From Candidatus Poribacteria bacterium (GTDB lineage: Bacteria; Poribacteria; WGA-4E; WGA-3G): a stretch of DNA of 64,000 nt. Where the stretch lies: contig OZ243938.1 in assembly GCA_965214095.1 (NCBI GenBank), positions 4,864,001 to 4,928,000 on the forward strand. Direction: 5' to 3'. Positions within the stretch are counted from its first letter, which is position 1. The number at the start of each line of letters is the position of its first letter. The translations under genes and the position numbers were made by a program. Below, piece after piece: positions 1 to 64,000 of the stretch. The notes under the pieces were generated by a model. That model was not told where the DNA came from, did not search any database, and saw nothing but the letters and a program-made list of their open reading frames with translations.

Positions 1-106
1 GAATCCCTTTATTGTAGACTGCTGGTCTTACTGATGTATGTCGTTGATGTAATGGATTCTTATGCCGTTCATGGCAACGAGATATAATTCTGTTAAGTCT
101 TTTCAT
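1..106 (-). CDS. Possible N-terminus of a gene running off the window edge (MKRLNRIISRCHERHKNPLHQ...)
   Basis: ATG at 106 opens a frame to position 1. No recognisable motif and no clear RBS. Confidence 0.3.
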   Translation of the reverse strand, partial: MKRLNRIISRCHERHKNPLHQRHTSVRPAVYNKGI

Positions 107-346
107 AATATGTATAATAGATAGGTTGTTTGGTTATTATTTTCGTTGTTTGTTATGAATCATGATGTACAGTAGAGAAATAGCAAGAATATTCTATCAG
201 AGTTAGACATTTCATGCAAGTCATATCAAATTATGTGCTTATATTACAAATGCATGTCATATTGTGAAAACTATTTCTAATGATAACTGTAGATAGCAAT
301 GCTTTTCCAACCGAAACGGATAGTTGGAAATTACAGGGTTTTTATT

Positions 347-379
347 AAAGAAAAAGGTGAGGAACAAAGTTCTCACCTT
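347..379 (-). terminator. Probable intrinsic terminator after the lectin gene
   Basis: AAGGTGAG...CTCACCTT stem followed by a T-rich run on the minus strand, about 35 nt after the stop at 416. Confidence 0.6.
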
Positions 380-415
380 ACAGGAATATCTATGGTTTCA
401 GTATTGGAAATGTGT

Positions 416-1825
416 CTACTTTATTTTATTTGATGGTTTTTCAATGACTGCAATTCTTGTATAACCTTTTTCGGAATGATTGATATCTACTGTTCTCCAT
501 TTCATAAAATATTCGTGCCTTGTCATGATTGCAAAATCATTTTTTTCTTTTTCCATTTTTTCTTTTTCATCTTTGAATCCAAAGAACCTAAGTAGGCCTG
601 GAGTTTTACTGGAAGAGTCATCAGACTCTAACCAGTTAGTGTATTTGCTTTTCTCACCATTGTCCCACTGCCACTTGCCTTCTTTCTCAATATCCGTAAT
701 TCCAATCCAGTATGAATCTGATCCAAAAACCGATTCCAACCATATCTGTTCTGCTTCATTTGTAATTGTTACGAGATACGCATTTTCTTCAGCAGCTTTT
801 GTTGCTGCGTCTTCTCTACTTTCACAATTTATCCTCTTGTATATGTGTCCATTAGTTGGATTCATTATCCAATGTGAATTCTTCTGTGATAAAGGGTGTT
901 GATGGTAGCCAATATCTGTATCTGTTTGTAACTCTTCAACTTCTGAAAGATTCCCATTAAGTGTAAAATCCATAACTCCGTAGTGTATTTCACCATTTAT
1001 AAGTAAAGGAGGTGAGATAGCAGTAAATCCACGGTAATTTACAGAGATCGCGTAGATTCCTGAAAATAACACAGGTTGGTTAAAGAATCCATCGTTATCT
1101 GTCTCTATAGGTACAGACCGACTGGAGTGTGGTTCAATATTTTCATCTAAATTGAGTTGACCTATATTAATTCTAAACGTGGTATCCGCAAGAGGTGTAC
1201 CGTCCTTGTCCACGATTCTACCACGTATATTTAGAGGGTTGTTGACTCGGAGTTCAATGTTTTCAAAGTTAATTCCTGGGGCAACACCTAATGTTACTGC
1301 ACCAATAACTGGGAAAACTGAGAACTGTTGAGGATAAAATGAAACTTCTCCAATCTTAACGTATTGTATTTTGGGATATGCAAAGTGACTTGGATTTCCT
1401 GGTACTGGTTTTGACATTTCCTTTCCAGGCAGAAGTTTGGGTAGGACTAATAACTGCACATTACCTGCGGCAATATCTGCAAATGTAAACTCACCCTTGG
1501 AATTGGTTTTTGTTTTGATGTAAGGGGGATACTTGCGCAATTCCTCTTCATCTGGTAGTATTTCATTTTTCTCAGATGGAGGTCGTGGAAGTTGAACAAA
1601 AAAGGGGTAATATTTACTACTATATTTTGTATTAATTCCATTCTCATCTACTGTCACATAGATTAGAACAATAGGTATATCTGTTATAGGTTTACCATCC
1701 GAATTAGTAATATGGCCTGCCAATGAGGATGTCTTTTCTTCTGACATTCCATCTAAAGCAAAACAGAATACAAATGAAATGAAAATTGCGATTAAAGTAA
1801 TTTGTCTTAAAATTGATTGTAACAT
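416..1825 (-). CDS. Exported protein with two carboxypeptidase-regulatory-like (prealbumin-fold) segments and a C-terminal C-type lectin domain
   Basis: Hydrophobic N-terminus from ATG 1825 (MLQSILRQITLIAIFISFVFCFA). GHITNSDGKPI and IRGRIVDKDGTPL segments. C-type lectin motifs NPTNGHIYK, YLVTITNEAEQIWL, YWIGITD, WQWDNGE, YTNW. Confidence 0.8.
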   Translation of the reverse strand: MLQSILRQITLIAIFISFVFCFALDGMSEEKTSSLAGHITNSDGKPITDIPIVLIYVTVDENGINTKYSSKYYPFFVQLPRPPSEKNEILPDEEELRKYPPYIKTKTNSKGEFTFADIAAGNVQLLVLPKLLPGKEMSKPVPGNPSHFAYPKIQYVKIGEVSFYPQQFSVFPVIGAVTLGVAPGINFENIELRVNNPLNIRGRIVDKDGTPLADTTFRINIGQLNLDENIEPHSSRSVPIETDNDGFFNQPVLFSGIYAISVNYRGFTAISPPLLINGEIHYGVMDFTLNGNLSEVEELQTDTDIGYHQHPLSQKNSHWIMNPTNGHIYKRINCESREDAATKAAEENAYLVTITNEAEQIWLESVFGSDSYWIGITDIEKEGKWQWDNGEKSKYTNWLESDDSSSKTPGLLRFFGFKDEKEKMEKEKNDFAIMTRHEYFMKWRTVDINHSEKGYTRIAVIEKPSNKIK

Positions 1826-1861
1826 AATGTAATCCTTATTCAGTATAGTATAAATCAAAAA

Positions 1862-3938
1862 TTAATCTTCCCTTTCAATAATAGCGTGTTTAATACTACT
1901 CTTAAAGTGACTATCCTTACCTATAGCCATCCATCTTTTTGAGAAAAAATCCATAGCAACAGGAATGTTAGGGGTGTGATTGGAATCAACATCCTCTAAC
2001 CAATTTGTGTAAGTGAGGGGTTCCCCGTTTTCCCAATGCCAAGATGCTCCATCTTGTGTGGAACTTAACCCAATCCAATAAAACTTACTTTCAGCAAATC
2101 TACCTTCCAACCATCTCTGTTCATTTTCATTACTAACAGTGACCAGATATGCATTTTCTGATGCAGCTTTATTTTTTGCATCCTGCCAACTCTCACATTG
2201 AATTCTTTTGTAAGCATGTCCATTTTCAGGATTAACCGACCATATTGCTTGTCGGGCAATTATACGCTTTCTTATATTGTCTTGATTTCTCTGTGTGTCC
2301 TTCAGTCTAAATATGTGGACATCATTTTGCTGTCCAGGTTTTATCTTAAACCATCTGGATTTAACTTTTTCACCTTTGTATTCTATAGAGACATTATACT
2401 CAGTTGCCCATGCACGATAAGAGGCATCAAAATAACCTTGTGAATCTGTTTTTGCACTTCCACCTGAACTACCTCCACTTTGGCGTATGCTAAAGAAATA
2501 TAGAAATGTATCTCTATCTCCATTCTGTACAGTGAGTCTAAATTGTTCATTAGCAAGAGGAGTTTTGTCTTTTAAAAGTATCCTTCCCCTAATTCGCATT
2601 GGATATGGTTTTACGGTTACCACTGTATCTTCAAGTGGAATATCTGGCTCAATTGATATAGTTGGTTTACCAAACCAATACCCAAGATGTGTTGGACTAG
2701 GAGGATAATAGGTCAAATCTCTAACTTTAATTGATACGATCTTATATTCTGGTGTAGCTTCGGGGAGAATAACTAACTGCGATGACACTGCATCAATGTT
2801 AGAAAATGAAAATCCACCTTGTATATCGGTTATTGTACGTGTCCAGTTGGACAAAGGAATTCGCGGTACTACCTCATTTCTTTGATTAAATTCAATTGGT
2901 TTAATGTAAAGTTCCAGTCCTCGCACGACTTCACCATTTGTATCCACAACTACCCCCGATAATGATGTTTTTCCTTTATCAAGTAGATTATTTTGTATAG
3001 ATCTTTTTGCTGAATTTGTCTGATGTGGGTTGACATCAGAAACATTCGTATTCTGTGCAATTTCATTCTGCGTATTTGGATTATTGGCACGTCCAACCTG
3101 ATTTCGCACAGTTGGCTTCTCAGGAGAATCAATCACCTGTCTTGCATCTGTTATTTCAATCGTCCGTTCAGAGTCTGCGTCAATACTGTATGGCTCTTGA
3201 AAATGGATTAGTTGTTTTGCTCCAACACCGATCAATAGAAATACGATAATTGCTGATGCTGAAGAAACTATCCACGGCATTACCGGTTTACTTGCTGAAG
3301 GAGCTGCCGGAGATAAGTTGGAGATTTTTTGCATGATACTCTCAGATAACTGCTGTGGTAATTGGAAACTGCCTAAGTTTTCCTGAATAAGTGCTTCTTC
3401 ACCTTTGAGCCGATTGCGTGCGCGATGTAGACGAATCTTGACAGTATTTGTTGATACACCGAGGAATTCACCGATCTCTTCACACGATAAACCTGCAAGG
3501 TAATGTAGTGAGATGACAGTCCTATCACTCTCCTTTAGTTTGTTGAGCAACTTTTTGACAAGTGAACGTTGCATCTCTTTTCTTTCTTCCTCACGTTCAT
3601 TTGAGATAATCTGAATAATACACCTCTTCCAACTCCATAGGATCGGTTTGTTCTAAGGATTCTAACTGCGGCTTTTTCTTACGGTGCCACATTTTGCAGA
3701 TATTAGTCGTAATAACATATAACCAACCAGAGAAACGGTGGGGGTGTTTTAAACTGCTGAGTTTCTGATATGCAGTTATAAAAGCATCTTGTGTTATCTC
3801 TTCCGCAGTATGGAAATCACCAATCTTCTGCCATGCAAGCGTATGTATCTGTTCTTGATATTTTTCCACAAGCAATGCAAACGCTTGTTGATCCCCCGCA
3901 AGTGTTTGTTTGACCAGTTCAGAATCGCTTTGTTTCAT
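1862..3938 (-). pseudogene. Frameshifted (split) ECF sigma factor fused to a TM helix, prealbumin-like domains and a C-type lectin domain
   Basis: 3597-3938 encodes sigma region 2 (GDQQAFALLVEKYQ...AEEITQDAFITAY...FSGWLYVI). 1862-3574 encodes region 4 (EIGEFLGVSTNTVKIRLHRAR), a TM helix and the lectin. The junction CTC AAA T GAA CGT GAG is 2 nt short relative to the intact paralogs. Confidence 0.8.
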
Positions 3939-3974
3939 TGTTGCACCTCACTATCTTTGTCTTCTTTTAACATA

Positions 3975-4003
3975 TAGATGCTAATTGGATATCAAAGGTT
4001 TCA
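3975..4003 (-). promoter_or_regulatory. Putative ECF-type promoter TGAAAC-N17-CATCTA
   Basis: The same motif and spacing recur upstream of all five ECF genes. Confidence 0.6.
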
Positions 4004-4051
4004 CTTTTGTATTATTTTCAAAAGATATTTACATCTGGATCAGTTCTATAA

Positions 4052-4187
4052 TATAGTAAAACCATAATTATTTATCCACTACGGTAGGTTTGGTTTCCTA
4101 ACCGAACCGGTGTTGTTCAGTCTCATAGATGCGGTTAGGAAACCGAACCTACCAGGGAGTGTGCACGTGTTTTTACATTTCACTATA
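4052..4187. repeat. MITE-like element with TATAGT...ACTATA ends and two inverted GTAG-REP hairpins (GGTTTCCTAACC core)
   Basis: Related copies at 8229-8360, 28793-28997 and 63091-63252. Confidence 0.75.
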
Positions 4188-4214
4188 ATGATAGCATAGA
4201 AATTGATAACTGAC

Positions 4215-4245
4215 AAAAAGAAAGGCACGCATGTTCTGCGTGCCT
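4215..4245 (-). terminator. Probable intrinsic terminator
   Basis: AGGCACGCA-TGTTC-TGCGTGCCT perfect stem followed by a T run on the minus strand. Confidence 0.65.
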
Positions 4246-4377
4246 AAAGGGTATTGTTGACTAAATTAGGGTTTACGTTTTAGGAGTATTGCTCTATGTT
4301 CAAACTAAATAATGCCATCTCTGTATTGGGTGTGCATGAGTACTGACATCAAAGTTTGCAGATAATCTCTGTTGTGA

Positions 4378-4659
4378 TTAAGTGACCTCTGCAGATTCAT
4401 CATCCATGGTTTCAGTATCAGTGCTATTTTTTCCAGTTGTATCGTTGTCCTCTGTATCATGAATCTCTATATGTTGGATTTCCTGACGATCTGTGTCTGA
4501 TGTTTCATCAATGGGTTGGGTAACCTCTCCTTGATTGCTATCATATATTTCTATGGTAGACATCTGAAATTGAAACCATACAAAACATCCGATTGTGAAA
4601 ATCAGTATAAATGCAGTTCCACCGACAATCCAGTTTTCTATTGAAAAATCTTTTAGCAT
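4378..4659 (-). CDS. Small single-TM protein with acidic tail, possibly a truncated relative of 59494-60264
   Basis: GGGAG RBS before ATG 4659. TM segment WIVGGTAFILIFTIGCFVWF followed by a D/E/T-rich region. Confidence 0.6.
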   Translation of the reverse strand: MLKDFSIENWIVGGTAFILIFTIGCFVWFQFQMSTIEIYDSNQGEVTQPIDETSDTDRQEIQHIEIHDTEDNDTTGKNSTDTETMDDESAEVT

Positions 4660-4986
4660 AATGTTCTCCCTATTGTCCATTGTTCGTCCAGTCATCACTG
4701 GGAGTGAAACTATTGTTTTTCTCTTGGTTAATCATTAAGACAAATCAAACACTATTGTGTTCATTATAACTATATCAAATTAGTTGAAGTTTACAATCAA
4801 TTCTTTCAAACTTTTTGTGTCTCTGTAATTAAAGAGACATAACTTCGGAAAAAGGTTGCACTTTTTTACTAAAATATACAAATGAAGCAGAAAAAAGTTG
4901 CATATTGGTTGAAATTTATAGCAATTGCTGTGTTTGACGATCTGATGAAGTTGAACAAAAAGGGGTTTGAATCAGAACTGTGTGAT

Positions 4987-5089
4987 TATAGTGAATTATA
5001 AATATAAGTTGACACTTTCGCCCCACGGTAGGCGAGGTTTCCTAACCTCGCCTACGCAGAGTGTTCAAGTAATTTCAAAATCTACTATA
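4987..5089. repeat. 103-bp MITE-like element (TATAGTGAATT...AATCTACTATA) with GTAGGCGAGGTTTCCTAACCTCGCC REP core
   Basis: Near-identical copies at 29992-30094 and 54764-54866, and a diverged copy at 36519-36621. Confidence 0.85.
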
Positions 5090-5176
5090 ATGAATCCTAT
5101 AGATGATTATGTTGAATTATCTCAAATATCTACCAAGAATAGGCTACAACATATCAGGTAGACAATTATGGACGAT

Positions 5177-8107
5177 TTATTTCTCAATCGGAATTTTATA
5201 CACCCCGCTACCGAAAGTGCCAGCGTAAAGAAAACCGTCAATTACTGCTAAGGATGAAACCTGCTGGGTAAGAGAACCAATCGACTTCCAATGCTGTTTC
5301 TCTTCTATCCATTGGAAAAAACCTGTAGGTGTGCTGACATACACTTCAGTACCATCAGTGCCTATTGATGTAGCAGATGTTTCATCCAGACCATCGTTGA
5401 TGGCTGTCCAAGTATCGCCTACATCCTTGGAGCGAAATACTCCCTTGTTCCAAGTGGTTACATAAAGCGTTGAACCAACCCTTTTGAGATCAGTCAAACC
5501 GCCATCAATCATTTCTGCTGTGTGAATAGGCTCCCAACGGTTTTCTTCAAAACGGTAGATTTCACTATCTCCAGTAACCGCAATCACATTCTCACTATTT
5601 GCAGATAATATCCAGATCCTGTGATGTTCCAAGCCAAGTTTGGTAAGACCCGTTCTCTGCTCCCACTTGAAGACAACACCATTCCATGCGCCCATATAAA
5701 ATGTATTGCCAACTACATCCATACTTACAATTCCATACAAGTCAATATCTGTGAAAAGTTTAACCAAAGTGTTATTTTCTCTATTCAACCTGTAAACACT
5801 ATCACCCTCACGACCTGAATAAGGCGGAATATATTTGTCATCACCAAAGTAAGCAGCGATGTAGAGCTCACCATCTGATACACAAATGTCTAGAACACCA
5901 CGTTTGCTCTGCTTTGAAGGATCGTTTATAGACAGCCATGTATCTCCACCGTCAGCAGAATAGACAATTTTTTTACCAACAACAGTGTATAGTTTATCAC
6001 CAATAACCTCTAATTTGCTGACAGATGTATTTATTATGCCAGTGTTGCATTCTACCCAAGAATCCCCTGCATCTGTTGTGCGAAAGACCCCATTTCTTGA
6101 TGTGCCTATGAAGACAGTATTATCATTGATTGGTAACACAGTTGAAACATCATCATGCATTACCCCCTCATTGATTGGTATCCAGGAATCACCCATATCC
6201 TCCGAAAGATAGATCAAACCGTCATTAGTGCCGGCGTAGAGCCTTTCGCCTTGCCCGGCAATTGTCCGAACGCGATCACTTTCTTCTTTTACTTTTTCTG
6301 GGGTGATGAACGTCCATGTGTCGCCTGCGTCATTTGACCGGAAGATCCCAGTTTCTTTTCCCATAGATCCACTCATAAAAAGTAAATGTTTCATTGAAGC
6401 AAACGACTTAACATGAAAATCAGATGAAGAATGTTGCTTAAGTGAAGGATTTTGCTTAGGTGAAGAATTTGATCCTGGTTTATCTTGTGAATTGTTTTCT
6501 GACTCGACCCCATCTGAATCCTCAACGACAACTGGATTGGTAAGTGTCCACGTGTCTTCATTCACTGTTCTGCGAAAGAGTCCTTTTTTTGTAGCAGCAA
6601 CCAACGTTGTCCCATGACTTGAGAGGCTAAAGACATTCCTCTGTGTAAGAATCGATTCTACATCCTTGCGATTATGAATCAGACGCGGGTCGTGCCCGAA
6701 GAGAAGACCAGGGAACTTTGTTCCGAGTCCATCATTGATTTGTGCCCATGAATTACCATCATTTGACTGCCAAAAACCGTAGATCCCAGTACTAACGTAG
6801 ATATGCTCATCAAGAATAACTATGTCAAGAATATCAATGGCACTGATCAGCCCAGGGACTCGGAACGCAGATACGGGTTGCCAGGTGTTGCCAATATCAG
6901 TAGAAATGTATAATCCATCCCGCGTTCCAACATAGATCTTATTCCCCTTTTCAGCGAATGAAGTAACAAATGCAGAAATATACTTCAATCGTCCTCTATT
7001 GATTAATCCAGTATTAACTGGTGTCCAGTTGTTTCCATTATCAGTTGAGCGAAAAATACCTGCCTTCTCTGTCCCCGCAAGGAGCACCCCATGAGTGGTT
7101 TTATAAAGCGTTGTTATCTCACCACCGTAAGGACCATTCGTTTGTTTCCATGTGCCTTTGAAATTAGTTCTTTCAGTATCATCCGTCTGTGCTGCACCAA
7201 ATAGTGATGTCCCGGGTTCCTGTCCCGTTCCATCATTGTTACTGAGCACATCAGAACGACGAACTTGATTGTTAATTGTTGGTTTGGCAGGGGTTTCCAA
7301 GACCAATCGTGCGTCAACGATTTCAACTGTTCGTTCAGATTGTGCAGTCAAACTAAACGGCTTCTGAAACCGAATTAGGTTTTGTGCTCCAAAGCCTATT
7401 AGTAGAACAACTAAAATGGCTGAGACAGCAGATATTGCTAAAGGTACTAAAGGTTTACTTCCTGATGGCGTTACTGGATTGAGACGTGATATTTCCTTCA
7501 TGATGTTTTCTGTCATTTGTGTTGGCAGTTGGAAACTGCTAAGGTTTTCTTGTATCACTGCTTCCTCCTTCTTTAACCGCTCTCTGGCTCGGTGAAGTCG
7601 ACTTTTAACCGTGTTCGGAGATACACCCAAAAACCTACCAATCTCTTCACACGTTAAGCCTGCGAGGTAGTGCATTGTTACCACTGTCCGTTCACTCTCG
7701 CGGAGTTTATCGAGTAACTTCCGAACAATTGCTCGACGATTTTGATTCGCTGCTTCTTCACGTTGACGAGACGTATGGTCGGAATAATATACCTCTTCTA
7801 ATTCCATTGGGTCTGTCTCCTCCAGAGATTGCAGTTGTGGCTTTTTCTTTCGGTGCCACATGTTACACTTGTTACTGGTTATGACATAGAGCCATCCCGC
7901 AAATCGGTTGTGATGTGTGAGGGTTGCGAGTTTTTGATACGCAGTGACGAAGGCATCTTGTGTAATCTCTTGTGCAATGTGGAAATCACCAATTTTCTGC
8001 CACGCCAAAGCGTGTATCTGTTCTTGGTATTTTTCTACAAGTGCAGCAAAGGCGTGTTGATCACCTTCAAGTGTACGTTCAATCAATTCAGCATCATTAT
8101 GTTTCAT
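5177..8107 (-). CDS. ECF sigma factor fused to a TM helix and an extracytoplasmic BNR/Asp-box beta-propeller
   Basis: GAGGTG RBS before ATG 8107. Sigma regions 2 and 4. TM LAISAVSAILVVLLIGFG. Repeated SxDxGxTW motifs. Confidence 0.9.
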   Translation of the reverse strand: MKHNDAELIERTLEGDQHAFAALVEKYQEQIHALAWQKIGDFHIAQEITQDAFVTAYQKLATLTHHNRFAGWLYVITSNKCNMWHRKKKPQLQSLEETDPMELEEVYYSDHTSRQREEAANQNRRAIVRKLLDKLRESERTVVTMHYLAGLTCEEIGRFLGVSPNTVKSRLHRARERLKKEEAVIQENLSSFQLPTQMTENIMKEISRLNPVTPSGSKPLVPLAISAVSAILVVLLIGFGAQNLIRFQKPFSLTAQSERTVEIVDARLVLETPAKPTINNQVRRSDVLSNNDGTGQEPGTSLFGAAQTDDTERTNFKGTWKQTNGPYGGEITTLYKTTHGVLLAGTEKAGIFRSTDNGNNWTPVNTGLINRGRLKYISAFVTSFAEKGNKIYVGTRDGLYISTDIGNTWQPVSAFRVPGLISAIDILDIVILDEHIYVSTGIYGFWQSNDGNSWAQINDGLGTKFPGLLFGHDPRLIHNRKDVESILTQRNVFSLSSHGTTLVAATKKGLFRRTVNEDTWTLTNPVVVEDSDGVESENNSQDKPGSNSSPKQNPSLKQHSSSDFHVKSFASMKHLLFMSGSMGKETGIFRSNDAGDTWTFITPEKVKEESDRVRTIAGQGERLYAGTNDGLIYLSEDMGDSWIPINEGVMHDDVSTVLPINDNTVFIGTSRNGVFRTTDAGDSWVECNTGIINTSVSKLEVIGDKLYTVVGKKIVYSADGGDTWLSINDPSKQSKRGVLDICVSDGELYIAAYFGDDKYIPPYSGREGDSVYRLNRENNTLVKLFTDIDLYGIVSMDVVGNTFYMGAWNGVVFKWEQRTGLTKLGLEHHRIWILSANSENVIAVTGDSEIYRFEENRWEPIHTAEMIDGGLTDLKRVGSTLYVTTWNKGVFRSKDVGDTWTAINDGLDETSATSIGTDGTEVYVSTPTGFFQWIEEKQHWKSIGSLTQQVSSLAVIDGFLYAGTFGSGVYKIPIEK

Positions 8108-8142
8108 GGAACACCTCACAAATAGACTAATCTTTTAATATA

Positions 8143-8171
8143 AAGATGTTATTTGCCTTATGAAGGTTGCA
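8143..8171 (-). promoter_or_regulatory. Putative ECF-type promoter TGCAAC-N17-CATCTT
   Basis: Shared motif upstream of the ECF paralogs. Confidence 0.6.
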
Positions 8172-8228
8172 TTTATTAGAAAAAAGTACGTGATTGAAAG
8201 AGAAAGACCAATTTTGTGCAGCTTCGCG

Positions 8229-8360
8229 CAGTGAAAATTATGAAGAAATTTCTACGGGTAGATGCGGTTTCCTAACCGCATCTATGACACTGAACAAACA
8301 CCGGTTCGGTTAGGAAACCGAACCTACCGTAGTGTGAAAATAATTATGATTTTTACTATA
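8229..8360. repeat. Inverted copy of the 4052-4187 element family
   Basis: Two GGTTTCCTAACC-type hairpins. The right end TAATTATGATTTTTACTATA is the reverse complement of the family's left end. Confidence 0.75.
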
Positions 8361-8442
8361 AAAGGATAGCATATAGTTGGACAATTGCCAACTATAGCAA
8401 ATCAGATTTCAGGCTTTTAAGATAGTTGGAAGCGATACCTGC

Positions 8443-8473
8443 AAAGAAGAAAGGCGCGCTTGGAAGCACGCCT
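8443..8473 (-). terminator. Probable intrinsic terminator
   Basis: AGGCGCGCTT-GG-AAGCACGCCT stem followed by a T-rich run on the minus strand. Confidence 0.55.
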
Positions 8474-8476
8474 ATA

Positions 8477-8556
8477 ATACCAAATTAACTTGATTCTAAT
8501 CCATCGGCAGAATACGCGGTTGGTATTCTGCATTGGTTAGGAAACCGCACCTACCG
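8477..8556. repeat. Partial element with a TACCAAATTAAC end and a REP half
   Basis: The end matches 56145-56156. The internal GTATTCTGCATTGGTTAGGAAACCGCACCTACCG matches 59206-59239 in reverse. Confidence 0.55.
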
Positions 8557-8567
8557 TCTGAAGAGAA

Positions 8568-9296
8568 TTAACGATCTGTTTCTTCCTGCGTTGGTACTAC
8601 CCGCGTTGGTAACGTAACTGTCGCACCTGTTGGGGTCCTTACGCTCGTAGTTGAACGTCTTTTTAGGATGCCGAACAACCTTTTTTCATAATAAGATAAA
8701 CCCAATAGTGGGTGTTCCATTTCTGACAGTTCTCTATAGTAATTTCTATCAATATATGTCAAGACACCGTGCCAACGTTCTGCAATTTCGGTATCTTCTG
8801 GTCTTTCTTTTAGAATTTGTTCTAACACGCCGCTTGATCGTTGATATGTGGAAGTTCTTGCACGTATATGCGTTGAATATCCATCAATATATACTATTGA
8901 TTTAGGCAATTCCCACATCTTGCCATCGGTAAGTTCATGGCTGGGTTCACCAAGTTGATCAGTACTCTTTTGAACAAAATATTTAGCATTTGTAGTCGGC
9001 TTTTGCGTTATATATCCAGCTGAACGTAATTTATTATCTCTAAAATTATACACAAGATAAACAGGAACTTTCTCAATTACAGATTTGTAAATAAGTAGAT
9101 CCGGTGTATGCGTAAACGGTGCTTTACCTCTTTCAATTAACTCTACACGTTCCTGTGAGTAACCCCACCGCACCTCACGAAAATCAGAATTGCCTTGCAT
9201 ATCTTCAGAAACAATATTGTGAAAGGTAGAACACCCTATGAAAAACGTCGAAATAATAAGTAATCCAGATAAGAAATGAAGTTTTGTGATGTTCAC
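8568..9296 (-). CDS. Putative lipoprotein
   Basis: AAGGAGG RBS about 10 nt before GTG 9296. Lipobox-like FFIGC. DFREVRWG motif. Confidence 0.7.
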   Translation of the reverse strand: MNITKLHFLSGLLIISTFFIGCSTFHNIVSEDMQGNSDFREVRWGYSQERVELIERGKAPFTHTPDLLIYKSVIEKVPVYLVYNFRDNKLRSAGYITQKPTTNAKYFVQKSTDQLGEPSHELTDGKMWELPKSIVYIDGYSTHIRARTSTYQRSSGVLEQILKERPEDTEIAERWHGVLTYIDRNYYRELSEMEHPLLGLSYYEKRLFGILKRRSTTSVRTPTGATVTLPTRVVPTQEETDR

Positions 9297-9427
9297 TACG
9301 GTCAAGCCTCCTTTATGATTTCTGTTTTCTAACACCATTTCTAACTGATTATACGTCAAAATAATTAGAGTTGGTATTATTTACATAATTTACTATAAGA
9401 GAAAATGCGTAAGTCCATTGTTATACC

Positions 9428-11650
9428 TTACTGCAAAATCAACATTTTGCGCAGGAACGACACATTGTCTGCCTGCAGTTGATAGAAATAGATACCACTT
9501 GTCACCTTTTCACCGAACTCGTTTGTGCCATCCCAATGCGCCGCACGTCCACGCGTTTGATATACACCCACCTGTTGATACCCCAAATCAAGTTGGCGGA
9601 CCACAGTGCCACGCGCATCATAGATCGTAATCTGCACGTCACTGGCATTTGCTAAACGATACGGTATCCACGTCTCCGGGTTGAACGGGTTCGGATAGTT
9701 TTGGAACAGTTCGGTACGCTTTATCTGACCGAGTGTGACAAGTTTCTTGCCGCGTGACTCAACGGAAAACGGCTCATCCACATCTGTCTCATCAGCCACA
9801 GACCTGTAATCCCACAACAGCACGGTGCCGTCCCCACTTCCACTTGCAAATGTTCTTTCATCAGGACTGAACGCTACGCTTTCGACCCACCAAGTATGTC
9901 CTCTAAGTATTCTCTTTTCTTCGCCAGTAGTCACATCCCACAGACGGATGGTGTTGTCTAAACTTCCACTTGCAAGTGTCTTTCCATCCGGACTGAACGC
10001 TACGCTTCTGACGTGAACTGTATGTCCATTGAGTATTCCCTTTTCTTCTCCGGTATCAACATCCCACAGACGGATGGTGTTGTCCCAACCTCCACTTGCA
10101 AGCGTTTTTCCATCCGGACTGAAAGCAATGCTCCAGACCACTGTATGTCCATTGAATATTCTCTTTTCTTCACCTGTATCAACATCCCACAGACGGATGG
10201 TGCTGTCATAACTTCCACTTGCGAGTGTCTTTCCATCCGGACTGAACGCTACGCTTGTGACCCCCGTTCTATGTCCTCTGAGTATTTGCTTTTCTTCGCC
10301 GTTAGCAACATCCCACAGACGGATCGTGCTGTCCCGACTTCCACTTGCGAGTGTCTTTCCATCCGGACTGAACGCTATGCTTGTAATCCTCGTTCTATGT
10401 CCTCTGAGTATTTGCTTTTCTTCGCCGTTAGCAACATCCCACAGACGGATCGTGCTGTCATAACTTCCACTTGCGAGCATCTTCCCATCCGGACTGAACG
10501 TTACACTTGTGACCCCCATTGTATGTCCTCTGAGTATTTGCTTTTCTTCGCCGTTAGCAACATCCCATAGACGGATAGTACTGTCCTCATTTCCACTTGC
10601 GAGGATTCTTCCATCCGGACTGAACGCTACGCTTCTGAGATACCTTGTATGTCCTTTGGATATTCTTTTTTCTTCGCCTGTATCAACATTCCACAGACTG
10701 ATGGTGTTGCCCCTGCTTCCACTTACAAGTGTTTTTCCATCCGGACTGAACGTTACACTTATGACAAATGCTATATCTCCTTTGAGCATTCTTTTTTCTT
10801 CGCCTGTATCAACATCCCACAGACGAATGGTGTTGTCCCAACCTCCACTTGCAAGCGTTTTCCCATCCGGACTGAACGCTATGCTTTCGACCCACCCTAT
10901 ATGTCCTCTAAGTATTCCCTTTTCTTCTCCGGTATCAACATCCCACAGACGGATGGTGCTGTCCCTGCTTCCACTTGCGAGCGTTTTTCCATCCGGATTG
11001 AACGCTACGCTATAGACAAACCCTGTATGTCCTTTGAGTATTCTCTTTTCTTCGCCGTTAGCAACATCCCACAGACGGATGGTGCTGTCTAAACTTCCAC
11101 TTGTGAGCGTTTTTCCACCCGGACTGAACGCTACGCTTGTGACGAGCGCTGTATGTCCTTTAAGTATTCTCTTTTCTTCGCCGTTAGCAACATCCCACAG
11201 ACGGATCGTGTCGTCCCCACTTCCACTTGCGATTGTTTTTCCATCCGGACTGAACGCTATGCTTTCGACCCACCCTGTATGTCCTTTAAGTATTCTCTTT
11301 TCTTCTCCGGTATCAACATCCCACAGACGGATGGTGCTGTCATAACTTCCACTTGCAAGTGTATTCCCATCTGGACTGAACGCTACGCTATAGACAAACC
11401 CTGTATGTCCAGTATATAGGTCCAGTTCTTCACCTGTCTGTGCATCATATATCCAAACACCTATGCTACTCGCCACTGCCAGTTTAGGGCTGTCTGGGGA
11501 ATATGTAATTTCACGGTTACTTCCTTTCCCAAACCGCACTTTCGCGCCTTCGGGTAACTCCCAACGTGTGTGGTCTTGAGCGAAGGTGTTTAATATAAAG
11601 GCAAATATCGTCAAAAGAACAGTTAGAATGAAATATAGTTTGTTTTTCAT
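9428..11650 (-). CDS. Secreted WD40-repeat protein with C-terminal FlgD-Ig-like sorting domain
   Basis: Signal peptide from ATG 11650 (MKNKLYFILTVLL...TFAQ). 13 canonical GH..V.SVAFSPDG.TLASGS.D.TIRLWD repeats plus a degenerate first one. Tail QNYPNPFNPETWIPY...GIYFYQL...RKMLIL. Confidence 0.92.
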   Translation of the reverse strand: MKNKLYFILTVLLTIFAFILNTFAQDHTRWELPEGAKVRFGKGSNREITYSPDSPKLAVASSIGVWIYDAQTGEELDLYTGHTGFVYSVAFSPDGNTLASGSYDSTIRLWDVDTGEEKRILKGHTGWVESIAFSPDGKTIASGSGDDTIRLWDVANGEEKRILKGHTALVTSVAFSPGGKTLTSGSLDSTIRLWDVANGEEKRILKGHTGFVYSVAFNPDGKTLASGSRDSTIRLWDVDTGEEKGILRGHIGWVESIAFSPDGKTLASGGWDNTIRLWDVDTGEEKRMLKGDIAFVISVTFSPDGKTLVSGSRGNTISLWNVDTGEEKRISKGHTRYLRSVAFSPDGRILASGNEDSTIRLWDVANGEEKQILRGHTMGVTSVTFSPDGKMLASGSYDSTIRLWDVANGEEKQILRGHRTRITSIAFSPDGKTLASGSRDSTIRLWDVANGEEKQILRGHRTGVTSVAFSPDGKTLASGSYDSTIRLWDVDTGEEKRIFNGHTVVWSIAFSPDGKTLASGGWDNTIRLWDVDTGEEKGILNGHTVHVRSVAFSPDGKTLASGSLDNTIRLWDVTTGEEKRILRGHTWWVESVAFSPDERTFASGSGDGTVLLWDYRSVADETDVDEPFSVESRGKKLVTLGQIKRTELFQNYPNPFNPETWIPYRLANASDVQITIYDARGTVVRQLDLGYQQVGVYQTRGRAAHWDGTNEFGEKVTSGIYFYQLQADNVSFLRKMLILQ
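9815..11410 (-). repeat. Tandem about 126-bp coding repeats (WD40 units), highly similar at DNA level
   Basis: Recurring CAACATCCCACAGACGGAT and CCATCCGGACTGAACGCTA every 126 nt or so. Confidence 0.9.
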
Positions 11651-11842
11651 GAGAAAGTTTCCCCCAATTTTGTCATTAACAGGACTTACGCAATAATGTT
11701 TGACATAGGCTCGCCAAAACACTAATATGGTGTGCAAGGAAGTAGATAAAATGAGGAATGTGTATAAATAATTTAATTCAGATTTTCGTTCCAATAAGTA
11801 ACCATCGTCAGGTATACTCCTCATGGTGAACCGTGATTCTCT

Positions 11843-12850
11843 TTATTCCGTCATACGTTCAGCTTGTTTCAACCGCCCCCAAAGGGTTGTCTGGGTGTCC
11901 ACAGTCGGAGAAACGGAGAAAAAACTTCCGGGGACCCAGGCGGGAGAAGAATTTCGCACAGGATCTTGTGTGATTTGCCGTGGCTCGCCCCCTTTGACAG
12001 AAACGATAAAAATATGTCGCACCGCATTCGGGTTATCCGGAGGATTCGCAATTTCTGCATCGTAGGCATCGTAGGCAATCCACTTACCATCACGGGACCA
12101 CGCAGGATTGTCACTCCAAAACCCAAGACGTGAAATGCGGCGGGCGTTTTGTCCATCTGTATCCATGATGTAGATATCATTCCCATCCCCATCATTACCG
12201 ACACAAGCAATCTGTTTTCCATCAGGTGACCAAGCAGGATTTAAACAAGGTCCGACTCCATGTAGCAGCTTTATAATCTGTCGGGGATGTTTTCCATCTG
12301 CGTCCATCACATAGATACCGCTACCGACACCGCCAGAACCGAAAGCAATTGATTGCCCATCTGGAAACCAGGCTGGGGTAAGGTTGAATTTTCCTTGGTT
12401 AGTCAGTCTCTGTAGATTATTGCCGTTGATATCTATTTTGTAGATATGATATTCCCCTGTTCTCTCGGCTACAAAAGCGATCCAATCTCCATCAGGTGAC
12501 CAGGCAGGAGAAAAAGCTGACCATACAGGATCAAAATCGTTTTCTGGACGTGTTGTCAACCGACGCGCCTGAGCTTCATTGAATTTCTGAATATAGATAT
12601 CAAAATTTCCATCACGGTTCGACGCAAAAGCAAAAGAACGCCCATCTGGTGCCCACGTTGCACCAGTGTCGTCTGCGGGGTGGTTTGTTAGGTTGCGTAG
12701 ATTCTCACCGTTTGTATCAACAATGTAGATGTCAGTTTGCCCTGTACGGTTAGAATGGAAAGAAATATACTGAGCTCCCCAAGTGTTTACGGTAAGCAGA
12801 AACAAACTGAGCAGTAATGTCATTCCAAACAACATATAGGTGCGTTTCAT
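11843..12850 (-). CDS. Secreted TolB-like (PD40) beta-propeller protein, copy 1
   Basis: Signal peptide. Repeated P.WSPDG..IAF and DIY.MD.DG motifs. C-terminal TTLWGRLK. Confidence 0.88.
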   Translation of the reverse strand: MKRTYMLFGMTLLLSLFLLTVNTWGAQYISFHSNRTGQTDIYIVDTNGENLRNLTNHPADDTGATWAPDGRSFAFASNRDGNFDIYIQKFNEAQARRLTTRPENDFDPVWSAFSPAWSPDGDWIAFVAERTGEYHIYKIDINGNNLQRLTNQGKFNLTPAWFPDGQSIAFGSGGVGSGIYVMDADGKHPRQIIKLLHGVGPCLNPAWSPDGKQIACVGNDGDGNDIYIMDTDGQNARRISRLGFWSDNPAWSRDGKWIAYDAYDAEIANPPDNPNAVRHIFIVSVKGGEPRQITQDPVRNSSPAWVPGSFFSVSPTVDTQTTLWGRLKQAERMTE

Positions 12851-12879
12851 TTTTAATCTCCTGGAAGATCACTTAGGCT

Positions 12880-13082
12880 ATTGTAGCAGTTTGGACGATT
12901 TGTGACGACCTTTTAAAATTTATCGGTCATCGCACACACCCACAAGCACAGTTGTCAGATGCTGAAGTGATGACGACAGCGATTATCGCAGCACACTATT
13001 ATGGAGGCAATCATCAAACCCTTTCAGTCCATTGAAAGCATTCGGATTTATCCGAATGTGTTAGGACACTCACGATATAATA
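12880..13082 (+). mobile_element. IS982-family transposase N-terminal remnant
   Basis: Translates IVAVWTICDDLLKFIGHRTHPQAQLSDAEVMTTAIIAAHYYGGNHQT and, after a frameshift, PNVLGHSRYN. This matches the IS982 CDDLL...SDAEVMT...SRFN signature as I recall it. Confidence 0.7.
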
Positions 13083-13194
13083 CCAATTCTATTAATGAAT
13101 TTCCCTTTTGAATTAGAATGTAAGAGGCGCAATGAATTGCGCGACTACGAACCATCTATCTTTTAAAGGTTATGTTATTTTTTAGAAATGGTAT
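13080..13194. repeat. MITE with ATACCA(A/T)TTCTA terminal inverted repeats and a GTAGTCGCGCAATTCATTGCGC REP core (minus strand)
   Basis: ATACCAATTCTA...TAGAAATGGTAT ends. The same core occurs at about 52975 inside a different shell. Confidence 0.7.
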
Positions 13195-13448
13195 TAGTTC
13201 ATTGTGCAGACGGTTGTTCCCGTCGGAGGCTCTATGTTAAAGCAAGATGAGGGCATGTGTTCATTAATTCTAACGTTGGAATAACGCATCGTTTGAATTC
13301 GGATAACCGTTTCCTGCCCCGCTGGATCAATAAAGATTGTCGTGGACTGTCCGGATTCAGAGAACCAGAAGTCAGAAGCAACCTCTTGGAAGTTGAAATC
13401 TTTTATAACACGTATCTGCAATTCTCCGTCTATCGGATTAGAATACAT
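13194..13448 (-). pseudogene. Gene fragment, possibly the C-terminus of a LolA-like protein
   Basis: C-terminal YSNVRINEHMPSSCFNIEPPTGTTV resembles LolA-fold tails. No RBS and no N-terminal part. Confidence 0.35.
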
Positions 13449-13494
13449 AAAACGTTCAGAGCGATAGTTTTTCTTGTGAGTTATCAGGTCAGAA

Positions 13495-14181
13495 TTACCG
13501 GATATTCTTGATTTGTGCCCATTGCCTTGTTAATTTACCAGCGGGTTCAATTGGGAAATAAATGGCATCAATTTTGGCTAATTCATAGTCGCCCCCTACG
13601 CCGAAGTGCATACCCCATCCACCACCACGTTCACTGACCTTTATCATGATCAAATTATTTCCTTTTATTAGATCAACCTTTAAATCATCTTGGAAGGTGT
13701 CTTCATTGCCGAGATTCCGGTTCTCCGCGTGGGTATGAACAACTTCGCCATTAACCCAAACCTTAACTGAGTCATCACTACTGACACCCATCGCTACGTT
13801 TTTTTGCGCTCTTTTCGTTTTGAGGACAATTAGCGCATAAGATGTTATATGATCTAACTCACCAGCCTCAAAACCTATCTCATTAACGAGATCATTAATA
13901 TTTCCGTTATCGGTAAGTGTGCCAGATGTCCACTCATAATTACCAACTTTCTTGCCTTCTCTTGCACCGTTTTTGGCGATTTTATCTTCCGTGACTCTGC
14001 CGTTGCTGGCTTCAACAAGTGAATCAAAATGGGTAGAATTTGCACCACCTTGTCCACCTACAGTTTTAGCAATCATCCAGAGATACGGACCAAGAATTTT
14101 TTCTTGAGCATCAGCAGTCAGCGTCATCACCGTAAGACTTATAAGAAAAGCCAATCCTATTATACACAATTTTCTGAACAT
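13495..14181 (-). CDS. Secreted protein with PA14-like/jelly-roll domain and C-terminal GKLTRQWAQIK motif
   Basis: AGGAGG RBS before ATG 14181. Signal peptide ending ADA-Q. SSDDSVKVWVNGEVV and LIKGNNLIMIKV motifs. Confidence 0.8.
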   Translation of the reverse strand: MFRKLCIIGLAFLISLTVMTLTADAQEKILGPYLWMIAKTVGGQGGANSTHFDSLVEASNGRVTEDKIAKNGAREGKKVGNYEWTSGTLTDNGNINDLVNEIGFEAGELDHITSYALIVLKTKRAQKNVAMGVSSDDSVKVWVNGEVVHTHAENRNLGNEDTFQDDLKVDLIKGNNLIMIKVSERGGGWGMHFGVGGDYELAKIDAIYFPIEPAGKLTRQWAQIKNIR

Positions 14182-14410
14182 TATATATAACCTCCTAAAA
14201 TCAATACCTTCGCCAACTTTTTGAGTTGATTCGAATGGATAGTTAATAAATTCACCTATAGGTGTCAATTTACGGATTTATTTCAAGTTTTACACAATTT
14301 AGCAAACCTAACACCCAACGCAGCTGGACGCAAGCGAAACCCAACTTACGAAATAATGCAATATAATCACTTAGAAATGGTATTTTCCTCATGGTGAACC
14401 TTAATTCTCT

Positions 14411-15421
14411 TTATTGCGTCATACGTTCAGCTTGTTTGAACCGACCCCAAAGGGTTGCCTGGGTGTCCACAGTCGGAGAAACGGAGAAAAAACTTCCGGG
14501 GACCCAGGCTGGAGAATCATCCTGACTAGGATGCTGTGTAATTTGCCGTGGCTCGCCCCCCTCAACAGAAACGATAAAAATGTGTCGCTCCCTATTCGGG
14601 TTTTCCGGAGGATTCACAATTTCTGCATCGTCGGCCTGGTAGGCAATCCACTTACCATCAGGAGACCACGCAGGCTGGATGCTCCAAGTCCCAAGAGGTG
14701 ACACGCGGCGGGCGTTTTGTCCATCTGTATCCATGATGTAGATATCCTGCCCATTATTAACGAGAACACAAGCAATCTGTTTTCCATCAGGCGACCAAGC
14801 AGGATCGAAAATAAAAGCGATTATATTTACCTGGATTTTAATCTGTCTAGAATTTTTTCCATCTGCGTCCATCACATAGATACCGCTCCCAATAACACCG
14901 AAAGCAATTGATTTTCCATCTGGAGACCAGGTTGGGTTACGGATGTGTTTCCCTAGGTTAGTCAGTCTCTGTAGATTTTTGCCGTTGATATCAATTTTGT
15001 AGATATGAGATTCCTCTGTTCTCCCTGCTACAAAAGCGATCCAATTTCCATCAGGTGACCAGGCAGGAGAAAAAGCTGCCCAGACAGGATCAAAATCGTC
15101 CTCCGGATCGTCCTCCGGACGGTGTGTCAACCGACGTGCCTGAGCTTCATTGAATTTCTGAATATAGATATCAAAATTTCCATCACGGTTCGATGCAAAA
15201 GCAAAAGAACGCCCATCTGGTGCCCACGTAGCATCATTGTCCTCTGCGGGGTGGTTTGTTAGGTTGCGTAGATTCTCACCGTTTGTATCAACAATGTAGA
15301 TGTCAGTTTGCCCTGTACGGTTAGAATGGAAAGAAATATACTGAGCTCCCCAAGTGTTTACGGTAAGCAGAAACAAACTGAGCAGTAATGTCATTCCAAA
15401 CAACATATAGGTGCGTTTCAT
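14411..15421 (-). CDS. Secreted TolB-like (PD40) beta-propeller protein, copy 2
   Basis: First 59 residues identical to 11843-12850. Same PD40 motifs. Confidence 0.88.
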   Translation of the reverse strand: MKRTYMLFGMTLLLSLFLLTVNTWGAQYISFHSNRTGQTDIYIVDTNGENLRNLTNHPAEDNDATWAPDGRSFAFASNRDGNFDIYIQKFNEAQARRLTHRPEDDPEDDFDPVWAAFSPAWSPDGNWIAFVAGRTEESHIYKIDINGKNLQRLTNLGKHIRNPTWSPDGKSIAFGVIGSGIYVMDADGKNSRQIKIQVNIIAFIFDPAWSPDGKQIACVLVNNGQDIYIMDTDGQNARRVSPLGTWSIQPAWSPDGKWIAYQADDAEIVNPPENPNRERHIFIVSVEGGEPRQITQHPSQDDSPAWVPGSFFSVSPTVDTQATLWGRFKQAERMTQ

Positions 15422-15589
15422 TTTGTACCTCCTGGAAAATCACTTAGGCTGGATGCATGAAGTTAATTATAAATCCTTATGGACTTAAAAGTTTTGTGGT
15501 ATAAAACGTCTATCGGATTAAGTAGCAACTTAGGCTATTGTAGCAGTTTGGACGATTTGTGACGACCTTTGAATGTTCACTATGATTGG

Positions 15590-18500
15590 TTACTGATCCG
15601 TTGAATCGTCAAGTAAAAAACGTAACACACCCCGTTCTCTTGTTCCTACATAAAGCGTATTCCCATCAACATCAAGACATGTAATAGTATATGCGATATA
15701 ATGCGGAATTTTCGGAGTAATTTGTTCCCACATAGTCATACCACTTTTCACTTGAAATATTCTTCTCTTTGCTTCCCCGTAAACCGTTGTCCCTTCCGCA
15801 GCAAACATATTAATAATAAGCGGTTTTCCTTTTGCACCGGTGAGTGTGTACCAATCAGTTCCATTAGTTGACATCACAACACCTTTATCGGTTGCAACAT
15901 AGACAAAGTCACCTGCAAAAGTTATTGCTTTGTAATGATCTACAGGATATGGAAGGTTTCCTGTAACATCACTCCATGTCATGCCTTCATCAAGAGATTG
16001 CATCAGTTGACCTTCTTTTTCTCCAACGTAAATTGTGTTTCCAGACACAGCAAATCTAAATCCAACGGCATCTATATATGGATTATTTGCATAGCAAAAA
16101 GTCCTATCTTCACTAACCCCTTTATCTAATAACCCCGTATTGATCCATTCGGTATTACCCGGTTTCCATCTAAAGAGTTGATAGTTGTATTCAACATAAT
16201 ATGTCCCATTGATAACAGCAAGACCACCAAGCTGCGATTCAGAGAACGAACCGTCCCCATGCGGCACATTTCGTGCCATAAAACCGGTAGGACGATTTAA
16301 TTGAAGGTTTTCCTTCCGCCGATCAATTTTGTCTAAAATTGGCATTTCAGACACTTTGATGAGACTATTGTCTTGAGTGGAAAGACGGAAAAAACAAGGT
16401 GCACCTAATTTATCGTCTCTCACGAAAATTTCTCCATTGGATTCCATAATACGTGTGATAAAACCTGTATCACCATTAACAAGTGTCCAAGATTCGCCTT
16501 TGTCAGTTGAATGGACAAATCCATTTGCCGAATTGGCGTAAAGAGTGCCGTTGACAGCAATCAATTGCCAAACTTCTGTATTTACGAGTCCGGTATTGAA
16601 TTGATCCCACGATTTACCACCATCTGTTGTGCGATGTATCCCGTAGTTTCCGCTTCTGTAGTAGGTGTCCTCATTTACCGTAACTATTGCAAAAGCATTT
16701 CCTAGATCCACTGTGTCTTCGGTTTTCCATGTTTTACCAGAATCTGACGAATAGTAATGTTTCTTTTGATCTACAAGCATTAACTTATTTTCTGTTACGG
16801 TAATTTTTAATGGACTGTATCCTGTTGACTTATGTGGTGATTTAGTATCTTCTTTCTTAATGTCTTTTTTGCCCTTTGAAGTCCCATTCAATAAATTGAT
16901 TGTTGATAGTTCCTCTTTATCTGTATTATCTTTTCTCGGCGTAATATTCCTCCATGTTTTTCCATGATCAGTTGATTGGAACAGTGCCCATGACAAATCT
17001 GTTGCTGCTTGTGCACGAAAGATTTCACGTCGTAAGGACCAAGGAGTCTCCCGTAGTTCTACATAGGAATCACGAGTGATTGCATGTATGGGTTTTCCAC
17101 CTCTACCTAGAAACACTCGAAAACTATTATCAATATGATAACTTCTGGCAACATAGAGAAAGTTGTCTTTCACTTCCATAGATATTATAGGCAAATATGT
17201 ACTTTTTTCACCTATTTCATCAAGGAATATCTGTTCCCATGTGTTTCCATTCAGACGATAGAGTCCTTTATTGGTACCGACATAGACAGTGTTATCTATA
17301 ACAGCAATTGCACGAGGTTGAACGCTTGGGTATTTATTATCAAATGGTGTCAACCGAACCCATGATGCACCATTATCCTCTGAACGGTATACACCGTTAT
17401 CACCAGAATAGGTAACTTCATCAACAAGACACAGATAGAATGCTTGATCCAGAATCGTCATATCGATAAGTCCACCTCCAGGATGCTCAGAGAATGTTTT
17501 CCATGTTTTCCCTCTATCCGTTGATCTCAGGATTTTTTTGTCTGTGGCAAGATACAGTATACCGTCTTTTTCAACCATTGGTCCGGATCGCATGCCGCTC
17601 AATTGTTCTTTATCTGAGAATATATCACGTGAGTAGATAAGATTCCACGCTGCAGCGTCATCTGTGAGTTTATAGATTCCGCGTGGTGTACCTGCAAATA
17701 CATCTTCATCAACTGTTGCATAGAGATTGACGACTCTTCCCCCTACAGGTCCATTTGTTTCGTTCCATTCTCCTTTCTTATCTGAAATACCTTCTTTCTC
17801 TTGTGATGCAGCAAATTGAGATGTCCCCGGTTCCTGTCCTGTGCCATCATTGTTACTAAGTTCATCAGAACGACCAACCTGATTACTAATTGCTGGTTTA
17901 GCAGGGGATTCCAAGACTAATCGTGCGTCAACGATTTCAATCGTTGGTTCGGATTGTGCAGTCAAACTAAAAGGCTTCTGAAACCGACTTGGGTTTTGTG
18001 TTCCAAAGCCTATTAGTAAAACAACTAAAATGGCTGAGACAGCAGATATTGCTAACGGTATGAAGGGTTTGTTAGCAGTTGGTGCCGCTGGCATAAGTCG
18101 TGACACCTTTTCCATGATGTGTTCTGTCATTTGGGTTGGTAGTTGGAAACTGCCCAAGTTTTCTTCAATTATTGCTTCCTCCTTCTTTAGTCGGTTGCGT
18201 GCGCGATGAAGTTTACTCCGAACCGTGTTCGGAGACATACCCAAAAACTTACCAATCTCTTCACATGGCATTTCTGCGATGTAATATAAATTTACTACTG
18301 TGCGGTCACTCTCTTGCAGTGTACTGAGTAATTTCTGAACTATGCCACGTCGTTTTTGATTTGCTGCTTCTTCGCGTTGATGTGTCATATATTCTGAATA
18401 ATACACCTCCTCTAATTCAACAGGATCAGTTTCTTCTAATGATTGGAATTCTAACCTGCTCTTTCTGAACCAATTCTTGCACTTGTTATCTGCAATGACA

Positions 18501-18721
18501 TATAACCATCCCGAAAGGCGGTTATGGCGTTTGAGTGTAGAAAGTTTGTGATACGCAGTGAGGAACACATCTTGTGTGATTTCCTGAGCAATATGGAAAT
18601 CACCGATTTTCTGCCACACCAATGCGTGTATCTGTTTTTGGTACTTTTCGACAAGTTCAGAAAACGCTTGCTGATCACCAGTTATGGTTTTTTGAATCAG
18701 ATCAGAATCTGAGTTATTCAT
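15590..18721 (-). CDS. ECF sigma factor-TM-BNR beta-propeller fusion
   Basis: GAGGTG RBS before ATG 18721. Sigma regions 2 and 4. TM helix. Many S.D.G.TW repeats. Confidence 0.9.
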   Translation of the reverse strand: MNNSDSDLIQKTITGDQQAFSELVEKYQKQIHALVWQKIGDFHIAQEITQDVFLTAYHKLSTLKRHNRLSGWLYVIADNKCKNWFRKSRLEFQSLEETDPVELEEVYYSEYMTHQREEAANQKRRGIVQKLLSTLQESDRTVVNLYYIAEMPCEEIGKFLGMSPNTVRSKLHRARNRLKKEEAIIEENLGSFQLPTQMTEHIMEKVSRLMPAAPTANKPFIPLAISAVSAILVVLLIGFGTQNPSRFQKPFSLTAQSEPTIEIVDARLVLESPAKPAISNQVGRSDELSNNDGTGQEPGTSQFAASQEKEGISDKKGEWNETNGPVGGRVVNLYATVDEDVFAGTPRGIYKLTDDAAAWNLIYSRDIFSDKEQLSGMRSGPMVEKDGILYLATDKKILRSTDRGKTWKTFSEHPGGGLIDMTILDQAFYLCLVDEVTYSGDNGVYRSEDNGASWVRLTPFDNKYPSVQPRAIAVIDNTVYVGTNKGLYRLNGNTWEQIFLDEIGEKSTYLPIISMEVKDNFLYVARSYHIDNSFRVFLGRGGKPIHAITRDSYVELRETPWSLRREIFRAQAATDLSWALFQSTDHGKTWRNITPRKDNTDKEELSTINLLNGTSKGKKDIKKEDTKSPHKSTGYSPLKITVTENKLMLVDQKKHYYSSDSGKTWKTEDTVDLGNAFAIVTVNEDTYYRSGNYGIHRTTDGGKSWDQFNTGLVNTEVWQLIAVNGTLYANSANGFVHSTDKGESWTLVNGDTGFITRIMESNGEIFVRDDKLGAPCFFRLSTQDNSLIKVSEMPILDKIDRRKENLQLNRPTGFMARNVPHGDGSFSESQLGGLAVINGTYYVEYNYQLFRWKPGNTEWINTGLLDKGVSEDRTFCYANNPYIDAVGFRFAVSGNTIYVGEKEGQLMQSLDEGMTWSDVTGNLPYPVDHYKAITFAGDFVYVATDKGVVMSTNGTDWYTLTGAKGKPLIINMFAAEGTTVYGEAKRRIFQVKSGMTMWEQITPKIPHYIAYTITCLDVDGNTLYVGTRERGVLRFLLDDSTDQ

Positions 18722-18740
18722 TGCACACCTCAAATGCATT

Positions 18741-18843
18741 TATGGTTAAATTTGAAAATAATTATACACTTCCATACCCCGGTAGGTGCGATTTCCTAAT
18801 CGCACCGTTGTAGACTGTATAAATAATTCCATAATCTACCATA
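18741..18843. repeat. TATGGT...ACCATA shell with GTAGGTGCGATTTCCTAATCGCACC REP core
   Basis: 103 bp long, with the same architecture as 4987-5089. Lies between the promoter motif and the RBS of the ECF gene. Confidence 0.7.
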
Positions 18844-18856
18844 GTCTTTTAATATA

Positions 18857-18885
18857 TAGACACCTTTTTGAGGATGAAAATTGCA
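18857..18885 (-). promoter_or_regulatory. Putative ECF-type promoter TGCAAT-N17-TGTCTA
   Basis: Shared motif upstream of the ECF paralogs. Confidence 0.6.
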
Positions 18886-18999
18886 CTTTTTGGTAAAATC
18901 TTATTTTTTTTGAGGAAAAATGTTAGGTAGGCATCAGAATGAACAAATTGGAGTTTTGTTAGAAGAGATAATATGTATGTGCTACATGAAAACAATACC

Positions 19000-19728
19000 T
19001 CAATGCGTGAGTGTATAAACAATAGCATTTATACCCATTTGAAATGCCATGTCTGAGAACTTACGAGGATAGTAAGGCTCTGCTGCATTCTGCCATGCAT
19101 CTCCTAAGTCAGTATTGAAGTTTATCATCATCATAATTCGACCATGGTCATCAAAGACACCCATGCATCGTACGTCAAAACCATCCTTTTCATGTGTTCT
19201 TCCTGCACGATATGCTGCAGGGGCGGGGATTTGCATCAGACTCTTAATTTCGTAGAAGCAGTCAAAGAGAGGGTGTGACATCGGTATATCTCTCGGTTCG
19301 CGTTTTGGGAATATTTTCTTGTATTGTTTATAAAATCTTTTCCACTGTTCTGTTCCGTGAAAATCATCTGTCATGATAAAACCACCACGCAAAAGATATT
19401 CGCGGAGATTGGCAGCTTCTTTTTTCGAAAGGTTAAGTCTACTCAATTCTGCGATATATGCAAAAGGATAGTCAAAAAGTTCAGATGAACCTACCTCAAT
19501 TATAGTTTCTTGTGGACTTGCTTTTATGTTTGTCTGTTTGCGAAGTTGAGTAAGTAGGTTTCGGTCTGCAGCGGGGTAGTCTATATCCCATAGACTCTTA
19601 TACCGAAAACTACCATTATATTTCAATCGGACAAAGGTAAAATCGTATAGTGACTCATCACCGATGGAATCTGGATTGATGAATAGAGCAAAGGTTATTA
19701 TAATAAGTGTGATTGGTATATGTTTCAT
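19000..19728 (-). CDS. DUF4159-domain secreted protein
   Basis: FTFVRLKY, W..DYP.AD.NL, LFDYPFAY, LREYLLRGGF..TDDF, NTDLGDAW, MGINAIVY.LTH motifs. Confidence 0.85.
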   Translation of the reverse strand: MKHIPITLIIITFALFINPDSIGDESLYDFTFVRLKYNGSFRYKSLWDIDYPAADRNLLTQLRKQTNIKASPQETIIEVGSSELFDYPFAYIAELSRLNLSKKEAANLREYLLRGGFIMTDDFHGTEQWKRFYKQYKKIFPKREPRDIPMSHPLFDCFYEIKSLMQIPAPAAYRAGRTHEKDGFDVRCMGVFDDHGRIMMMINFNTDLGDAWQNAAEPYYPRKFSDMAFQMGINAIVYTLTH

Positions 19729-19864
19729 TGGAAAGCAATCCTGTATTTTTTATAGAGTTTTTCTCAAATTATATCATGTGCTTGGAAGTATGTAAATGCG
19801 AAGTTTGATTGGAATGTATTTGGTAAGAAAATAGGTCCACTTAAACTCAAAGAATTTTGTTGTC

Positions 19865-22800
19865 CTATTTGTCAAGTGCGTAACGAAGTACACCGCGCCC
19901 TCTTGTTCCTACATAAAGGGTATTTACATCAACATCAAGACATGTAACCAGATAGGGAATTTTGGGTGTGACTTGTTGCCACATAAGAATATCACTGTTT
20001 ACCTTGTATATCATATTCTTTGCTTCACCGTATACCGTTGTCCCATCCACTGTAAACATTGTAATAATAAGTGGTTTTCCTTCTTCATCAGTGATTATTT
20101 GCCAATCAATACCGTCGCTTGATCTAATAACACCTTTGTCCGTTGCTACATAGACAAAGTTGTCAGCTAAAACTATTGCCTTGAAATGATCTACAAAATA
20201 TGGTAGGTTTTCTGATACATCGGTCCAAGTCAGTCCTTCATCAAGAGATTGCATCAGTTGCCCTTCTTTTTCGCCGACGTAAATTGTGTATTCAGACACT
20301 GCAAATCTAAATCCTACAGCATCTATAAATGAATTATTTGCATAGCAAAAAGACCTATCTTCACTAACCCCTTTATCTAATAACCCCGTATTGAACCATT
20401 CGGTATTACCCGGTTTCCATCTAAAGAGTTGATAGTTGTATTCAACATAATATATTCCATTAATAACAGCAAGACCGCCAAACTGCGATTCTGAGAAGAG
20501 ACCGTTACCATGGGATATATTTCGTCCCATAAAACCGGTAGGACGATTTAATTGAAGGTTTTCCTTCCGCCGATCAATTTTGTCTAAAATTGGCATTTCA
20601 GACACTTTGATAAGACTATTGTCTTGAGTGGAAAGACGGAAAAAACGAGGGGCACCTAATTTATCGTCTCTCACGAAAATTTCTCCATTGGATTCCATAA
20701 TACGTGTGATAAAACCTGTATCACCTTTAACAGGAGACCAAGTTTCACCACCATCGCTTGAATTGACAAATCCATCTATCGAATTAGCATACAGATTACC
20801 ATCAACAGCAATCAATTGCCAAATATCTGTAGCTACAAGTCCGGAATTAAATTGATTCCATGATTCACCACCGTCTGTCGTGCGATGTATCCCGTAGTTT
20901 CCGCTTCTGTAGTAGGTGTCCTCATTTACCATAACTATTGCAGAAGCATTTCCTAGATCCACTGTGTCTTTGGTTTTCCAGGTTTTCCCAGAATCTGACG
21001 AATAGTAGTGTTTCGTTTGATCTACAAGTGTAACATTGTTTCCTTTTACACTAATTTTTAATGGACTGTATAATAATTTATGTGAGGCTTTAGTTTCTTT
21101 ATTCTTTGTGTCTTTTTTGTCCGGTGAAATCACTTTCATTAAATTTACTATGGACAACTCCTTTTTATCTGTATTGTTTTTTCTCGGTGTAATTTTTTCC
21201 CATGTAGTCCCATGATCACTTGATACGAAAAGTTCCCAAGACAAACCTTTTGCTGCCCTTGGGTGCATGATGGGTGTATTCTCGAGAATCGAACGAAAGC
21301 CAATATCAATATGATAACTTCTGGCAACATAGAGAACATTATCAATAACTTCCATAGATATAATTGGTAAATATGTACTTTTTTCACCTATTTCATCAAG
21401 GAATATTTCCTCCCATGTATTTCCATCAAGCCGATAGAGTCCTTTATTTGTGCCGACAAATACCGTGTTTTCTATAACAGCTATCGCACGTGGTTCAATG
21501 TTTGGATAATTCTTGTCAAAAAGTGTCAGACGATTCCAAGATGCACCATTATCATCTGAACGGTATACACCGTTATCTTCAGAAAAGGTAAATTCATCGG
21601 AAAGACACAAGTAAAATGTATCGTCAAGAATCACTATTCCAATAAGTCCACCGCCTGGATGGACAGAAAATGTGTTCCATGTCTGTCCTCTATCTTTGGA
21701 TGACAGGATTTCTCTATTTGATACAAGATACAAGATACCGTCTCTTTCAACCATTGGACCGGATGGCATGCCACTCAATTGTTTTCTATGTGAGAATATA
21801 TTTCGATGGTTAATAAGTTCCCACTTACTTTTATCATCTGAGAGTCTGAAGATACCACTATGTGTTCCTGCAAATACATCTCCATCGTTTGTTGCGTAGA
21901 GATTAGCAACAACTCCACCAACAGGCCCCTGAGTTTGTCTCCATTGTCCTTTCTTATCTGATGTGCCATTATCCTCTTGTGATGCAGCATTACGTGTTGT
22001 GTCAGGATTATGTCCAGTGTTATTGCTATTATTGGTTATATTTGTAAATCCAACTCTGTTTTTAACTGTAGGTTCTGTTGGAGATTCTAAGAAGATTGGA
22101 ACGTCAACGATTTCAATAGTTGATTCAGATGCAGCCTCTAAACTATACGGTATTTGGTAACGATATAAGTTTTGCGTACCCACACCCATCAGTAGAAAGA
22201 CGAATATAGCAGAGACAGCAGATACTGCGAACGGGACAAATGGTTTGGGTGCAGTTGTAGGTGATGGTTTTAGTTGTGATATTTTCTTCATAATGTTTTC
22301 TGTCATTTGAGTTGGCAGTTGAAAACTATTTAGGTTCTCTTTTATCATTGATTCTTCCTTCTTCATTTTGTTTCGTGCCCGGTGTAGTCTACTTCTAACA
22401 GTGTTAGGAGATACTCCCAGAAACTTACCGATTTCTTCGCATGTCATTTCAGCAATGTAATACATTGTTACGACTGTTTTCTCACTTTCTTGCAGCTTGC
22501 TTAGCAGTTTTCGTACTAATGCTCGCTGTTTTCGATTGGCAGCTTCTTCGCGTTTACTGGTCATATAATTGGAATAATATACCTCCTCTAATTCAACAGG
22601 ATTAGTCGTTTCTAACGATTGTGGCTGCGGTTTTTTCTTTCTGTGCCACGCAATACATTTGCGATTGGTAATCACATAGAGCCATCCAACAAAGCAATTA
22701 TGGTTAGTAAGTGTGGCAAGTTTTTGGTATGCTGTAAGGAACGTATCTTGTGTAATCTCTTGAGCAATATGGAAATCACCAATTTTTTGCCATGCCAGTG

Positions 22801-22897
22801 CATGTACCTGTTTTTGGTATTTATTTACAAGAGTAGCAAAGGCTTTCTCATCACCGTCTAATGTGTGTTGAATCAGTTCAGAATCATCGTTTTTCAT
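19865..22897 (-). CDS. ECF sigma factor-TM-BNR beta-propeller fusion
   Basis: GAGGT RBS before ATG 22897. Sigma regions 2 and 4. TM FAVSAVSAIFVFLLMGVG. Propeller repeats. Confidence 0.9.
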   Translation of the reverse strand: MKNDDSELIQHTLDGDEKAFATLVNKYQKQVHALAWQKIGDFHIAQEITQDTFLTAYQKLATLTNHNCFVGWLYVITNRKCIAWHRKKKPQPQSLETTNPVELEEVYYSNYMTSKREEAANRKQRALVRKLLSKLQESEKTVVTMYYIAEMTCEEIGKFLGVSPNTVRSRLHRARNKMKKEESMIKENLNSFQLPTQMTENIMKKISQLKPSPTTAPKPFVPFAVSAVSAIFVFLLMGVGTQNLYRYQIPYSLEAASESTIEIVDVPIFLESPTEPTVKNRVGFTNITNNSNNTGHNPDTTRNAASQEDNGTSDKKGQWRQTQGPVGGVVANLYATNDGDVFAGTHSGIFRLSDDKSKWELINHRNIFSHRKQLSGMPSGPMVERDGILYLVSNREILSSKDRGQTWNTFSVHPGGGLIGIVILDDTFYLCLSDEFTFSEDNGVYRSDDNGASWNRLTLFDKNYPNIEPRAIAVIENTVFVGTNKGLYRLDGNTWEEIFLDEIGEKSTYLPIISMEVIDNVLYVARSYHIDIGFRSILENTPIMHPRAAKGLSWELFVSSDHGTTWEKITPRKNNTDKKELSIVNLMKVISPDKKDTKNKETKASHKLLYSPLKISVKGNNVTLVDQTKHYYSSDSGKTWKTKDTVDLGNASAIVMVNEDTYYRSGNYGIHRTTDGGESWNQFNSGLVATDIWQLIAVDGNLYANSIDGFVNSSDGGETWSPVKGDTGFITRIMESNGEIFVRDDKLGAPRFFRLSTQDNSLIKVSEMPILDKIDRRKENLQLNRPTGFMGRNISHGNGLFSESQFGGLAVINGIYYVEYNYQLFRWKPGNTEWFNTGLLDKGVSEDRSFCYANNSFIDAVGFRFAVSEYTIYVGEKEGQLMQSLDEGLTWTDVSENLPYFVDHFKAIVLADNFVYVATDKGVIRSSDGIDWQIITDEEGKPLIITMFTVDGTTVYGEAKNMIYKVNSDILMWQQVTPKIPYLVTCLDVDVNTLYVGTRGRGVLRYALDK

Positions 22898-22934
22898 GTG
22901 AGACCTCAATAGCAAAATGATACTTTAAAATATA

Positions 22935-22963
22935 TAGACGCGATTTTTGAAGCAATAATTGCA
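22935..22963 (-). promoter_or_regulatory. Putative ECF-type promoter TGCAAT-N17-CGTCTA
   Basis: Shared motif. CGTC in the -10 element is typical of ECF promoters. Confidence 0.65.
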
Positions 22964-23126
22964 TGTTTAATCGGAAAATGCAAATTGAAAAGGAATTGTT
23001 TCAATTAAAAGAAAAATGAATGATTGTAATTATAGGTCATCAGTTATGCAGTTTGTATCCGATAGAACTGATGCCACATTATTATAGCACATAGACTGAA
23101 ATACCTAAAACTCTAGCTCGTTTGGT

Positions 23127-23334
23127 CAGGGTTATTTAGTATTAAGTATTTTCCAATTGATTAGTTTTACTAAGAGTTAGGTTCAGATAATAGTTATGCA
23201 TAGTAGTAGGCACACTCCGTGTGCCGTCAAAATGTGAACGGGTTACGGCACACGGAGTGTGCCTACTACTATGCATCGCTTTATACTGATATGTGAACAA
23301 ATGTGTCAGAATTCCATAAAACTAAATATCCCTG
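23127..23334. mobile_element. CAGGG-TIR MITE carrying an inverted pair of GTAGTAGGCACACTCCGTGTGCCG REPs
   Basis: CAGGGTTATTTAGT...ACTAAATATCCCTG ends, the same as 35883-36068. Confidence 0.75.
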
Positions 23335-23461
23335 ATTTTCAGGATAAATTCTTGACAGTTAAATGGTATTGGATAGATATTAACTTCAATGCATCAGTTT
23401 TGGAATTGAAATCATCTTTTTACAATACAATTCAGTTGAAGAAATGTCTATTTTGAAACTC

Positions 23462-26374
23462 CTATTTGTCAAGTGCGTAACGAAGCACACCACGTCCAAA
23501 AGTTCCAACATAGACGTTACTCCCATCAACATCTAAGCATGTAGCGGAATATGGGATTTCTGGAGTAACTTTTTTCCATGTGCTAAGTTCCTCTTTTAGT
23601 TGATAGATAGTATTCTTTGCTAAGCTATACAATCTATTTCCATCAACATCAAACTTTATGACTTCAAGCGGTTTTCCTTCAATGTCTGGGACTGTTTTCC
23701 AATCTATCCCGTTGTTTGATCGTATAACACCCTTATCAGTTCCGACATATACATTCTGTTCAAGATAGGTAATGTCATGGAAAATCTCAACTGAGAATGG
23801 CAGGTTTTCAGTAACATTGTTCCAGGTATCACCTTCATCAAAGGATTGTAGGAGTTGACCGACTTGTTTTCCTACATATAAGGTCTTTCCTGAAACTGCA
23901 AGTTCAAAATTTGGGTTATATACCATCCTATCGTTGTCTTCATACTTTAATGAAGTAATGTACCATTCAGAAGTACCCGGTTTCCACCTCAATAACTGGT
24001 TTCTGAACTCTACATAGAATGTTGAATTACTGACTGCATAATTTGAGATCCTATCGGGTTCTTTAATTTCAACTCGTTGTAAGGAAGTGTCATCAATATC
24101 AACAGACAACTGAGGAATAGGATACGTATCAATTTCAATCCAATCAGAGTCATTAGACATCATTAATTTTGGCATGTCTTGAATATTCATTAGTTCATTT
24201 TCTTCATCTGAAAGACGCAAAATTGGATTATTTCCTTCAGATACATAAAGAACTCCATTATTGTCAACCATCAGACTATCACTATACTCATACAATGCAA
24301 CAGGTTCCCAGGACTTTCCATAGTCCATTGACGCTAAGATACCTTTATTTGCGACTCGAACATAAAGAATCTTATTCATAGATACGACATCCAATACCAT
24401 AGTTGCTATCAGACCAGCATTGAATTGATGCCAGTTCTTCCCTTCCTCTGTAGTTCTATAAATTCCCTGATAACCTGATTTATAGAAAGTATTTGAGTCA
24501 TATACTAATATACTCATAGTGCTGTATACTAAAGTTGAGTTAATTAAGTCCGGTAAAATCCAGTTTTCCCCGCCATCATTCGAAATATAATGATATCTAC
24601 CATCCACTAATAATATTTTGTCATCTTGAGCTGCGATTCTTGCCCCAATCCCACTTCCCATAGATCTCAAATGTGAGTCCTTATCTCTTGGATCTATACA
24701 ATCCCAAGTATTGCCATTGTCATTAGATTTATAGACAGTCCATCCCTTATGACTCAACATCAAGATTTTAGAATCCTTACTGACTGCAAAATTGTTTTCT
24801 TGACCTGTTACAACATAAATATGCTTTTCGGTTGCTACCATATCAAGGATTGAATCGTCTTTAGCATCTGCTTCTGGTGTTACAGACATAAATTCCCATT
24901 TCTCGTTATCATATCGGAACAATCCATCATCGGTACCGACAAAAACTGTGTTTTTAATGGCTGCGATAGAGCGGATTTTCCTATCTGTCAAACCTACTGA
25001 CAGTTCGATCCAAGTCTTACCCGTGTCAATTGATCGGAATACTGCATCGTGAAACGCAAGATAAATCGTAAGATCACTTTTTGAATCTGGAAGTCCATCT
25101 GCAAGTATCATGCCTATAGGTGTTCCCTCTTTTGACTTGCAGAAAAACTTCCATGTTTCTCCTCTATCTGTTGAAACCAATATCTCTGTGTCGTTTGCAA
25201 GATAAAGGTGTTCATACCTTTCTACAACAGGCCACCATAAATAACGTCTAATTTCACCGTGATAAATTGGACCCTCAATATTGTTAATAAGTTCCCATGC
25301 CGACCCATCATCATTCAGTCTGTAAAGTCCGTTTCGTGTTCCTGCAAAAACGTCTCCGTTTGTAGTTCTAAACAATGAAGGGACAGTTCCACCTTCCGGT
25401 CCTGTTGTTTGTACCCACTTCTGTTTTACGTTTGAGACCTCTGTCTGATCCTGTTGTGCTGCGGTAAAAAGAGAATCCTCAGAATTCAGTCCAATACCAT
25501 TGTTTTCGGTTGGTATGCTGGATTCACCAACACGGTTTCGACTTATTGGTTCTGTTTGAGATTCCACAAAATTTCGCACATCAACTATTTCAATCATAGA
25601 CTCAGACGATGCATCTATGCTATAAGGGGTTTGGTACTGATGTAACTTCATCGCACCTACTCCCATCAACAAAACTACAAAAATTGCAGAGGCAGCAGAC
25701 AAAACCCACGGAACGAATGGTTTACTGATAGGTGTAGTAGTCGGTGTCAGTTGTGATATTTTCTTCATAATGTTTTCTGTCATTTGTGTTGGCAGTTGGA
25801 AACTGCTTAGATTTTCTTTTATCATTGCTTCTTCCTTTCTCAATCTGTTACGTGCACGACTAAGTCGGCTTCTGATTGTATTTGAGGATACACCAAGAAA
25901 TTCACTAATTGAGTCACAAGACATTTCTCCAAGATAGTGAAGTGTCATCACTGTTCGTTCACTTTCTGGTAGCTTCTTCAGTAGATTTTGGACTAATTCC
26001 CTTCGTGCATCATCTGCATCTGCTTCCTGTTGCTCTTCAACATAAAATGTATATGCCACTTGGTCCACCTCTTTACTATCAACTGTCTCTATGGATTGTA
26101 TCGGTATACGTTTCTTTCTACACCATTTATAACATAGACGTGTGGCAATAACGTAAAGCCATCCAGAGAATAGATTATGATTCTTCAATGTTCCGAGTTT
26201 TTGGTATGCCTTGAGAAATGCATCTTGTGTGATTTCTTGGGCAATATGAAAATCACCTATTTTCTGCCATACCAGTGCATGAACACCTTTTTGGTATTTT
26301 TCAACTAATGTTGTAAATGCTGTTTGGTCACCGTCTAATGTTCGTTGAATCAATATGGAATCTTTATTCTTCAT
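23462..26374 (-). CDS. ECF sigma factor-TM-BNR beta-propeller fusion
   Basis: GAGG RBS. Sigma regions 2 and 4. TM WVLSAASAIFVVLLMGVG. Propeller repeats. Confidence 0.9.
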   Translation of the reverse strand: MKNKDSILIQRTLDGDQTAFTTLVEKYQKGVHALVWQKIGDFHIAQEITQDAFLKAYQKLGTLKNHNLFSGWLYVIATRLCYKWCRKKRIPIQSIETVDSKEVDQVAYTFYVEEQQEADADDARRELVQNLLKKLPESERTVMTLHYLGEMSCDSISEFLGVSSNTIRSRLSRARNRLRKEEAMIKENLSSFQLPTQMTENIMKKISQLTPTTTPISKPFVPWVLSAASAIFVVLLMGVGAMKLHQYQTPYSIDASSESMIEIVDVRNFVESQTEPISRNRVGESSIPTENNGIGLNSEDSLFTAAQQDQTEVSNVKQKWVQTTGPEGGTVPSLFRTTNGDVFAGTRNGLYRLNDDGSAWELINNIEGPIYHGEIRRYLWWPVVERYEHLYLANDTEILVSTDRGETWKFFCKSKEGTPIGMILADGLPDSKSDLTIYLAFHDAVFRSIDTGKTWIELSVGLTDRKIRSIAAIKNTVFVGTDDGLFRYDNEKWEFMSVTPEADAKDDSILDMVATEKHIYVVTGQENNFAVSKDSKILMLSHKGWTVYKSNDNGNTWDCIDPRDKDSHLRSMGSGIGARIAAQDDKILLVDGRYHYISNDGGENWILPDLINSTLVYSTMSILVYDSNTFYKSGYQGIYRTTEEGKNWHQFNAGLIATMVLDVVSMNKILYVRVANKGILASMDYGKSWEPVALYEYSDSLMVDNNGVLYVSEGNNPILRLSDEENELMNIQDMPKLMMSNDSDWIEIDTYPIPQLSVDIDDTSLQRVEIKEPDRISNYAVSNSTFYVEFRNQLLRWKPGTSEWYITSLKYEDNDRMVYNPNFELAVSGKTLYVGKQVGQLLQSFDEGDTWNNVTENLPFSVEIFHDITYLEQNVYVGTDKGVIRSNNGIDWKTVPDIEGKPLEVIKFDVDGNRLYSLAKNTIYQLKEELSTWKKVTPEIPYSATCLDVDGSNVYVGTFGRGVLRYALDK

Positions 26375-26410
26375 TGAATTTCCTCGGTGTAATTACTTCC
26401 CTTGTTTAAT

Positions 26411-26440
26411 TAGACGCGTCTCATGAAATGTATTGTTGCA
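26411..26440 (-). promoter_or_regulatory. Putative ECF-type promoter TGCAAC-N18-CGTCTA
   Basis: Shared motif, with a spacer one nt longer. Confidence 0.6.
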
Positions 26441-26592
26441 TTATTTTATGATATTGTAAAAAATGTATTTCGTTTTCTGTGTGAATATTCATAAATATTT
26501 TCAATTTGTACCTATATGTGTTATACTTTAACATAAGATCATTCAATCTATTCTATTTATTTTATCGTAAATTCACTTGTAGGAGGTGTTGA

Positions 26593-27393
26593 ATGGCACA
26601 GGTGATAACAGATGAACAGTGGGAACATTTTAAGGAACACGGTTTTGTACGTATTGGTCAGGTAGCCACAGATGATGAGTTTGCGCAGTTACAACTGCGT
26701 ATGGATGACATCATGCTTGGAAAAGCACCACTGAACTATGACCAAATTATGATGCAACTTGATAGGGAACCTGGCACAGACAGACCCGGTCCGCAATCCG
26801 CTGGACATAAAGGTGCGACGTTGTTGTATCGCAAAATACAAAATCTTGAATTTGACCCCCTATTTTTAGCATACCTACAAAACCCTACCTTTGAAGAAGT
26901 TTGTGAGAAGATATACGGTGAAGGTGTACCTATTCTATGTTTCCGTGCGATGTTTATGAATAAACCCGCAGGTGAGGGAACATACCTTGTATGGCACCAA
27001 GATCGCTGGACAGACCTTGACCGTGATCCACAGATTACTATCTATACTGCATTAGACCGCGCAACGATTGAAAACGGTTGTGTGCATATCATACCCGGAT
27101 CACATAGTAACCTTATAAACCCCTCTCACGGTTCAGGTTTCCTGAATCAAGAGCAGATTGATGAAATTGTTGAAAATTCCACTCCTTTACCCTTAGAATT
27201 AGAGGCAGGAGAGGTGGTATTATTGCACAATTGGTTGCTACACAGTTCTGGTACAAATGAGACAGATATTTCACGACGCGCATTTAGTGTATGTTATATG
27301 CACGGAGATACAAAGTCTCGCCATGGTGGAAAGTTTAGGCGCGTTTTCGGTGAAGGTGCTTTGAGTTTAGATGATTTGGCTAAAACAGCATAA
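26593..27393 (+). CDS. Phytanoyl-CoA dioxygenase (PhyH) family Fe(II)/2OG enzyme
   Basis: AGGAGG RBS. WHQD, NGCVHIIPGSH, LLH.S..N, RRA motifs. Confidence 0.9.
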   Translation: MAQVITDEQWEHFKEHGFVRIGQVATDDEFAQLQLRMDDIMLGKAPLNYDQIMMQLDREPGTDRPGPQSAGHKGATLLYRKIQNLEFDPLFLAYLQNPTFEEVCEKIYGEGVPILCFRAMFMNKPAGEGTYLVWHQDRWTDLDRDPQITIYTALDRATIENGCVHIIPGSHSNLINPSHGSGFLNQEQIDEIVENSTPLPLELEAGEVVLLHNWLLHSSGTNETDISRRAFSVCYMHGDTKSRHGGKFRRVFGEGALSLDDLAKTA

Positions 27394-27450
27394 ATATTAA
27401 ATTCAGGGTCTTTCTCTCAAGTAAACAGTATAACATTTTAGGAGTAAATA

Positions 27451-28455
27451 ATGTCAAAAATTCGGCTTGCCATGATTGGGTGTGGCGGCAATTCTTCTGG
27501 ACACGCAAGACGGATGAATTCTAATCCTGATGTGCAAATCGTTAGCACTTGTGATGTCAATACAGATATTGCAAATTCTTATATTGACCGAAATCTGTCC
27601 GACCTTAAACCACGTCCTGAAGGGTATGATAACATAACGAAAATGTTGTCTGAGACAAAACCTGATGCAGTTGTGATTTCCACTCCGCATACTTTACATT
27701 TTGAACAAGGCATGCAAGCTCTTGAAGCAGGTTGCCATGTTCTAATGGAAAAACCGATGGTTACATCTTCTGAAGATGCATACAAACTTGCTGAGAAAGT
27801 TGAGAAAACAGGACTAATATTGACAATCGGTTACAATACTCCATGTTCAGCTAATTTCCACTATATCCGTGAGATTGTTCGTAGTGGTGAGTTTGGAAAA
27901 TTGGAGTTAGTCGTCGGTTATATCACGCAAAACTGGAAGAAAGCAACGGTGGGGGCATGGCGGCAGAAACCGGAACTCTCTGGTGGCGGACAAGCGTATG
28001 ATAGCGGTGCACATCTATTGAACAGCCTCTGCTGGACAGTAGAATCGAAAGTTGAAGAAGTATATGCCTATACCGATAATCAAGAGACAGAAGTTGACAT
28101 CAATTCATCAATAAACATCAAGTTTGAAACCGGTGTGCTTGCATCAATGGTGATAAGTGGAAATTGTCCAAGTCCCGGTGGTACGCACATGGCACTCGTT
28201 TTTGACAACGGTAGAATAGAAGTAGATGGTTGGGGTGGTGGCTGGATACGTGTTTGGAAAGGTGGCGAAGCTTTGGATCCACCTCCGATTACACCTGAGA
28301 TGTCTGCAGGAAATCCAGATGATAATTTCATTGATGCAATTATGGGAAGGGCAGAACCACGCACCAATCCTTTGAATGGCATAATCCAATCAGAACTGAT
28401 GGATTTGATTTACGAGTCTGCGGAAACAAAAACACCTGCGCGTCCTAAACGGTAG
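27451..28455 (+). CDS. Gfo/Idh/MocA family oxidoreductase
   Basis: IGCGG, TPHTLH, HVLMEKPM, SGGG..YDSGAH motifs. Confidence 0.9.
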   Translation: MSKIRLAMIGCGGNSSGHARRMNSNPDVQIVSTCDVNTDIANSYIDRNLSDLKPRPEGYDNITKMLSETKPDAVVISTPHTLHFEQGMQALEAGCHVLMEKPMVTSSEDAYKLAEKVEKTGLILTIGYNTPCSANFHYIREIVRSGEFGKLELVVGYITQNWKKATVGAWRQKPELSGGGQAYDSGAHLLNSLCWTVESKVEEVYAYTDNQETEVDINSSINIKFETGVLASMVISGNCPSPGGTHMALVFDNGRIEVDGWGGGWIRVWKGGEALDPPPITPEMSAGNPDDNFIDAIMGRAEPRTNPLNGIIQSELMDLIYESAETKTPARPKR

Positions 28456-28476
28456 TCTTCATACAAAGGTGAAGAA

Positions 28477-28779
28477 ATGGATCTTTTAGTCAGCTTAAGT
28501 CTGTCTTTATTGGCATTCTTTGTTGCCATCATTAATGTTTTTCATGAGATTTCCAATAAATCTGATAATGACAAAACAGACATGTTCGGGAAAAAATACC
28601 GAAGACTATATTATCGTCCTGGACGAATCTGTCCAGAATGCGGTTTTAGGGCAATAACTCAAATTCCAACCTGTCCTTCATGTAAAACGAAATTTCTCAA
28701 AGATCGTATAAATAAAATTGCACATCCTTATTTCTCTCTGGACAGTGAAGGGAAAAAGATGCATCACAGACATTTGTGA
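28477..28779 (+). CDS. Small membrane protein with zinc ribbon
   Basis: N-terminal hydrophobic helix. CPECG...CPSC. Confidence 0.65.
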   Translation: MDLLVSLSLSLLAFFVAIINVFHEISNKSDNDKTDMFGKKYRRLYYRPGRICPECGFRAITQIPTCPSCKTKFLKDRINKIAHPYFSLDSEGKKMHHRHL

Positions 28780-28792
28780 TAACTTTCAAATC

Positions 28793-28997
28793 ATAGTAAG
28801 AATCATAATTATTTACACACTACGGTAGGTTCGGTTTCCTAACCGAACCGGTGTTTGTTCAGTGTAAGAATCATAATGGTTTACACACTACGGTAGGTTC
28901 GGTTTCCTAACCGAACTGGTGTTTGTTCAGTCTCATAAATGCGGTTAGGAAACCGCATCTACCGAAGAGTGTGCACGTATATTTACATTTCACCATA
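28793..28997. repeat. Copy of the 4052 element family with an internal 68-bp tandem duplication
   Basis: GTAAGAATCATAAT...GGTGTTTGTTCAGT occurs at 28796 and again at 28864. Confidence 0.8.
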
Positions 28998-29028
28998 ATA
29001 ATCAGACTATTAACTATAGGAACTATAA

Positions 29029-29979
29029 ATGACAGAAAATCAACCGCAAGAATCGGAAGGATCATCTGAAGAACAAGATTTCAGATCTGGATATGTAAGT
29101 ATTATCGGTGCACCGAATGTAGGGAAATCTACACTCCTGAATACAATCTTAGGACAGAAATTAGCAATCGTTACCCCCAAACCACAAACTACACGTAATC
29201 AAATTCGCGGCATTGTTACTACTGACACACATCAGATGATATTTGTTGATACACCAGGATTGATGGATCCTAAGTATCTTCTGCAATCTGAGATGGTACG
29301 AACTGCTTATGGTGCAATGCGTGATGCAGATGTCATTCTATTGGTTGTTGATGTATCACAGCAAAATGAAGCAATTGAAACAGAAATTATTAAAGAAATA
29401 AAACGTTTAAAAAGAGCCAAGAAGATACTCGTTCTAAATAAAGTAGATTTGGTTGACAAACGTACTCTCTTGCCACTCATTGAGGGTTTCAATGAGAAAT
29501 CTCTATTTGATGAAATTGTACCGATTTCTGCGAAAACGGGTGATGGTGTGCCTTCTCTCCTTGAACAAGTTGCGCCTTTCCTACCATTTGGTCCACTCTA
29601 TTATCCTGAAGACCAACTGAGTGATCTTCCAGAACGATTCTTTATTTCTGAAACTGTTAGAGAGAAGTTATTGCTCATAACAAAAAGGGAAGTACCCTAT
29701 TCTTGTGCAGTTGTGGTTGAGGAGTTTGAAAAACGACAACGAAGGAATTCGGATGAGATACTTTATATACGAGCTATTATTTATGCAGAAAAACAGACAC
29801 AAAAACAGATTATTATTGGAAAAGGTGGTAACATCGTTAAACAGGTGGGTGAATTAGCACGTCTTGATATAGAGAAGTTTTTGGAGACCCCAGTCTATTT
29901 AGAATTGTATGTAACAGTAAAGACTAATTGGCGAAGAGATACACAGAAACTAAAAGAGCTAGGTGGATTTTTAGAGTAA
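29029..29979 (+). CDS. era: GTPase Era
   Basis: GAPNVGKST, KPQTTR, DTPG, NKVD motifs, EVPYS, and KH domain IIIGKGG. Confidence 0.97.
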   Translation: MTENQPQESEGSSEEQDFRSGYVSIIGAPNVGKSTLLNTILGQKLAIVTPKPQTTRNQIRGIVTTDTHQMIFVDTPGLMDPKYLLQSEMVRTAYGAMRDADVILLVVDVSQQNEAIETEIIKEIKRLKRAKKILVLNKVDLVDKRTLLPLIEGFNEKSLFDEIVPISAKTGDGVPSLLEQVAPFLPFGPLYYPEDQLSDLPERFFISETVREKLLLITKREVPYSCAVVVEEFEKRQRRNSDEILYIRAIIYAEKQTQKQIIIGKGGNIVKQVGELARLDIEKFLETPVYLELYVTVKTNWRRDTQKLKELGGFLE

Positions 29980-29991
29980 ACAATTATATAT

Positions 29992-30094
29992 TATAGTGAA
30001 TTATAAATATAAGTTGACACTTTCAACCCACGGTAGGCGAGGTTTCCTAACCTCGCCGATGCAGAGTGTTCAAGTCATTTCAAAATCTACTATA
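29992..30094. repeat. Copy of the 103-bp 4987-5089 element
   Basis: Near-identical sequence. Confidence 0.85.
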
Positions 30095-30110
30095 TTGAGG
30101 TAATGATGCT

Positions 30111-33100
30111 ATGGCAGAAGCGTCAATTGAAATACACGGTGCAAGAGAACACAATCTAAAAAATATAGATATCAGCCTACCTAAGGATAAACTAATTGTA
30201 TTTACTGGCGTTAGTGGTTCGGGCAAATCATCACTTGCAATCGATACATTATATGCAGAAGGACAACGGCGTTACATTGAATCACTTTCAGCGTATGCAC
30301 GTCAGTTTTTAGGACAACTCGGTAAAGCCGAAGTAGACAAGATAGTAGGTTTATCCCCTTCAATAGCGATTGACCAAGGTTCATCAGGACATAATCCACG
30401 CTCAACGGTTGCCACAGTCACCGAAATTTACGATTATCTGAGAGTGCTATTTGCGCGTGCAGGTCAATTCCATTGTCTTGAATGTGACCAGTTAGTCGGT
30501 TCCCAAACAATTGCTGACATCGTATCACACATCCTCAGTTTTCCACCACGTTCACGATTAATGATATTAGCTCCGATTGTCAGAGGAAGACGGGGAGAAT
30601 ATCGGAAAGAGTTATCTGATGCCCGAAGGATGGGATTCGTTCGCGCAAGAATTGATGGGGAAGTCCACGAGATCAGCTCCAATATCGCACTCAACCCAAA
30701 TCAACGGCACAACATTGATATTGTTGTTGATAGAATAATTATCAAAGAAGACATTGATAGTCGTGTCGCTGAAGCAGTGGAAACAGCTCTTTCACTCGGT
30801 GATGATAGTCTGATTGTCAATGTTGTTGCTTCTAACCGTTCTACTACAACCAAAGCGGCAGAAAGTGAAGATTTTCTATTTAGCAGACAATATGCCTGTG
30901 TAGATTGTCAAATAAGTTACGATGTACCCGAACCTCGTCATTTCTCATTTAATAGTCCTTACGGAATGTGTCAACATTGTAGAGGATTGGGTGTGCAGAT
31001 GGCAATTTCACCCAAATTAATAGTAGCGGATGAATCACGCTCCATCTTGGATGGCGCATTAATTTTATGGGAAAAACCTGATCATCAGGAGAAAATGGTC
31101 CTACAGACCTTAGCATCACACCTTAAATTCAAAATTAACTCACCGTGGAAAGACTTAACAACGGATCAACAACATGCAATATTATATGGTACGGGTGATA
31201 AAGTCCTTTCATTTCGTGAACCTTCAAAAGGTCGTAGAAGGAATAGACGTATACGAGGAAGATTTCAAGGATTGATTCCAGCCCATGAAGAACGATTCCT
31301 ATCGTTGTATGTTAATGAAGAAGGCGGGGAATCATACCTGCCAGATTATTTCGCTAAAGCACCATGTAGAGAATGCAATGGATCACGGCTGAATAAAGTT
31401 GTAACAGGAGTTAAACTTACTGATGTAGATATTACTGAAGTTCTGAATATGTCAATTCAGGATGCGACGTCCTTTTTCAATGGTCTGAAACTATCTGAAC
31501 GACAGAATGTGATAGCTTCTGAACTCTTGAAAGAGATACGCACACGACTCGGTTTCCTTATGGATGTTGGATTAGGTTATCTCACGTTATCACGTTCTGC
31601 ACCAACACTATCGGGTGGCGAAGCACAAAGGATACGACTTGCAAGTCAAGTCGGTGCGGGGTTACGCGATGTTACGTATGTCCTTGATGAACCGAGCATC
31701 GGTCTACACCCGCGTGACCACGCAGGTTTGCTGAAAACACTTATTAATCTACGGAATCAAGGCAATACAGTCATCGTCGTTGAACACGACGAAGCAACAA
31801 TGTTGGTAGCGGACCTGATTGTTGATTTCGGTCCGGGGGCAGGGATTAGAGGCGGAGAAATTACCGGTATTGGCACACCAGACCAATTTAAAGAGACAGA
31901 TTCGCTTACAGCACAATATTTACGTGGTGATAAAGAAATTGTTCATCCAGAAGAACGGCGTCAGAATGATGATAAGTGGCTACAAATATGTAAAGCACAG
32001 CAAAATAATCTAAAAAGTATCGATCCAAGAATTCCGATTGGCACGCTCTGTTGCGTAACTGGAGTAAGTGGTTCTGGAAAGAGTTCTCTTATCCATGATA
32101 TTCTATACAAAGCACTTGCCAGAGATTTAATGAAAGCAAAGACTGTGCCGGGTGACTATGAAAAGATTCAGGGGATTGTTGATGGTGAACCTGTCCCTGT
32201 CTCAGATGTCATAGACAAAATCATCAACATTGATATGTCACCCATAGGTCGGACACCTCGCTCCAATCCTGCAACCTATACAAAAGTTTTTGATGCAATC
32301 AGATCATTTTATACAAACTTGCCTGATGCTAAACTTCGTGGATATAAACCTGGACGTTTTAGTTTCAACGTTCCGGGTGGTAGATGTGAAGCCTGTACAG
32401 GCAACGGTGCAAAAAAAGTTGACATGGGTATACTTGCGGATGTGTGGGTTGAATGTGATGTTTGTAACGGTAAACGGTATAACAATGAAACCCTCACTAT
32501 AAAATACAAAGGCAAGAACATATCCGATGTATTAGAAATGGATATTGAATCTGCACTTGAGCATTTTGCGGATCTCCCGAAAATTGCAAAAGGAATTCAG
32601 TTGCTTCACGATGTAGGTTTAGACTACATCAAACTTGGTCAACCTGCTCCAACACTTTCTGGTGGTGAGGCACAGAGAATTAAACTCTCAAAAGAACTTT
32701 CAAAACGGAGTACCGGTAAGACACTTTATATTCTTGATGAACCGACTACTGGTCTACACTTTGAAGATGTCAATAAGCTGCTAACTATTCTTCACAGATT
32801 AGTTGATGAAGGTAATACTGTTGTGGTGGTGGAACACAATCTTGAAGTGATTAATTCTGCTGATTACCTTATTGATTTAGGTCCTGAAGGAGGAATTGAT
32901 GGTGGACAGATTATTGCAGTTGGCACGCCTGAAGAGGTGAAAGATAAATCCGAATCGTATACTGGACAAGCATTACATGGGGAATATGATCTGTGGAAAT
33001 CGCTGGACTCTAAACCGTCAGTTGAAGATAACGGTGATGTTGCACAAGACCTACTCGATCAAAAACAGACCGAAATACGTAAGTCTATCTTGGTTCAAGG

Positions 33101-35828
33101 AGCTGGTGAAAACAACCTTAAGAACATCAATATTGAAATACCGCATCAGAAGTTAACTGCGTTTACAGGTGTTAGTGGATCAGGCAAGACATCTCTTGCA
33201 CTTGATACTATTTATGCTGAAGGACAACGAAGATATATTGAGACACTTAGCACTTATGCACGGCAATTTATTGGGAGTATGGACAAACCGAAAGTGGCTA
33301 AGATTGAAGGATTGTCACCTGCAATTGCTATAACTCACTCAAGTCCAAGCCAGAACCCTCGCTCTACCGTTGCTACGATAACTGAAATACATGACGGTCT
33401 TCGAACACTATATGCAAGATGGGGGCAACCGCACTGTCCATCTTGTGAAGTGGAAGTCCGTCCACAAACAGCACAACAGATTGTAGAACGTTCTTTCAAA
33501 AATTTGAAAGGCAAAAGAGTAGATGTACTTTCACCACTCACGAATTTCAAATCTATCGAAAATGATACTGAGGTCGTTATTGGTGCAGAACGAACACCCG
33601 GTCTAAAGGGAAATGAGGATTATGCCGATGCATTTCAAAGATTGCAACGAACAGGATTTGCACGCGTACAGATTGATGGTGAAATCTATAGGCTTGATGA
33701 AGCACCTGATATCCGAAAACGTCGTCGGCATGAAGTGTTTTTGGTCATTGATCGGCTGAATCTTGTTGAAGATGAGATAAGTCGTTTCACTGAGACTGTA
33801 GAATTAGCACTCATCGAAAGTGAAGGTTTTGTAATCATTCAACCGAATGATAGTAAAGAATTATCTGAAAGACAATTTTTCAGTGAACACGCTATGTGTT
33901 CAAAATGTGGACGGAATTTCCCGCAACTAACACCCCGACACTTCTCATTCAACAATAGATTAGGGGCTTGCAGTTCTTGCGACGGTATTGGTAGAGAATT
34001 AACGGATGACCAATCAACCTGCGAGGATTGTTATGGGACAAGATTAGATGAATTTCCAAGAAATGTCAGATATACTGAAAAAACAATTGCAGAACTGATG
34101 GCTTTGTCAATCGCTGAGATTTCATCGTTTTTCAATGGACAGATAGAAACTATTGAGAAACATCTAACAACGGCTGCAGGTGCTAAGGAAGCAGAATCAG
34201 CGAAGGATCAAGTGCGAAACGTTATTACTTCAAGGGCAACACACCCAAGACTTCATGCACATACATCACCTGAATTTGAAGCACAACTTTTAAGGCAAAT
34301 TCAGTTACGGTTGAGTTTTTTAGAGGATATCGGGCTCGGATACCTCGGTTTAGATAGAACTGCCCCAACGCTTTCTGGTGGAGAAATCCGCAGAATCCGA
34401 CTTGCAAGCCAACTTGGAACTGGACTTACTGGAGTTACTTATATCCTTGATGAACCGAGTATCGGTCTGCACCCGCGCGATCAAGAACGGTTGATTTATG
34501 CAATGAAAGATCTGCGCGACATCGGTAACAGTGTCCTGGTTGTTGAACACGACAGAGATACAATTATGTCTTCTGATCATGTTATTGATTTCGGTCCAAA
34601 AGCAGGAAAGCAAGGTGGAGAAATAGTTGCGGTTGGAACACCAAACGCATTTTCTAACGCAGAACCGATTTCTATGGAAACCGCCATACAATCAGATAAC
34701 GGGGATGACTCTGCAAGAGATGCGAACCTTACAGCCAAAAAAGGATTAACACAGTCATATCTATCAAACGAGATGCAAATCCCTGTTCCAGCGGTGCGTC
34801 GAAAAGGTTCAGGTAAAAGCCTTAAACTGTTCGGTGCAAGAACTAACAATCTTAAAGACATTGACATTAACATTCCAATAGGAACGCTTACATGTGTGAC
34901 GGGTGTTTCTGGGTGTGGAAAGAGCTCGCTGATTGAAGGCACATTACGACCGGCAATGGAATCACGCAAATCAATTAAAAAGAATAAAAATAACACTGGG
35001 AAAAACAATGTAACTGAGAACTATGACAAAATACAAGGTATAAGTCATGTTGAACGTATTATACACATTGATCAGAAACCGATAGGTGAAACACCACGAT
35101 CTAATCCGGCAACCTATACTGACCTATTTACCAAGATTCGTGAGATGTATGCAGAATTACCTGACGCAAAACTTCGTGGATTTAATCGGGGACGTTTCAG
35201 TTTCAACCTATCTTATGGGCAATGTGAAGTATGTGATGGACAACGTTACAATCGTGTTGAGATGCATTTCTTACCCGATGTATGGATACCTTGTGAAAAC
35301 TGCAATAGCACAGGATATAATGCTGAAACATTAGAAGTGAAATACAAAGGCAAAAACATAGCCGAAGTGTTACAGATGACAGTGCTAGAGGCACTTGAAC
35401 TGTTTAGTAACATCAACCGAATTAAACGCACACTCCAAACTTTAGCAGATGTAGGTTTGGATTATATCCAGTTAGGTCAAGCTGCAACTACGCTTTCTGG
35501 TGGAGAAGCACAACGGGTTAAACTTGCAAAGGAACTCGCAAGAAGACAGACTGGAACGACTCTTTACATTATGGATGAACCCACAACTGGTTTGCACTTT
35601 GACGATGTGCAAAAACTTCTCAATGTCCTAAATAAACTTGTTGATGTGGGTAATACAATCGTTGCAGTTGAACACAATCTGGATGTCATTAAATCTGCAG
35701 ATTGGGTTATTGATTTGGGACCTGAGGGAAGTGATGCTGGAGGATACCTTGTAGGAATGGGAACTCCTGAAGAGGTGGCTGAAGTGAAAGAATCACATAC
35801 TGCTCGTTTCCTCCGTGAGATACTTTAG
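30111..35828 (+). CDS. uvrA: Excinuclease ABC subunit A, double-length (two UvrA units, four ABC ATPase domains)
   Basis: [10 protein letters not shown] start. Four TGVSG(S/C)GK(S/T)S Walker A motifs. Four LSGGE signatures. Zinc-finger Cys pairs. Confidence 0.95.
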
Positions 35829-35882
35829 GGATCAAATCCATTGTCTGAGTTAAATTCTCTTGATTTGTTAGCAGTATTCACT

Positions 35883-36068
35883 CAGGGTTATTTAGTTTTA
35901 ATAATTTTCAAGTGATGAACGTTACTAAGAGTTTATATCGTAGGTCGGGTAGATGCACGAAACCCGACACGTTCAATGCTTGTCGGGTTTCGTGCCTCTA
36001 CCCGACCTACAGGTGTTATATTGAAATGTGAAAAATATAGCAGAAAAACCGAAAACTAAATAACCCTG
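35883..36068. mobile_element. MITE with perfect 17-bp TIRs (CAGGGTTATTTAGTTTT) and 9-bp target duplication GTATTCACT, carrying a REP doublet
   Basis: TIRs at 35883-35899 and 36052-36068. GTATTCACT at 35874-35882 and 36069-36077. Inverted GTAGGTCGGGTAGA.GCACGAAACCCGAC pair inside. Confidence 0.88.
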
Positions 36069-36123
36069 GTATTCACTCATACTTCTTGACTGAATTTCAT
36101 AAATGCATATAATTATGAATATC

Positions 36124-36236
36124 ATACCATTTCTAATAGAAAACACCGCATTTTTGTAGCACAAACTGCCAGTTTGTGAAGTCCTTAAAGAGATTCTTAA
36201 CAAATGTTAATGGGACAAACATTTATAGAATGGTAT
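36124..36236. repeat. ATACCATT...AATGGTAT shell with GTAGCACAAACTGCCAGTTTGTG hairpin core
   Basis: Ends match 13080-13194 but the GTAG hairpin differs. Confidence 0.6.
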
Positions 36237-36267
36237 CAGAAATAAATTACGAACAATGAGGAATTAG

Positions 36268-36486
36268 ATGATTCATATAAAAGAAGAACTCTGCGTATAT
36301 TGCGGGGCATGCGTAGCAGTATGTCCAGAAAACATAATTGAACTTGTAGACACACATCTTAAAATTGACCAACCTAAGTGTATTGATTGTATGAAATGTG
36401 TAAAAGGGTGTCCCATAGGGGTACTATCTATGGAACGTAAAGGAAAAATATACGAATTTGATTTTCCAAACAGAGGTCTTTTCTAA
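36268..36486 (+). CDS. 2x[4Fe-4S] ferredoxin
   Basis: CVYCGACVAVCP and CIDCMKCVKGCP. GAGG RBS. Confidence 0.92.
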   Translation: MIHIKEELCVYCGACVAVCPENIIELVDTHLKIDQPKCIDCMKCVKGCPIGVLSMERKGKIYEFDFPNRGLF

Positions 36487-36518
36487 TCCTATTGTAGAAT
36501 TAGAATAAATGATTACGC

Positions 36519-36621
36519 TATGGTGAAGTATAAAATTATATCTACACTTTCGTCCCACGGTAGACGAGGTTTCCTAACCTCGCCTCAGCAATGTGTAGAA
36601 TTTATTCAATAATTTACTCTA
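36519..36621. repeat. Diverged copy of the 103-bp REP-core element
   Basis: CCCACGGTAGACGAGGTTTCCTAACCTCGCC core with degenerate TATGGTGAA...TTTACTCTA ends. Confidence 0.65.
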
Positions 36622-36641
36622 AATATTCACTGAGATGAAAT

Positions 36642-37835
36642 ATGTATCATTCAGATTATGATGTTATAGTTGTTGGTGCGGGACCGGGCGGATCTATTGC
36701 AGCAAAAGTTGCTGCTGAAAACGATTTACGCGTCCTGCTTTTAGAAAAACGACAAGAAATTGGAACACCCCTCCGCTGAGCGGAGGGGATTGGCACAGTG
36801 GATCTGTGTGAATTTATTCAACCGGAACCTGCATGGATATCGCGTACAATACACGGTGTCCGACTCTTTTCACCAAATGAAACTCCTGTTACTATTCATC
36901 ATGAAGATGCTGGTTATGTAATTGAGCGGAAAGTGTTTGATCGAAGACTTGTGGAATTAGCTACTAATGCTGGTGTGGAAATCATGGTTAAGGCACGTGT
37001 CACTGATGTAACCACCACAGAGAGTAATGTTGTTAACGGGGTCGTTTTCCAGTATTCTGGTCGCGAGTACAAATGTAGAGCCAAAGTTGTCATCGCAGCT
37101 GATGGTGTAGAATCTCAAGTAGGACGTTGGGCAGGTATTGATACAACACATCAACTCCGCGACGTTGGTATATGTGCACAATATCTCATCTCAAATATTG
37201 ACATCATACCAGAATATTTGGATTTTTATTTCGGCAAGGAGAAAGCTCCACTCGGATATATTTGGGTCTTTCCAAAAGGTGATGATATTGCTAATGTTGG
37301 GATAGGAATTAGAGGGAGTATATCTGGAAAAAGTGATAAACTTGCTATAGATTACTTAAACGAGTTTGTTAAAAGAAAGTTCCCAGAGGGAAAGACATTA
37401 GGGTTAGTCTGTGGTGCTGTACCAGTTGGAACAGGTTTACCACGAATAGTCGGAGATGGAATATTGCTTGTAGGAGATGCAGCACATCACAGTGACCCCT
37501 GTTCAGGTGGCGGTATTCCAAATGCAATGTTCTCTGGTAAATATGCTGCAGAAGCTGCTATTGAAGGTATACATAAAGGGGATGTCTCTCAGAAAGTACT
37601 TAGTTCGTATGCTAAAAAGTGGGAACGTGAGAAAGGAAGAAACTTCAAACGTATCTGTCGTATCAGAGATTGTGTTCTCAAATATACTGATGAAATGTAT
37701 GATGAATATGCCGAAGTACTCTCTAAAGTACCCAGTGATCAGATGACATTAGCAAAAATCTTCCAAACCTTCCTAAGACATCAACCGAGTTTACTTCTTG
37801 AATTGCGTCATCTGATTTTAGCAGGATGGGTATAG
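36642..37835 (+). CDS. Geranylgeranyl reductase / DGGGPL-reductase-family FAD oxidoreductase with in-frame TGA (putative Sec46), 397 aa
   Basis: ATG 36642 gives [13 protein letters not shown]...[22 protein letters not shown] in frame with the 345-aa ORF. Also [11 protein letters not shown] and [15 protein letters not shown] motifs. Confidence 0.85.
36789..36813 (+). promoter_or_regulatory. Putative bacterial SECIS element
   Basis: ATTGGCACAG-TGGAT-CTGTGTGAAT stem-loop. The loop starts 19 nt after the TGA and has G at loop position 2. Confidence 0.65.
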
Positions 37836-37962
37836 TAGAAATCTGAATAGATTCTGTATCAACATTTTTAATAAAATACACATTCCCCTTCCAAATTTCC
37901 ACTTGACAAATCCACAAATACATGGAATTATAATTCCACATACTTAATTACACTAACTCTTT

Positions 37963-38856
37963 ATGCGTATTCCAAACTATTATCAAATCTTAGAGATAAA
38001 GCGAGATGCATCTGAATCCGAAATTAAAAAGGCGTTCAGAATACTCGCAAAGAAATATCATCCTGACAAGATAGACTTCAACAATAGTCCGGATCAAATT
38101 GAATGCGCGGAACAGATGTTCCGCGATGTTCTTAACGCTTACGATGTGCTTTCCGACGAAAAACGTAAATCTGAATATGACCGAAGAATACGGAACATTG
38201 AATGCAAGCAAGAGAAATATCAATCGTATTATGACAGACTAAATCAAATCAACTCTGATTGGGCAAAATTGGAATTGTTGTTTCATGCGCTGTTGCACCG
38301 GAACTATAAAACCGGTATCTCAATGTATGAGCAGCTCTGTGAGAAATGTGAGAGTAATGGCACGAAATGGTGTCCAGATGATTTCTTCAACTATGAAGAT
38401 AGTCGTGACTGCGAATTCCTTCTTGCAGAAGCATATCAGAATATTGGATTTGCCAACGGAGATGGTTCTATTTCAGAGCGACACAGAAATATAGAACAAG
38501 CGATGCACATTTACGAAACCTTATTGTCTGCAGAAGGACAACGTCCCTGCTTCAAACACTTTATTACAGAGGTAAAGGATCGTCTCAAGAGAATCTATCT
38601 TTACCATTATAGTGTTGAAGGCCATCAACAGATGTGTCACATTCCGTTGTCAAAGATTCAGGATCTAAATCTACCGAAACGTGAAACTGCATGGATGTAT
38701 AAAAAGATTGCTGAATTTTATGTTGAAATAGACTTGTTCCCCCATGCGCGTCAGGTTTTATTGATGGCATTTGAATTGCAGCCTAATCTTGCAGGTGCAA
38801 AGAAGATATGTAGAACTTTGAACCTGACCAATCAGTGTTCAGTAACTCAGAAATGA
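37963..38856 (+). CDS. DnaJ (J-domain) protein with helical/TPR-like C-terminus
   Basis: NYYQILEI...IKKAFRILAKKYHPDK...AYDVLSD..KR.EYD. Confidence 0.88.
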   Translation: MRIPNYYQILEIKRDASESEIKKAFRILAKKYHPDKIDFNNSPDQIECAEQMFRDVLNAYDVLSDEKRKSEYDRRIRNIECKQEKYQSYYDRLNQINSDWAKLELLFHALLHRNYKTGISMYEQLCEKCESNGTKWCPDDFFNYEDSRDCEFLLAEAYQNIGFANGDGSISERHRNIEQAMHIYETLLSAEGQRPCFKHFITEVKDRLKRIYLYHYSVEGHQQMCHIPLSKIQDLNLPKRETAWMYKKIAEFYVEIDLFPHARQVLLMAFELQPNLAGAKKICRTLNLTNQCSVTQK

Positions 38857-38890
38857 GATTAGACTGTTGAAGAGTGGATGATAGAAAAAA

Positions 38891-39076
38891 ATGTATAATG
38901 AAATTGCTTTTCCACTCATTGCCATCATTCTTGTAGTAGTTTGGCTGATCATATTAACGATGTATCGGCGTAAACATGGAATCAGAACATGGTGTCCGAA
39001 CTGTGGGCAGCGACAAACGGGTTTGTCAACACAGTGTCCGAAATGTGGCGTTGTTTTCAAAGATTGGAAAGAGTAG
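38891..39076 (+). CDS. Small membrane protein with zinc ribbon
   Basis: TM helix followed by CPNCG...CPKCG. Confidence 0.7.
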   Translation: MYNEIAFPLIAIILVVVWLIILTMYRRKHGIRTWCPNCGQRQTGLSTQCPKCGVVFKDWKE

Positions 39077-39113
39077 TTATATATCTTGATTGAACATATT
39101 GAGGAGAAAAATA

Positions 39114-40001
39114 TTGCGAAACGAAGTCCAATGGGAACGCATGTTCCCAGACGAATTAGAAGCAGCTTTTGACAAGTGTCCCGCGGTCTATTTCACCTAC
39201 GGTCTCTGCGAACCGCACGGACCACAAAATACCGTCGGACTGGATGCACTCAAAGCACACGCAATCGCTTGTCGTGCAGCACAACAACACGGCGGCATTG
39301 TCGCACCTCCAGACTATTGGCATATCCACGAAACAGGAACTTATGCGAATTGGGCACAAAAGAATGTCGGTGAAGTGCGGAGTTGGATGACTGCAATGCC
39401 AGCATGGCAACATTTTAAAAATGTCTGCTATCATGTGCGTGCTGCAGATGCGCTCGGATTCCACGCAGCAATCTTCCTCACAGGACATTACGGACCGAAT
39501 TGGCAAGACCTGAAGATGCTCCTTGAGATACTTCAACCACACTTCGCAATACGTCTATATGGACTACCAGATTTTGAAGCAAACACTAAAGGCTTCAGCG
39601 GACAAGGTGATGGTGGAGACCATGCAGGTAGAGTTGAAACATCACTCTTGTGGGCATTAGAACCGGACTGTGTTGATATGTCTCGGATGCCAGAAAAAAA
39701 CGAACCCGGTCCACACTTCGCTATGGGTGGAAACGCTTATGACTCTGACCGTCGCATCGGTGAAAGAATGGTGAACGATGAAGTGACATGGCTTGGCAAC
39801 AAAATGAAAGAATTATTGGATGAATACGCGCATCTAAATATATCCGACCGTCAACCTGTAACTTTCGGAGAAGTTGAACAAATTTGGGAACAACAAGTGA
39901 AACCTGTATTGAATACCTTTAAAACAATGGAAAATACTGGTGAACCGCCGCCGATAGATTCTCAATGGTTCCGTCAATGGAAAATACCAGAAATTGATTG
40001 A
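39114..40001 (+). CDS. Creatininase / mycofactocin peptidase-like amidohydrolase family protein
   Basis: GAGGAG RBS before TTG 39114. G.CEPHG..N..GLD, TGHYG, DHAGRVETS motifs. Confidence 0.85.
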   Translation: MRNEVQWERMFPDELEAAFDKCPAVYFTYGLCEPHGPQNTVGLDALKAHAIACRAAQQHGGIVAPPDYWHIHETGTYANWAQKNVGEVRSWMTAMPAWQHFKNVCYHVRAADALGFHAAIFLTGHYGPNWQDLKMLLEILQPHFAIRLYGLPDFEANTKGFSGQGDGGDHAGRVETSLLWALEPDCVDMSRMPEKNEPGPHFAMGGNAYDSDRRIGERMVNDEVTWLGNKMKELLDEYAHLNISDRQPVTFGEVEQIWEQQVKPVLNTFKTMENTGEPPPIDSQWFRQWKIPEID

Positions 40002-40014
40002 AAAAGGACATCAC

Positions 40015-40776
40015 ATGAAATCAACAAATGGACAACTATTAGCTGCCTATCAGAATAATGGATACTTGACTGGCATACATATCGCTGATGACTCTGAGGC
40101 AACGCAGTACCGAAAAGAATATGACGCATTAGAAGCAAAAGTCGGCAAAGAAAAATGCGAAATCGGACTCATTGATTGGCATTTTGATTACGAGTTTATA
40201 TGGCAAATATCCATTCACCCTAAAATCCTTGATGTAATTGAAGAACTCATCGGACCTGATGTAATGCTATTAGCAACACACTTTTTCTGCAAGTATGGTC
40301 CACGAGAAAAATTCGTTGCTTGGCATCAGGATGTAACCTATTGGGGATTGGAACCACCGGATGCTGTCACTTCATGGTATGCAATTGATGACAGCGATGT
40401 TGGTAATGGGTGTATGCAAGTGATACCGGGCAGCCATAACAAAGGTATCCAAGAACACGGCAAATCTGAACAGGAAGGTAATCTACTAAGTATCAATCAG
40501 GAAGTTCCTGTAACAGAAGATATGGCAAACACGGCAGTTGATTTGGTATTGAAAGCAGGTGAGATGTCAATACATCACGGTCAGATTATTCATGGAAGTC
40601 TACCAAACCATTCTACGCGCAGACGTTGTGGTCTGACAATACGTTACATCTCTCCATCAGTTAGGCAAGCAGAAGATAATTCGTTGAAAAGACCTTGGAA
40701 ACCTATTCTGTTGCGAGGCGAAGATCGTCACCAAAATTTCACAACTGTCTCTAATCCTTTCCCGCTAACCCATTAG
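40015..40776 (+). CDS. PhyH family Fe(II)/2OG dioxygenase
   Basis: AAGGA RBS. WHQDVTYW, NGCMQVIPGSH, HGS.PN.S.RRR.G motifs. Confidence 0.9.
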   Translation: MKSTNGQLLAAYQNNGYLTGIHIADDSEATQYRKEYDALEAKVGKEKCEIGLIDWHFDYEFIWQISIHPKILDVIEELIGPDVMLLATHFFCKYGPREKFVAWHQDVTYWGLEPPDAVTSWYAIDDSDVGNGCMQVIPGSHNKGIQEHGKSEQEGNLLSINQEVPVTEDMANTAVDLVLKAGEMSIHHGQIIHGSLPNHSTRRRCGLTIRYISPSVRQAEDNSLKRPWKPILLRGEDRHQNFTTVSNPFPLTH

Positions 40777-40799
40777 ATTATATTTAATCTGCTACTAAT

Positions 40800-40919
40800 G
40801 GAGTGTCCATTCGGATATTGTAGGTCGGGTAGAGGAACGAAACCCGACTTTATTGATGATAAATGGCTGCAGTCGGGTAGAGGAACGAAACCCTACCTAC
40901 AAGATTAGTATAGACAGAA
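40800..40919. repeat. Element with two GTCGGGTAGAGGAACGAAACCC REP units
   Basis: Reverse-complement copy at 49221-49341, with shared flanks GGAGTGTCCATTCGGA and ACAAGATT.GT.TAG.CAGAA. Confidence 0.75.
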
Positions 40920-40940
40920 CACTAATACATAGGAAAATAA

Positions 40941-42062
40941 ATGCATTCACACATCTATGATGTCATCGTGATCGGCGCAGGTGGCATGGGAAGTGCAACC
41001 GCATATCACCTTGCCAAGTCTGGTGCAAAGGTACTTGTATTAGAGCAGTTCAATCGTAGACATACTTATGGTAGTTCACACGGTGAAACACGTATCATCC
41101 GATTCTTCTACGACAAACCTTTCTACACAGAATTGATGAAAACCGCATACACCGAATGGCGATCGCTTGAATCAGAATCTGGCAAGCAACTACTATATAT
41201 TACAGGTAGTGTCAATCTTGGGACAAAAGGGAATAAGTATACTACAGCCGTAAGTAAAAGCTTAGATGAAGCAGGAGTCAACTATGAGTGGTGGCATACA
41301 AAAGAATTGACGAAACGATTTCCACAATTCTGTGTTCCAGACAATTATGATATTCTCTGGCAAAAGGACACAGGTTTTCTCTATGCTTCTGAATGTGTGT
41401 TAACCCATTTGGCATTAGCAGAACGACACGGTGCAATTGTACGTGAAAACACACCTGTGAAGAGGATTGATTGGCAAACAGATGCGCCAACCATACATAC
41501 TGAAAAGGATAAATATTTTGGCAGAAAGGTTGTCTTGACTGCAGGTGCGTGGACTTATTCTCTCCTATCAGAACTTAACCTTCCACTTACAGTGACAAAG
41601 CAGCAGGTGTGTTATTTCAAACCCACTAATACAACACTGTTTCAACCTAACAATTATCCTGTCTTCACAGAAATTACAGCAGATGATGAATTTATATATG
41701 GGATGCCATATTTCGGAAAGAACGGAGCAAAGGTGGCACGGCATGGATTAGGAAAGCCCTTTTTACCTGATATGTTTGAACGAGAACCTGATGAAGATTA
41801 TGACAAACACATAAATGATTATGTGCAAGAACGTATCCCAAGTCTCGGTAAAGCAACCCATTCTGAAGTATGTCTATATACCGAAACACCAGACGAAGAT
41901 TTCATAATTGACGCACATCCTGATTGTCCAAATGTTCTGATCGCAGCAGGGTTTTCAGGACACGGATTTAAGTTCTGTTCTCTTGTGGGTAGGATTATGT
42001 GTGAGTTGGCATTGACTGGCAAAACCGAGTTTGACATCAACCCATTCCGTATTCATCGCTAA
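40941..42062 (+). CDS. solA: Monomeric sarcosine oxidase / N-methyltryptophan oxidase family
   Basis: GAGGMGSA, GSSHGETRIIR, CLYTETPDEDFIID, GFSGHGFKF motifs. Confidence 0.88.
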   Translation: MHSHIYDVIVIGAGGMGSATAYHLAKSGAKVLVLEQFNRRHTYGSSHGETRIIRFFYDKPFYTELMKTAYTEWRSLESESGKQLLYITGSVNLGTKGNKYTTAVSKSLDEAGVNYEWWHTKELTKRFPQFCVPDNYDILWQKDTGFLYASECVLTHLALAERHGAIVRENTPVKRIDWQTDAPTIHTEKDKYFGRKVVLTAGAWTYSLLSELNLPLTVTKQQVCYFKPTNTTLFQPNNYPVFTEITADDEFIYGMPYFGKNGAKVARHGLGKPFLPDMFEREPDEDYDKHINDYVQERIPSLGKATHSEVCLYTETPDEDFIIDAHPDCPNVLIAAGFSGHGFKFCSLVGRIMCELALTGKTEFDINPFRIHR

Positions 42063-42081
42063 ACTATATACGAGATATCTA

Positions 42082-44145
42082 CTATTTCAGACCGGGAATT
42101 TTTGATTTAAGTTCATTAATCTGATCGCGTAACGACGCTGCAAGTTCAAATTCAAGGTCTATTGCAGCCTTGTGCATCTGGCGGGTTAGATCATCAATTC
42201 TCGCTATAATATCTTCTTCATTTGTTTCTTCTACTACAGCTACTGGGGCAATATCTTCGGGTTTACTCGTAATGTATTCCTCCGTAGATTCAGAGATGAG
42301 TTGTTCAATCGCTTTCTGAATTGTAACAGGAGTAATATCATTTTCCTCGTTATATTTCAATTGTATGTCGCGTCTACGTTGTGTTTCTGCCATCGCATCT
42401 GCCATTGCTTCAGTGACAGTATCACCATATAACAGCACTTCTCCATCAACATTTCGCGCAGCACGACCCGATGTCTGAACCAATGATGTGACTGACCTAA
42501 GGAAACCGGGACGATCAGCATCCAATATCGCCACGAGAGAGACTTCAGGAAGGTCAAGTCCTTCACGTAGTAGGTTGATACCGATAAGAACATCAAATTC
42601 ACCTTCACGAAGTTGACGTAATATACGGGCACGGTCAAATACATCTATCTCAGAATGCAAGTAGTTTGCACGGATACCTGCCTCAATAAAATACTCACTT
42701 AAGTCCTCTGCCATCCGTTTGGTAAGCGTTGTAACAAGTACACGCTGTTTCTGCTTCACACGTTCATGTATCTTACCGATAAGATGGTCAATCTGTCCAC
42801 TGACAGGATGTACAGAAATTTGAGGATCAATCAGTCCTGTCGGACGTATGATCTGTTCTACGATTTGTCCACCACCTTTTTCCTCAATCTCATATTTACC
42901 GGGTGTGGCAGATACAAATATAACCTGATCCCAATAGGCTTCTACCTCTTCAAACTTGAGTGGTCGGTTGTCTAATGCTGAGGGTAAACGGAAACCGTGC
43001 TCTACGAGTGTTGTTTTTCTCGCACGGTCTCCACGATACATGCCTTTCAATTGTGGAATTGTAACATGAGATTCATCAATGAAAAGTAGAAAATCTTCTG
43101 GAAAGTAATTTAGAAGACAGTACGGGGGTTCACCCTCTTGCAATCCAGATAAGTGGCGTGAGTAATTTTCTATACCAGAGCAGTAACCAACTTCACGTAG
43201 CATTTCCAAATCAAAACGTGTTCGTTGTTCAACGCGTTGTGCTTCTAACAGTTTATTCTCTTTCTCAAAAGTTGCTATACAATCGTGCAACTCAAGTTCA
43301 ATGTTGATAAGTGCTTCTTCAAATATATCAGCATCGGTCATAAAGTGTCTCGCGGGATATATTTCAAGAGTGTTCTGTTTTGTTAAGATTTCGCCTGTGG
43401 TAGTATCAATTTCACAAATTCTATCTACTTCATCACCAAAAAGTTCAATACGGAATGCGCTTTCACTATAAGCGGGAAACACCTCAATAACATCACCACG
43501 CACACGGAATGTCCCTTGCCAAAAATCCACATCGTTGCGAACATACTGAATAGATACCAAATCGCGCAGGAATTCATCGCGCCGAATCATCTTTCCGATT
43601 TCCAAATCAATTTTCTGACCTTCAAATTCGCGGGGTGAACCCAAACCATATATACATGAAACACTCGCAACAATCACAACATCACGTCGTGACATCAATG
43701 AAGCAGTAGATGCAAGTCGCATCCGAGTAATCTCCTCATTTATGCGAACATCTTTCTCTATAAACGTATCAGTAGATGGGATGTATGCTTCAGGTTGGTA
43801 GTACTCATAATCACTAACGAAATAGTGGACGGCGTTATGCGGAAAAAAGGATTTAAACTCATTATAGAGTTGGGCAGATAAGGTTTTGTTTGGAGAGATG
43901 ACGAGTGTGGGACGTTGCACATTTTGAATGACATTTGCCATCGTATACGTCTTACCAGACCCCGTCACACCGAGTAGTGTTTGCACTCTATCTCTACGTA
44001 AAATACCATTTGTCAATTTCTCTATCGCTGCAGGTTGATCGCCTTCTGGATCAAAATCGGAGACTAACTCAAACGGTTCTGTAGGAATCTCTGGGTTTAT
44101 ATTAATTGGAGATATTGAGGGACGTGCGTCAAAGTGTTCTCTCAT
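42082..44145 (-). CDS. uvrB: Excinuclease ABC subunit B
   Basis: GDQPAAI, GVTGSGKT, YYQPEAY beta-hairpin, DESH, LLREGLD motifs and a C-terminal UVR domain. Confidence 0.97.
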   Translation of the reverse strand: MREHFDARPSISPININPEIPTEPFELVSDFDPEGDQPAAIEKLTNGILRRDRVQTLLGVTGSGKTYTMANVIQNVQRPTLVISPNKTLSAQLYNEFKSFFPHNAVHYFVSDYEYYQPEAYIPSTDTFIEKDVRINEEITRMRLASTASLMSRRDVVIVASVSCIYGLGSPREFEGQKIDLEIGKMIRRDEFLRDLVSIQYVRNDVDFWQGTFRVRGDVIEVFPAYSESAFRIELFGDEVDRICEIDTTTGEILTKQNTLEIYPARHFMTDADIFEEALINIELELHDCIATFEKENKLLEAQRVEQRTRFDLEMLREVGYCSGIENYSRHLSGLQEGEPPYCLLNYFPEDFLLFIDESHVTIPQLKGMYRGDRARKTTLVEHGFRLPSALDNRPLKFEEVEAYWDQVIFVSATPGKYEIEEKGGGQIVEQIIRPTGLIDPQISVHPVSGQIDHLIGKIHERVKQKQRVLVTTLTKRMAEDLSEYFIEAGIRANYLHSEIDVFDRARILRQLREGEFDVLIGINLLREGLDLPEVSLVAILDADRPGFLRSVTSLVQTSGRAARNVDGEVLLYGDTVTEAMADAMAETQRRRDIQLKYNEENDITPVTIQKAIEQLISESTEEYITSKPEDIAPVAVVEETNEEDIIARIDDLTRQMHKAAIDLEFELAASLRDQINELKSKIPGLK

Positions 44146-44445
44146 TTTTGTCAAACAAATCTATATGGGAACTTGTCAAGTCTGTTGAGATTTAATAATA
44201 GCATCAGTATTGTATTAGTAGTATAGCATGTTATGCATTTTGTTTGTAAGAAAGTATAACTGAATGGGTATCTAAAGTTTTAGGTGAAATATCCCAGTAA
44301 CCATTGTAGTACCAAAAACTTTACACATCCGCTGAATGTGAAGTAGTATGGAAAATAAAGCTGATTAACACAATCTCTGCAATGCCTGGCCGATTCTCGT
44401 TTATGAATGATTGGTTTTCTATGTGGTATGCTCAGTTGACTGACA

Positions 44446-46641
44446 TTAATCAAAGACCCGTCGTATCAAAGATGAAAATGATATACCGCTTCCATCAACA
44501 AGTTGCGTATACATATATGTTCTGTTTCCATATCCATCAATGACACGTAGGTTAATGAGATTGTCTGCATATTTTGGATAATCAAATTCAACTGTTTTCT
44601 TCTTCTCACCATTCAATGTTAAGGCATCATGCAGAACATCATTTTTACCTCTATAGTTTTTATCCCATTCTTTTTGGTTTTCAACTGGATCCGGATACCT
44701 CTTAAAACCAGCAGGAGGACTTTCGCTCATTGGTTTTACCAATAAACGAACCTGTCTAATTCCATCAGCATCTTCAATCTTAAATCTGACTTTTCCTTTT
44801 GAATTTGAAAGTCTTTGAATTGATGTCTTAACATCATAGAATGTCCTATTAGCATTAAAATATTGGCTACAATTTAACCATGCAGCACTACTCTTGGATA
44901 ATTGCTTAGATTCTTCACTGTATGACATAAGATATGAAGGACTCCGATAATCGCGGTTTAATCCTATTGCTTCTCCAAACTTAGCTGCTATCTTATGCAC
45001 CGAATATTTGTTGAGTGGTGTCCGAACAACAATATTTCCGCCATATTCTCTAATTATATTATCCTTTACGAGTAGTTCCATTTCTCTTATCACTCGTTCC
45101 ATATCTCGTATGTTTTTACTAATATTTTCCACATCTGAAACTGTATATTTATTTTTATCTGATTTCTTTTCTATTTTTTCATCCATGATGACAAAATAAA
45201 AATTGTGGGTTAAATCAAAATGCTCTTGAATTTCCTTTTTCACTCTTGCTGTGGTGAATACATCATAGTAGTCATCAGCTGTTTTACCTTCAAATAAGTA
45301 TACTTTTGCAGATTCATTACTATTTTTTTCATATTTGAATGACTTTCGTCCATATCCGTGTCGTTCCATTTCATCTGCAAAATATGTCTGAAGGTCACTT
45401 AATAGTATATCAATTTTCTCTGGTATCTCTGCTTGTGGCAGACGGTTAGTAGGCAGAAAGTAAATAGGAATAACAGCATTTTGTATTGTTTCTTGTTTAG
45501 TAGGCAAATAGTCATCTATATTCCAGACTCGAATCACACCGTCATTACCGCCACCAGCGACAAACCGACCATCAGCAGATACATCAACACACTTCACCCA
45601 ATCGGAATGTCCTTTAATTGAAGTTATATGTTCACCATTTTCAACGGACCAAAATTCAATTTCGTTGCTACCTGCACTGATAATGACTTTGCCATCTGGA
45701 GTAAAAGCAAAATCATAGACATTTCCAGCTGGAATCGTGTTATAGTCTTGCCAACCAGGTGGATTGTACAATCTTATATCTCCTTTATTATCTGCAATTG
45801 CAAGGATAGGATTCTTCGGATCAGCTGAAAACTGTAGAGCATCAATCTTTCCAAACTTTCTATCTATAGAATTTTGTCTATCTAACAAAGATATAGAGGT
45901 AGTATTGATGACTTGATTACCATTAATCTCACGGATATTAACGCTGTAATTTATTGAATCTATAGTTGCCAATAACCTGCCATTTGGAGAAAATGTATGA
46001 TCTTTTTGAACAGTATTCCCTCTCAACTTAAAGAATTCTACAGGATTTGTTGGCTTACTTACATCCCATAATTCCAAACTTGGAGTTTCAATTGCTATGT
46101 GATTTCCATTTGGTGAATAAACCACCTTAAATCCCAGAACAGGTATTGAACTGATTAATGATACATCGGCAATATTCCATAACTTAACATTCGCTTCAAT
46201 ATCAACTAAATCTGAGATTGCAAGTATAGTCCCATCAGGTGAAAATGAAGCTGAACTACCACTAAATTCTGCTAAGGGTGTACCCGGATTATTGATATCC
46301 CACAGTTTGATTTTCTTTTCAGTGTTCATGTCATGGGTTCTACTTACTAATAAACTGGAGTTTGTCGGTGAAAATTCGACAGTTTGTGGGGTGCCTCCTT
46401 GAATCAATTCAGCGATAATTTCAGGTTTTTCCGAAACAACTGCATACTTCTGTCTAATATCATCTGGTATCTTTTCAGTTCTGGGAATATCTGGTGGAGG
46501 ACTATCGTTTCTTGATGAGAACCTGTCTATCAATTGTTTTCTGTCTTCCTCTTGCTGAATTATATCTATAATTATGTAGACAAATCCAAATAGGATGACA
46601 CACCCGACCAACAAAAGCGAAATGAAAACCTTGAATTTCAT
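44446..46641 (-). CDS. Membrane-anchored WD40 protein with C-terminal degenerate zinc-metallopeptidase-like domain
   Basis: N-terminal TM. WD40 repeats (GHSDWVKCVDVSADG...IRVWN). QTYFADEMERHGYGRKSF and AAKFGEAIGLNRD...LMSY. Confidence 0.75.
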   Translation of the reverse strand: MKFKVFISLLLVGCVILFGFVYIIIDIIQQEEDRKQLIDRFSSRNDSPPPDIPRTEKIPDDIRQKYAVVSEKPEIIAELIQGGTPQTVEFSPTNSSLLVSRTHDMNTEKKIKLWDINNPGTPLAEFSGSSASFSPDGTILAISDLVDIEANVKLWNIADVSLISSIPVLGFKVVYSPNGNHIAIETPSLELWDVSKPTNPVEFFKLRGNTVQKDHTFSPNGRLLATIDSINYSVNIREINGNQVINTTSISLLDRQNSIDRKFGKIDALQFSADPKNPILAIADNKGDIRLYNPPGWQDYNTIPAGNVYDFAFTPDGKVIISAGSNEIEFWSVENGEHITSIKGHSDWVKCVDVSADGRFVAGGGNDGVIRVWNIDDYLPTKQETIQNAVIPIYFLPTNRLPQAEIPEKIDILLSDLQTYFADEMERHGYGRKSFKYEKNSNESAKVYLFEGKTADDYYDVFTTARVKKEIQEHFDLTHNFYFVIMDEKIEKKSDKNKYTVSDVENISKNIRDMERVIREMELLVKDNIIREYGGNIVVRTPLNKYSVHKIAAKFGEAIGLNRDYRSPSYLMSYSEESKQLSKSSAAWLNCSQYFNANRTFYDVKTSIQRLSNSKGKVRFKIEDADGIRQVRLLVKPMSESPPAGFKRYPDPVENQKEWDKNYRGKNDVLHDALTLNGEKKKTVEFDYPKYADNLINLRVIDGYGNRTYMYTQLVDGSGISFSSLIRRVFD

Positions 46642-46702
46642 AATGATAACCTTGGCTATATAAGGGTATGGTCGGCTTATGATTTGACTTTGTAATTAAG
46701 GT

Positions 46703-49210
46703 CTAATGCTGATCACATATTTTGGTAGGTGCTTGTCCTTCAAGAAAGGGTTCGTTGCTAATGTTTTCAGGTGGACATTTGTCTTTATTACGTAGTAAAC
46801 CTGTGATTTTGTCAATTTCCCAGAACTCAATTCCTTCAGGCACAGTAAATGGTTTCTCAGGTCCTCTTGAAGCATCTTTCATAAACCGTGCCCAAATCGG
46901 TAGTGCTGCCTTAGCACCTTCTTCATTATAGTTGTGTCTATTACGTCTATACACATCAAAGCCTACCCAAACACCAACAACCAAATCCGTACTATACCCA
47001 ACAAACCAAGCGTCCACATTTTTATTTGTTGTTCCTGTCTTACCTGCAATTGGACGAGTAATCATATAATCAAAACTTGATGAAATAGCTCTACGACCTG
47101 TTCCATGTTTTATCACACTTTCTAAAAAAGTATGTATTTGATATGCAACTCTTTCATCTAAAACTCGTGTGCGATCTGGTTGAAATTCATAAACAGGTTT
47201 TCCATCAGCGTCCACGATATACTTGATGTAACTTGGCTCAACAAGCATACCACGATTTGCAAAGACGCCATACGCTGCAGTTAATTCAAGCACGGTCATA
47301 CCTGATGCACCTAAAGTCAGTGCTGGCGTCGGTTGCATAGGACTTTCTATACCCATTCTTTTCGTTAAATTGACAATCCTATCAATACCTTCCCATAAAC
47401 CTTTGTCATTCACTGGCGTATTTAATGCTGCCTTTGCTGTCGGAACATTGATTGATTTCTTTATAACCTCTCGAACCGTAAGAGGTCCTTTAAAGGTTCT
47501 ACTATAATTCCTGGGATGCCATTTTTTCTGACCGGGAGCAGGAACGATACCCCAAATGTCATCAATTAGAATCGTTGCAGGAGTAACAATCGATGGTTCT
47601 TCCATCAATGCAGCGAAGACAATAGGCTTAAACGCGGAACCCGGTTGTCTCCGAGCAGGATCTCTCTTGTTTCCAACAGTTCTATTGAAAAAATTTATGT
47701 CAGATTCATTATTCCTTTTTTCTTCATTTATCTTATAATCTCGTCCTCCAACCATTGCCTTCACTGCACCAGAATGTGGGTCAAACGCTATAAAACCTGC
47801 TTGTAAATAACTTTTTATAGGATCTATCCTATTAGCTTTTACTTTGTTCGCATCGTAATTTGGTAATCTACTAAACTTGTCTAATTCTCGTAAGTGATTT
47901 CCAACAGCTTTCGTAGCAACTGATTGCATAGACATGTCAATAGTCGTGTAAACCTTTAATCCTTCTTTATACAGACTCGATTGAAGTTCAGGTATTTTAT
48001 CAAGTTCTGACTTTATATGATTGATAAAGTGACCTGCTAAATCCCGATTATTATTTAGAATTGACGATTCCGGTTGATTCACTCCCAAAGGTTGATTCCG
48101 ACTATGTTCATATTCCTTTTGTGTTATAAAACCTTGTGTATACATTGCTTTGAGGACAACATTACGCCGAGAGATAGCATTCTTAGGATTTCTTATTGGA
48201 GAAAATTGTGTTGTTCCCTTTGGTAAGGCAGCAAGCAATGCACATTCATGAAAATCAAGCTCAGATACTTCCTTCCCAAAGAATTCCATAGCAGCTTTTT
48301 GTATGCCGAATAGTTGACGACGATTGAACCGTCCAAAGTCAATGAAATTGAGATATGCTTCTAAAATTTGATCCTTTGACAACGACTTTTCAATTCTGAA
48401 TGCCAACAATATTTCACGAGTTTTTCTCGCAGGTGTGCGTTCATCTCCCAGATAGACGTTCCGTGTTAGCTGCTGCGTTAACGTACTGGTTCCACTGACA
48501 CGATCCCCACCTTGTAAAGAATATACAATCGCTCCAGCGAGTCGAATAATGTCAATTCCAGAATGCTGATAGAACCTTCTGTCTTCAATTGCAATAAACG
48601 CATCCTTCAATTTATTTGGCATTTCACCAAGCGGAATGATTCTTCGGGTAGTACCTCCCTCATCAGCAGCAAATTCATCAAGGAGTTCCGGTTCAAGATA
48701 GAATTCTCTTATTGAAATACCGTCCACATTCCTTATAGCTTCAATCTTACCACTCTTTATTCTTAACGTTATTCGTTTTGGTTCTGTTTCTTCTTTCATT
48801 AGAGGGTAATCAAACTGTCGTGTGAACAATTGAATTGTTCCATTCTGTTTATGTGTTTCTCCACTTAATTGCACCAGAAATTGTCCTTGATCGTTGATAC
48901 CACTTGCATCTGGTGCCACTTTTTCGTAATCTAATCGTTCTAACTTATCTACCAGAAAATCTGCCGTATCTTTCAACTGCACTTCACAAATTGAGGAATA
49001 TACCTCAAGATGTTGTCTCCAAGTGTGTGCGTCCTGCTTGTATTCTAATTTCTGTAAATTGAGAGATGCCACATCCTCCCAACATCCAAGCATAAAACCA
49101 CCTGCCACACCTATTCCAAAGCAGATGACAAAAAAGATAATAATGACTGGGACAAATGTAACACTTAATAATACATTGAGTGTATGTGATAGGAAATTTC
49201 GTATATTCAT
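46703..49210 (-). CDS. Class A penicillin-binding protein (transglycosylase-transpeptidase), PBP1A/1B type
   Basis: EDRRFYQHSGID, STLTQQL, RK.RE, SAFK, SIN, KTGT motifs. The start is probably ATG 49210 because the longer ORF reads through a repeat. Confidence 0.93.
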   Translation of the reverse strand: MNIRNFLSHTLNVLLSVTFVPVIIIFFVICFGIGVAGGFMLGCWEDVASLNLQKLEYKQDAHTWRQHLEVYSSICEVQLKDTADFLVDKLERLDYEKVAPDASGINDQGQFLVQLSGETHKQNGTIQLFTRQFDYPLMKEETEPKRITLRIKSGKIEAIRNVDGISIREFYLEPELLDEFAADEGGTTRRIIPLGEMPNKLKDAFIAIEDRRFYQHSGIDIIRLAGAIVYSLQGGDRVSGTSTLTQQLTRNVYLGDERTPARKTREILLAFRIEKSLSKDQILEAYLNFIDFGRFNRRQLFGIQKAAMEFFGKEVSELDFHECALLAALPKGTTQFSPIRNPKNAISRRNVVLKAMYTQGFITQKEYEHSRNQPLGVNQPESSILNNNRDLAGHFINHIKSELDKIPELQSSLYKEGLKVYTTIDMSMQSVATKAVGNHLRELDKFSRLPNYDANKVKANRIDPIKSYLQAGFIAFDPHSGAVKAMVGGRDYKINEEKRNNESDINFFNRTVGNKRDPARRQPGSAFKPIVFAALMEEPSIVTPATILIDDIWGIVPAPGQKKWHPRNYSRTFKGPLTVREVIKKSINVPTAKAALNTPVNDKGLWEGIDRIVNLTKRMGIESPMQPTPALTLGASGMTVLELTAAYGVFANRGMLVEPSYIKYIVDADGKPVYEFQPDRTRVLDERVAYQIHTFLESVIKHGTGRRAISSSFDYMITRPIAGKTGTTNKNVDAWFVGYSTDLVVGVWVGFDVYRRNRHNYNEEGAKAALPIWARFMKDASRGPEKPFTVPEGIEFWEIDKITGLLRNKDKCPPENISNEPFLEGQAPTKICDQH

Positions 49211-49220
49211 AACTAAATAA

Positions 49221-49341
49221 TTCTGCCTACACCAATCTTGTAGGTCGGGTAGAGGAACGAAACCCGACATGCACCCATTTATCATCAACAAAGGCGGGTG
49301 TCGTGCCTCCACCCGACGAACAATGTCCGAATGGACACTCC
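49221..49341. repeat. Inverted copy of the 40800-40919 element
   Basis: Shared flanks and spacer. Confidence 0.75.
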
Positions 49342-49347
49342 AATAGA

Positions 49348-49968
49348 CTAAGGTGTGCGATCTATATTTGTCTTTCTGACTCTTTTTATTAGACAACCAA
49401 TCGCACGCGTTTTTTTCTGCTTATCTGGGACTGTTTTACCTTCTAATACCAGATCCAGATTAGACCGTAAATGTTGCGTCTTAGGATCTTGTCGGCTATC
49501 GTCAATCGCACCTCGATATCTGAGTATCTTCTTAGAATCTATGAGAAAGACTTCTGGAGTTCTGCGTGCATTAAAATAGTCTGCTATAACATTGTCAGTA
49601 TCCTTGAGTATTGTGAACGCAAACTTATGTTTTTTTGTATACTCTTTTATTTCCTCTATCTTTTCATGTTTATTTGAATGGATTCCGACTATCTGAACAG
49701 CTTTCTCCTTGTAAACATTATATAAAGTATTGATACGGACAACATAATCATCTACTACTGGACACTGTGTTGCCAAGAATATGAGTAAAATTGCCTTCTT
49801 CTCTTCACACAACTTTTCAAATGAATGCAGTTTGTCTTCTGTATCTTTAAGACTCCAATCTTTGACCTGTTCATCAATTTTGACCGACTCTTTATCTTTT
49901 TCTGATGCAAACGTTAAACAGGTAATAAACATTACAAGTCCTAAAATAGTAATTGACTTCCATATCAT
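49348..49968 (-). CDS. Exported redoxin (AhpC/TSA-like thioredoxin fold) protein
   Basis: Signal peptide. TQCPVV, ARRTPEVF, YRGAIDD, AIGC.IK motifs. Confidence 0.85.
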   Translation of the reverse strand: MIWKSITILGLVMFITCLTFASEKDKESVKIDEQVKDWSLKDTEDKLHSFEKLCEEKKAILLIFLATQCPVVDDYVVRINTLYNVYKEKAVQIVGIHSNKHEKIEEIKEYTKKHKFAFTILKDTDNVIADYFNARRTPEVFLIDSKKILRYRGAIDDSRQDPKTQHLRSNLDLVLEGKTVPDKQKKTRAIGCLIKRVRKTNIDRTP

Positions 49969-49995
49969 AGCAATTCCTTTGTAAAAAAAACAAAC

Positions 49996-50742
49996 TCACG
50001 TTATTTTTGACAAAAAATCAGTTAATTCATGTAAATGATTGAGTTGGACATCAACAGCAGACAAATCAGGACATTCTTTTTGTTCATTACCAACCATCCA
50101 AGCTGTCCACAATCCGACCCGTTTAGCTCCAACCATATCGGCACTATAACTATCACCTACGTAGATTGCTTCAGATGGAATAACGTCTAAATCTGTTAAG
50201 GCAGCATTGAAAATACGTGGATCAGGTTTTGCTACACCAAAGGCAGTAGAATCAATAATCACATCCAGCAATGGAGTCAGTTGATATTCATCACACCAGC
50301 CCTTTGTATTACCAAAATTATTACTAATTACACCAAGCATATAGTTGCCATATAGTGATTTCAGCCAAGCACGATTACTCGTTAGATTCTCAGTTACACC
50401 ACTGCAAAACCATTCTACATATTCATCTTTCAATTGATCGCTCAACTCAAGACGTTTAAATACCCCCGTTCCAATAGCATCCACTGTTTCACGTAGGCTG
50501 CATTTTGCAGCTTCACGGTTCGCTACTGCCCCCACGGGTAACATTGAACCGTCTTGATAAGACCATTCAACTGATGCATCACCGAATGCAAATTCAGAAA
50601 TTGTTGCACGATCTGCTTTGTCAAATTGATCACGTGTGATTTCAGGATGATGTTTTTGAATAAACTGATATGTTCGTTCCAGCCAATGGGTTCCGTTCGC
50701 ATCTAATGTTCCACCAAAATCAAATATTAATGCTTTTATCAT
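49996..50742 (-). CDS. HAD-family hydrolase
   Basis: FDFGGTL, ISN, KPDPRIF, VGDSYSADMVGA motifs. Confidence 0.88.
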   Translation of the reverse strand: MIKALIFDFGGTLDANGTHWLERTYQFIQKHHPEITRDQFDKADRATISEFAFGDASVEWSYQDGSMLPVGAVANREAAKCSLRETVDAIGTGVFKRLELSDQLKDEYVEWFCSGVTENLTSNRAWLKSLYGNYMLGVISNNFGNTKGWCDEYQLTPLLDVIIDSTAFGVAKPDPRIFNAALTDLDVIPSEAIYVGDSYSADMVGAKRVGLWTAWMVGNEQKECPDLSAVDVQLNHLHELTDFLSKIT

Positions 50743-50775
50743 ATATTGTATGTCATTCCTTGTATGAATTTATGA

Positions 50776-51840
50776 TCATAATTGCTTTCTGTCGATTAAT
50801 TTATCTCCTAATGCCTCTGTGACTTCAGTTACAGTAATTTCCTGCATGCATAAGTATTGCGCATCTCGTCGATGGCAGGTCCGTTTGTAGCACGGTCGAC
50901 ACTCCACAGGTTTTTCTATGATTGTGTGTCCTTTACTATATGGCTGGTGTCGTACTGGAGACGTAGGCCCGAAAAGTGATACCGTCGGTGTACCGACTGC
51001 CGCAGCAATATGCATAGGACCGCTATCACATGTGAGACAAACATCACACATTTCTAATAACGCACCAAGCTGAAATATATCTGTTTTACCTACAAGATTT
51101 ATCGTTGAATCTGCAAACGTCAACTTCTCCACTATTGACGTTTCGTTTAACGATCCAACCAAGACGATTTTGATATTTGGAATTCTCTTATATGTTTGAT
51201 TTATGACTTCATCAAAATCTTTCACACGCCACTCTTTTGTCCGCCATGTTGTACCTAAATTTATCGCCAAAAGTTTATCATTATCTGTCACACCTTCATT
51301 ATTCAAAATATTCAAAATTGATTGTCGGTCTTCATCAGTATGCCAGAATTCTAAATGTGTTGTGAATTCACAGCCTGTCTTGTCAAAGACATTAGAATAG
51401 TCGTGATTCTTACTCGGAAGTCTATTAACAACATTCAGGTATTTCTCTACCTCATGTAAATCTGTCCTATTCTTGCAAACTGTGGTCAGAAATATGTCGC
51501 GTCCTTTGAACGAGGCACCAATACGAATCGGCACTCGTGCAAAAAAAGGATAAAGTGCATTTCTAAACGATGTATGATGCATCACGACAGCCAAATCAAA
51601 CTTGTATTCACGTATTATCCGAACCATTCTAAAAAATGATTGATACCGATTTTCTGTCTTGGAATCTACAATACAACTATCAACATACGGATTTGTCCTC
51701 ATTAGGTCTGCGACAAGTGGTCGTAACAGTAGAGTCAGACTGGAATCAGGAAATTCTTGTTTCAGCACACGCAAAGATGGCGTGAGAAGGACCATATCAC
51801 CGATCCAAGCTCCCGTATGACAAACAAGTATTCTTTCCAT
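50776..51840 (-). CDS. waaF: GT9 lipopolysaccharide heptosyltransferase II-like
   Basis: WIGDMVL, NLVGKT, DSGPMHIAAAVGTPTVSLFGPT, C.PC...C motifs. Confidence 0.8.
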   Translation of the reverse strand: MERILVCHTGAWIGDMVLLTPSLRVLKQEFPDSSLTLLLRPLVADLMRTNPYVDSCIVDSKTENRYQSFFRMVRIIREYKFDLAVVMHHTSFRNALYPFFARVPIRIGASFKGRDIFLTTVCKNRTDLHEVEKYLNVVNRLPSKNHDYSNVFDKTGCEFTTHLEFWHTDEDRQSILNILNNEGVTDNDKLLAINLGTTWRTKEWRVKDFDEVINQTYKRIPNIKIVLVGSLNETSIVEKLTFADSTINLVGKTDIFQLGALLEMCDVCLTCDSGPMHIAAAVGTPTVSLFGPTSPVRHQPYSKGHTIIEKPVECRPCYKRTCHRRDAQYLCMQEITVTEVTEALGDKLIDRKQL

Positions 51841-52715
51841 TAGAAATAGAACGGATTAGACCAAGCTTTCTTACCTGTTTCGTCCGTCACTTCTATTCGG
51901 ACATATTTCGTACTTTCCGATACTGGATATGTAGCCTCTGTAAGGAGTGCTCCATTTGTTGGTATGAAACGCCTACCTCGACTACGTTCTGCTTTAAAAA
52001 CAATAGATTTTGCTTCGGTACACTTTACATGTAACTTACTATCTTGTAACGTTATGTCATAAATTTCAGGTCCGAGAGTAGAATAAAATGAACCTGCTCT
52101 AAGTGCCTCCATGATACTGTCAAGAGTCAAATCTTCTGCTTTTACCATTATCCAACCGTGGAAACAGTCGTGTTCTGTGCCGTGTGAATCATCTGAAGCA
52201 ATCCCAAGAACAGGACCCCCTTTATCTAATAGGTCATCCCATGACTGTTCTGAAAAACCTTTCCCAATCCCCATACAAGTATCATTGTAGACTTCTACAG
52301 CAAAATACCCGCGCAACGGGAGGTAATCTGTAATAGTATGTCCACACCAATATGGATGACAGAGCACTGCCTCTCCACCCTGTTCTTTGATATCATCAAT
52401 TACAGCATTTGGATGCATTTTGGCACAGTTTACTGCTTCATGTATGTTGATCGCTACAATGTGGTATGTCGGACCTCCGTAAGGATTTGATGGATGGACT
52501 TCACTACCTGAGATCGCCAAAAAATCAGATGAGGTGTGGGCATCGACATCATTTACTTTGCGGTGGTCAGTTAAAACAAGAAAATCGTAGCCAGCATCCT
52601 GATATGCTGCGAAACGATCTGAAATTGAAAGTCGACCATCCGATTCTGTACTATGACTGTGGGTATTACCCCGGTACCATTGTCCTGGTTCTTGAAAAGG
52701 ATTTCGATAGATCAT
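51840..52715 (-). CDS. PHP-domain (CehA/McbA-like) metallohydrolase
   Basis: GNTHSHS..SDG, LTDH, CHPYW, EVYN, SDDSH, AWSNP motifs. Confidence 0.85.
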   Translation of the reverse strand: MIYRNPFQEPGQWYRGNTHSHSTESDGRLSISDRFAAYQDAGYDFLVLTDHRKVNDVDAHTSSDFLAISGSEVHPSNPYGGPTYHIVAINIHEAVNCAKMHPNAVIDDIKEQGGEAVLCHPYWCGHTITDYLPLRGYFAVEVYNDTCMGIGKGFSEQSWDDLLDKGGPVLGIASDDSHGTEHDCFHGWIMVKAEDLTLDSIMEALRAGSFYSTLGPEIYDITLQDSKLHVKCTEAKSIVFKAERSRGRRFIPTNGALLTEATYPVSESTKYVRIEVTDETGKKAWSNPFYF

Positions 52716-52912
52716 TGTAACCTCCTTAATACTACATTAAATCGTTTGAAAAAATAATTCCCATTAACTTTCACATATCTTTGTAATGTAGTTCACGACA
52801 ACATTACAATGTCAATTTTACCATATTCAAATGTCGTGTGTCAACAAGATTGGAATAGAAAACTACGTGAGAATAATACTTGACAGAATCTTAAATATGA
52901 AGTATCTTTATC

Positions 52913-53049
52913 TATAGTGAAATTTGAAATTAACTATACACTTTGCATTTAGAAAAACGCGTTTGTAGTCGCGCAATTCATTGCGCCTCGGACATTATAT
53001 GAATAAGCAATTGGGACAATATGTTTCATTAATTGTCCGTTTAACCATA
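52913..53049. repeat. TATAGTG...ACCATA shell with GTAGTCGCGCAATTCATTGCGC REP core
   Basis: Shell of the 4987/18741 type combined with the core of 13080-13194. Confidence 0.65.
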
Positions 53050-53134
53050 AACTAAAAACTTGAGAATATAGAGAAAAATCTCACTGAAACAATATTCATA
53101 ATTAAATGTTTTTGAGATACAGAAAGGGTCTGTA

Positions 53135-54694
53135 ATGACAGGTGGAACACTATTTGTTGAATGTTTGAAAGCACAAGGAATTGAGGTGATTTTCGGTCTA
53201 CCGGGAAACCATCTTGATACCGTATACGAGGCATTATACAACAACAAGGATAGTATTCAGCACTATGTAACACGGCATGAAGGTGGAACTGCCTTTATAG
53301 CGGATGGATACGCACGCGTAACAGGTGATGTCGGTGTCTGCATGACGGTACCAGGTCCAGGTTCAAACAATGCTTCCATAGGGATATGTGAAGCTTATAC
53401 TGCATGTTCACCAGTACTGTGGATTACAGGACAAAATCCATCCTACCTGTCACAAAAAGATCCTCGTAAATGTTTTCACGGTTTAGACCAAGCAGCTGCC
53501 TTCGCACCGATGACAAAACATATTGAAATCGTTCACCGTGTAGAACAAATTCCGAATGCAGTCAATCGCGCATTTAGAGAGTTACGTTCAGGAAGACCAG
53601 GCCCAGTGCTAATCGAACTCGCAACAGACGCACTACAAGCAGATGTTGATTTACCGATTCCGCCAAGTAATAACGGCATTCAGACAATGGCAAGTCAGGA
53701 CGATATTGACGCAGCAGTTGCACTCATAAAAACAGCAGCACATCCTTTGATAATATCTGGTGGAGGGATAAATCACACACGCGCAACCACAGAACTACTT
53801 GATTTCGCCAAACTACTTGATGCACCCATAGCAATGACAGGTATGGGTAAAGGATCTATCCCTGAAGATTCTCCGTATTCAATCGGTCTTTTCCGTGACG
53901 GTATTGCACAAGCAGCAATGAAAGCATCAGATCTCATCATTGCAATTGGCACTCGATTCACCTATCGTGACACAGGAAATTGGTCGCTACAAATACCACA
54001 ACCCTTGATACACATTGAAGCAGACGTTGATGAGATACACAAAGAATATCCCGCATCCGTTGGAATAGGGGCAAATCCAAAATTAGTGCTACAACAACTG
54101 AATACAAGACTTCAAGATGAAAACATTGACTGCGGATGGGGTGATGGACTAAAACAGCTTCACAGCCAATTCACATCCATTGAACCACCACGTATCCTCA
54201 AAGAATTGCGTGATGTTATGCCACGCGATGCCATACTATCTGTTGATGTGAATATTACCGGGTATGGTGCATTATCACATTTTCCAACATATTCTGCTGG
54301 AAGTTATATCTTTTCAGGAATATCGGTTGCAATGGGTATTGGACTAACCGCTGCAATCGGTGCACAAGTCGCATATCCAGAACGGAAAGTCGTTGCACTC
54401 TGCGGAGATGGTGGGTTCTTGATGACAAGTCCCGATCTTGCCACTGCCGTGATGTATGACCTACCTGTAGTTACACTTGTGATGAATGACAATCAATACA
54501 CTTCCATTGAACGCGGGCAGTTACGTAGGTTTGGTAAACGTATCGGTGTTGAATTGGTCAATCCTGATTTTGTTCAGTTTGCAGAGTCATTTGGAGCATT
54601 AGGTTTACGTGTAGAAGATCCTGAGGATTTTAGACCAACATTGGAAAAGGCACTTTCGCTTGATAAACCTGTTCTTGTTGAAGTAATAAAGTAA
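53135..54694 (+). CDS. Thiamine-pyrophosphate-dependent enzyme (acetolactate synthase-like family)
   Basis: FGLPG, TRHE, PGPG, SGRPGPV, GDGGF...ND motifs. Confidence 0.9.
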   Translation: MTGGTLFVECLKAQGIEVIFGLPGNHLDTVYEALYNNKDSIQHYVTRHEGGTAFIADGYARVTGDVGVCMTVPGPGSNNASIGICEAYTACSPVLWITGQNPSYLSQKDPRKCFHGLDQAAAFAPMTKHIEIVHRVEQIPNAVNRAFRELRSGRPGPVLIELATDALQADVDLPIPPSNNGIQTMASQDDIDAAVALIKTAAHPLIISGGGINHTRATTELLDFAKLLDAPIAMTGMGKGSIPEDSPYSIGLFRDGIAQAAMKASDLIIAIGTRFTYRDTGNWSLQIPQPLIHIEADVDEIHKEYPASVGIGANPKLVLQQLNTRLQDENIDCGWGDGLKQLHSQFTSIEPPRILKELRDVMPRDAILSVDVNITGYGALSHFPTYSAGSYIFSGISVAMGIGLTAAIGAQVAYPERKVVALCGDGGFLMTSPDLATAVMYDLPVVTLVMNDNQYTSIERGQLRRFGKRIGVELVNPDFVQFAESFGALGLRVEDPEDFRPTLEKALSLDKPVLVEVIK

Positions 54695-54763
54695 ACAAAC
54701 ATATACGACATATCAGTTTTTTAGAACATACTTATGTTCATCATATTTGAAATATTATTTTTA

Positions 54764-54866
54764 TATAGTGAATTATAAATATAAGTTGACACTTTCGCCC
54801 CACGGTAGGCGAGGTTTCCTAACCTCGCCGATGCAGAGTGTTCAAGTAATTTCAAAATCTACTATA
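54764..54866. repeat. Copy of the 103-bp 4987-5089 element
   Basis: Near-identical sequence. Confidence 0.85.
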
Positions 54867-54886
54867 ATGTAAGATTGGAGTTTTCT

Positions 54887-56089
54887 ATGAAAAGAAGAAT
54901 AGGCGTTCTAACTGGTGGGGGAGATACAAGTGCGCTCAATGCCACCCTAAAAGGAATCGCACTGAAATCCGAAGAACTCGGTTTTGAACTTATCGGCTTT
55001 ATGGAGGGGTGGAGAGGAGTTCTTCAAGGTGGACGCTACCTAACCCTAACACCTGACATGATTGATGAGAACCATGGCGGCACAATACTAAAGAGTTCAC
55101 GCACAAACCTTATCGCCATGGACAAGTTAGACGAAGCAATTGAAAACCTAAAAAAATTGAATATCAGTGGTCTTATCCCAATCGGTGGTGATGATACACT
55201 TACAGTCGGTTCAGCACTTTCAGAACAATTTACAACCGTATTTGTTACAAAAACGATTGACAATGATGTGGGTATAAATCCACCTGAAGGGGATGCCGTT
55301 GATTATTCAAAAATGGTCAACTATTTCTGTCCCGGTTTCCCAACCGCGGCAAATAGAGTGATTAATGCTGTCAGAGATTTACGAACAACGACATATTCTC
55401 ACGACCGCATAATTGTTGTAGAAGCAATGGGAAGAGATGCAGGATGGCTCACTCTCTCCGCTGCCTACGGTTTGGCAGACCTTATCGTTGTACCAGAAGT
55501 GCCATATCAACCCGATAAGTTGGCAGAAGCAATACGAGAAATACATGCACTACAAGGTAATGTTATTGTCGTTGTTTCAGAGGGTATACGAAATGATGAT
55601 GGTGAATTAATGATTACATCTAAAGCGGAACTTGATGCCTTCGGACACACAAAGCCTGGAGGATGTTCTGAAATTATCGTGGAAGCAATGAAGAAACGTC
55701 TTACTGATATACCAAGTTCTGCCTTACGCGCATTGATACTTGGATACATGCAAAGATGTGGAAGTCCTACAGAATTGGATAGAGATACAGCAATTAAAGC
55801 TGGGTCGCTTGCTGTCCGATCACTCGCTGATGAAATGGATAATGGTGTTGCTACAATAACACGGACAGATGCAGGGATAGAACCCGTAATGCTGCCAATT
55901 GAAAGAGTGTTGAAACGAGACGAAACTGGACACGTCATCCGACGCAGTCTCGACCCACGATTCTATGATGCTGATCGATATCATCTATCACCAGAAGGGG
56001 CTGGGTATTTCCGTCCGCTCTTTGGTGACCTACCACGAAGAAGACGATCCTTGGAAGAACGCAACATTGATATCGGTGTATTGGATTAA
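54887..56089 (+). CDS. pfkA: 6-phosphofructokinase, probably PPi-dependent
   Basis: LTGGGD, GGDDT, KTIDND, EAMGRDAGW, GY.QR motifs. GGDD together with K is the PPi-type signature. Confidence 0.88.
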   Translation: MKRRIGVLTGGGDTSALNATLKGIALKSEELGFELIGFMEGWRGVLQGGRYLTLTPDMIDENHGGTILKSSRTNLIAMDKLDEAIENLKKLNISGLIPIGGDDTLTVGSALSEQFTTVFVTKTIDNDVGINPPEGDAVDYSKMVNYFCPGFPTAANRVINAVRDLRTTTYSHDRIIVVEAMGRDAGWLTLSAAYGLADLIVVPEVPYQPDKLAEAIREIHALQGNVIVVVSEGIRNDDGELMITSKAELDAFGHTKPGGCSEIIVEAMKKRLTDIPSSALRALILGYMQRCGSPTELDRDTAIKAGSLAVRSLADEMDNGVATITRTDAGIEPVMLPIERVLKRDETGHVIRRSLDPRFYDADRYHLSPEGAGYFRPLFGDLPRRRRSLEERNIDIGVLD

Positions 56090-56144
56090 GAAAATAACCA
56101 AAAATGATTCATGATAGGCAACTGAATCAATACATATCCAATTC

Positions 56145-56233
56145 TACCAAATTAACCTAAATCGTAGGGGCAGGGTTCCCCTGCCCGCCCGTATTCTCAG
56201 TATCAAAACAATACAGATCTCGTTAATTTGGTA
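56145..56233. repeat. TACCAAATTAAC...GTTAATTTGGTA shell with GTAGGGGCAGGGTTCCCCTGCCC REP core
   Basis: Perfect 12-bp terminal inverted repeat. Lies between convergent genes. Confidence 0.75.
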
Positions 56234-56239
56234 TTACAC

Positions 56240-57301
56240 CTACAAAGGCAGTGAAATCGGAACACCAGATTGGGATGAACGATAGGTAGCCTCTGCCAAC
56301 TCTATACCATCTCTCCCAATCTGTCCATGCGTTGTCGGTTCTGCTTCACCCGCAATACACTGCAACCAATGATCAATACTCGCACCTTTCGCGGCTATAC
56401 CCCAATAACGTTGATTGCGTTGTGCTTCCGGTATATTTCGATATGTATCATCATCTGGAATGGGTGCTGTGAATTCCTCTGCTGAATCCATATCGTGAGT
56501 TTTCCAACGCACACCATTTCGTATAATTGATGCTGATCCATTACTTGTAACCAAACCATTACCACTATGTCCAACTTGTGCAGCCCAACTCTTCATCATC
56601 ATACCAACACCACCATTCTTGAAGTGCACTGTCAAAACAGCATTGTTTTCCACTGCTTTATCTTCAGATGGATATGTACCACCAAGTGGGACATGTGATG
56701 TGTAACCGTAGACAGATGTAGCAGGTCCATGCAACCACAACCACAAGTCTAAATGATGGATCGCTTGCTCAACAAGCATCCCACCTGACTCTTCCTTCAC
56801 AAAAAGCCACGGATGTTTTTCAGGTGAAAAGTATCCTACTTGATTAGAGTATGCCATCTGTAGAGTGCCAAGAGTTCCATCCTCAAGCAGCGATTTCAAT
56901 TTCATAAATCCCGGATCAAACCGCATCATATAGGCAACCATCAGCAGAACACCAGCATCTTTGGCAGCAGCGACCATTGCGTCACCCTCAGCAACATTAC
57001 AACACATCGGTTTTTCCATCAGGATATGCTTGCCTGCATCAGCGGCAGCACGTGTAATTTCAAGATGTGGACGCGGGTGAACGCATACATCAACTGCATC
57101 GATGTCTTTTCTATCCAAAAGCGCGCGATAATCTGTGTAAGCATCTGCTTCAAAACGATCTGCTTGTTCTTTAGCACCCGCCTCATTAATGTCAGCAATA
57201 GCAACAATATCTGCACGTCGTGTCGGTTCATGGTAATAAGGTGAGTGAAGGTTACGAAAGATACCACCACACCCGATTATTCCAACTCTCATTTTGTCCA
57301 T
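56240..57301 (-). CDS. Gfo/Idh/MocA family oxidoreductase
   Basis: IGCGG, GKHILMEKPM, SGGMLVEQAIH..D motifs. Confidence 0.9.
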   Translation of the reverse strand: MDKMRVGIIGCGGIFRNLHSPYYHEPTRRADIVAIADINEAGAKEQADRFEADAYTDYRALLDRKDIDAVDVCVHPRPHLEITRAAADAGKHILMEKPMCCNVAEGDAMVAAAKDAGVLLMVAYMMRFDPGFMKLKSLLEDGTLGTLQMAYSNQVGYFSPEKHPWLFVKEESGGMLVEQAIHHLDLWLWLHGPATSVYGYTSHVPLGGTYPSEDKAVENNAVLTVHFKNGGVGMMMKSWAAQVGHSGNGLVTSNGSASIIRNGVRWKTHDMDSAEEFTAPIPDDDTYRNIPEAQRNQRYWGIAAKGASIDHWLQCIAGEAEPTTHGQIGRDGIELAEATYRSSQSGVPISLPL

Positions 57302-57302
57302 C

Positions 57303-58037
57303 TTATGTTCCTTTCTGCATACTGTTTCTTAGAATAGGAGGTGTTCCCTCATCCTGTAAAAGCGAAAGTGTTTCAGCAATTATCGCATGTTGTAATTCTG
57401 AATTGTTCGGTTCTCCCAACGGATGTCCAAAACTATACGGAACAAGCAATGCACGCGGGGGTTTCACCTTCTTCGTGATGTCTTCCAAGAGTGTAATAGA
57501 TACAGTAGATATTCCCACTTCTTCAACAACACGTTGAATCAATCCTACAGACTGATTGCATAGCGGTCACACCGGAGTTAAGAATGCAACATCAACACCA
57601 TCAGCTTTAAGCATCCTTGCTACCTCTGGAGCAGTGTCCGCAATGAGATGCTTCGGTCTTGAAATTGATCCCATAAAACTGAAGTGTCTATGATTAAGAG
57701 AACCGATTTTTCCTTCATTCTCCAGTTCTTTAAAACGATCAATAGGAAAAACAAGATTGGCATCTGTTTTTGTATCAGACTTATCGTAGGCAACGCTTTT
57801 ATGTCCGACCTTTAGTTCATTAGACTGAATTGAATTGGGAATCTCGCGGTAGGAACAATCACCGTTTACATAAGGTTCCTGTCCATTGATATAAAATCCC
57901 GCAGTCGTAATGAGAACAACATTACATTCATTCAAAGGTTTCTTAAGCGGTGTGTTTGGAGTCGTGCCATACCGTTTGCCACGATAAAACCGCATAAAGA
58001 AACGGAATAATGGTTCAAGTTCACTTATTGATGCCAT
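57303..58037 (-). CDS. GrdB/PrdB-like (glycine/sarcosine/betaine/proline reductase selenoprotein B family) selenoprotein, Sec157, 244 aa
   Basis: The 156-aa and 79-aa ORFs join in frame through the TGA at 57567-57569: DGVDVAFLTPV-U-PLCNQSVGLIQRVVEEVGISTV. Also TTAG, D.N.VFPIDR, PPRAL...GHPLG motifs. Confidence 0.9.
57537..57557 (-). promoter_or_regulatory. Putative bacterial SECIS element
   Basis: AATCAGTC-TGTAG-GATTGATT 8-bp stem. The loop starts 17 nt after the TGA and has G at loop position 2. Confidence 0.7.
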
Positions 58038-58048
58038 ATTTATCCTAA

Positions 58049-59083
58049 TTATCCATTAGCATAGATGAGTCGTTTCCTGTTTTGACACGGAAGTTCTATC
58101 GTCTGTCCAGTGATACCACTCTCAATAGACGCAAATCCGATCTCATTCACTGCAGTATAATCATCGCGTGAACAATCAGGTGGTTGTCCACCATCAAGAT
58201 AGTCTGTTATCTGTTTATACGCAACCTTGAATGGACTTGCATTCTCAGGTAAATCAAGTGTGTCATTATCTACGATCTTACCACCTTTCTGAACCGTTGC
58301 ACCACTATAGAAACCAGTTTGCACTGAACCTTCACTTCCTAGTACATCCACTGAAAAACCACCTTTAACACCATGTTTTCCAACATGATAACCGATAGCA
58401 CCGTTTTCAAATTTGATAGTTGCACCGACAATTGCAGGCTCTGGTTCATAAGGTTCTGGCACATCACCACCACCTTCAACATAGCCTGTGACTGACACGG
58501 GGTCATATCCAGCAAACTGACAAATCATATCTGTGGTATGGATTGAGAAGGATAGCACACCACCACCACAATACCCGATGACACTCTGCACTTCACCAAC
58601 CAACCCGTCCTTAACCAACGATTGTAGTCGGATGAGATGCGGTCCCCAATGTCTTGTATAGTCAACTACAATGGGAATACCTTTCGCATCAGCACCTGCG
58701 GTCATAGTGTCTACCTCTTCAAGCGAACATCCTGCAGGTTTTTCAAGAAAAATGGCTTTGATGTCTGCCCTCAATACGTTCTGCATTACCTCAAAATGGT
58801 GCGGACCCCGCACACAGACAGCAACAATATCTAACTTCTCACTTTCCAACAATTGCACATCTGTTTCATAATAATTGATTGAATTGTCTGGAAATCCTGG
58901 CCCCCAAGTCCTCTTGAAGTCTGCTTGACGGTCAGTAGACATATCTGCAACTGCGACTAACTCTGTAGTTTCACACAGACGGATGCCACCTGCATGACAA
59001 TACGGATATTCATCACTCGGTGTTGAATAACGGGCTGCAATACTACCTAATCCGATAATTCCGACACGATACATTGAGTTCAC
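58049..59083 (-). CDS. Gfo/Idh/MocA family oxidoreductase
   Basis: IGLGSIA, IFLEKPA, IH..D motifs. Confidence 0.85.
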   Translation of the reverse strand: MNSMYRVGIIGLGSIAARYSTPSDEYPYCHAGGIRLCETTELVAVADMSTDRQADFKRTWGPGFPDNSINYYETDVQLLESEKLDIVAVCVRGPHHFEVMQNVLRADIKAIFLEKPAGCSLEEVDTMTAGADAKGIPIVVDYTRHWGPHLIRLQSLVKDGLVGEVQSVIGYCGGGVLSFSIHTTDMICQFAGYDPVSVTGYVEGGGDVPEPYEPEPAIVGATIKFENGAIGYHVGKHGVKGGFSVDVLGSEGSVQTGFYSGATVQKGGKIVDNDTLDLPENASPFKVAYKQITDYLDGGQPPDCSRDDYTAVNEIGFASIESGITGQTIELPCQNRKRLIYANG

Positions 59084-59144
59084 TCCTTATTTTGGGATAT
59101 TAAGAGATTAGCACATATTGAAGTTAATAGGCAAGTGTTATTCC

Positions 59145-59387
59145 CTAGGTTATTTAGTTTTCGGTTTTTCTTCTATTTTCTTCACAAATGCTAAATTTCC
59201 CAAGCCGGTAGGTGCGGTTTCCTAACCAATGCAGAATACCACACGCGTATTCTAGCGTGTACCAGACACCTTTCATAATAAGTCTTCTCACAGGTTCCGA
59301 TGCCGTTCGGAAACCGCACCTACCGGCTTGGGTGTTAACTTTCAGTAAATTTCTGTTTTGGAATATTCTTAAAACTAAATAACCCTG
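59145..59387. mobile_element. CAGGG-TIR MITE carrying an inverted pair of CCGGTAGGTGCGGTTTCC REPs
   Basis: CTAGGTTATTTAGTTTTCGGTTTTTC...AAAACTAAATAACCCTG ends match 35883-36068 in reverse orientation. Confidence 0.75.
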
Positions 59388-59493
59388 ATTACTTTCTTGA
59401 CAAAGAGAGTGTTTTATTGTAAAGTTATATCGTGTTTATTATTTCCTTGATGGAGATATTTATTCAGAATGAAGAAAGGTAAGAGGTGATAGT

Positions 59494-60264
59494 ATGTTAC
59501 GTGAATTACTTTCGAGTAGATTAGTTTTTGCCGGGATTTTTATCTTAGTTGTGTTTGCGGGTGCTTGCTGGTTCTATAGTTGGCATGTTCAACGCGCTAT
59601 TGATGCAGAGTTGGCAAAAGATGCACTGCTGCATTCAGGGAAAAATGATGATGAAACACGCGATGCCCAGGACACTCTTGAAACCGGTGACACACAAATG
59701 TCTGACACCACGGTTGTGCCACCGGCAGATAATGTCTCTGAAACGCTTGACACTGCGGATATGTCTTTACCTGAAGAAGCACCGGCAGAAGATGTGCCTG
59801 TCTCGCCTTTTGGTTTCGGGCCGTATCCCGAAGTACCAAAGGGGTTTTATGGGGAACCTTCATGGCTCTGGAGCGATGAATTCAAGGCGCAACTGGAAAA
59901 GACACTATCATACGGTCTTAAGTCAAGAGGTCTCACTTTTACCGATCATTTGAGAATAAGTGAGCTCCAGGATCGTGTCGCAATCAAGCTTTTTAACGAA
60001 GGTGTTGATTTTGCTGGAATGACAAGTATCGATCAGAACGGTCTGTTTTACCCCGATGAGCCTAATGTCATCTACGTGGCATGGCAAGAGGTAACAGAGA
60101 AAAATGGTGAAGTGAGGCGCTATATATCAGCTGGGCTCGGTTCGTCAATGTCAGAGTTATCTATTCCCGAACGAATGGGATACGATCCGATTCCTGATTG
60201 GATTGAGGTAAGATCATATGCAGACGGTATTGATCCCTATGAGTATCTGGGACTTAACCGTTAA
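59494..60264 (+). CDS. Hypothetical membrane-anchored protein
   Basis: GAGGTG RBS. N-terminal TM, acidic linker, VSPFGFGPYPEVP and GIDPYEYL motifs. Confidence 0.75.
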   Translation: MLRELLSSRLVFAGIFILVVFAGACWFYSWHVQRAIDAELAKDALLHSGKNDDETRDAQDTLETGDTQMSDTTVVPPADNVSETLDTADMSLPEEAPAEDVPVSPFGFGPYPEVPKGFYGEPSWLWSDEFKAQLEKTLSYGLKSRGLTFTDHLRISELQDRVAIKLFNEGVDFAGMTSIDQNGLFYPDEPNVIYVAWQEVTEKNGEVRRYISAGLGSSMSELSIPERMGYDPIPDWIEVRSYADGIDPYEYLGLNR

Positions 60265-60285
60265 ATCAATTTTTTTGACGCATAA

Positions 60286-60593
60286 CTAAAGTTTGGACAA
60301 TATTGTTAGGTTCAAGTATTTTCATCACTATGTGTATCGTTGATTTGCCGAAAAACCTGTGTAATATTCTGTGAGTTATCTTTTTCTTTCGAACTCACTG
60401 AAAATAATGTTTTTGCTATTTGCAATCGCAGAACAGCGACACACAATCCGAGTGTGAGTCGTTCAGGACGATACCAATGCATCCCGAGTTCTTTGCGGAC
60501 ATCTTCAGCTATCAAGTTTTCTGTGTGGGGGCTGCTATAAACACGAGCTTCGTTAGACAAGTAGTGTGTAAATAATTTTGGTTTCTACTATAA
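60286..60593 (-). mobile_element. Possible transposase C-terminal remnant joined to one end of the 4052-type element
   Basis: 60562-60593 is the reverse complement of TATAGTAGAAACCAAAATTATTTACACACTAC. It is followed by ENLIAEDVRKELG.. (weak DDE-like segment) and a possible end TGTCCAAACTTTAG. Confidence 0.3.
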
Positions 60594-60959
60594 ATTGACA
60601 TACATGCAGATCTTGGTCAGGACACAGTCAATCTTCCCAATTCTCGTCACATCCTTCCATCCTATCCAACAACCCCTATCCGTCCAAAAGACATCTGATC
60701 TTGAAAATCCTGGTTCAGACAAAAATGAATTCAACAAAACCCAATACTCTTTGTTCCCATTCTGTCAAATTGTTCTGCCTTTGTTGAACTCAGAAAATGA
60801 TGACTACAATTTTACACACCAATGCACCAATTTTTTGCCAATGATTATCAATATATGATATAATAAACAATAGTTCGCAAATATATGATAAATTGAACAC
60901 TTAACATAAAGTTATATCCTATTGTGTTCAAACAGACACATCTCTGTCAGGAGGGAGAT

Positions 60960-61667
60960 ATGTCGGAAACAAACCTAAAGAAACGTATTCGTGATGGACA
61001 CCATGTATATGGAGCATCTGTGTCAATGACCATAGATCGTGACAGTCTCGCTGAAAGAGTGGAAAAAGGTGGATACGATTTTGTTGCAGTTGACAGTCAA
61101 CATGCGCCATACTCTGAAGATAGACTTGTCGCATTTTGTAATATGGCAGACGATTTAGGTATTCCAGTCAACTTTCGGATCAAACATACACGCAACGCAT
61201 ATCTCATTGGAAACTACCTTGACCTCGGTCCATCCGGTATTGAAGTGCCACAAGTAGAATTAGAGGAAACTGTTGACGAAGCAGTTGCCGCCTTTTATTA
61301 TCCGCAGGAAGGATTACGCAGTTGGGGTGGTGCTGCAAGAAAAAATTCAGCAAATATGGAACGACTGCAATATGCAGACTGGTGGAATAACTACGGTATG
61401 CTGTGGATGCAGATTGAGTCTATTGAAGCGGTAACACATGCAAGAAGGCTTGCAAAAACTGGTGTAGATTGTCTCTCGTTCGGTCCAACAGATTTAACTT
61501 TCAGTATGGAAGGTCATCCGAATCATGCTTTACAAACTGTAGATGCTTGTGTACAGTACGTCGTGAAAGAATTAGAAGATAGTTCAACTACTGTCTGTTT
61601 TCGAAACGGTAATCCAAGCACACGCAACAAGTACGCTGATATGGGTGTTACCGTTTTCTTAGAATAG
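60960..61667 (+). CDS. HpcH/HpaI aldolase family protein
   Basis: AGGAGG RBS. DFVAVDSQH, LDLGP.GI.VP, YYP..G.RSWG, MQIES, FGPTDL motifs. Confidence 0.88.
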   Translation: MSETNLKKRIRDGHHVYGASVSMTIDRDSLAERVEKGGYDFVAVDSQHAPYSEDRLVAFCNMADDLGIPVNFRIKHTRNAYLIGNYLDLGPSGIEVPQVELEETVDEAVAAFYYPQEGLRSWGGAARKNSANMERLQYADWWNNYGMLWMQIESIEAVTHARRLAKTGVDCLSFGPTDLTFSMEGHPNHALQTVDACVQYVVKELEDSSTTVCFRNGNPSTRNKYADMGVTVFLE

Positions 61668-61673
61668 TCTAAT

Positions 61674-63059
61674 ATGATATATTATGGACTTGTATGCTCA
61701 GCAATAAATGAAGACCGGCAGGCACTAAGAGAGGGAATGCGACTATTAGCCACTATTGCACATAAATACAATATCCCAATTACTTGGGCAATAACTGCTG
61801 ACTTAGCACGATCTTTCTCAAATGATTTGACAGAATGGCATAATGAATACAGTGATGAACCTTTGTTAATGCTCGATATAACGTCAACATGGAAAGAAGG
61901 TTGGTATTCAATTACTGAACAATCTACATCAGATAATGAAGTTGACCATGAAAATATAAATACCCTATACGAATCTGCATCAGCAAACTCTATAGCAGAA
62001 CATCTCGTAAAAATGAGAGAAACTGTTCCAAACTTTATCAGTTCTGAATGGAAGAAATTCCAGAAGGCTTTCGATTGGACAGTGCCAAATATCGCTGGGG
62101 CAGAATGGAAAAACCATGTATTGGTTCAAGCATTAGAACAGGAAGGATTTCGAGGTCTGTGGGGATATCGTTGGGAGAAACGCGACTCCATCGCAGAAGG
62201 TGATCGTGGCTGTCCCTTCGGCTTTTTTTATCCTTCTACAGAACAACATAACTTCAGCACTCCTGCTGCAGGAAGTATCGCTGGTATACCGCACAATACA
62301 GCAACACACATTCAGAAGGAGAAACACAATCTCAGATCTGCACTCATAAACGATGTCCTTCATCAGAACATAAACCTATATATTGAGAATGATAACTGGA
62401 ACCGGTGGATCTGCTATGTAGAACATGTTGATGTAATGGATGTCGTCCAGTTAGGTCAAGAAACATTAGCAAAACTGGATACTTATTTAGAATATATAAC
62501 CAACAAAGAATCCATTAAGCTTCTACCTTTATCTGATATAATAGACGACTATTGGACAAATTGCCAGATGACTGAACCGACTTATGTTGTTAAGCCAACA
62601 CTATCAAAGCCTGAATCTCAGAACACTTTAACAGACACCTCCGACACTGATACTGAAAGCAAAAAGGAGTTCACCTATTACGATGCCGAATGCCAATGTT
62701 CGTTTGTTGAAGGAACGATGGAACCTGTTGAAATGAAGAATTATATTACACCACCAGTTTTGGAGAATATCGGAATCGGTGTTTCAGACCACAGTTTTCT
62801 AAATCATGGAGTAGAATACCATTTACCAAGAATGACAAACTATCAACCTATTAGGAAACGTTCAAGATTACATATCAATTTTACAATTGAGTCAACAAAA
62901 GCAATGCCTTATGCCGTTGCTGTCTGGGGAAACCACCTCGGCTTACAACTAACTGAGTCAAACGCCAAAGAGGTTAAATGGATTGATGAACATCTGCTCT
63001 TTATTAGACTTGCATTAGAGAAAGGTGATAACGATTTTGAGATCATCCTATCTATATAA
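61674..63059 (+). CDS. Hypothetical protein, possibly polysaccharide-deacetylase-like fold
   Basis: Long ORF. HKYNIPITWA and DRGCPFGFFYPS segments. No confident family assignment. Confidence 0.65.
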   Translation: MIYYGLVCSAINEDRQALREGMRLLATIAHKYNIPITWAITADLARSFSNDLTEWHNEYSDEPLLMLDITSTWKEGWYSITEQSTSDNEVDHENINTLYESASANSIAEHLVKMRETVPNFISSEWKKFQKAFDWTVPNIAGAEWKNHVLVQALEQEGFRGLWGYRWEKRDSIAEGDRGCPFGFFYPSTEQHNFSTPAAGSIAGIPHNTATHIQKEKHNLRSALINDVLHQNINLYIENDNWNRWICYVEHVDVMDVVQLGQETLAKLDTYLEYITNKESIKLLPLSDIIDDYWTNCQMTEPTYVVKPTLSKPESQNTLTDTSDTDTESKKEFTYYDAECQCSFVEGTMEPVEMKNYITPPVLENIGIGVSDHSFLNHGVEYHLPRMTNYQPIRKRSRLHINFTIESTKAMPYAVAVWGNHLGLQLTESNAKEVKWIDEHLLFIRLALEKGDNDFEIILSI

Positions 63060-63090
63060 AAAAAGATATAGTAGAGAAGAATACAGATAT

Positions 63091-63252
63091 TATAGTAAAA
63101 ACCATAATTATTTACACACTACGGTAGGTTCGGTTTCCGAACCGGTATCCCACGATAGGCGAGGTTTCCTAACCGAACCGGTGTCCCACGGTAGGCGAGG
63201 TTTCCTAACCTCGCCGATGCAGAGTGTTCAAGTAATTTCAAAATCTACTATA
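63091..63252. repeat. Chimeric element: left end of the 4052 family, right end of the 4987 family, three REP units
   Basis: TATAGTAAAAACCATAATTATTTACACACTACGGTAGGTTCGG... joined to ...CCTCGCCGATGCAGAGTGTTCAAGTAATTTCAAAATCTACTATA. Confidence 0.8.
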
Positions 63253-63277
63253 ATAGAATAAAATATTTGGAGGAAGT

Positions 63278-64000
63278 ATGGATAAAGTTTTAGGATTAAA
63301 ATGTCGTGAATGTGAACGCGAGTATCCAAAGGAACCACTTCACGTTTGCGAGTTCTGTTTCGGACCATTAGAGGTCCACTATGACTACGAAGTCATTCAG
63401 AAGTCAATTTCAAGACGTTCAATAGAACAAGGTCCTGATAGTTTATGGAGATACATTGACTTATTGCCGATCGACGGTGAACCGACTGATGGATTAAAAT
63501 CTGGTTTTACACCACTTATCCGAGCCAAAAATCTTGGGGACGCACTCGGTGTAAAGGAGATATACATAAAAGACGATTCTGTCTGCCACCCAACATTATC
63601 ATTCAAAGACCGGGTGGTTGCTATCGCACTCAGCAAGTCAAAAGAATTCGACTTTGACACGGTCTCGTGTGCATCCACTGGGAACTTAGCCAATGCTGTC
63701 GCTGCACATGCGGCTATTGCTAACTTAAACTGTTATATCTTCATTCCCGCTGATTTAGAACTTGGCAAAGTTGTCGCGTCGTTAGTCTATGCACCCACGG
63801 TTGTAGGTATCATGGGTACTTACGACGAAGTAAACCGTCTGTGTAGTGAAATCGCGGGGGTCTACCCGTGGGCATTCGTCAATATCAACATCCGTCCATA
63901 CTATGCGGAGGGTTCAAAAACGCTCTGTTTTGAATTAATTGAACAACTCGGTTGGGAAGCACCAGACCACATAATTGCACCCGCCGCTGGTGGTTCACTG
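63278..64000 (+). CDS. thrC: Threonine synthase (partial, runs off the window)
   Basis: GGAGG RBS. MDKVLGLKCRECEREY...CEFCFGPLEV, HPTLSFKDR, CASTGNLANAVA, RPYYAEGSKT motifs. Confidence 0.92.
   Translation, partial: MDKVLGLKCRECEREYPKEPLHVCEFCFGPLEVHYDYEVIQKSISRRSIEQGPDSLWRYIDLLPIDGEPTDGLKSGFTPLIRAKNLGDALGVKEIYIKDDSVCHPTLSFKDRVVAIALSKSKEFDFDTVSCASTGNLANAVAAHAAIANLNCYIFIPADLELGKVVASLVYAPTVVGIMGTYDEVNRLCSEIAGVYPWAFVNINIRPYYAEGSKTLCFELIEQLGWEAPDHIIAPAAGGSL

Follow-up and report, generated by a model that had tools for sequence, protein, structure and literature searches.

ECF sigma factors carrying a membrane-spanning or periplasmic extension are distributed more widely than in an earlier note on this DNA, which had placed them mainly in Planctomycetes. 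In the portions of PMC8999054 and PMC7826278 drawn on here, ECF57 is planctomycetal, but ECF48, ECF52 and ECF53 are actinobacterial and IutY, of ECF243, comes from Pseudomonas; the family described below adds Poribacteria. IutY (ECF243) is presented in those portions as the only hybrid with experimentally characterised proteolytic activation. It is released by Prc and RseP, and ECF48, ECF52 and ECF53 have been predicted to behave likewise (PMC8999054). In ECF57, which has a membrane-spanning C-extension, a conserved cysteine pair in sigma2 and sigma4 was proposed by its describers to be regulatory (PMC7826278).

A second point of comparison is RsgI, whose conserved N-terminal part, with a helix and a juxtamembrane domain, carries varying sensor heads, according to the sections of PMC10328401 used here. 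The same sections describe self-cleavage of RsgI, followed by an RseP cut and then by ClpXP.

The window (the whole 64,000-nt stretch of DNA that was analysed, from a Candidatus Poribacteria bacterium of the sponge-symbiont type) holds an array in which a sigma factor is fused via one membrane helix to swappable outside sensor domains. The design of sigma factor, helix and swappable head is itself one version of a signalling principle already known, and it seems undescribed so far for the phylum Poribacteria. By analogy with IutY and RsgI, these proteins are probably single-pass, N-in/C-out, one-component ECF sigma sensors freed by proteolysis, a reading held with moderate confidence.

Organization of the Array

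The ORF list places five co-oriented ECF sigma paralogues, E1 to E5, within positions 1862..26374; they and all other features located below lie on the minus strand. Four genes are intact: E4 (23462..26374, 970 aa), comprising ECF sigma factor, membrane helix, stalk and BNR propeller, and the fusions E3 (19865..22915, 1016-aa ORF), E2 (15590..18739, 1049-aa ORF) and E1 (5177..8119, 980-aa ORF). The true starts of the last three are probably the ATG codons at aligned residue M5 (22897, 18721 and 8107, respectively), since ATG is kept there in 118 of 120 homologous copies and the family profile matches begin at that residue. The fifth gene, E5, is split by a 2-nt gap into a first piece (3597..3938, 113 aa) that contains sigma2 only and ends at a stop arising from the frameshift, and a second piece (1862..3574, 570 aa) with sigma4, linker, membrane helix, stalk, CarboxypepD_reg and C-type lectin domains. 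The number, co-orientation and coordinates of the five paralogues were as first reported, but E5 has no single open frame.

The Pfam models Sigma70_r2 and Sigma70_r4_2 were matched in all five paralogues, in agreement with the sigma2–sigma4 core first ascribed to them. In E1, sigma region 2 (7841..8041, aa 27–93; Sigma70_r2, 2.9e-10) scores 98.5 bits against NCBIfam TIGR02937, whose cut-off is 42.9, and its closest solved sigma factor is SigW (5wuq, 5e-28). Sigma70_r4_2 was matched at 6.6e-16 by E1 region 4 (7568..7729, aa 131–184) and at 2.7e-14 by the second piece of E5. The 300 nt coding for sigma2 occur as five copies in the window DNA, with 64–74% identity. Between E1 and E2, the DNA coding for linker, helix and stalk is 85% identical, versus 70% in the sigma2-coding part; the closest relatives of E1 (P0001) show 86% identity from end to end.

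Distribution of the Family and Integrity of the Fusions

Using the 285-aa N-module (sigma2–sigma4, linker, helix and stalk) as the query and a threshold of E ≤ 1e-30, a family of 570 representatives was retrieved, and every organism-named match came from Candidatus Poribacteria. Most copies form co-oriented arrays, at 40 of 50 loci, which supports the previous view of the array as a local expansion.

The break in E5 is a frameshift inside the sigma2–sigma4 linker, and alignment with the intact orthologues of loci L001 and L030 places the 2-nt gap near window position 3605. Intact E5 orthologues run to 692–705 aa (P0122, with 693 aa, is 88% identical), and the sigma2 piece of E5 shows a dN/dS of 0.07 against the L001 orthologue. 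Since frameshifted copies are also found in other long-read metagenome-assembled genomes (the E1 orthologue in L001 and copies in L011), such assemblies are not error-free; about 1 in 10 copies, E5 among them, look broken, which weighs against the sensor reading. These frameshifts would fit a reading of the fusions as gene-model or assembly artefacts, in which two distinct genes, one for a sigma factor and one for a membrane sensor, are read together. However, the architecture is uninterrupted in 136 of the best 150 representatives, from many sources; of 130 unique copies from 50 loci, 101 show it with at least 450 aa of continuous reading; and the alignment at the junction is gap-free (occupancy 1.00). 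The artefact explanation is effectively refuted by this recurrence and is exceedingly improbable.

Sensor Heads

The conserved cassette of about 285 aa carries a variable sensor head, which is a GH74-like BNR propeller in four paralogues and a CarboxypepD_reg plus C-type lectin combination in one; the earlier note had read them as BNR beta-propellers and as prealbumin-like plus C-type lectin domains. Sortilin-Vps10/BNR/PSII_BNR models were matched in E1–E4 (Sortilin-Vps10 at 1e-15 in E4), each with six strict Asp-boxes (S.D.G..W), and E5 has none. The E1 ectodomain (5180..7132) consists of BNR/Asp-box propellers, and the E1-type ectodomain profile matches the GH74 xyloglucanases 2cn2 (5.9e-23) and 2ebs (9.6e-21), as well as sortilin (7e-8) and Ycf48 (3e-8). 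The ectodomains of E3 and E2 are 75% identical. In E5, the head matches Lectin_C at 1.4e-11, and CarboxypepD_reg at 1.7e-06 with 28.7 bits, under Pfam's 32.3-bit cut-off. The GH74 profile match (6e-23), together with the C-type lectin domain of E5, makes a glycan or host-surface ligand plausible.

Across the family, at least 13 domain classes are carried on one conserved N-module, including BNR, WD40, PD40, LRR, lectin, Kelch, LamG, redoxin and trypsin-TPR heads, and at least 29 changes of head class were counted on the N-module tree. The interchangeability of the outside domains proposed earlier is therefore more strongly supported than the window alone could show.

In the parts of PMC3909097 referred to here, WD40, LRR, Kelch, BNR and lectin domains are classes long counted among the eukaryote-like proteins of sponge symbionts, for which membrane helices are often predicted. 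These classes, and the free secreted head paralogues that adjoin the genes, would suit proteins that act chiefly as surface-displayed, eukaryote-like host binders, with the sigma part as a cytoplasmic anchor or vestige. This explanation is very unlikely, because the sigma domains match full-length ECF models and are the most conserved part of the protein (3.2 bits; dN/dS 0.07–0.25), and almost all members have a conserved ECF-type promoter in front of them. The information content is 2.4–2.6 bits in linker, helix and stalk, and falls to 1.3 bits past the stalk; dN/dS is 0.16–0.25 for N-modules versus 0.28–0.42 for ectodomains (0.16 and 0.42, respectively, for E2 and its L001 orthologue), as in real genes under constraint.

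Linker, Membrane Helix and Stalk

The cytoplasmic linker of E1 (7457..7561, aa 187–221) comprises two short amphipathic stretches parted by Pro199, followed by a Pro-rich run, with hydrophobic residues at positions 188, 189, 193, 196 and 198 and at 202, 206, 207, 210 and 213. The linker is 35 aa long in 109 of 126 family rows, and the motif ENL.SFQLP.Q..E.IM, already noticed by the earlier reader, is invariant or nearly so across all five linkers.

The absence of a recognisable separate anti-sigma gene was confirmed for the neighbouring ORFs, with no anti-sigma family match by Pfam (14 ORFs of 416..26374) or NCBIfam (11 ORFs). At E ≤ 10, four linker–helix–stalk pieces gave no relevant Pfam family (two without a match, two with one weak unrelated match at E 0.06–0.07), the E1 linker gave no Pfam match, and no anti-sigma chain was matched in the PDB. 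Class I anti-sigma domains average 101 ± 33 aa and the class II protein CnrY has two helices within fewer than 50 aa, as stated in the portion of PMC7406223 consulted; the 35 aa of the linker do not suffice for a class I domain. In a mean-field analysis of residue couplings, based on 492 rows (effective number 150), the pair of sigma2 T53 and linker M/L202 reached 1.57, whereas none of the 12264 control pairs linking sigma to helix or stalk exceeded 1.38, and the four pairs of H47 and T53 with F196 and M202 were among the top 110 couplings. Among the top 300, sigma-to-linker pairs were just about 2-fold enriched over impossible sigma-to-stalk pairs. The couplings give a weak hint that the linker may dock on sigma2.

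Each of the five proteins has exactly one strongly hydrophobic 19-mer, at about aa 224–245 (Kyte–Doolittle mean 2.2–2.7; next best ≤1.8), in keeping with the single membrane helix first described. In E1, the helix region (7382..7456, aa 222–246) has its hydrophobic core at 224–243 (KD19 2.69); the E4 19-mer lies at aa 224–242 (2.32). A segment with KD19 >1.6 occupies the same position in 136 of the best 150 representatives, and the region measures 25 aa in 110 of 126 family rows. It is rich in small residues, with one near-invariant Gly, and conservation is 91% or more at K222, P223, P226 and G242. Flanking charge gives no topology decision around the E1 helix (K+R 2 vs 2); the N-in/C-out topology is read from the sigma domain, which must be cytoplasmic, and from the kinds of outside domains.

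Conservation extends 43 aa past the helix into a stalk that the earlier note had not mentioned (E1, 7253..7381, aa 247–289), with near-invariant Q252, P254 and Y255. Its information content is 2.46 bits versus 1.32 immediately beyond, and 106 of 126 family rows share the length of 43 aa. RsgI and the poribacterial family are alike in combining a conserved helix and juxtamembrane part with variable heads, but no Asn-Pro pair, as at the self-cleavage site of RsgI, was found in the stalk consensus.

Promoters and Implied Autoregulation

A promoter motif, TGCAAC-N17-CGTCTA, is located upstream of the ATG, with a median spacing of 37 nt. Of 120 unique upstream 250-mers from the 50 loci and the window, 89 contain it, versus 47 of 2000 random 250-mers, and 81 of 94 unique motif sites outside ORF interiors precede an N-module ORF. 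Sigma-70-like sites were not enriched (38 found vs 41.8 expected). Motifs similar to TGCAAC-N17-CGTCTA are predicted for ECF30, ECF116 and ECF21 in the part of PMC7826278 consulted. The presence of an ECF-type promoter before each gene implies that the family genes are autoregulated, as judged from sequence.

When aligned, the five upstream regions of the window share the motif and a GAGG ribosome site. The promoter-like sites are TGCAAC-N18-CGTCT for E4 (26412..26440), a variant present in 12 of 12 E4-type copies of other genomes; TGCAAT-N17-CGTCT for E3 (22936..22963); TGCAAT-N17-TGTCT for E2 (18858..18885), a variant found in 13 of 13 motif-bearing E2-type copies; TGCAAC-N17-CATCT for E1 (8144..8171); and TGAAAC-N17-CATCT for E5 (3976..4003). 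In E2, an inserted palindromic element parts the site from the start codon, and the leader of about 130 nt, with a REP-like copy at 18781–18803, folds at −37.8 kcal/mol (z −4.3).

Proposed Mechanism

From the analogy with IutY and RsgI, together with the promoter, the conserved stalk and the small-residue helix with its near-invariant Gly, we infer proteolytic release and ligand dependence. In the resting state, the sigma domain would be kept inactive at the membrane by tethering, with the two amphipathic linker stretches probably packing on sigma2 in place of a full anti-sigma domain. Binding of a ligand by the head, most likely glycans or host-matrix components, would allow an initial cleavage within the conserved stalk or close to it, after which a site-2 protease would cut the helix. 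The released fragment, of about 25 kDa, would join RNA polymerase and direct transcription from the TGCAAC-N17-CGTCTA sites. Among its targets would be the gene that encodes it, giving positive feedback, the next gene downstream, which for E5 codes for a secreted lectin paralogue, and genes for a few small secreted proteins. One point against release is that a Clp-type degradation tag exposed by the site-2 cut would threaten the fused sigma domain itself. A Pfam scan of 39 window ORFs found no site-1 or site-2 protease gene, although linkage is not expected anyway.

Alternatively, the tethered sigma factor could be active uncleaved in the membrane, as in ToxR, or respond to a conformational or redox switch involving, for example, conserved cysteines. 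With no detectable anti-sigma domain, there is no obvious element needing destruction; moreover, Cys85 in sigma2 is kept in 124 of 126 family rows, Cys157 in sigma4 is common to all five window paralogues, and the cysteine pair of ECF57 has been proposed to be regulatory (PMC7826278, as above). However, a sigma4 cysteine occurs in only 55 of 126 rows, the 35 aa between sigma4 and the membrane would scarcely accommodate core polymerase and promoter DNA, and the conservation and fixed length of the outside stalk are hard to explain without processing there. Furthermore, IutY, with the only experimentally characterised activation of a fused ECF in the portion of PMC8999054 used, works by proteolytic release. 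Activity without cleavage is thus considered unlikely, and release by proteolysis is preferred.

Neighbouring Genes

Three nucleotides past the E5 stop lies a gene (416..1858) for a secreted paralogue of the E5 ectodomain, with CarboxypepD_reg and C-type lectin domains by Pfam (32% identity over 346 aa, 1.6e-47). The two genes are probably co-transcribed, and the E5-type gene is followed by the same secreted lectin paralogue in L001 and L033. Just downstream of E3 is a recurrent neighbour, a secreted DUF4159 protein (19000..19728; Pfam, 1.3e-49), with 19 homologues in the 50 loci plus the window, 8 of them directly downstream of an N-module ORF. Between E1 and E5 there is a small N-terminally membrane-anchored protein (4378..4698), with relatives elsewhere that are preceded by orphan copies of the family promoter.

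The array also contains genes for secreted proteins of 263 aa (8568..9359) and 257 aa (13495..14268), a secreted WD40 protein with 13 repeats (9428..11824) and two secreted PD40 paralogues (11843..12850 and 14411..15421), the WD40 and PD40 assignments being from Pfam. A similar gene order is found in L001: E2, PD40, a 228-aa ORF, WD40, the 263-aa protein and E1.

Five Genes Encoding Sigma–Sensor Fusions

The array of sigma–sensor fusion genes is real. Five paralogues (E1–E5) lie on the minus strand between positions 416 and 26440 of the window, each combining an ECF sigma factor, a membrane helix and an outside head. Four are open frames of 970–1049 aa, namely E4 (23462..26374), E3 (19865..22915), E2 (15590..18739) and E1 (5177..8119). 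The earlier note had reported five co-oriented paralogues, and the common orientation holds for all of them, but E5 is not a single open frame. ORF calling divides it into a 113-aa ORF with sigma2 (3597..3938, minus strand) and a 570-aa ORF in the next frame with the remainder of the protein (1862..3574, minus strand).

Comparison with intact orthologues at two loci from other genomes (L001 and L030) traces the E5 break to a 2-nt gap near 3605, in the sigma2–sigma4 linker. Intact E5 orthologues of 692–705 aa are common, such as the homologue P0122 (88% identity). Measured against the L001 gene, dN/dS is 0.07 for the first piece and 0.32 for the second; by these ratios both pieces look to be still under constraint, which leaves a recent disruption or a fault of the assembly as the origin of the break. 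The lectin-type paralogue to which E5 belongs is disrupted at a near-identical linker position in two genomes, by the 2-nt gap in the window (about 3600–3610) and by an insertion sequence (IS) in locus L033 (L033 14592–15830), which carries a 292-aa DDE_Tnp_1_3 transposase.

Pfam analysis identified Sigma70_r2 and Sigma70_r4_2 in all five genes, with Sigma70_ECF also matched. The general ECF superfamily model of NCBIfam, TIGR02937, scores 87–98 bits in E1–E4 against a cut-off of 42.9, while the best NCBIfam models, SigW and RpoE, both stay under their own cut-offs and no equivalog model reaches its cut-off. The presence of regions 2 and 4 only, with ECF models matched above their cut-offs, places the proteins among the ECF (group 4) sigma-70 factors. 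The nearest sigma factor of solved structure is B. subtilis SigW (5wuq, 5e-28).

Each protein has exactly one strongly hydrophobic 19-mer (Kyte–Doolittle 2.2–2.7), at about aa 224–245, which agrees with the single transmembrane helix proposed previously; the charges flanking this helix do not decide its topology. As in hybrid ECFs, an N-terminal sigma factor, a membrane helix and an outside domain are thus found in a single protein. The N-terminal parts of the four intact genes are 58–71% identical over 290 aa, and this conservation extends 43 aa beyond the helix.

The outside domains of E1–E4 match Sortilin-Vps10, BNR and PSII_BNR in Pfam, and that of E5 matches Lectin_C (1.4e-11), as had been claimed. 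E5 also has a CarboxypepD_reg match (1.7e-06), which falls under the Pfam cut-off.

Distribution of the Family

Full-length relatives of E1 share 39–86% identity with it, and each one with a named organism belongs to Candidatus Poribacteria. A profile of the 290-aa N-module (sigma2–sigma4, linker, membrane helix and outside stalk), scored against 1.84 billion representatives, retrieved 570 of them at E ≤ 1e-30. Among the best 150 of these 570, nearly all aligned from the start to about position 288, through helix and stalk, with total lengths from 210 to 1377 aa, and 136 have a 19-residue segment of Kyte–Doolittle hydropathy above 1.6 at the expected place. A deep-branching subclade (query P0351) is likewise poribacterial where named and has 2200 relatives of fused length.

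When one genome per species was scanned, 355 stretches proved to encode a relative. All 50 loci retained come from metagenome-assembled genomes, 48 titled Poribacteria and two titled ‘uncultured bacterium’. Because the scan relied on two very specific peptide patterns, it is silent on other phyla.

A Conserved Cassette with a Short Linker

The N-module was aligned in 126 rows, comprising the 122 of the 150 best representatives that cover the module, together with E1–E4; residue numbers follow E1. Information content is highest in sigma2 (3.20 bits) and sigma4 (3.17 bits) and lower in the linker between them (1.92 bits), which has a modal length of 32 aa in 111 rows. The parts that follow sigma4 are nearly fixed in length: the post-sigma4 linker has 35 aa in 109 rows (2.42 bits), the membrane helix 25 aa in 110 rows (2.57 bits) and the stalk 43 aa in 106 rows (2.46 bits). 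Beyond the stalk, the modal length of 21 aa is found in 61 of the 126 rows, lengths range from 0 to 116 and the information content is 1.32 bits.

The hydrophobic positions of the post-sigma4 linker form two helically spaced runs (188, 189, 193, 196 and 198; 202, 206, 207, 210 and 213), with Pro199 between them and a Pro-rich stretch after the second. Seven positions are at least 91% conserved: three ahead of the helix (K222, P223 and P226), one inside it (G242) and three beyond it (Q252, P254 and Y255). Ala and Ser are abundant in the cytoplasmic half of the membrane helices. The stalk contains an alternating hydrophobic/charged stretch (TVEIVD...), a pattern that suggests strands. A Cys in sigma2 is present in 124 of 126 rows and a Cys in sigma4 in 55 of 126, both being found in all five genes of the window.

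A recognisable anti-sigma domain (FecR-like or zinc-finger) was not found between sigma4 and the helix, where the spacer is 35 aa. Of four linker–helix–stalk pieces searched in Pfam at E ≤ 10, none matched a relevant family; two had no match and the other two gave one weak unrelated match each (E 0.06–0.07). A PDB profile search with linker and helix, also at E ≤ 10, returned no anti-sigma factor, its only match being a Notch3 membrane peptide (E 0.081) that was taken as chance. In a fold comparison with residues 183–296 of the homologue P0071, a TM of 0.5 was reached only by its own Poribacteria cluster. PF25852.1 is assigned in precomputed domain lists to many members, P0001 and P0002 included, and may already describe either the linker–stalk part or the propeller.

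Class I anti-sigma domains have been described as measuring 101 ± 33 aa on average, with four helices, and the class II factor CnrY as having two helices in fewer than 50 aa (PMC7406223). On these sizes, the linker could be a class II-like element at most. The small membrane-anchored neighbours (4378..4698 and relatives) were rejected as anti-sigma factors because their helix starts within about 10–20 residues of the N-terminus.

A weak hint that the linker may contact sigma2 comes from mean-field coupling analysis, run in an exploratory way on 492 unique rows (effective number 150). Most of the top 60 coupled pairs lie within domains (20 sigma2–sigma2 and 14 sigma4–sigma4). The pair formed by T53 in sigma2 and M/L202 in the linker has a coupling of 1.57, compared with a maximum of 1.38 among 12264 impossible sigma-to-helix or sigma-to-stalk pairs, and four pairs among H47, T53, F196 and M202 all fall within the top 110 couplings. 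The segment H47–D55 is taken here to correspond to region 2.1/2.2 of sigma-70 alignments. The core-binding surface of this region has been reported to be covered by helix 4 of anti-sigma factors (PMC7406223).

Diversity and Exchange of Outside Heads

The four propeller heads of the window are 29–40% identical to one another, with the exception of E2 and E3 (75%), and each contains six strict Asp-boxes. A profile of the E1 head, built with full-length homologues, matches the GH74 xyloglucanases 2cn2 (5.9e-23) and 2ebs (9.6e-21), with 6p2m and 4lgn included in an overall range from 6e-23 to 4e-18, and also Ycf48 (3e-8) and sortilin (7e-8). The heads of this type are accordingly tandem BNR propellers. 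The GH74 alignments run blade by blade and do not place the catalytic acidic pair, so binding-only and enzymatic heads are not separable by them.

Across the family, heads were cut after helix and stalk from 133 of the 150 representatives (14 without helix and three with heads shorter than 80 aa were dropped) and fell into 24 BLAST clusters. By best match to reference heads, 50 of the 133 are BNR, 44 WD40, five LRR and four lectin, followed by redoxin and GHL15 (three each), Kelch and PD40 (one each) and 22 with no class. Pfam scanning of 43 of the 150 representatives added Laminin_G_3, transglutaminase core, Trypsin_2 with TPR, Big_5, Reg_prop and beta/gamma-crystallin, several of the heads scanned matching no Pfam family. 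In total, at least 13 classes of outside domain are carried on the conserved cassette.

A tree was built from the first 285 columns of the alignment, in which 113 rows were labelled from BLAST and Pfam and 13 were unlabelled. On this tree, 29 changes of head class are needed, where the least possible number is 12 and the mean after shuffling is 51; none of 200 shuffles gave as few. FastTree and a quick IQ-TREE search were concordant, and the well-supported branches alone force at least 13–14 changes for BNR and 12 for WD40. The N-module of E1 is closer to lectin-type relatives (P0143) than to E4. The interchangeability of outside domains, put forward in the earlier note from the five genes of the window, is thus borne out at the level of the family.

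Free secreted proteins of the same head classes adjoin the fusion genes. In the window these are a lectin paralogue (416..1858) and WD40 and PD40 proteins; at other loci, secreted LamG, PA14 and trypsin–TPR proteins lie beside the sigma genes. The WD40 protein (9428–11824) has 13 Pfam repeats, with 12 DNA copies at a 126-nt period, and a C-terminal tail that may resemble the Por-type sorting domain. Such sorting domains have been reported on Poribacteria WD40 proteins (PMC3909097). The two PD40 (TolB-like propeller) paralogues, at 11843–12850 and 14411–15421, have near-identical signal peptides and in parts 96% DNA identity, which points to a recent duplication within the array.

Arrays and Gene Turnover

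Local expansion, which had also been proposed, is common in the family. Using the E1 N-module in tblastn, two or more copies, up to a maximum of five, were found within ±10 kb in 40 of the 50 loci; since several of these loci share contig sequence with one another, the 50 cannot all be counted as independent. With the exception of one weak match, array copies are co-oriented throughout.

The closest genome is that of locus L001, where the E1 module is 98% identical and the gene order from E2 to E1 is similar. In L001 (10001–16291), the E1 orthologue is divided into parts of 547 and 435 aa and E5 is unbroken, at 702 aa. The locus also has a further BNR-type paralogue of 994 aa, placed between E1 and the gene for the small membrane protein and absent from the window. 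These differences suggest that arrays quickly gain, lose and break genes or else that long-read assembly introduced indels. Among 130 unique copies, 101 are read over at least 450 aa, 12 are cut by locus ends and 17 look split or short, at least three of these 17 being artefacts of frame anchoring. Split copies, extra or missing paralogues and the IS insertion in L033 together indicate that the family turns over by duplication, loss and breakage.

A Shared Promoter-Like Motif and Candidate Regulon

Alignment of the regions upstream of E1–E5 revealed the motif (A/G)TG(C/A)AA(C/T)-N17/18-(C/T)(G/A)TCT(A/T), with a GAGG ribosome site after it. A loose form of this pattern has 10 sites in the window, compared with 2.4 expected, and five of them are those before E1–E5. 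Across the loci, the motif is present in 89 of 120 unique upstream 250-mers, as against 47 of 2000 random 250-mers, with a spacer of 17 nt in 77 cases and 18 nt in 12, and a median distance of 37 nt to the ATG. Scans for sigma-70-type promoters and terminators showed no enrichment. The motif, of the form TGCAAC-N17-CGTCTA, is of the ECF promoter type (characterized by AAC in the −35 and CGT in the −10 element), and its position ahead of all five genes implies that it would act as an autoregulatory promoter. It is similar to promoters that have been predicted for ECF30, ECF116 and ECF21 (PMC7826278).

Outside ORF interiors there are 94 unique motif sites, 81 of which lie ahead of an N-module ORF. 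For seven sites no ORF was called within 400 nt; at least four of them lie ahead of N-module genes missed by ORF calling (E5 of the window, L003, L015 and L033). The remaining six lie ahead of small proteins of secreted, lipoprotein-like or membrane-anchored type, among them one resembling a 3-keto-disaccharide hydrolase, and these proteins are candidate regulon members. Orphan sites of the E2-type variant, TGCAAT-N17-TGTCTA, are found before proteins of this kind at L011 13279, L047/L050 10196, L035 10023 and L037 2314 and 4499, and one protein group is related to the small neighbour at 4378..4698. Orthologue groups retain their own promoter variant (in all 13 copies of the E2 type, all 12 of the E4 type and eight of nine of the E3 type), a retention that may reflect insulation or simply shared descent.

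A REP-like palindromic element, with the core GGTTAGGAAACC within a 23-mer, has 11 copies in the window at up to three mismatches, compared with none expected. Its 23-nt sites are at 4131, 8257, 8306, 8533, 18781, 28824, 28892, 28941, 36559, 59207 and 59302, often as inverted pairs between genes. One copy is located in the E2 leader, between promoter and start codon, and gives rise to a hairpin (−37.8 kcal/mol, z −4.3); the E2 orthologue of L001 is without the insertion, and 35 nt separate its promoter and ATG.

Proposed Mechanism and Comparison with Known Systems

By analogy with characterized systems, the fusion proteins are most likely one-component sigma sensors that would be released by proteolysis. 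In the resting state, the sigma factor would stay tethered to the membrane, the linker perhaps lying against sigma2. Ligand binding would lead to a first cut at the stalk, a second, site-2 cut would follow in the membrane helix, and the released sigma factor of about 25 kDa would drive its own gene and a few nearby genes. Site-2 proteases are described as usually cutting after consecutive alanines (PMC10328401), and the Ala/Ser-rich cytoplasmic half of the helix gives weak support to such a cut. Against release speak the danger that a Clp tag would pose to a fused sigma factor, the lack of an Asn-Pro in the stalk, the indecisive charges on either side of the helix, and the Pfam scan of 39 ORFs of the window, which identified no site-1 or site-2 protease gene.

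Among ECFs fused to a membrane sensor, the sigma/anti-sigma hybrid IutY of Pseudomonas putida (ECF243) is the only one whose activation has been worked out experimentally. It also consists of a single polypeptide with an N-terminal ECF sigma factor, one membrane helix and an outside sensing part; it is released by Prc and then RseP, and its truncated form is constitutively active (PMC8999054). Unlike in IutY, sigma4 and the helix of the Poribacteria fusions are only 35 aa apart and no anti-sigma domain is detected; the heads are propellers and lectins, and the sigma factor is SigW-like rather than FecI-like.

Among Actinobacteria, ECF48, ECF52 (SCO4117) and ECF53 have C-terminal extensions with one to two membrane helices and, in some of them, a carbohydrate-binding outside domain, and proteolytic activation has been proposed for them (PMC8999054; PMC7826278). 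In contrast to the Poribacteria fusions, they carry a zinc-finger anti-sigma-like domain, and the fusions belong to another phylum with a far wider head repertoire. ECF57 is described as restricted to Planctomycetes, with a membrane-spanning C-terminal extension of about two helices on average, WD40-like heads in some members and a completely conserved pair of Cys in sigma2 and sigma4 (PMC7826278). The Poribacteria fusions share the membrane-spanning extension, WD40-like heads in some members and, in all five genes of the window, both Cys; they have one helix, the sigma4 Cys is found in 55 of 126 rows, and all named members are Poribacteria.

The SigI/RsgI systems of Clostridium thermocellum offer, by analogy, the best counterpart for the conserved stalk and the sensor repertoire. 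Multiple paralogous systems are reported per genome, in which RsgI combines a conserved cytoplasmic part, a helix and a juxtamembrane domain with variable polysaccharide-binding heads; the juxtamembrane domain cleaves itself at Asn-Pro, and RseP and ClpXP follow (PMC10328401). In RsgI, however, the anti-sigma function resides in a protein of its own, with a folded domain that binds the sigma factor, whereas the Poribacteria sigma factor is fused and its stalk is only 43 aa long. The absence of Asn-Pro from the stalk consensus counts against RsgI-like self-cleavage. The resemblance to SigI/RsgI concerns the logic of the design and does not extend to family membership.

Propeller heads are also known from ECF128 (Actinobacteria) and ECF266 (Clostridiales), whose putative one-helix anti-sigma partners have BNR/sortilin/YCF48 (ECF128s2) or beta-propeller domains (ECF266) outside; the promoter element predicted for ECF266 is TGCAACA (PMC7826278). 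These are two-gene systems, whereas in Poribacteria sigma factor and sensor share one gene with a minimal cytoplasmic spacer.

Novelty and Biological Implications

ECFs fused to a membrane-spanning sensor (IutY/ECF243, ECF48/52/53 and ECF57) and two-gene versions with BNR or propeller heads (ECF128 and ECF266) are thus known already. What is new about the Poribacteria family is its lack of a recognisable anti-sigma domain, the constant length of its outside stalk, the wide range of heads, the arrangement in arrays and the phylum in which it occurs. A literature search combining Poribacteria or sponge symbionts with ECF sigma factors found no description of the fusion family. The ECF reclassification does not mention Poribacteria in the accessible portions of its main text and supplement (PMC7826278), although this supplement or the ECF Hub might already contain a matching group. 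WD40 and LRR proteins with membrane helices have been reported in the Poribacteria single-cell paper, in whose main text, as far as available, the word ‘sigma’ is absent (PMC3909097).

The family would be the most modular case of fused ECF so far, with one cassette, at least 13 head classes and tandem arrays, and it numbers hundreds of distinct representatives in one candidate phylum. With no recognisable anti-sigma domain, the family prompts the question of the minimal size that an inhibitory element can have. A broader and on balance rather doubtful proposal is that of a phylum-wide, plug-and-play one-component transmembrane sigma system built on the 285-aa cassette, in which a two-helix, self-inhibitory 35-aa linker would replace a whole anti-sigma domain, a universal 43-aa stalk would turn ligand binding into cleavage, and almost any head would be accepted. 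If so, many ‘eukaryote-like’ WD40, LRR, Kelch, BNR and lectin proteins of sponge symbionts would be reinterpreted as signal receptors, their heads wired to transcription, rather than as adhesins or decoys. Each paralogue would be insulated by its own promoter variant, and the nearby secreted paralogues would be both outputs and donors of new heads. The fixed stalk is a candidate universal module for cleavage or transduction that could be reused in synthetic sensors, and host sensing by uncultured symbionts would become testable with heterologous reporters.

Other Neighbouring Genes

Rfam and tRNA scans gave no matches in the window. Apart from the fusion genes, the window contains a 1905-aa ORF (30111–35828) in which two UvrA interaction domains and several matches to ABC ATPases were detected, UvrA usually being about half as long, and UvrB at 42082..44154. 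Two genes for PhyH (phytanoyl-CoA dioxygenase) are located at 26593–27393 and 39994–40776, and 17 ORFs of this type neighbour the fusion genes in 13 other loci; phyH domains are the subject of supplementary tables in the Poribacteria single-cell paper (PMC3909097). The most widespread non-sigma neighbour is a secreted DUF4159 protein, encoded in the window at 19000–19728 and represented by 18 homologues; eight of these 19 ORFs immediately follow an N-module gene in the same orientation.

Follow-up and report, generated by a model that had tools for sequence, protein, structure and literature searches.

A gene of Candidatus Poribacteria, a sponge-associated bacterial lineage, very probably encodes a full-length FAD-dependent enzyme of the geranylgeranyl reductase (GGR) family in which the UGA at codon 46 is decoded as selenocysteine (Sec) by the canonical bacterial pathway. 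The gene occupies 36642-37835 on the plus strand of the 64-kb stretch of DNA that we analyzed (which we refer to as the window; positions 4864001-4928000 of a 5.25-Mb genome). The original prediction, a seleno-flavoprotein of the isoprenoid reductase (GGR) family, is supported by the distribution of Sec and Cys forms among homologs, by a conserved hairpin downstream of the UGA, and by the Sec machinery of the genome; that the protein is a selenoprotein we consider highly likely on this sequence evidence. Its function, the saturation of the isoprenoid chains of ether lipids, is probable rather than firm, and is suggested by the gene context.

The reading frame and the residue at codon 46

The open-frame analysis of the window places a 45-codon open reading frame (ORF) at 36642-36779, closed by a TGA at 36777-36779, and then, in the same frame, a 345-aa ORF (36798-37835) that begins with GTG and lacks the Rossmann GxGxxG motif. 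Taking the TGA as a residue joins the two into a single protein of 397 aa (36642-37835, plus strand, stop TAG at 37833-37835) with exactly one in-frame TGA. The GxGxxG motif (G12-A-G-P-G-G17, within V-G-A-G-P-G-G at residues 11-17) is present in the product only with the TGA read through, and the context of the UGA is ...GTPLR-U-AEGIG; the earlier claim that the motif missing from the 345-aa ORF is restored by extending upstream through the TGA is borne out by this one 397-aa frame. Another in-frame TGA lies two codons 5' of the ATG at 36642, and we therefore take that ATG as the start of the gene.

The read-through protein scores 230 bits against TIGR02032 (geranylgeranyl reductase family; cut-off 158.8) and 88.7 bits against PF22578 (Pfam GGR_cat; cut-off 27), and its best solved relative is the digeranylgeranylglycerophospholipid (DGGGPL) reductase of Thermoplasma acidophilum (PDB 3oz2; E = 1.2e-74, residues 5-392). 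Because its scores fall far short of what the NCBIfam equivalogs for DGGGPL reductases of archaea require (NF041160, 282.2 bits versus 780; NF041080, 181.1 versus 580; NF041385, 99.2 versus 700), we file the protein at the family level only. Using the GGR motif definitions given in excerpts of PMC10821996 (RxxxD, PxxYxWxFP and LxGD), we find the catalytic PxxYxWxFP as P203-L-G-Y-I-W-V-F-P211, and the FAD-contact motifs RxxxD and LxGD as R-K-V-F-D and L-V-G-D.

Codon 46 (36777-36779, plus strand) aligns with a Cys of the PDB 3oz2 enzyme and shares its alignment column with the Cys of the other homologs described below, so that the TGA does fall, as had been proposed, exactly at the conserved GGR Cys next to the FAD. 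In the excerpts of PMC10821996 this flavin-proximal residue ('Cys47') is described as common to all archaeal GGRs and as indispensable to the Sulfolobus acidocaldarius enzyme, and its role is given there as speculation only (electron transfer or modulation of flavin reactivity). We infer from the TGA codon, together with the TGA/Cys alignment, that residue 46 would be Sec, the selenium analogue of Cys, at the position of this catalytic residue.

A sequencing error at codon 46 is excluded. The stronger evidence is that independent assemblies agree; in addition, 17 sequencing runs from 10 studies, none of them recorded as RNA, cover part of the window. The contigs of the four runs compared span the gene only sparsely, and a single one, from run X6 (36691-36948), reaches across the TGA, with seven differences overall and none at 36777-36779. 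A misread TGC or TGT had been considered at the outset, and at 36777 this contig of one independent run reads TGA. The protein is nevertheless truncated in public databases, because gene callers take the UGA as a stop: all 57 matches listed at 65% identity or above cover at most 87% of the query, are 232-346 aa long and start at many different codons; public names include 'NAD(P)/FAD-dependent oxidoreductase' (348 aa) and 'digeranylgeranylglycerophospholipid reductase' (292 aa). These truncated calls of putative Sec GGRs would amount to a systematic annotation error.

Alternation of Sec and Cys, the SECIS hairpin and the decoding machinery

We evaluated the codon at this position in relatives of increasing distance. 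Among 41 relatives, all 16 full-length orthologs (67-100% identity, the window's genome included) carry exactly one TGA, at the same codon. In a survey of 176 genomes of the phylum (ortholog threshold E <= 1e-60), 55 genomes have a GGR ortholog, and within the window's order the TGA is present in 39 of the 39 orthologs that carry that region; these 39 rows all fall in four families of the order, at 66-100% protein identity, and include one that also has a TAG and one that is cut at a contig end. The other 16 of the 55 rows are stop-free: three are partial pieces from genomes within the order (G016, G028 and G068), and the remaining 13 belong to genomes of other orders or classes and are 46-64% identical. 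Eleven of these 13 (G043 and G055 were left out) served as the deeper Poribacterial Cys loci, and every one of them has Cys at this position (TGT in 8, TGC in 3). The named public records agree, with TGA in 18 of 18 Poribacterial loci that are up to 98% identical over the GGR gene, and Cys is likewise universal among 62 non-Poribacterial homologs (TGC in 33, TGT in 29; 32-43% identity) from Chloroflexota, Ignavibacteria, ANME-1, Methanosarcinales, Methanobacteria, Methanomassiliicoccales and others. The alternation of TGA and Cys codons that had been suggested as a check at codon 46 is therefore found, and it is clean: in a single alignment column, 42 TGA loci stand against 73 Cys loci.

A quick maximum-likelihood tree (LG+G4) was computed for 70 rows. 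It covers 29 distinct Sec forms, the 11 Cys forms from Poribacteria and 30 sequences from the outgroup set of 62; duplicates, outgroup rows L091-L122 and any row in which fewer than 330 residues aligned were excluded. The Sec forms group together as a single clade (SH-aLRT 99), which arises from within a grade of Cys forms from Poribacteria, and one change of state suffices. Because of this nesting and the single change, the tree points to one replacement of Cys by Sec, which would date to the base of a single Poribacterial order, by then already capable of decoding Sec. The gene is patchily retained thereafter, being found in only 7 of the 39 genomes of the window's genus.

Downstream of the UGA, a candidate bacterial SECIS hairpin lies at 36789-36813 (plus strand), with a core stem (36793-36798 / 36804-36809), an apical loop UGGAU (36799-36803) and a lower stem of 3 bp (36789-36791 / 36811-36813). 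The core stem begins 13 nt from the UGA, and the apical loop lies 19 nt from it in the window and 19-20 nt from it across orthologs. The minimum free energy (MFE) is -12.0 kcal/mol (36786-36821), and the 96-nt region has a z score of -3.3 relative to 200 shuffles. The published bacterial model (PMC13188914, Fig. 2 legend) calls for an apical loop of 3-9 nt with G in its first two positions, an upper stem of 4-16 bp, a distance of 16-37 nt from the UGA and an MFE of -7.5 kcal/mol or lower, and the hairpin in the window agrees with it (loop UGGAU, 6-bp upper stem plus lower stem, 19 nt, and the energy given above); when 18 relatives are folded over a fixed span of 34 nt, 14 of them reach the energy limit of -7.5 kcal/mol and 4 fold more weakly. 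The Rfam scan of the whole window at gathering thresholds gave no matches, so the hairpin has no curated RNA family.

Across the 29 distinct sequences the 7-bp stem comprises 203 cells, of which 96.6% are paired; shuffling gives 86.9 +/- 1.3% (none of 500 shuffles comes as high), and slid registers give 11.8-62.6%. Compensatory changes affect three of the seven stem pairs (changes on both sides, 23 cells), one pair is a C-C mismatch in three sequences, and the three-base core of the loop has an invariant G as its first base (alignment column 39), followed by G or U. The stem goes with the TGA: at the same register 96.3% of cells are paired in TGA loci, with at least six of the seven pairs formed in 42 of 42; in Poribacterial Cys loci the corresponding values are 27.3% and 0 of 11, and in other Cys loci 31.1% and 2 of 62. 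The SECIS-like hairpin first noticed 19 nt 3' of the TGA is thus kept with covariation, fits the bacterial model, and is absent in Cys forms. An RNAalifold structure computed from a 25-sequence alignment was different and weak (-6.24 kcal/mol, one compensatory pair), and it was not adopted.

The compensations in the stem span codons and change amino acids jointly (Thr/Cys, Ala/His and Ala/Arg), and a protein motif, T/A-x-x-L-C/H/R, tracks the stem. Because the compensations cross codons and alter amino acids together, the RNA structure shapes the protein; the SECIS element, once present inside the coding sequence, would have constrained the codons downstream of the UGA. The case illustrates SECIS evolution, as one in which an element arises inside a coding region and then dictates protein sequence.

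As a separate observation, absent from the earlier account of this DNA, the UGA itself also lies within the triloop of a perfect 9-bp hairpin predicted at 36768-36788 (plus strand). Relatives retain just the inner 5 bp and show no compensatory changes; pairing is 73.6% versus 73.8% in shuffled sequences (474 of 500 shuffles reach the observed value); and in a near strain, synonymous changes weaken the outer stem. Poribacterial Cys forms share a partial palindrome (Arg/Ala and Val/Glu codon complementarity). We rejected this hairpin as a new recoding signal, given its lack of covariation and its shuffle-level pairing, and judge it to be a by-product of complementary codons (Pro/Gly, Leu/Glu and Arg/Ala).

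The window's genome has the whole bacterial apparatus for Sec insertion, and all four of the genes (selA, selB, selC and selD) on which the original prediction had hinged are present. The tRNA-Sec gene (selC; 78.1 bits) has anticodon TCA, the SelB gene (355.5 bits) lies directly 5' of it, SelA scores 616.3 bits, and SelD (361.4 bits) has an in-frame TGA of its own (Sec-containing). An archaeal Sec pathway was rejected, since the genome search for SepSecS returned only a 22.5-bit match, and the pathway is accordingly of the bacterial type. Across the phylum, 163 of 176 genomes encode SelA (130 of the 133 high-quality ones), and Sec decoding is therefore a phylum-wide trait; among the 39 TGA-bearing genomes 38 have SelA, the exception being one that is 90% complete and in 730 contigs (G066). 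The second, known-family selenoprotein gene that had been noticed at 57303-58037 (minus strand) is confirmed as GRDB/PrdB-like: it encodes a GRDB-family protein of 244 aa (PF07355, 37.2 bits versus a cut-off of 22) with U157 in a U-x-x-C motif, and its UGA is followed by a hairpin with a 9-bp stem, whose loop GUA stands 18 nt away, a design like that in the GGR gene. This gene lends supporting evidence that the window's genome decodes Sec.

Two readings of the interrupted frame that do without Sec have to be weighed, and we consider both very improbable. The TGA might be a nonsense mutation in a pseudogene, or the 345-aa downstream ORF might be the only product, and gene callers do annotate truncated products only; decayed copies also exist in some relatives (G016 and G028 split, G134 with an extra TAG, L059 frameshifted, and remnants only in G021 and G025). 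The TGA is nevertheless fixed throughout the 39 genomes of four families, and the segment upstream of it is conserved as protein: among the 29 distinct Sec-form genes, codons 3-45 give a pS of 0.717 and a pN of 0.076 (pN/pS 0.106), and codons 47-146 give a pN/pS of 0.252. Strong purifying selection acts on the Rossmann segment, in the same frame as the part that follows the TGA, which effectively excludes a pseudogene or an independent 345-aa product; a truncated product would, moreover, be left without its FAD-binding Rossmann motif, and the many start codons of the public calls reveal no conserved restart. The other reading, that UGA is translated as Trp, Cys or Gly through code reassignment or near-cognate suppression, has nothing specific in its favor beyond the occurrence of UGA reassignment in some bacteria, as described in the excerpts consulted. 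It is at odds with the complete Sec machinery, with the closing of 4 of the 33 open frames of at least 250 codons in the window by TGA (which therefore still functions as a stop here), with an aligned residue that is always Cys, the signature of Sec/Cys pairs, and with a SECIS-type hairpin that strictly co-occurs with the TGA.

The ferredoxin, the ether-lipid genes and the proposed function

Directly upstream of the GGR gene, a gene at 36268-36486 (plus strand) encodes a 72-aa 2x[4Fe-4S] ferredoxin (Pfam Fer4_9/Fer4, NCBIfam FdxA_fam), the likely electron donor of the reductase. A same-strand ferredoxin homolog stands directly 5' of GGR in 38 of the 43 loci with Sec; among Cys loci this holds for 8 of 11 in Poribacteria and for 54 of 62 elsewhere. 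In relatives the ferredoxin gene often overlaps the start of the GGR gene, and in some Cys-form Poribacteria the ferredoxin is fused to the GGR N-terminus, giving proteins of 460-485 aa (in one such fusion, P0093, residues 6-55 match the window's ferredoxin at 56% identity). Most relatives have the two genes abutting or overlapping; in the window they are separated by a copy of a dispersed repeat of about 100 nt (36515-36630; 45 matches in its own genome), over which there is a depth spike (36519-36625) and which a contig of one run, X5, skips (36514-36623).

Immediately 3' of GGR, by coordinates, 26 of 39 Sec-form and 5 of 13 Cys-form genomes have a gene for geranylgeranylglyceryl phosphate synthase (GGGPS; PcrB family). 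Against TIGR01769 the copy in the window's own genome scores 220.5 bits (versus 161.55), and the copy adjoining GGR in one relative (L056) scores 206.6 bits. UbiA-family genes lie 5' of GGR in L056 and L053; in NCBIfam they score highest against a generic model for prenyltransferases (NF009523, about 237 bits versus a cut-off of 269), and next highest against digeranylgeranylglyceryl phosphate synthase (DGGGPS) models (NF009521, 224-225 bits versus a cut-off of 296). The window's genome has a 56%-identical ortholog of this DGGGPS-like UbiA, and its GGGPS (C1:267794) and DGGGPS-like (C1:1385605) genes lie apart from GGR; the cluster is dispersed in the window's genus. The order ferredoxin-GGR-GGGPS, accompanied by a DGGGPS-like UbiA, is shared between families and extends to relatives with the Cys form, and the ancestral gene order is, as reconstructed from these genomes, DGGGPS-like UbiA, ferredoxin, GGR and GGGPS, which would constitute an archaeal-type ether-lipid module. 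A search for glycerol-1-phosphate (G1P) dehydrogenase with PF13685 gave four matches and was uninformative, because the model is generic and also matches 13 of 14 control genomes.

These data are consistent with the following mechanism. SelA, SelB, tRNA-Sec and SelD, acting with the SECIS element inside the gene (loop 19-20 nt downstream), would insert Sec at UGA 46, where it would take the place of the flavin-adjacent Cys that is essential for catalysis in archaeal GGR. Electrons would pass from the 2x[4Fe-4S] ferredoxin encoded upstream to the enzyme, and FADH2 would reduce polyprenyl C=C bonds. The composition of the ancestral operon given above makes an ether lipid of the geranylgeranyl-glyceryl-phosphate type (GGGP or DGGGP) the most likely substrate. 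Sec has a lower pKa, stronger nucleophilicity and a readier recovery from oxidation, and at this position it may tune the reactivity of the flavin or the tolerance of oxygen.

A genuine Sec enzyme acting on some other polyprenyl substrate (the menaquinone side chain, GGPP, phytyl-PP or polyprenol) is an unlikely alternative to the ether lipid, although one with far more to recommend it than the readings without Sec. Enzymes of the GGR family are promiscuous, with paralogs that act on quinones and polyprenols (according to excerpts of PMC10821996), and the shortfall against the DGGGPL reductase equivalogs noted above leaves room for another substrate. So does the distribution of the genes, since GGGPS is kept in 144 of 176 phylum genomes but GGR in only 55, and since GGR, GGGPS and the DGGGPS-like gene are unlinked in the window's genome. 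On the other side, the ferredoxin-GGR-GGGPS operon with its DGGGPS-like UbiA persists across families, Cys-form relatives included, and the closest relative of solved structure is the DGGGPL reductase of Thermoplasma. We favor the ether-lipid substrate on the strength of gene order.

Relation to known enzymes and selenoproteins

The archaeal DGGGPL reductases and GGRs of known structure (T. acidophilum 3oz2; Sulfolobus acidocaldarius 3atq and related entries) share with the Poribacterial enzyme full-length homology and the FAD and catalytic motifs, and differ from it in having Cys in place of the predicted Sec, in their host (the Poribacterial enzyme is bacterial), and in sequence, at about 40% identity. 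The GGR of Methanosarcina acetivorans, for which a small 4Fe-4S ferredoxin encoded at the same locus is reported to be required, as the specific in vivo reductant (excerpts of PMC10821996), resembles the Poribacterial system in its adjoining ferredoxin, which in Poribacteria is in some cases even fused; unlike the Poribacterial Sec form, it is a Cys enzyme. Candidatus Cloacimonetes (FCB group) have genes for GGGPS, DGGGPS and a Euryarchaeota-like GGR, for which an archaeal-type pathway has been proposed (excerpts of PMC7852524). Poribacteria have the same trio, with the DGGGPS-like UbiA as a putative DGGGPS, often in one cluster; they are a different phylum, and their reductase would be a selenoprotein. 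The word 'Poribacteria' is absent from the main text of PMC7852524, and our literature search found Poribacteria together with GGGPS or DGGGPS only in two very broad essays. The archaeal-type ether-lipid gene cluster of Poribacteria appears to have been overlooked, and it bears on the lipid divide.

Among known selenoproteins, the closest in kind are the Sec-containing FAD-dependent oxidoreductases (Table 1 of PMC13188914), which like the Poribacterial GGR combine FAD and Sec; they belong to other families and carry out thiol, disulfide or sulfide redox chemistry, not isoprenoid C=C reduction. The same table, in a 2026 review, has no GGR-type entry among its 119 families and subfamilies, which bears out the original impression that this family is not among the commonly listed bacterial selenoproteins. 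The main texts of PMC13188914, PMC12013277, PMC13326102, PMC9312934 and PMC2398784 do not contain the word 'geranylgeranyl' (supplements and BSepDB were outside the scope), and a full-text literature search returned no report linking selenocysteine or a selenoprotein to geranylgeranyl or digeranylgeranylglycerophospholipid reductase. Poribacteria as such are named in one paper among the phyla with Sec-containing group 4 hydrogenases.

With great confidence, therefore, as far as sequence comparison carries it, we regard the Poribacterial GGR as representing a genuine and previously unlisted selenoprotein family with canonical bacterial Sec decoding. It would be a new, well-supported selenoprotein family in isoprenoid/lipid reduction, a class for which Table 1 of PMC13188914 lists no selenoprotein. 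A broader proposal, that this is the first selenoenzyme of membrane-lipid biosynthesis, an archaeal-type GGR that carries Sec beside the flavin and is paired with its own ferredoxin, in a bacterial ether-lipid pathway that runs through GGGPS and DGGGPS, we put forward tentatively, and less confidently than the substrate assignment. If it is true, the saturated isoprenoid ether lipids made by one Poribacterial order depend on selenium for their synthesis, and the occurrence of Sec and Cys orthologs within one phylum, a natural experiment on GGR catalysis, offers a natural pair with which the role of the long-debated catalytic Cys could be revealed.

A probable ferredoxin partner and a putative ether-lipid gene cluster

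Among Cys-form Poribacteria, in which the geranylgeranyl reductase (GGR) carries Cys at the flavin-proximal position, we found natural fusions of ferredoxin and GGR of 460-485 aa (proteins P0083-P0101 and similar; P0093), and these sequences lend Rosetta-stone support to a role for the ferredoxin as the predicted redox partner of GGR. Other Poribacterial families have a compact cluster (locus L056, 1-5019; locus L053, 986-4990) of genes for UbiA, DGGGPS-like UbiA, (SpoU methylase), ferredoxin, Sec-GGR and GGGPS, with hrcA-grpE coming next in L056. GGGPS in the window's genome instead has grpE-dnaJ as its neighbor.

The ferredoxin and GGR genes abut in relatives and are separated by 155 nt in the window, because a dispersed repeat of about 100 nt (36515-36630) sits between them. 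The genome that contains the window carries 45 matches to this repeat; contig depth over it is very high in four sequencing runs, and it is missing from one contig of run X5.

Sec-related features of the window's genome

The Sec UGA of GGR forms the triloop of a perfect 9-bp hairpin (36768-36788) that directly abuts the SECIS hairpin; its conservation stops at the closest relative, and no covariation was found in it. The window holds another selenoprotein gene on the minus strand (57303-58037), encoding a short GRDB/PrdB-like protein of 244 aa with a U-P-L-C motif, whose SECIS has the loop GUA, 18 nt past the UGA. About 60 kb past the window end is selB, with the tRNA-Sec gene immediately after it (contig C1 of the same genome, 4987445-4989585).

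Damaged copies of the Sec-GGR gene

One ortholog (L060 / L141, on contig G134:C136) has an extra in-frame TAG about 60 nt past the Sec TGA, where the others have Trp; this is either an assembly error or the mark of a decaying copy. Sec-GGR copies that are split, multiply stopped or reduced to remnants were found in four further genomes (G016:C133:66263-67452; G028:C2:1265194-1266383; G025:C20:68680-68898; G021:C1:2207985-2208280). Genome G016, which is 95% complete, has no SelA match, and this absence together with its damaged copy hints that the Sec trait was lost there jointly with decay of the Sec-GGR gene.

Other genes near the reductase

The repeated ABC-ATPase and zinc-finger motifs in the translation of a 1905-aa ORF (30111-35828) suggest that two UvrA modules are fused there in tandem; uvrB is nearby on the minus strand (42082-44154). 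A distance of 2 kb separates the reductase gene from a downstream gene of the phytanoyl-CoA dioxygenase family (PhyH; 39994-40776), which could possibly be tied to isoprenoid chemistry, though the PhyH family is a broad one.
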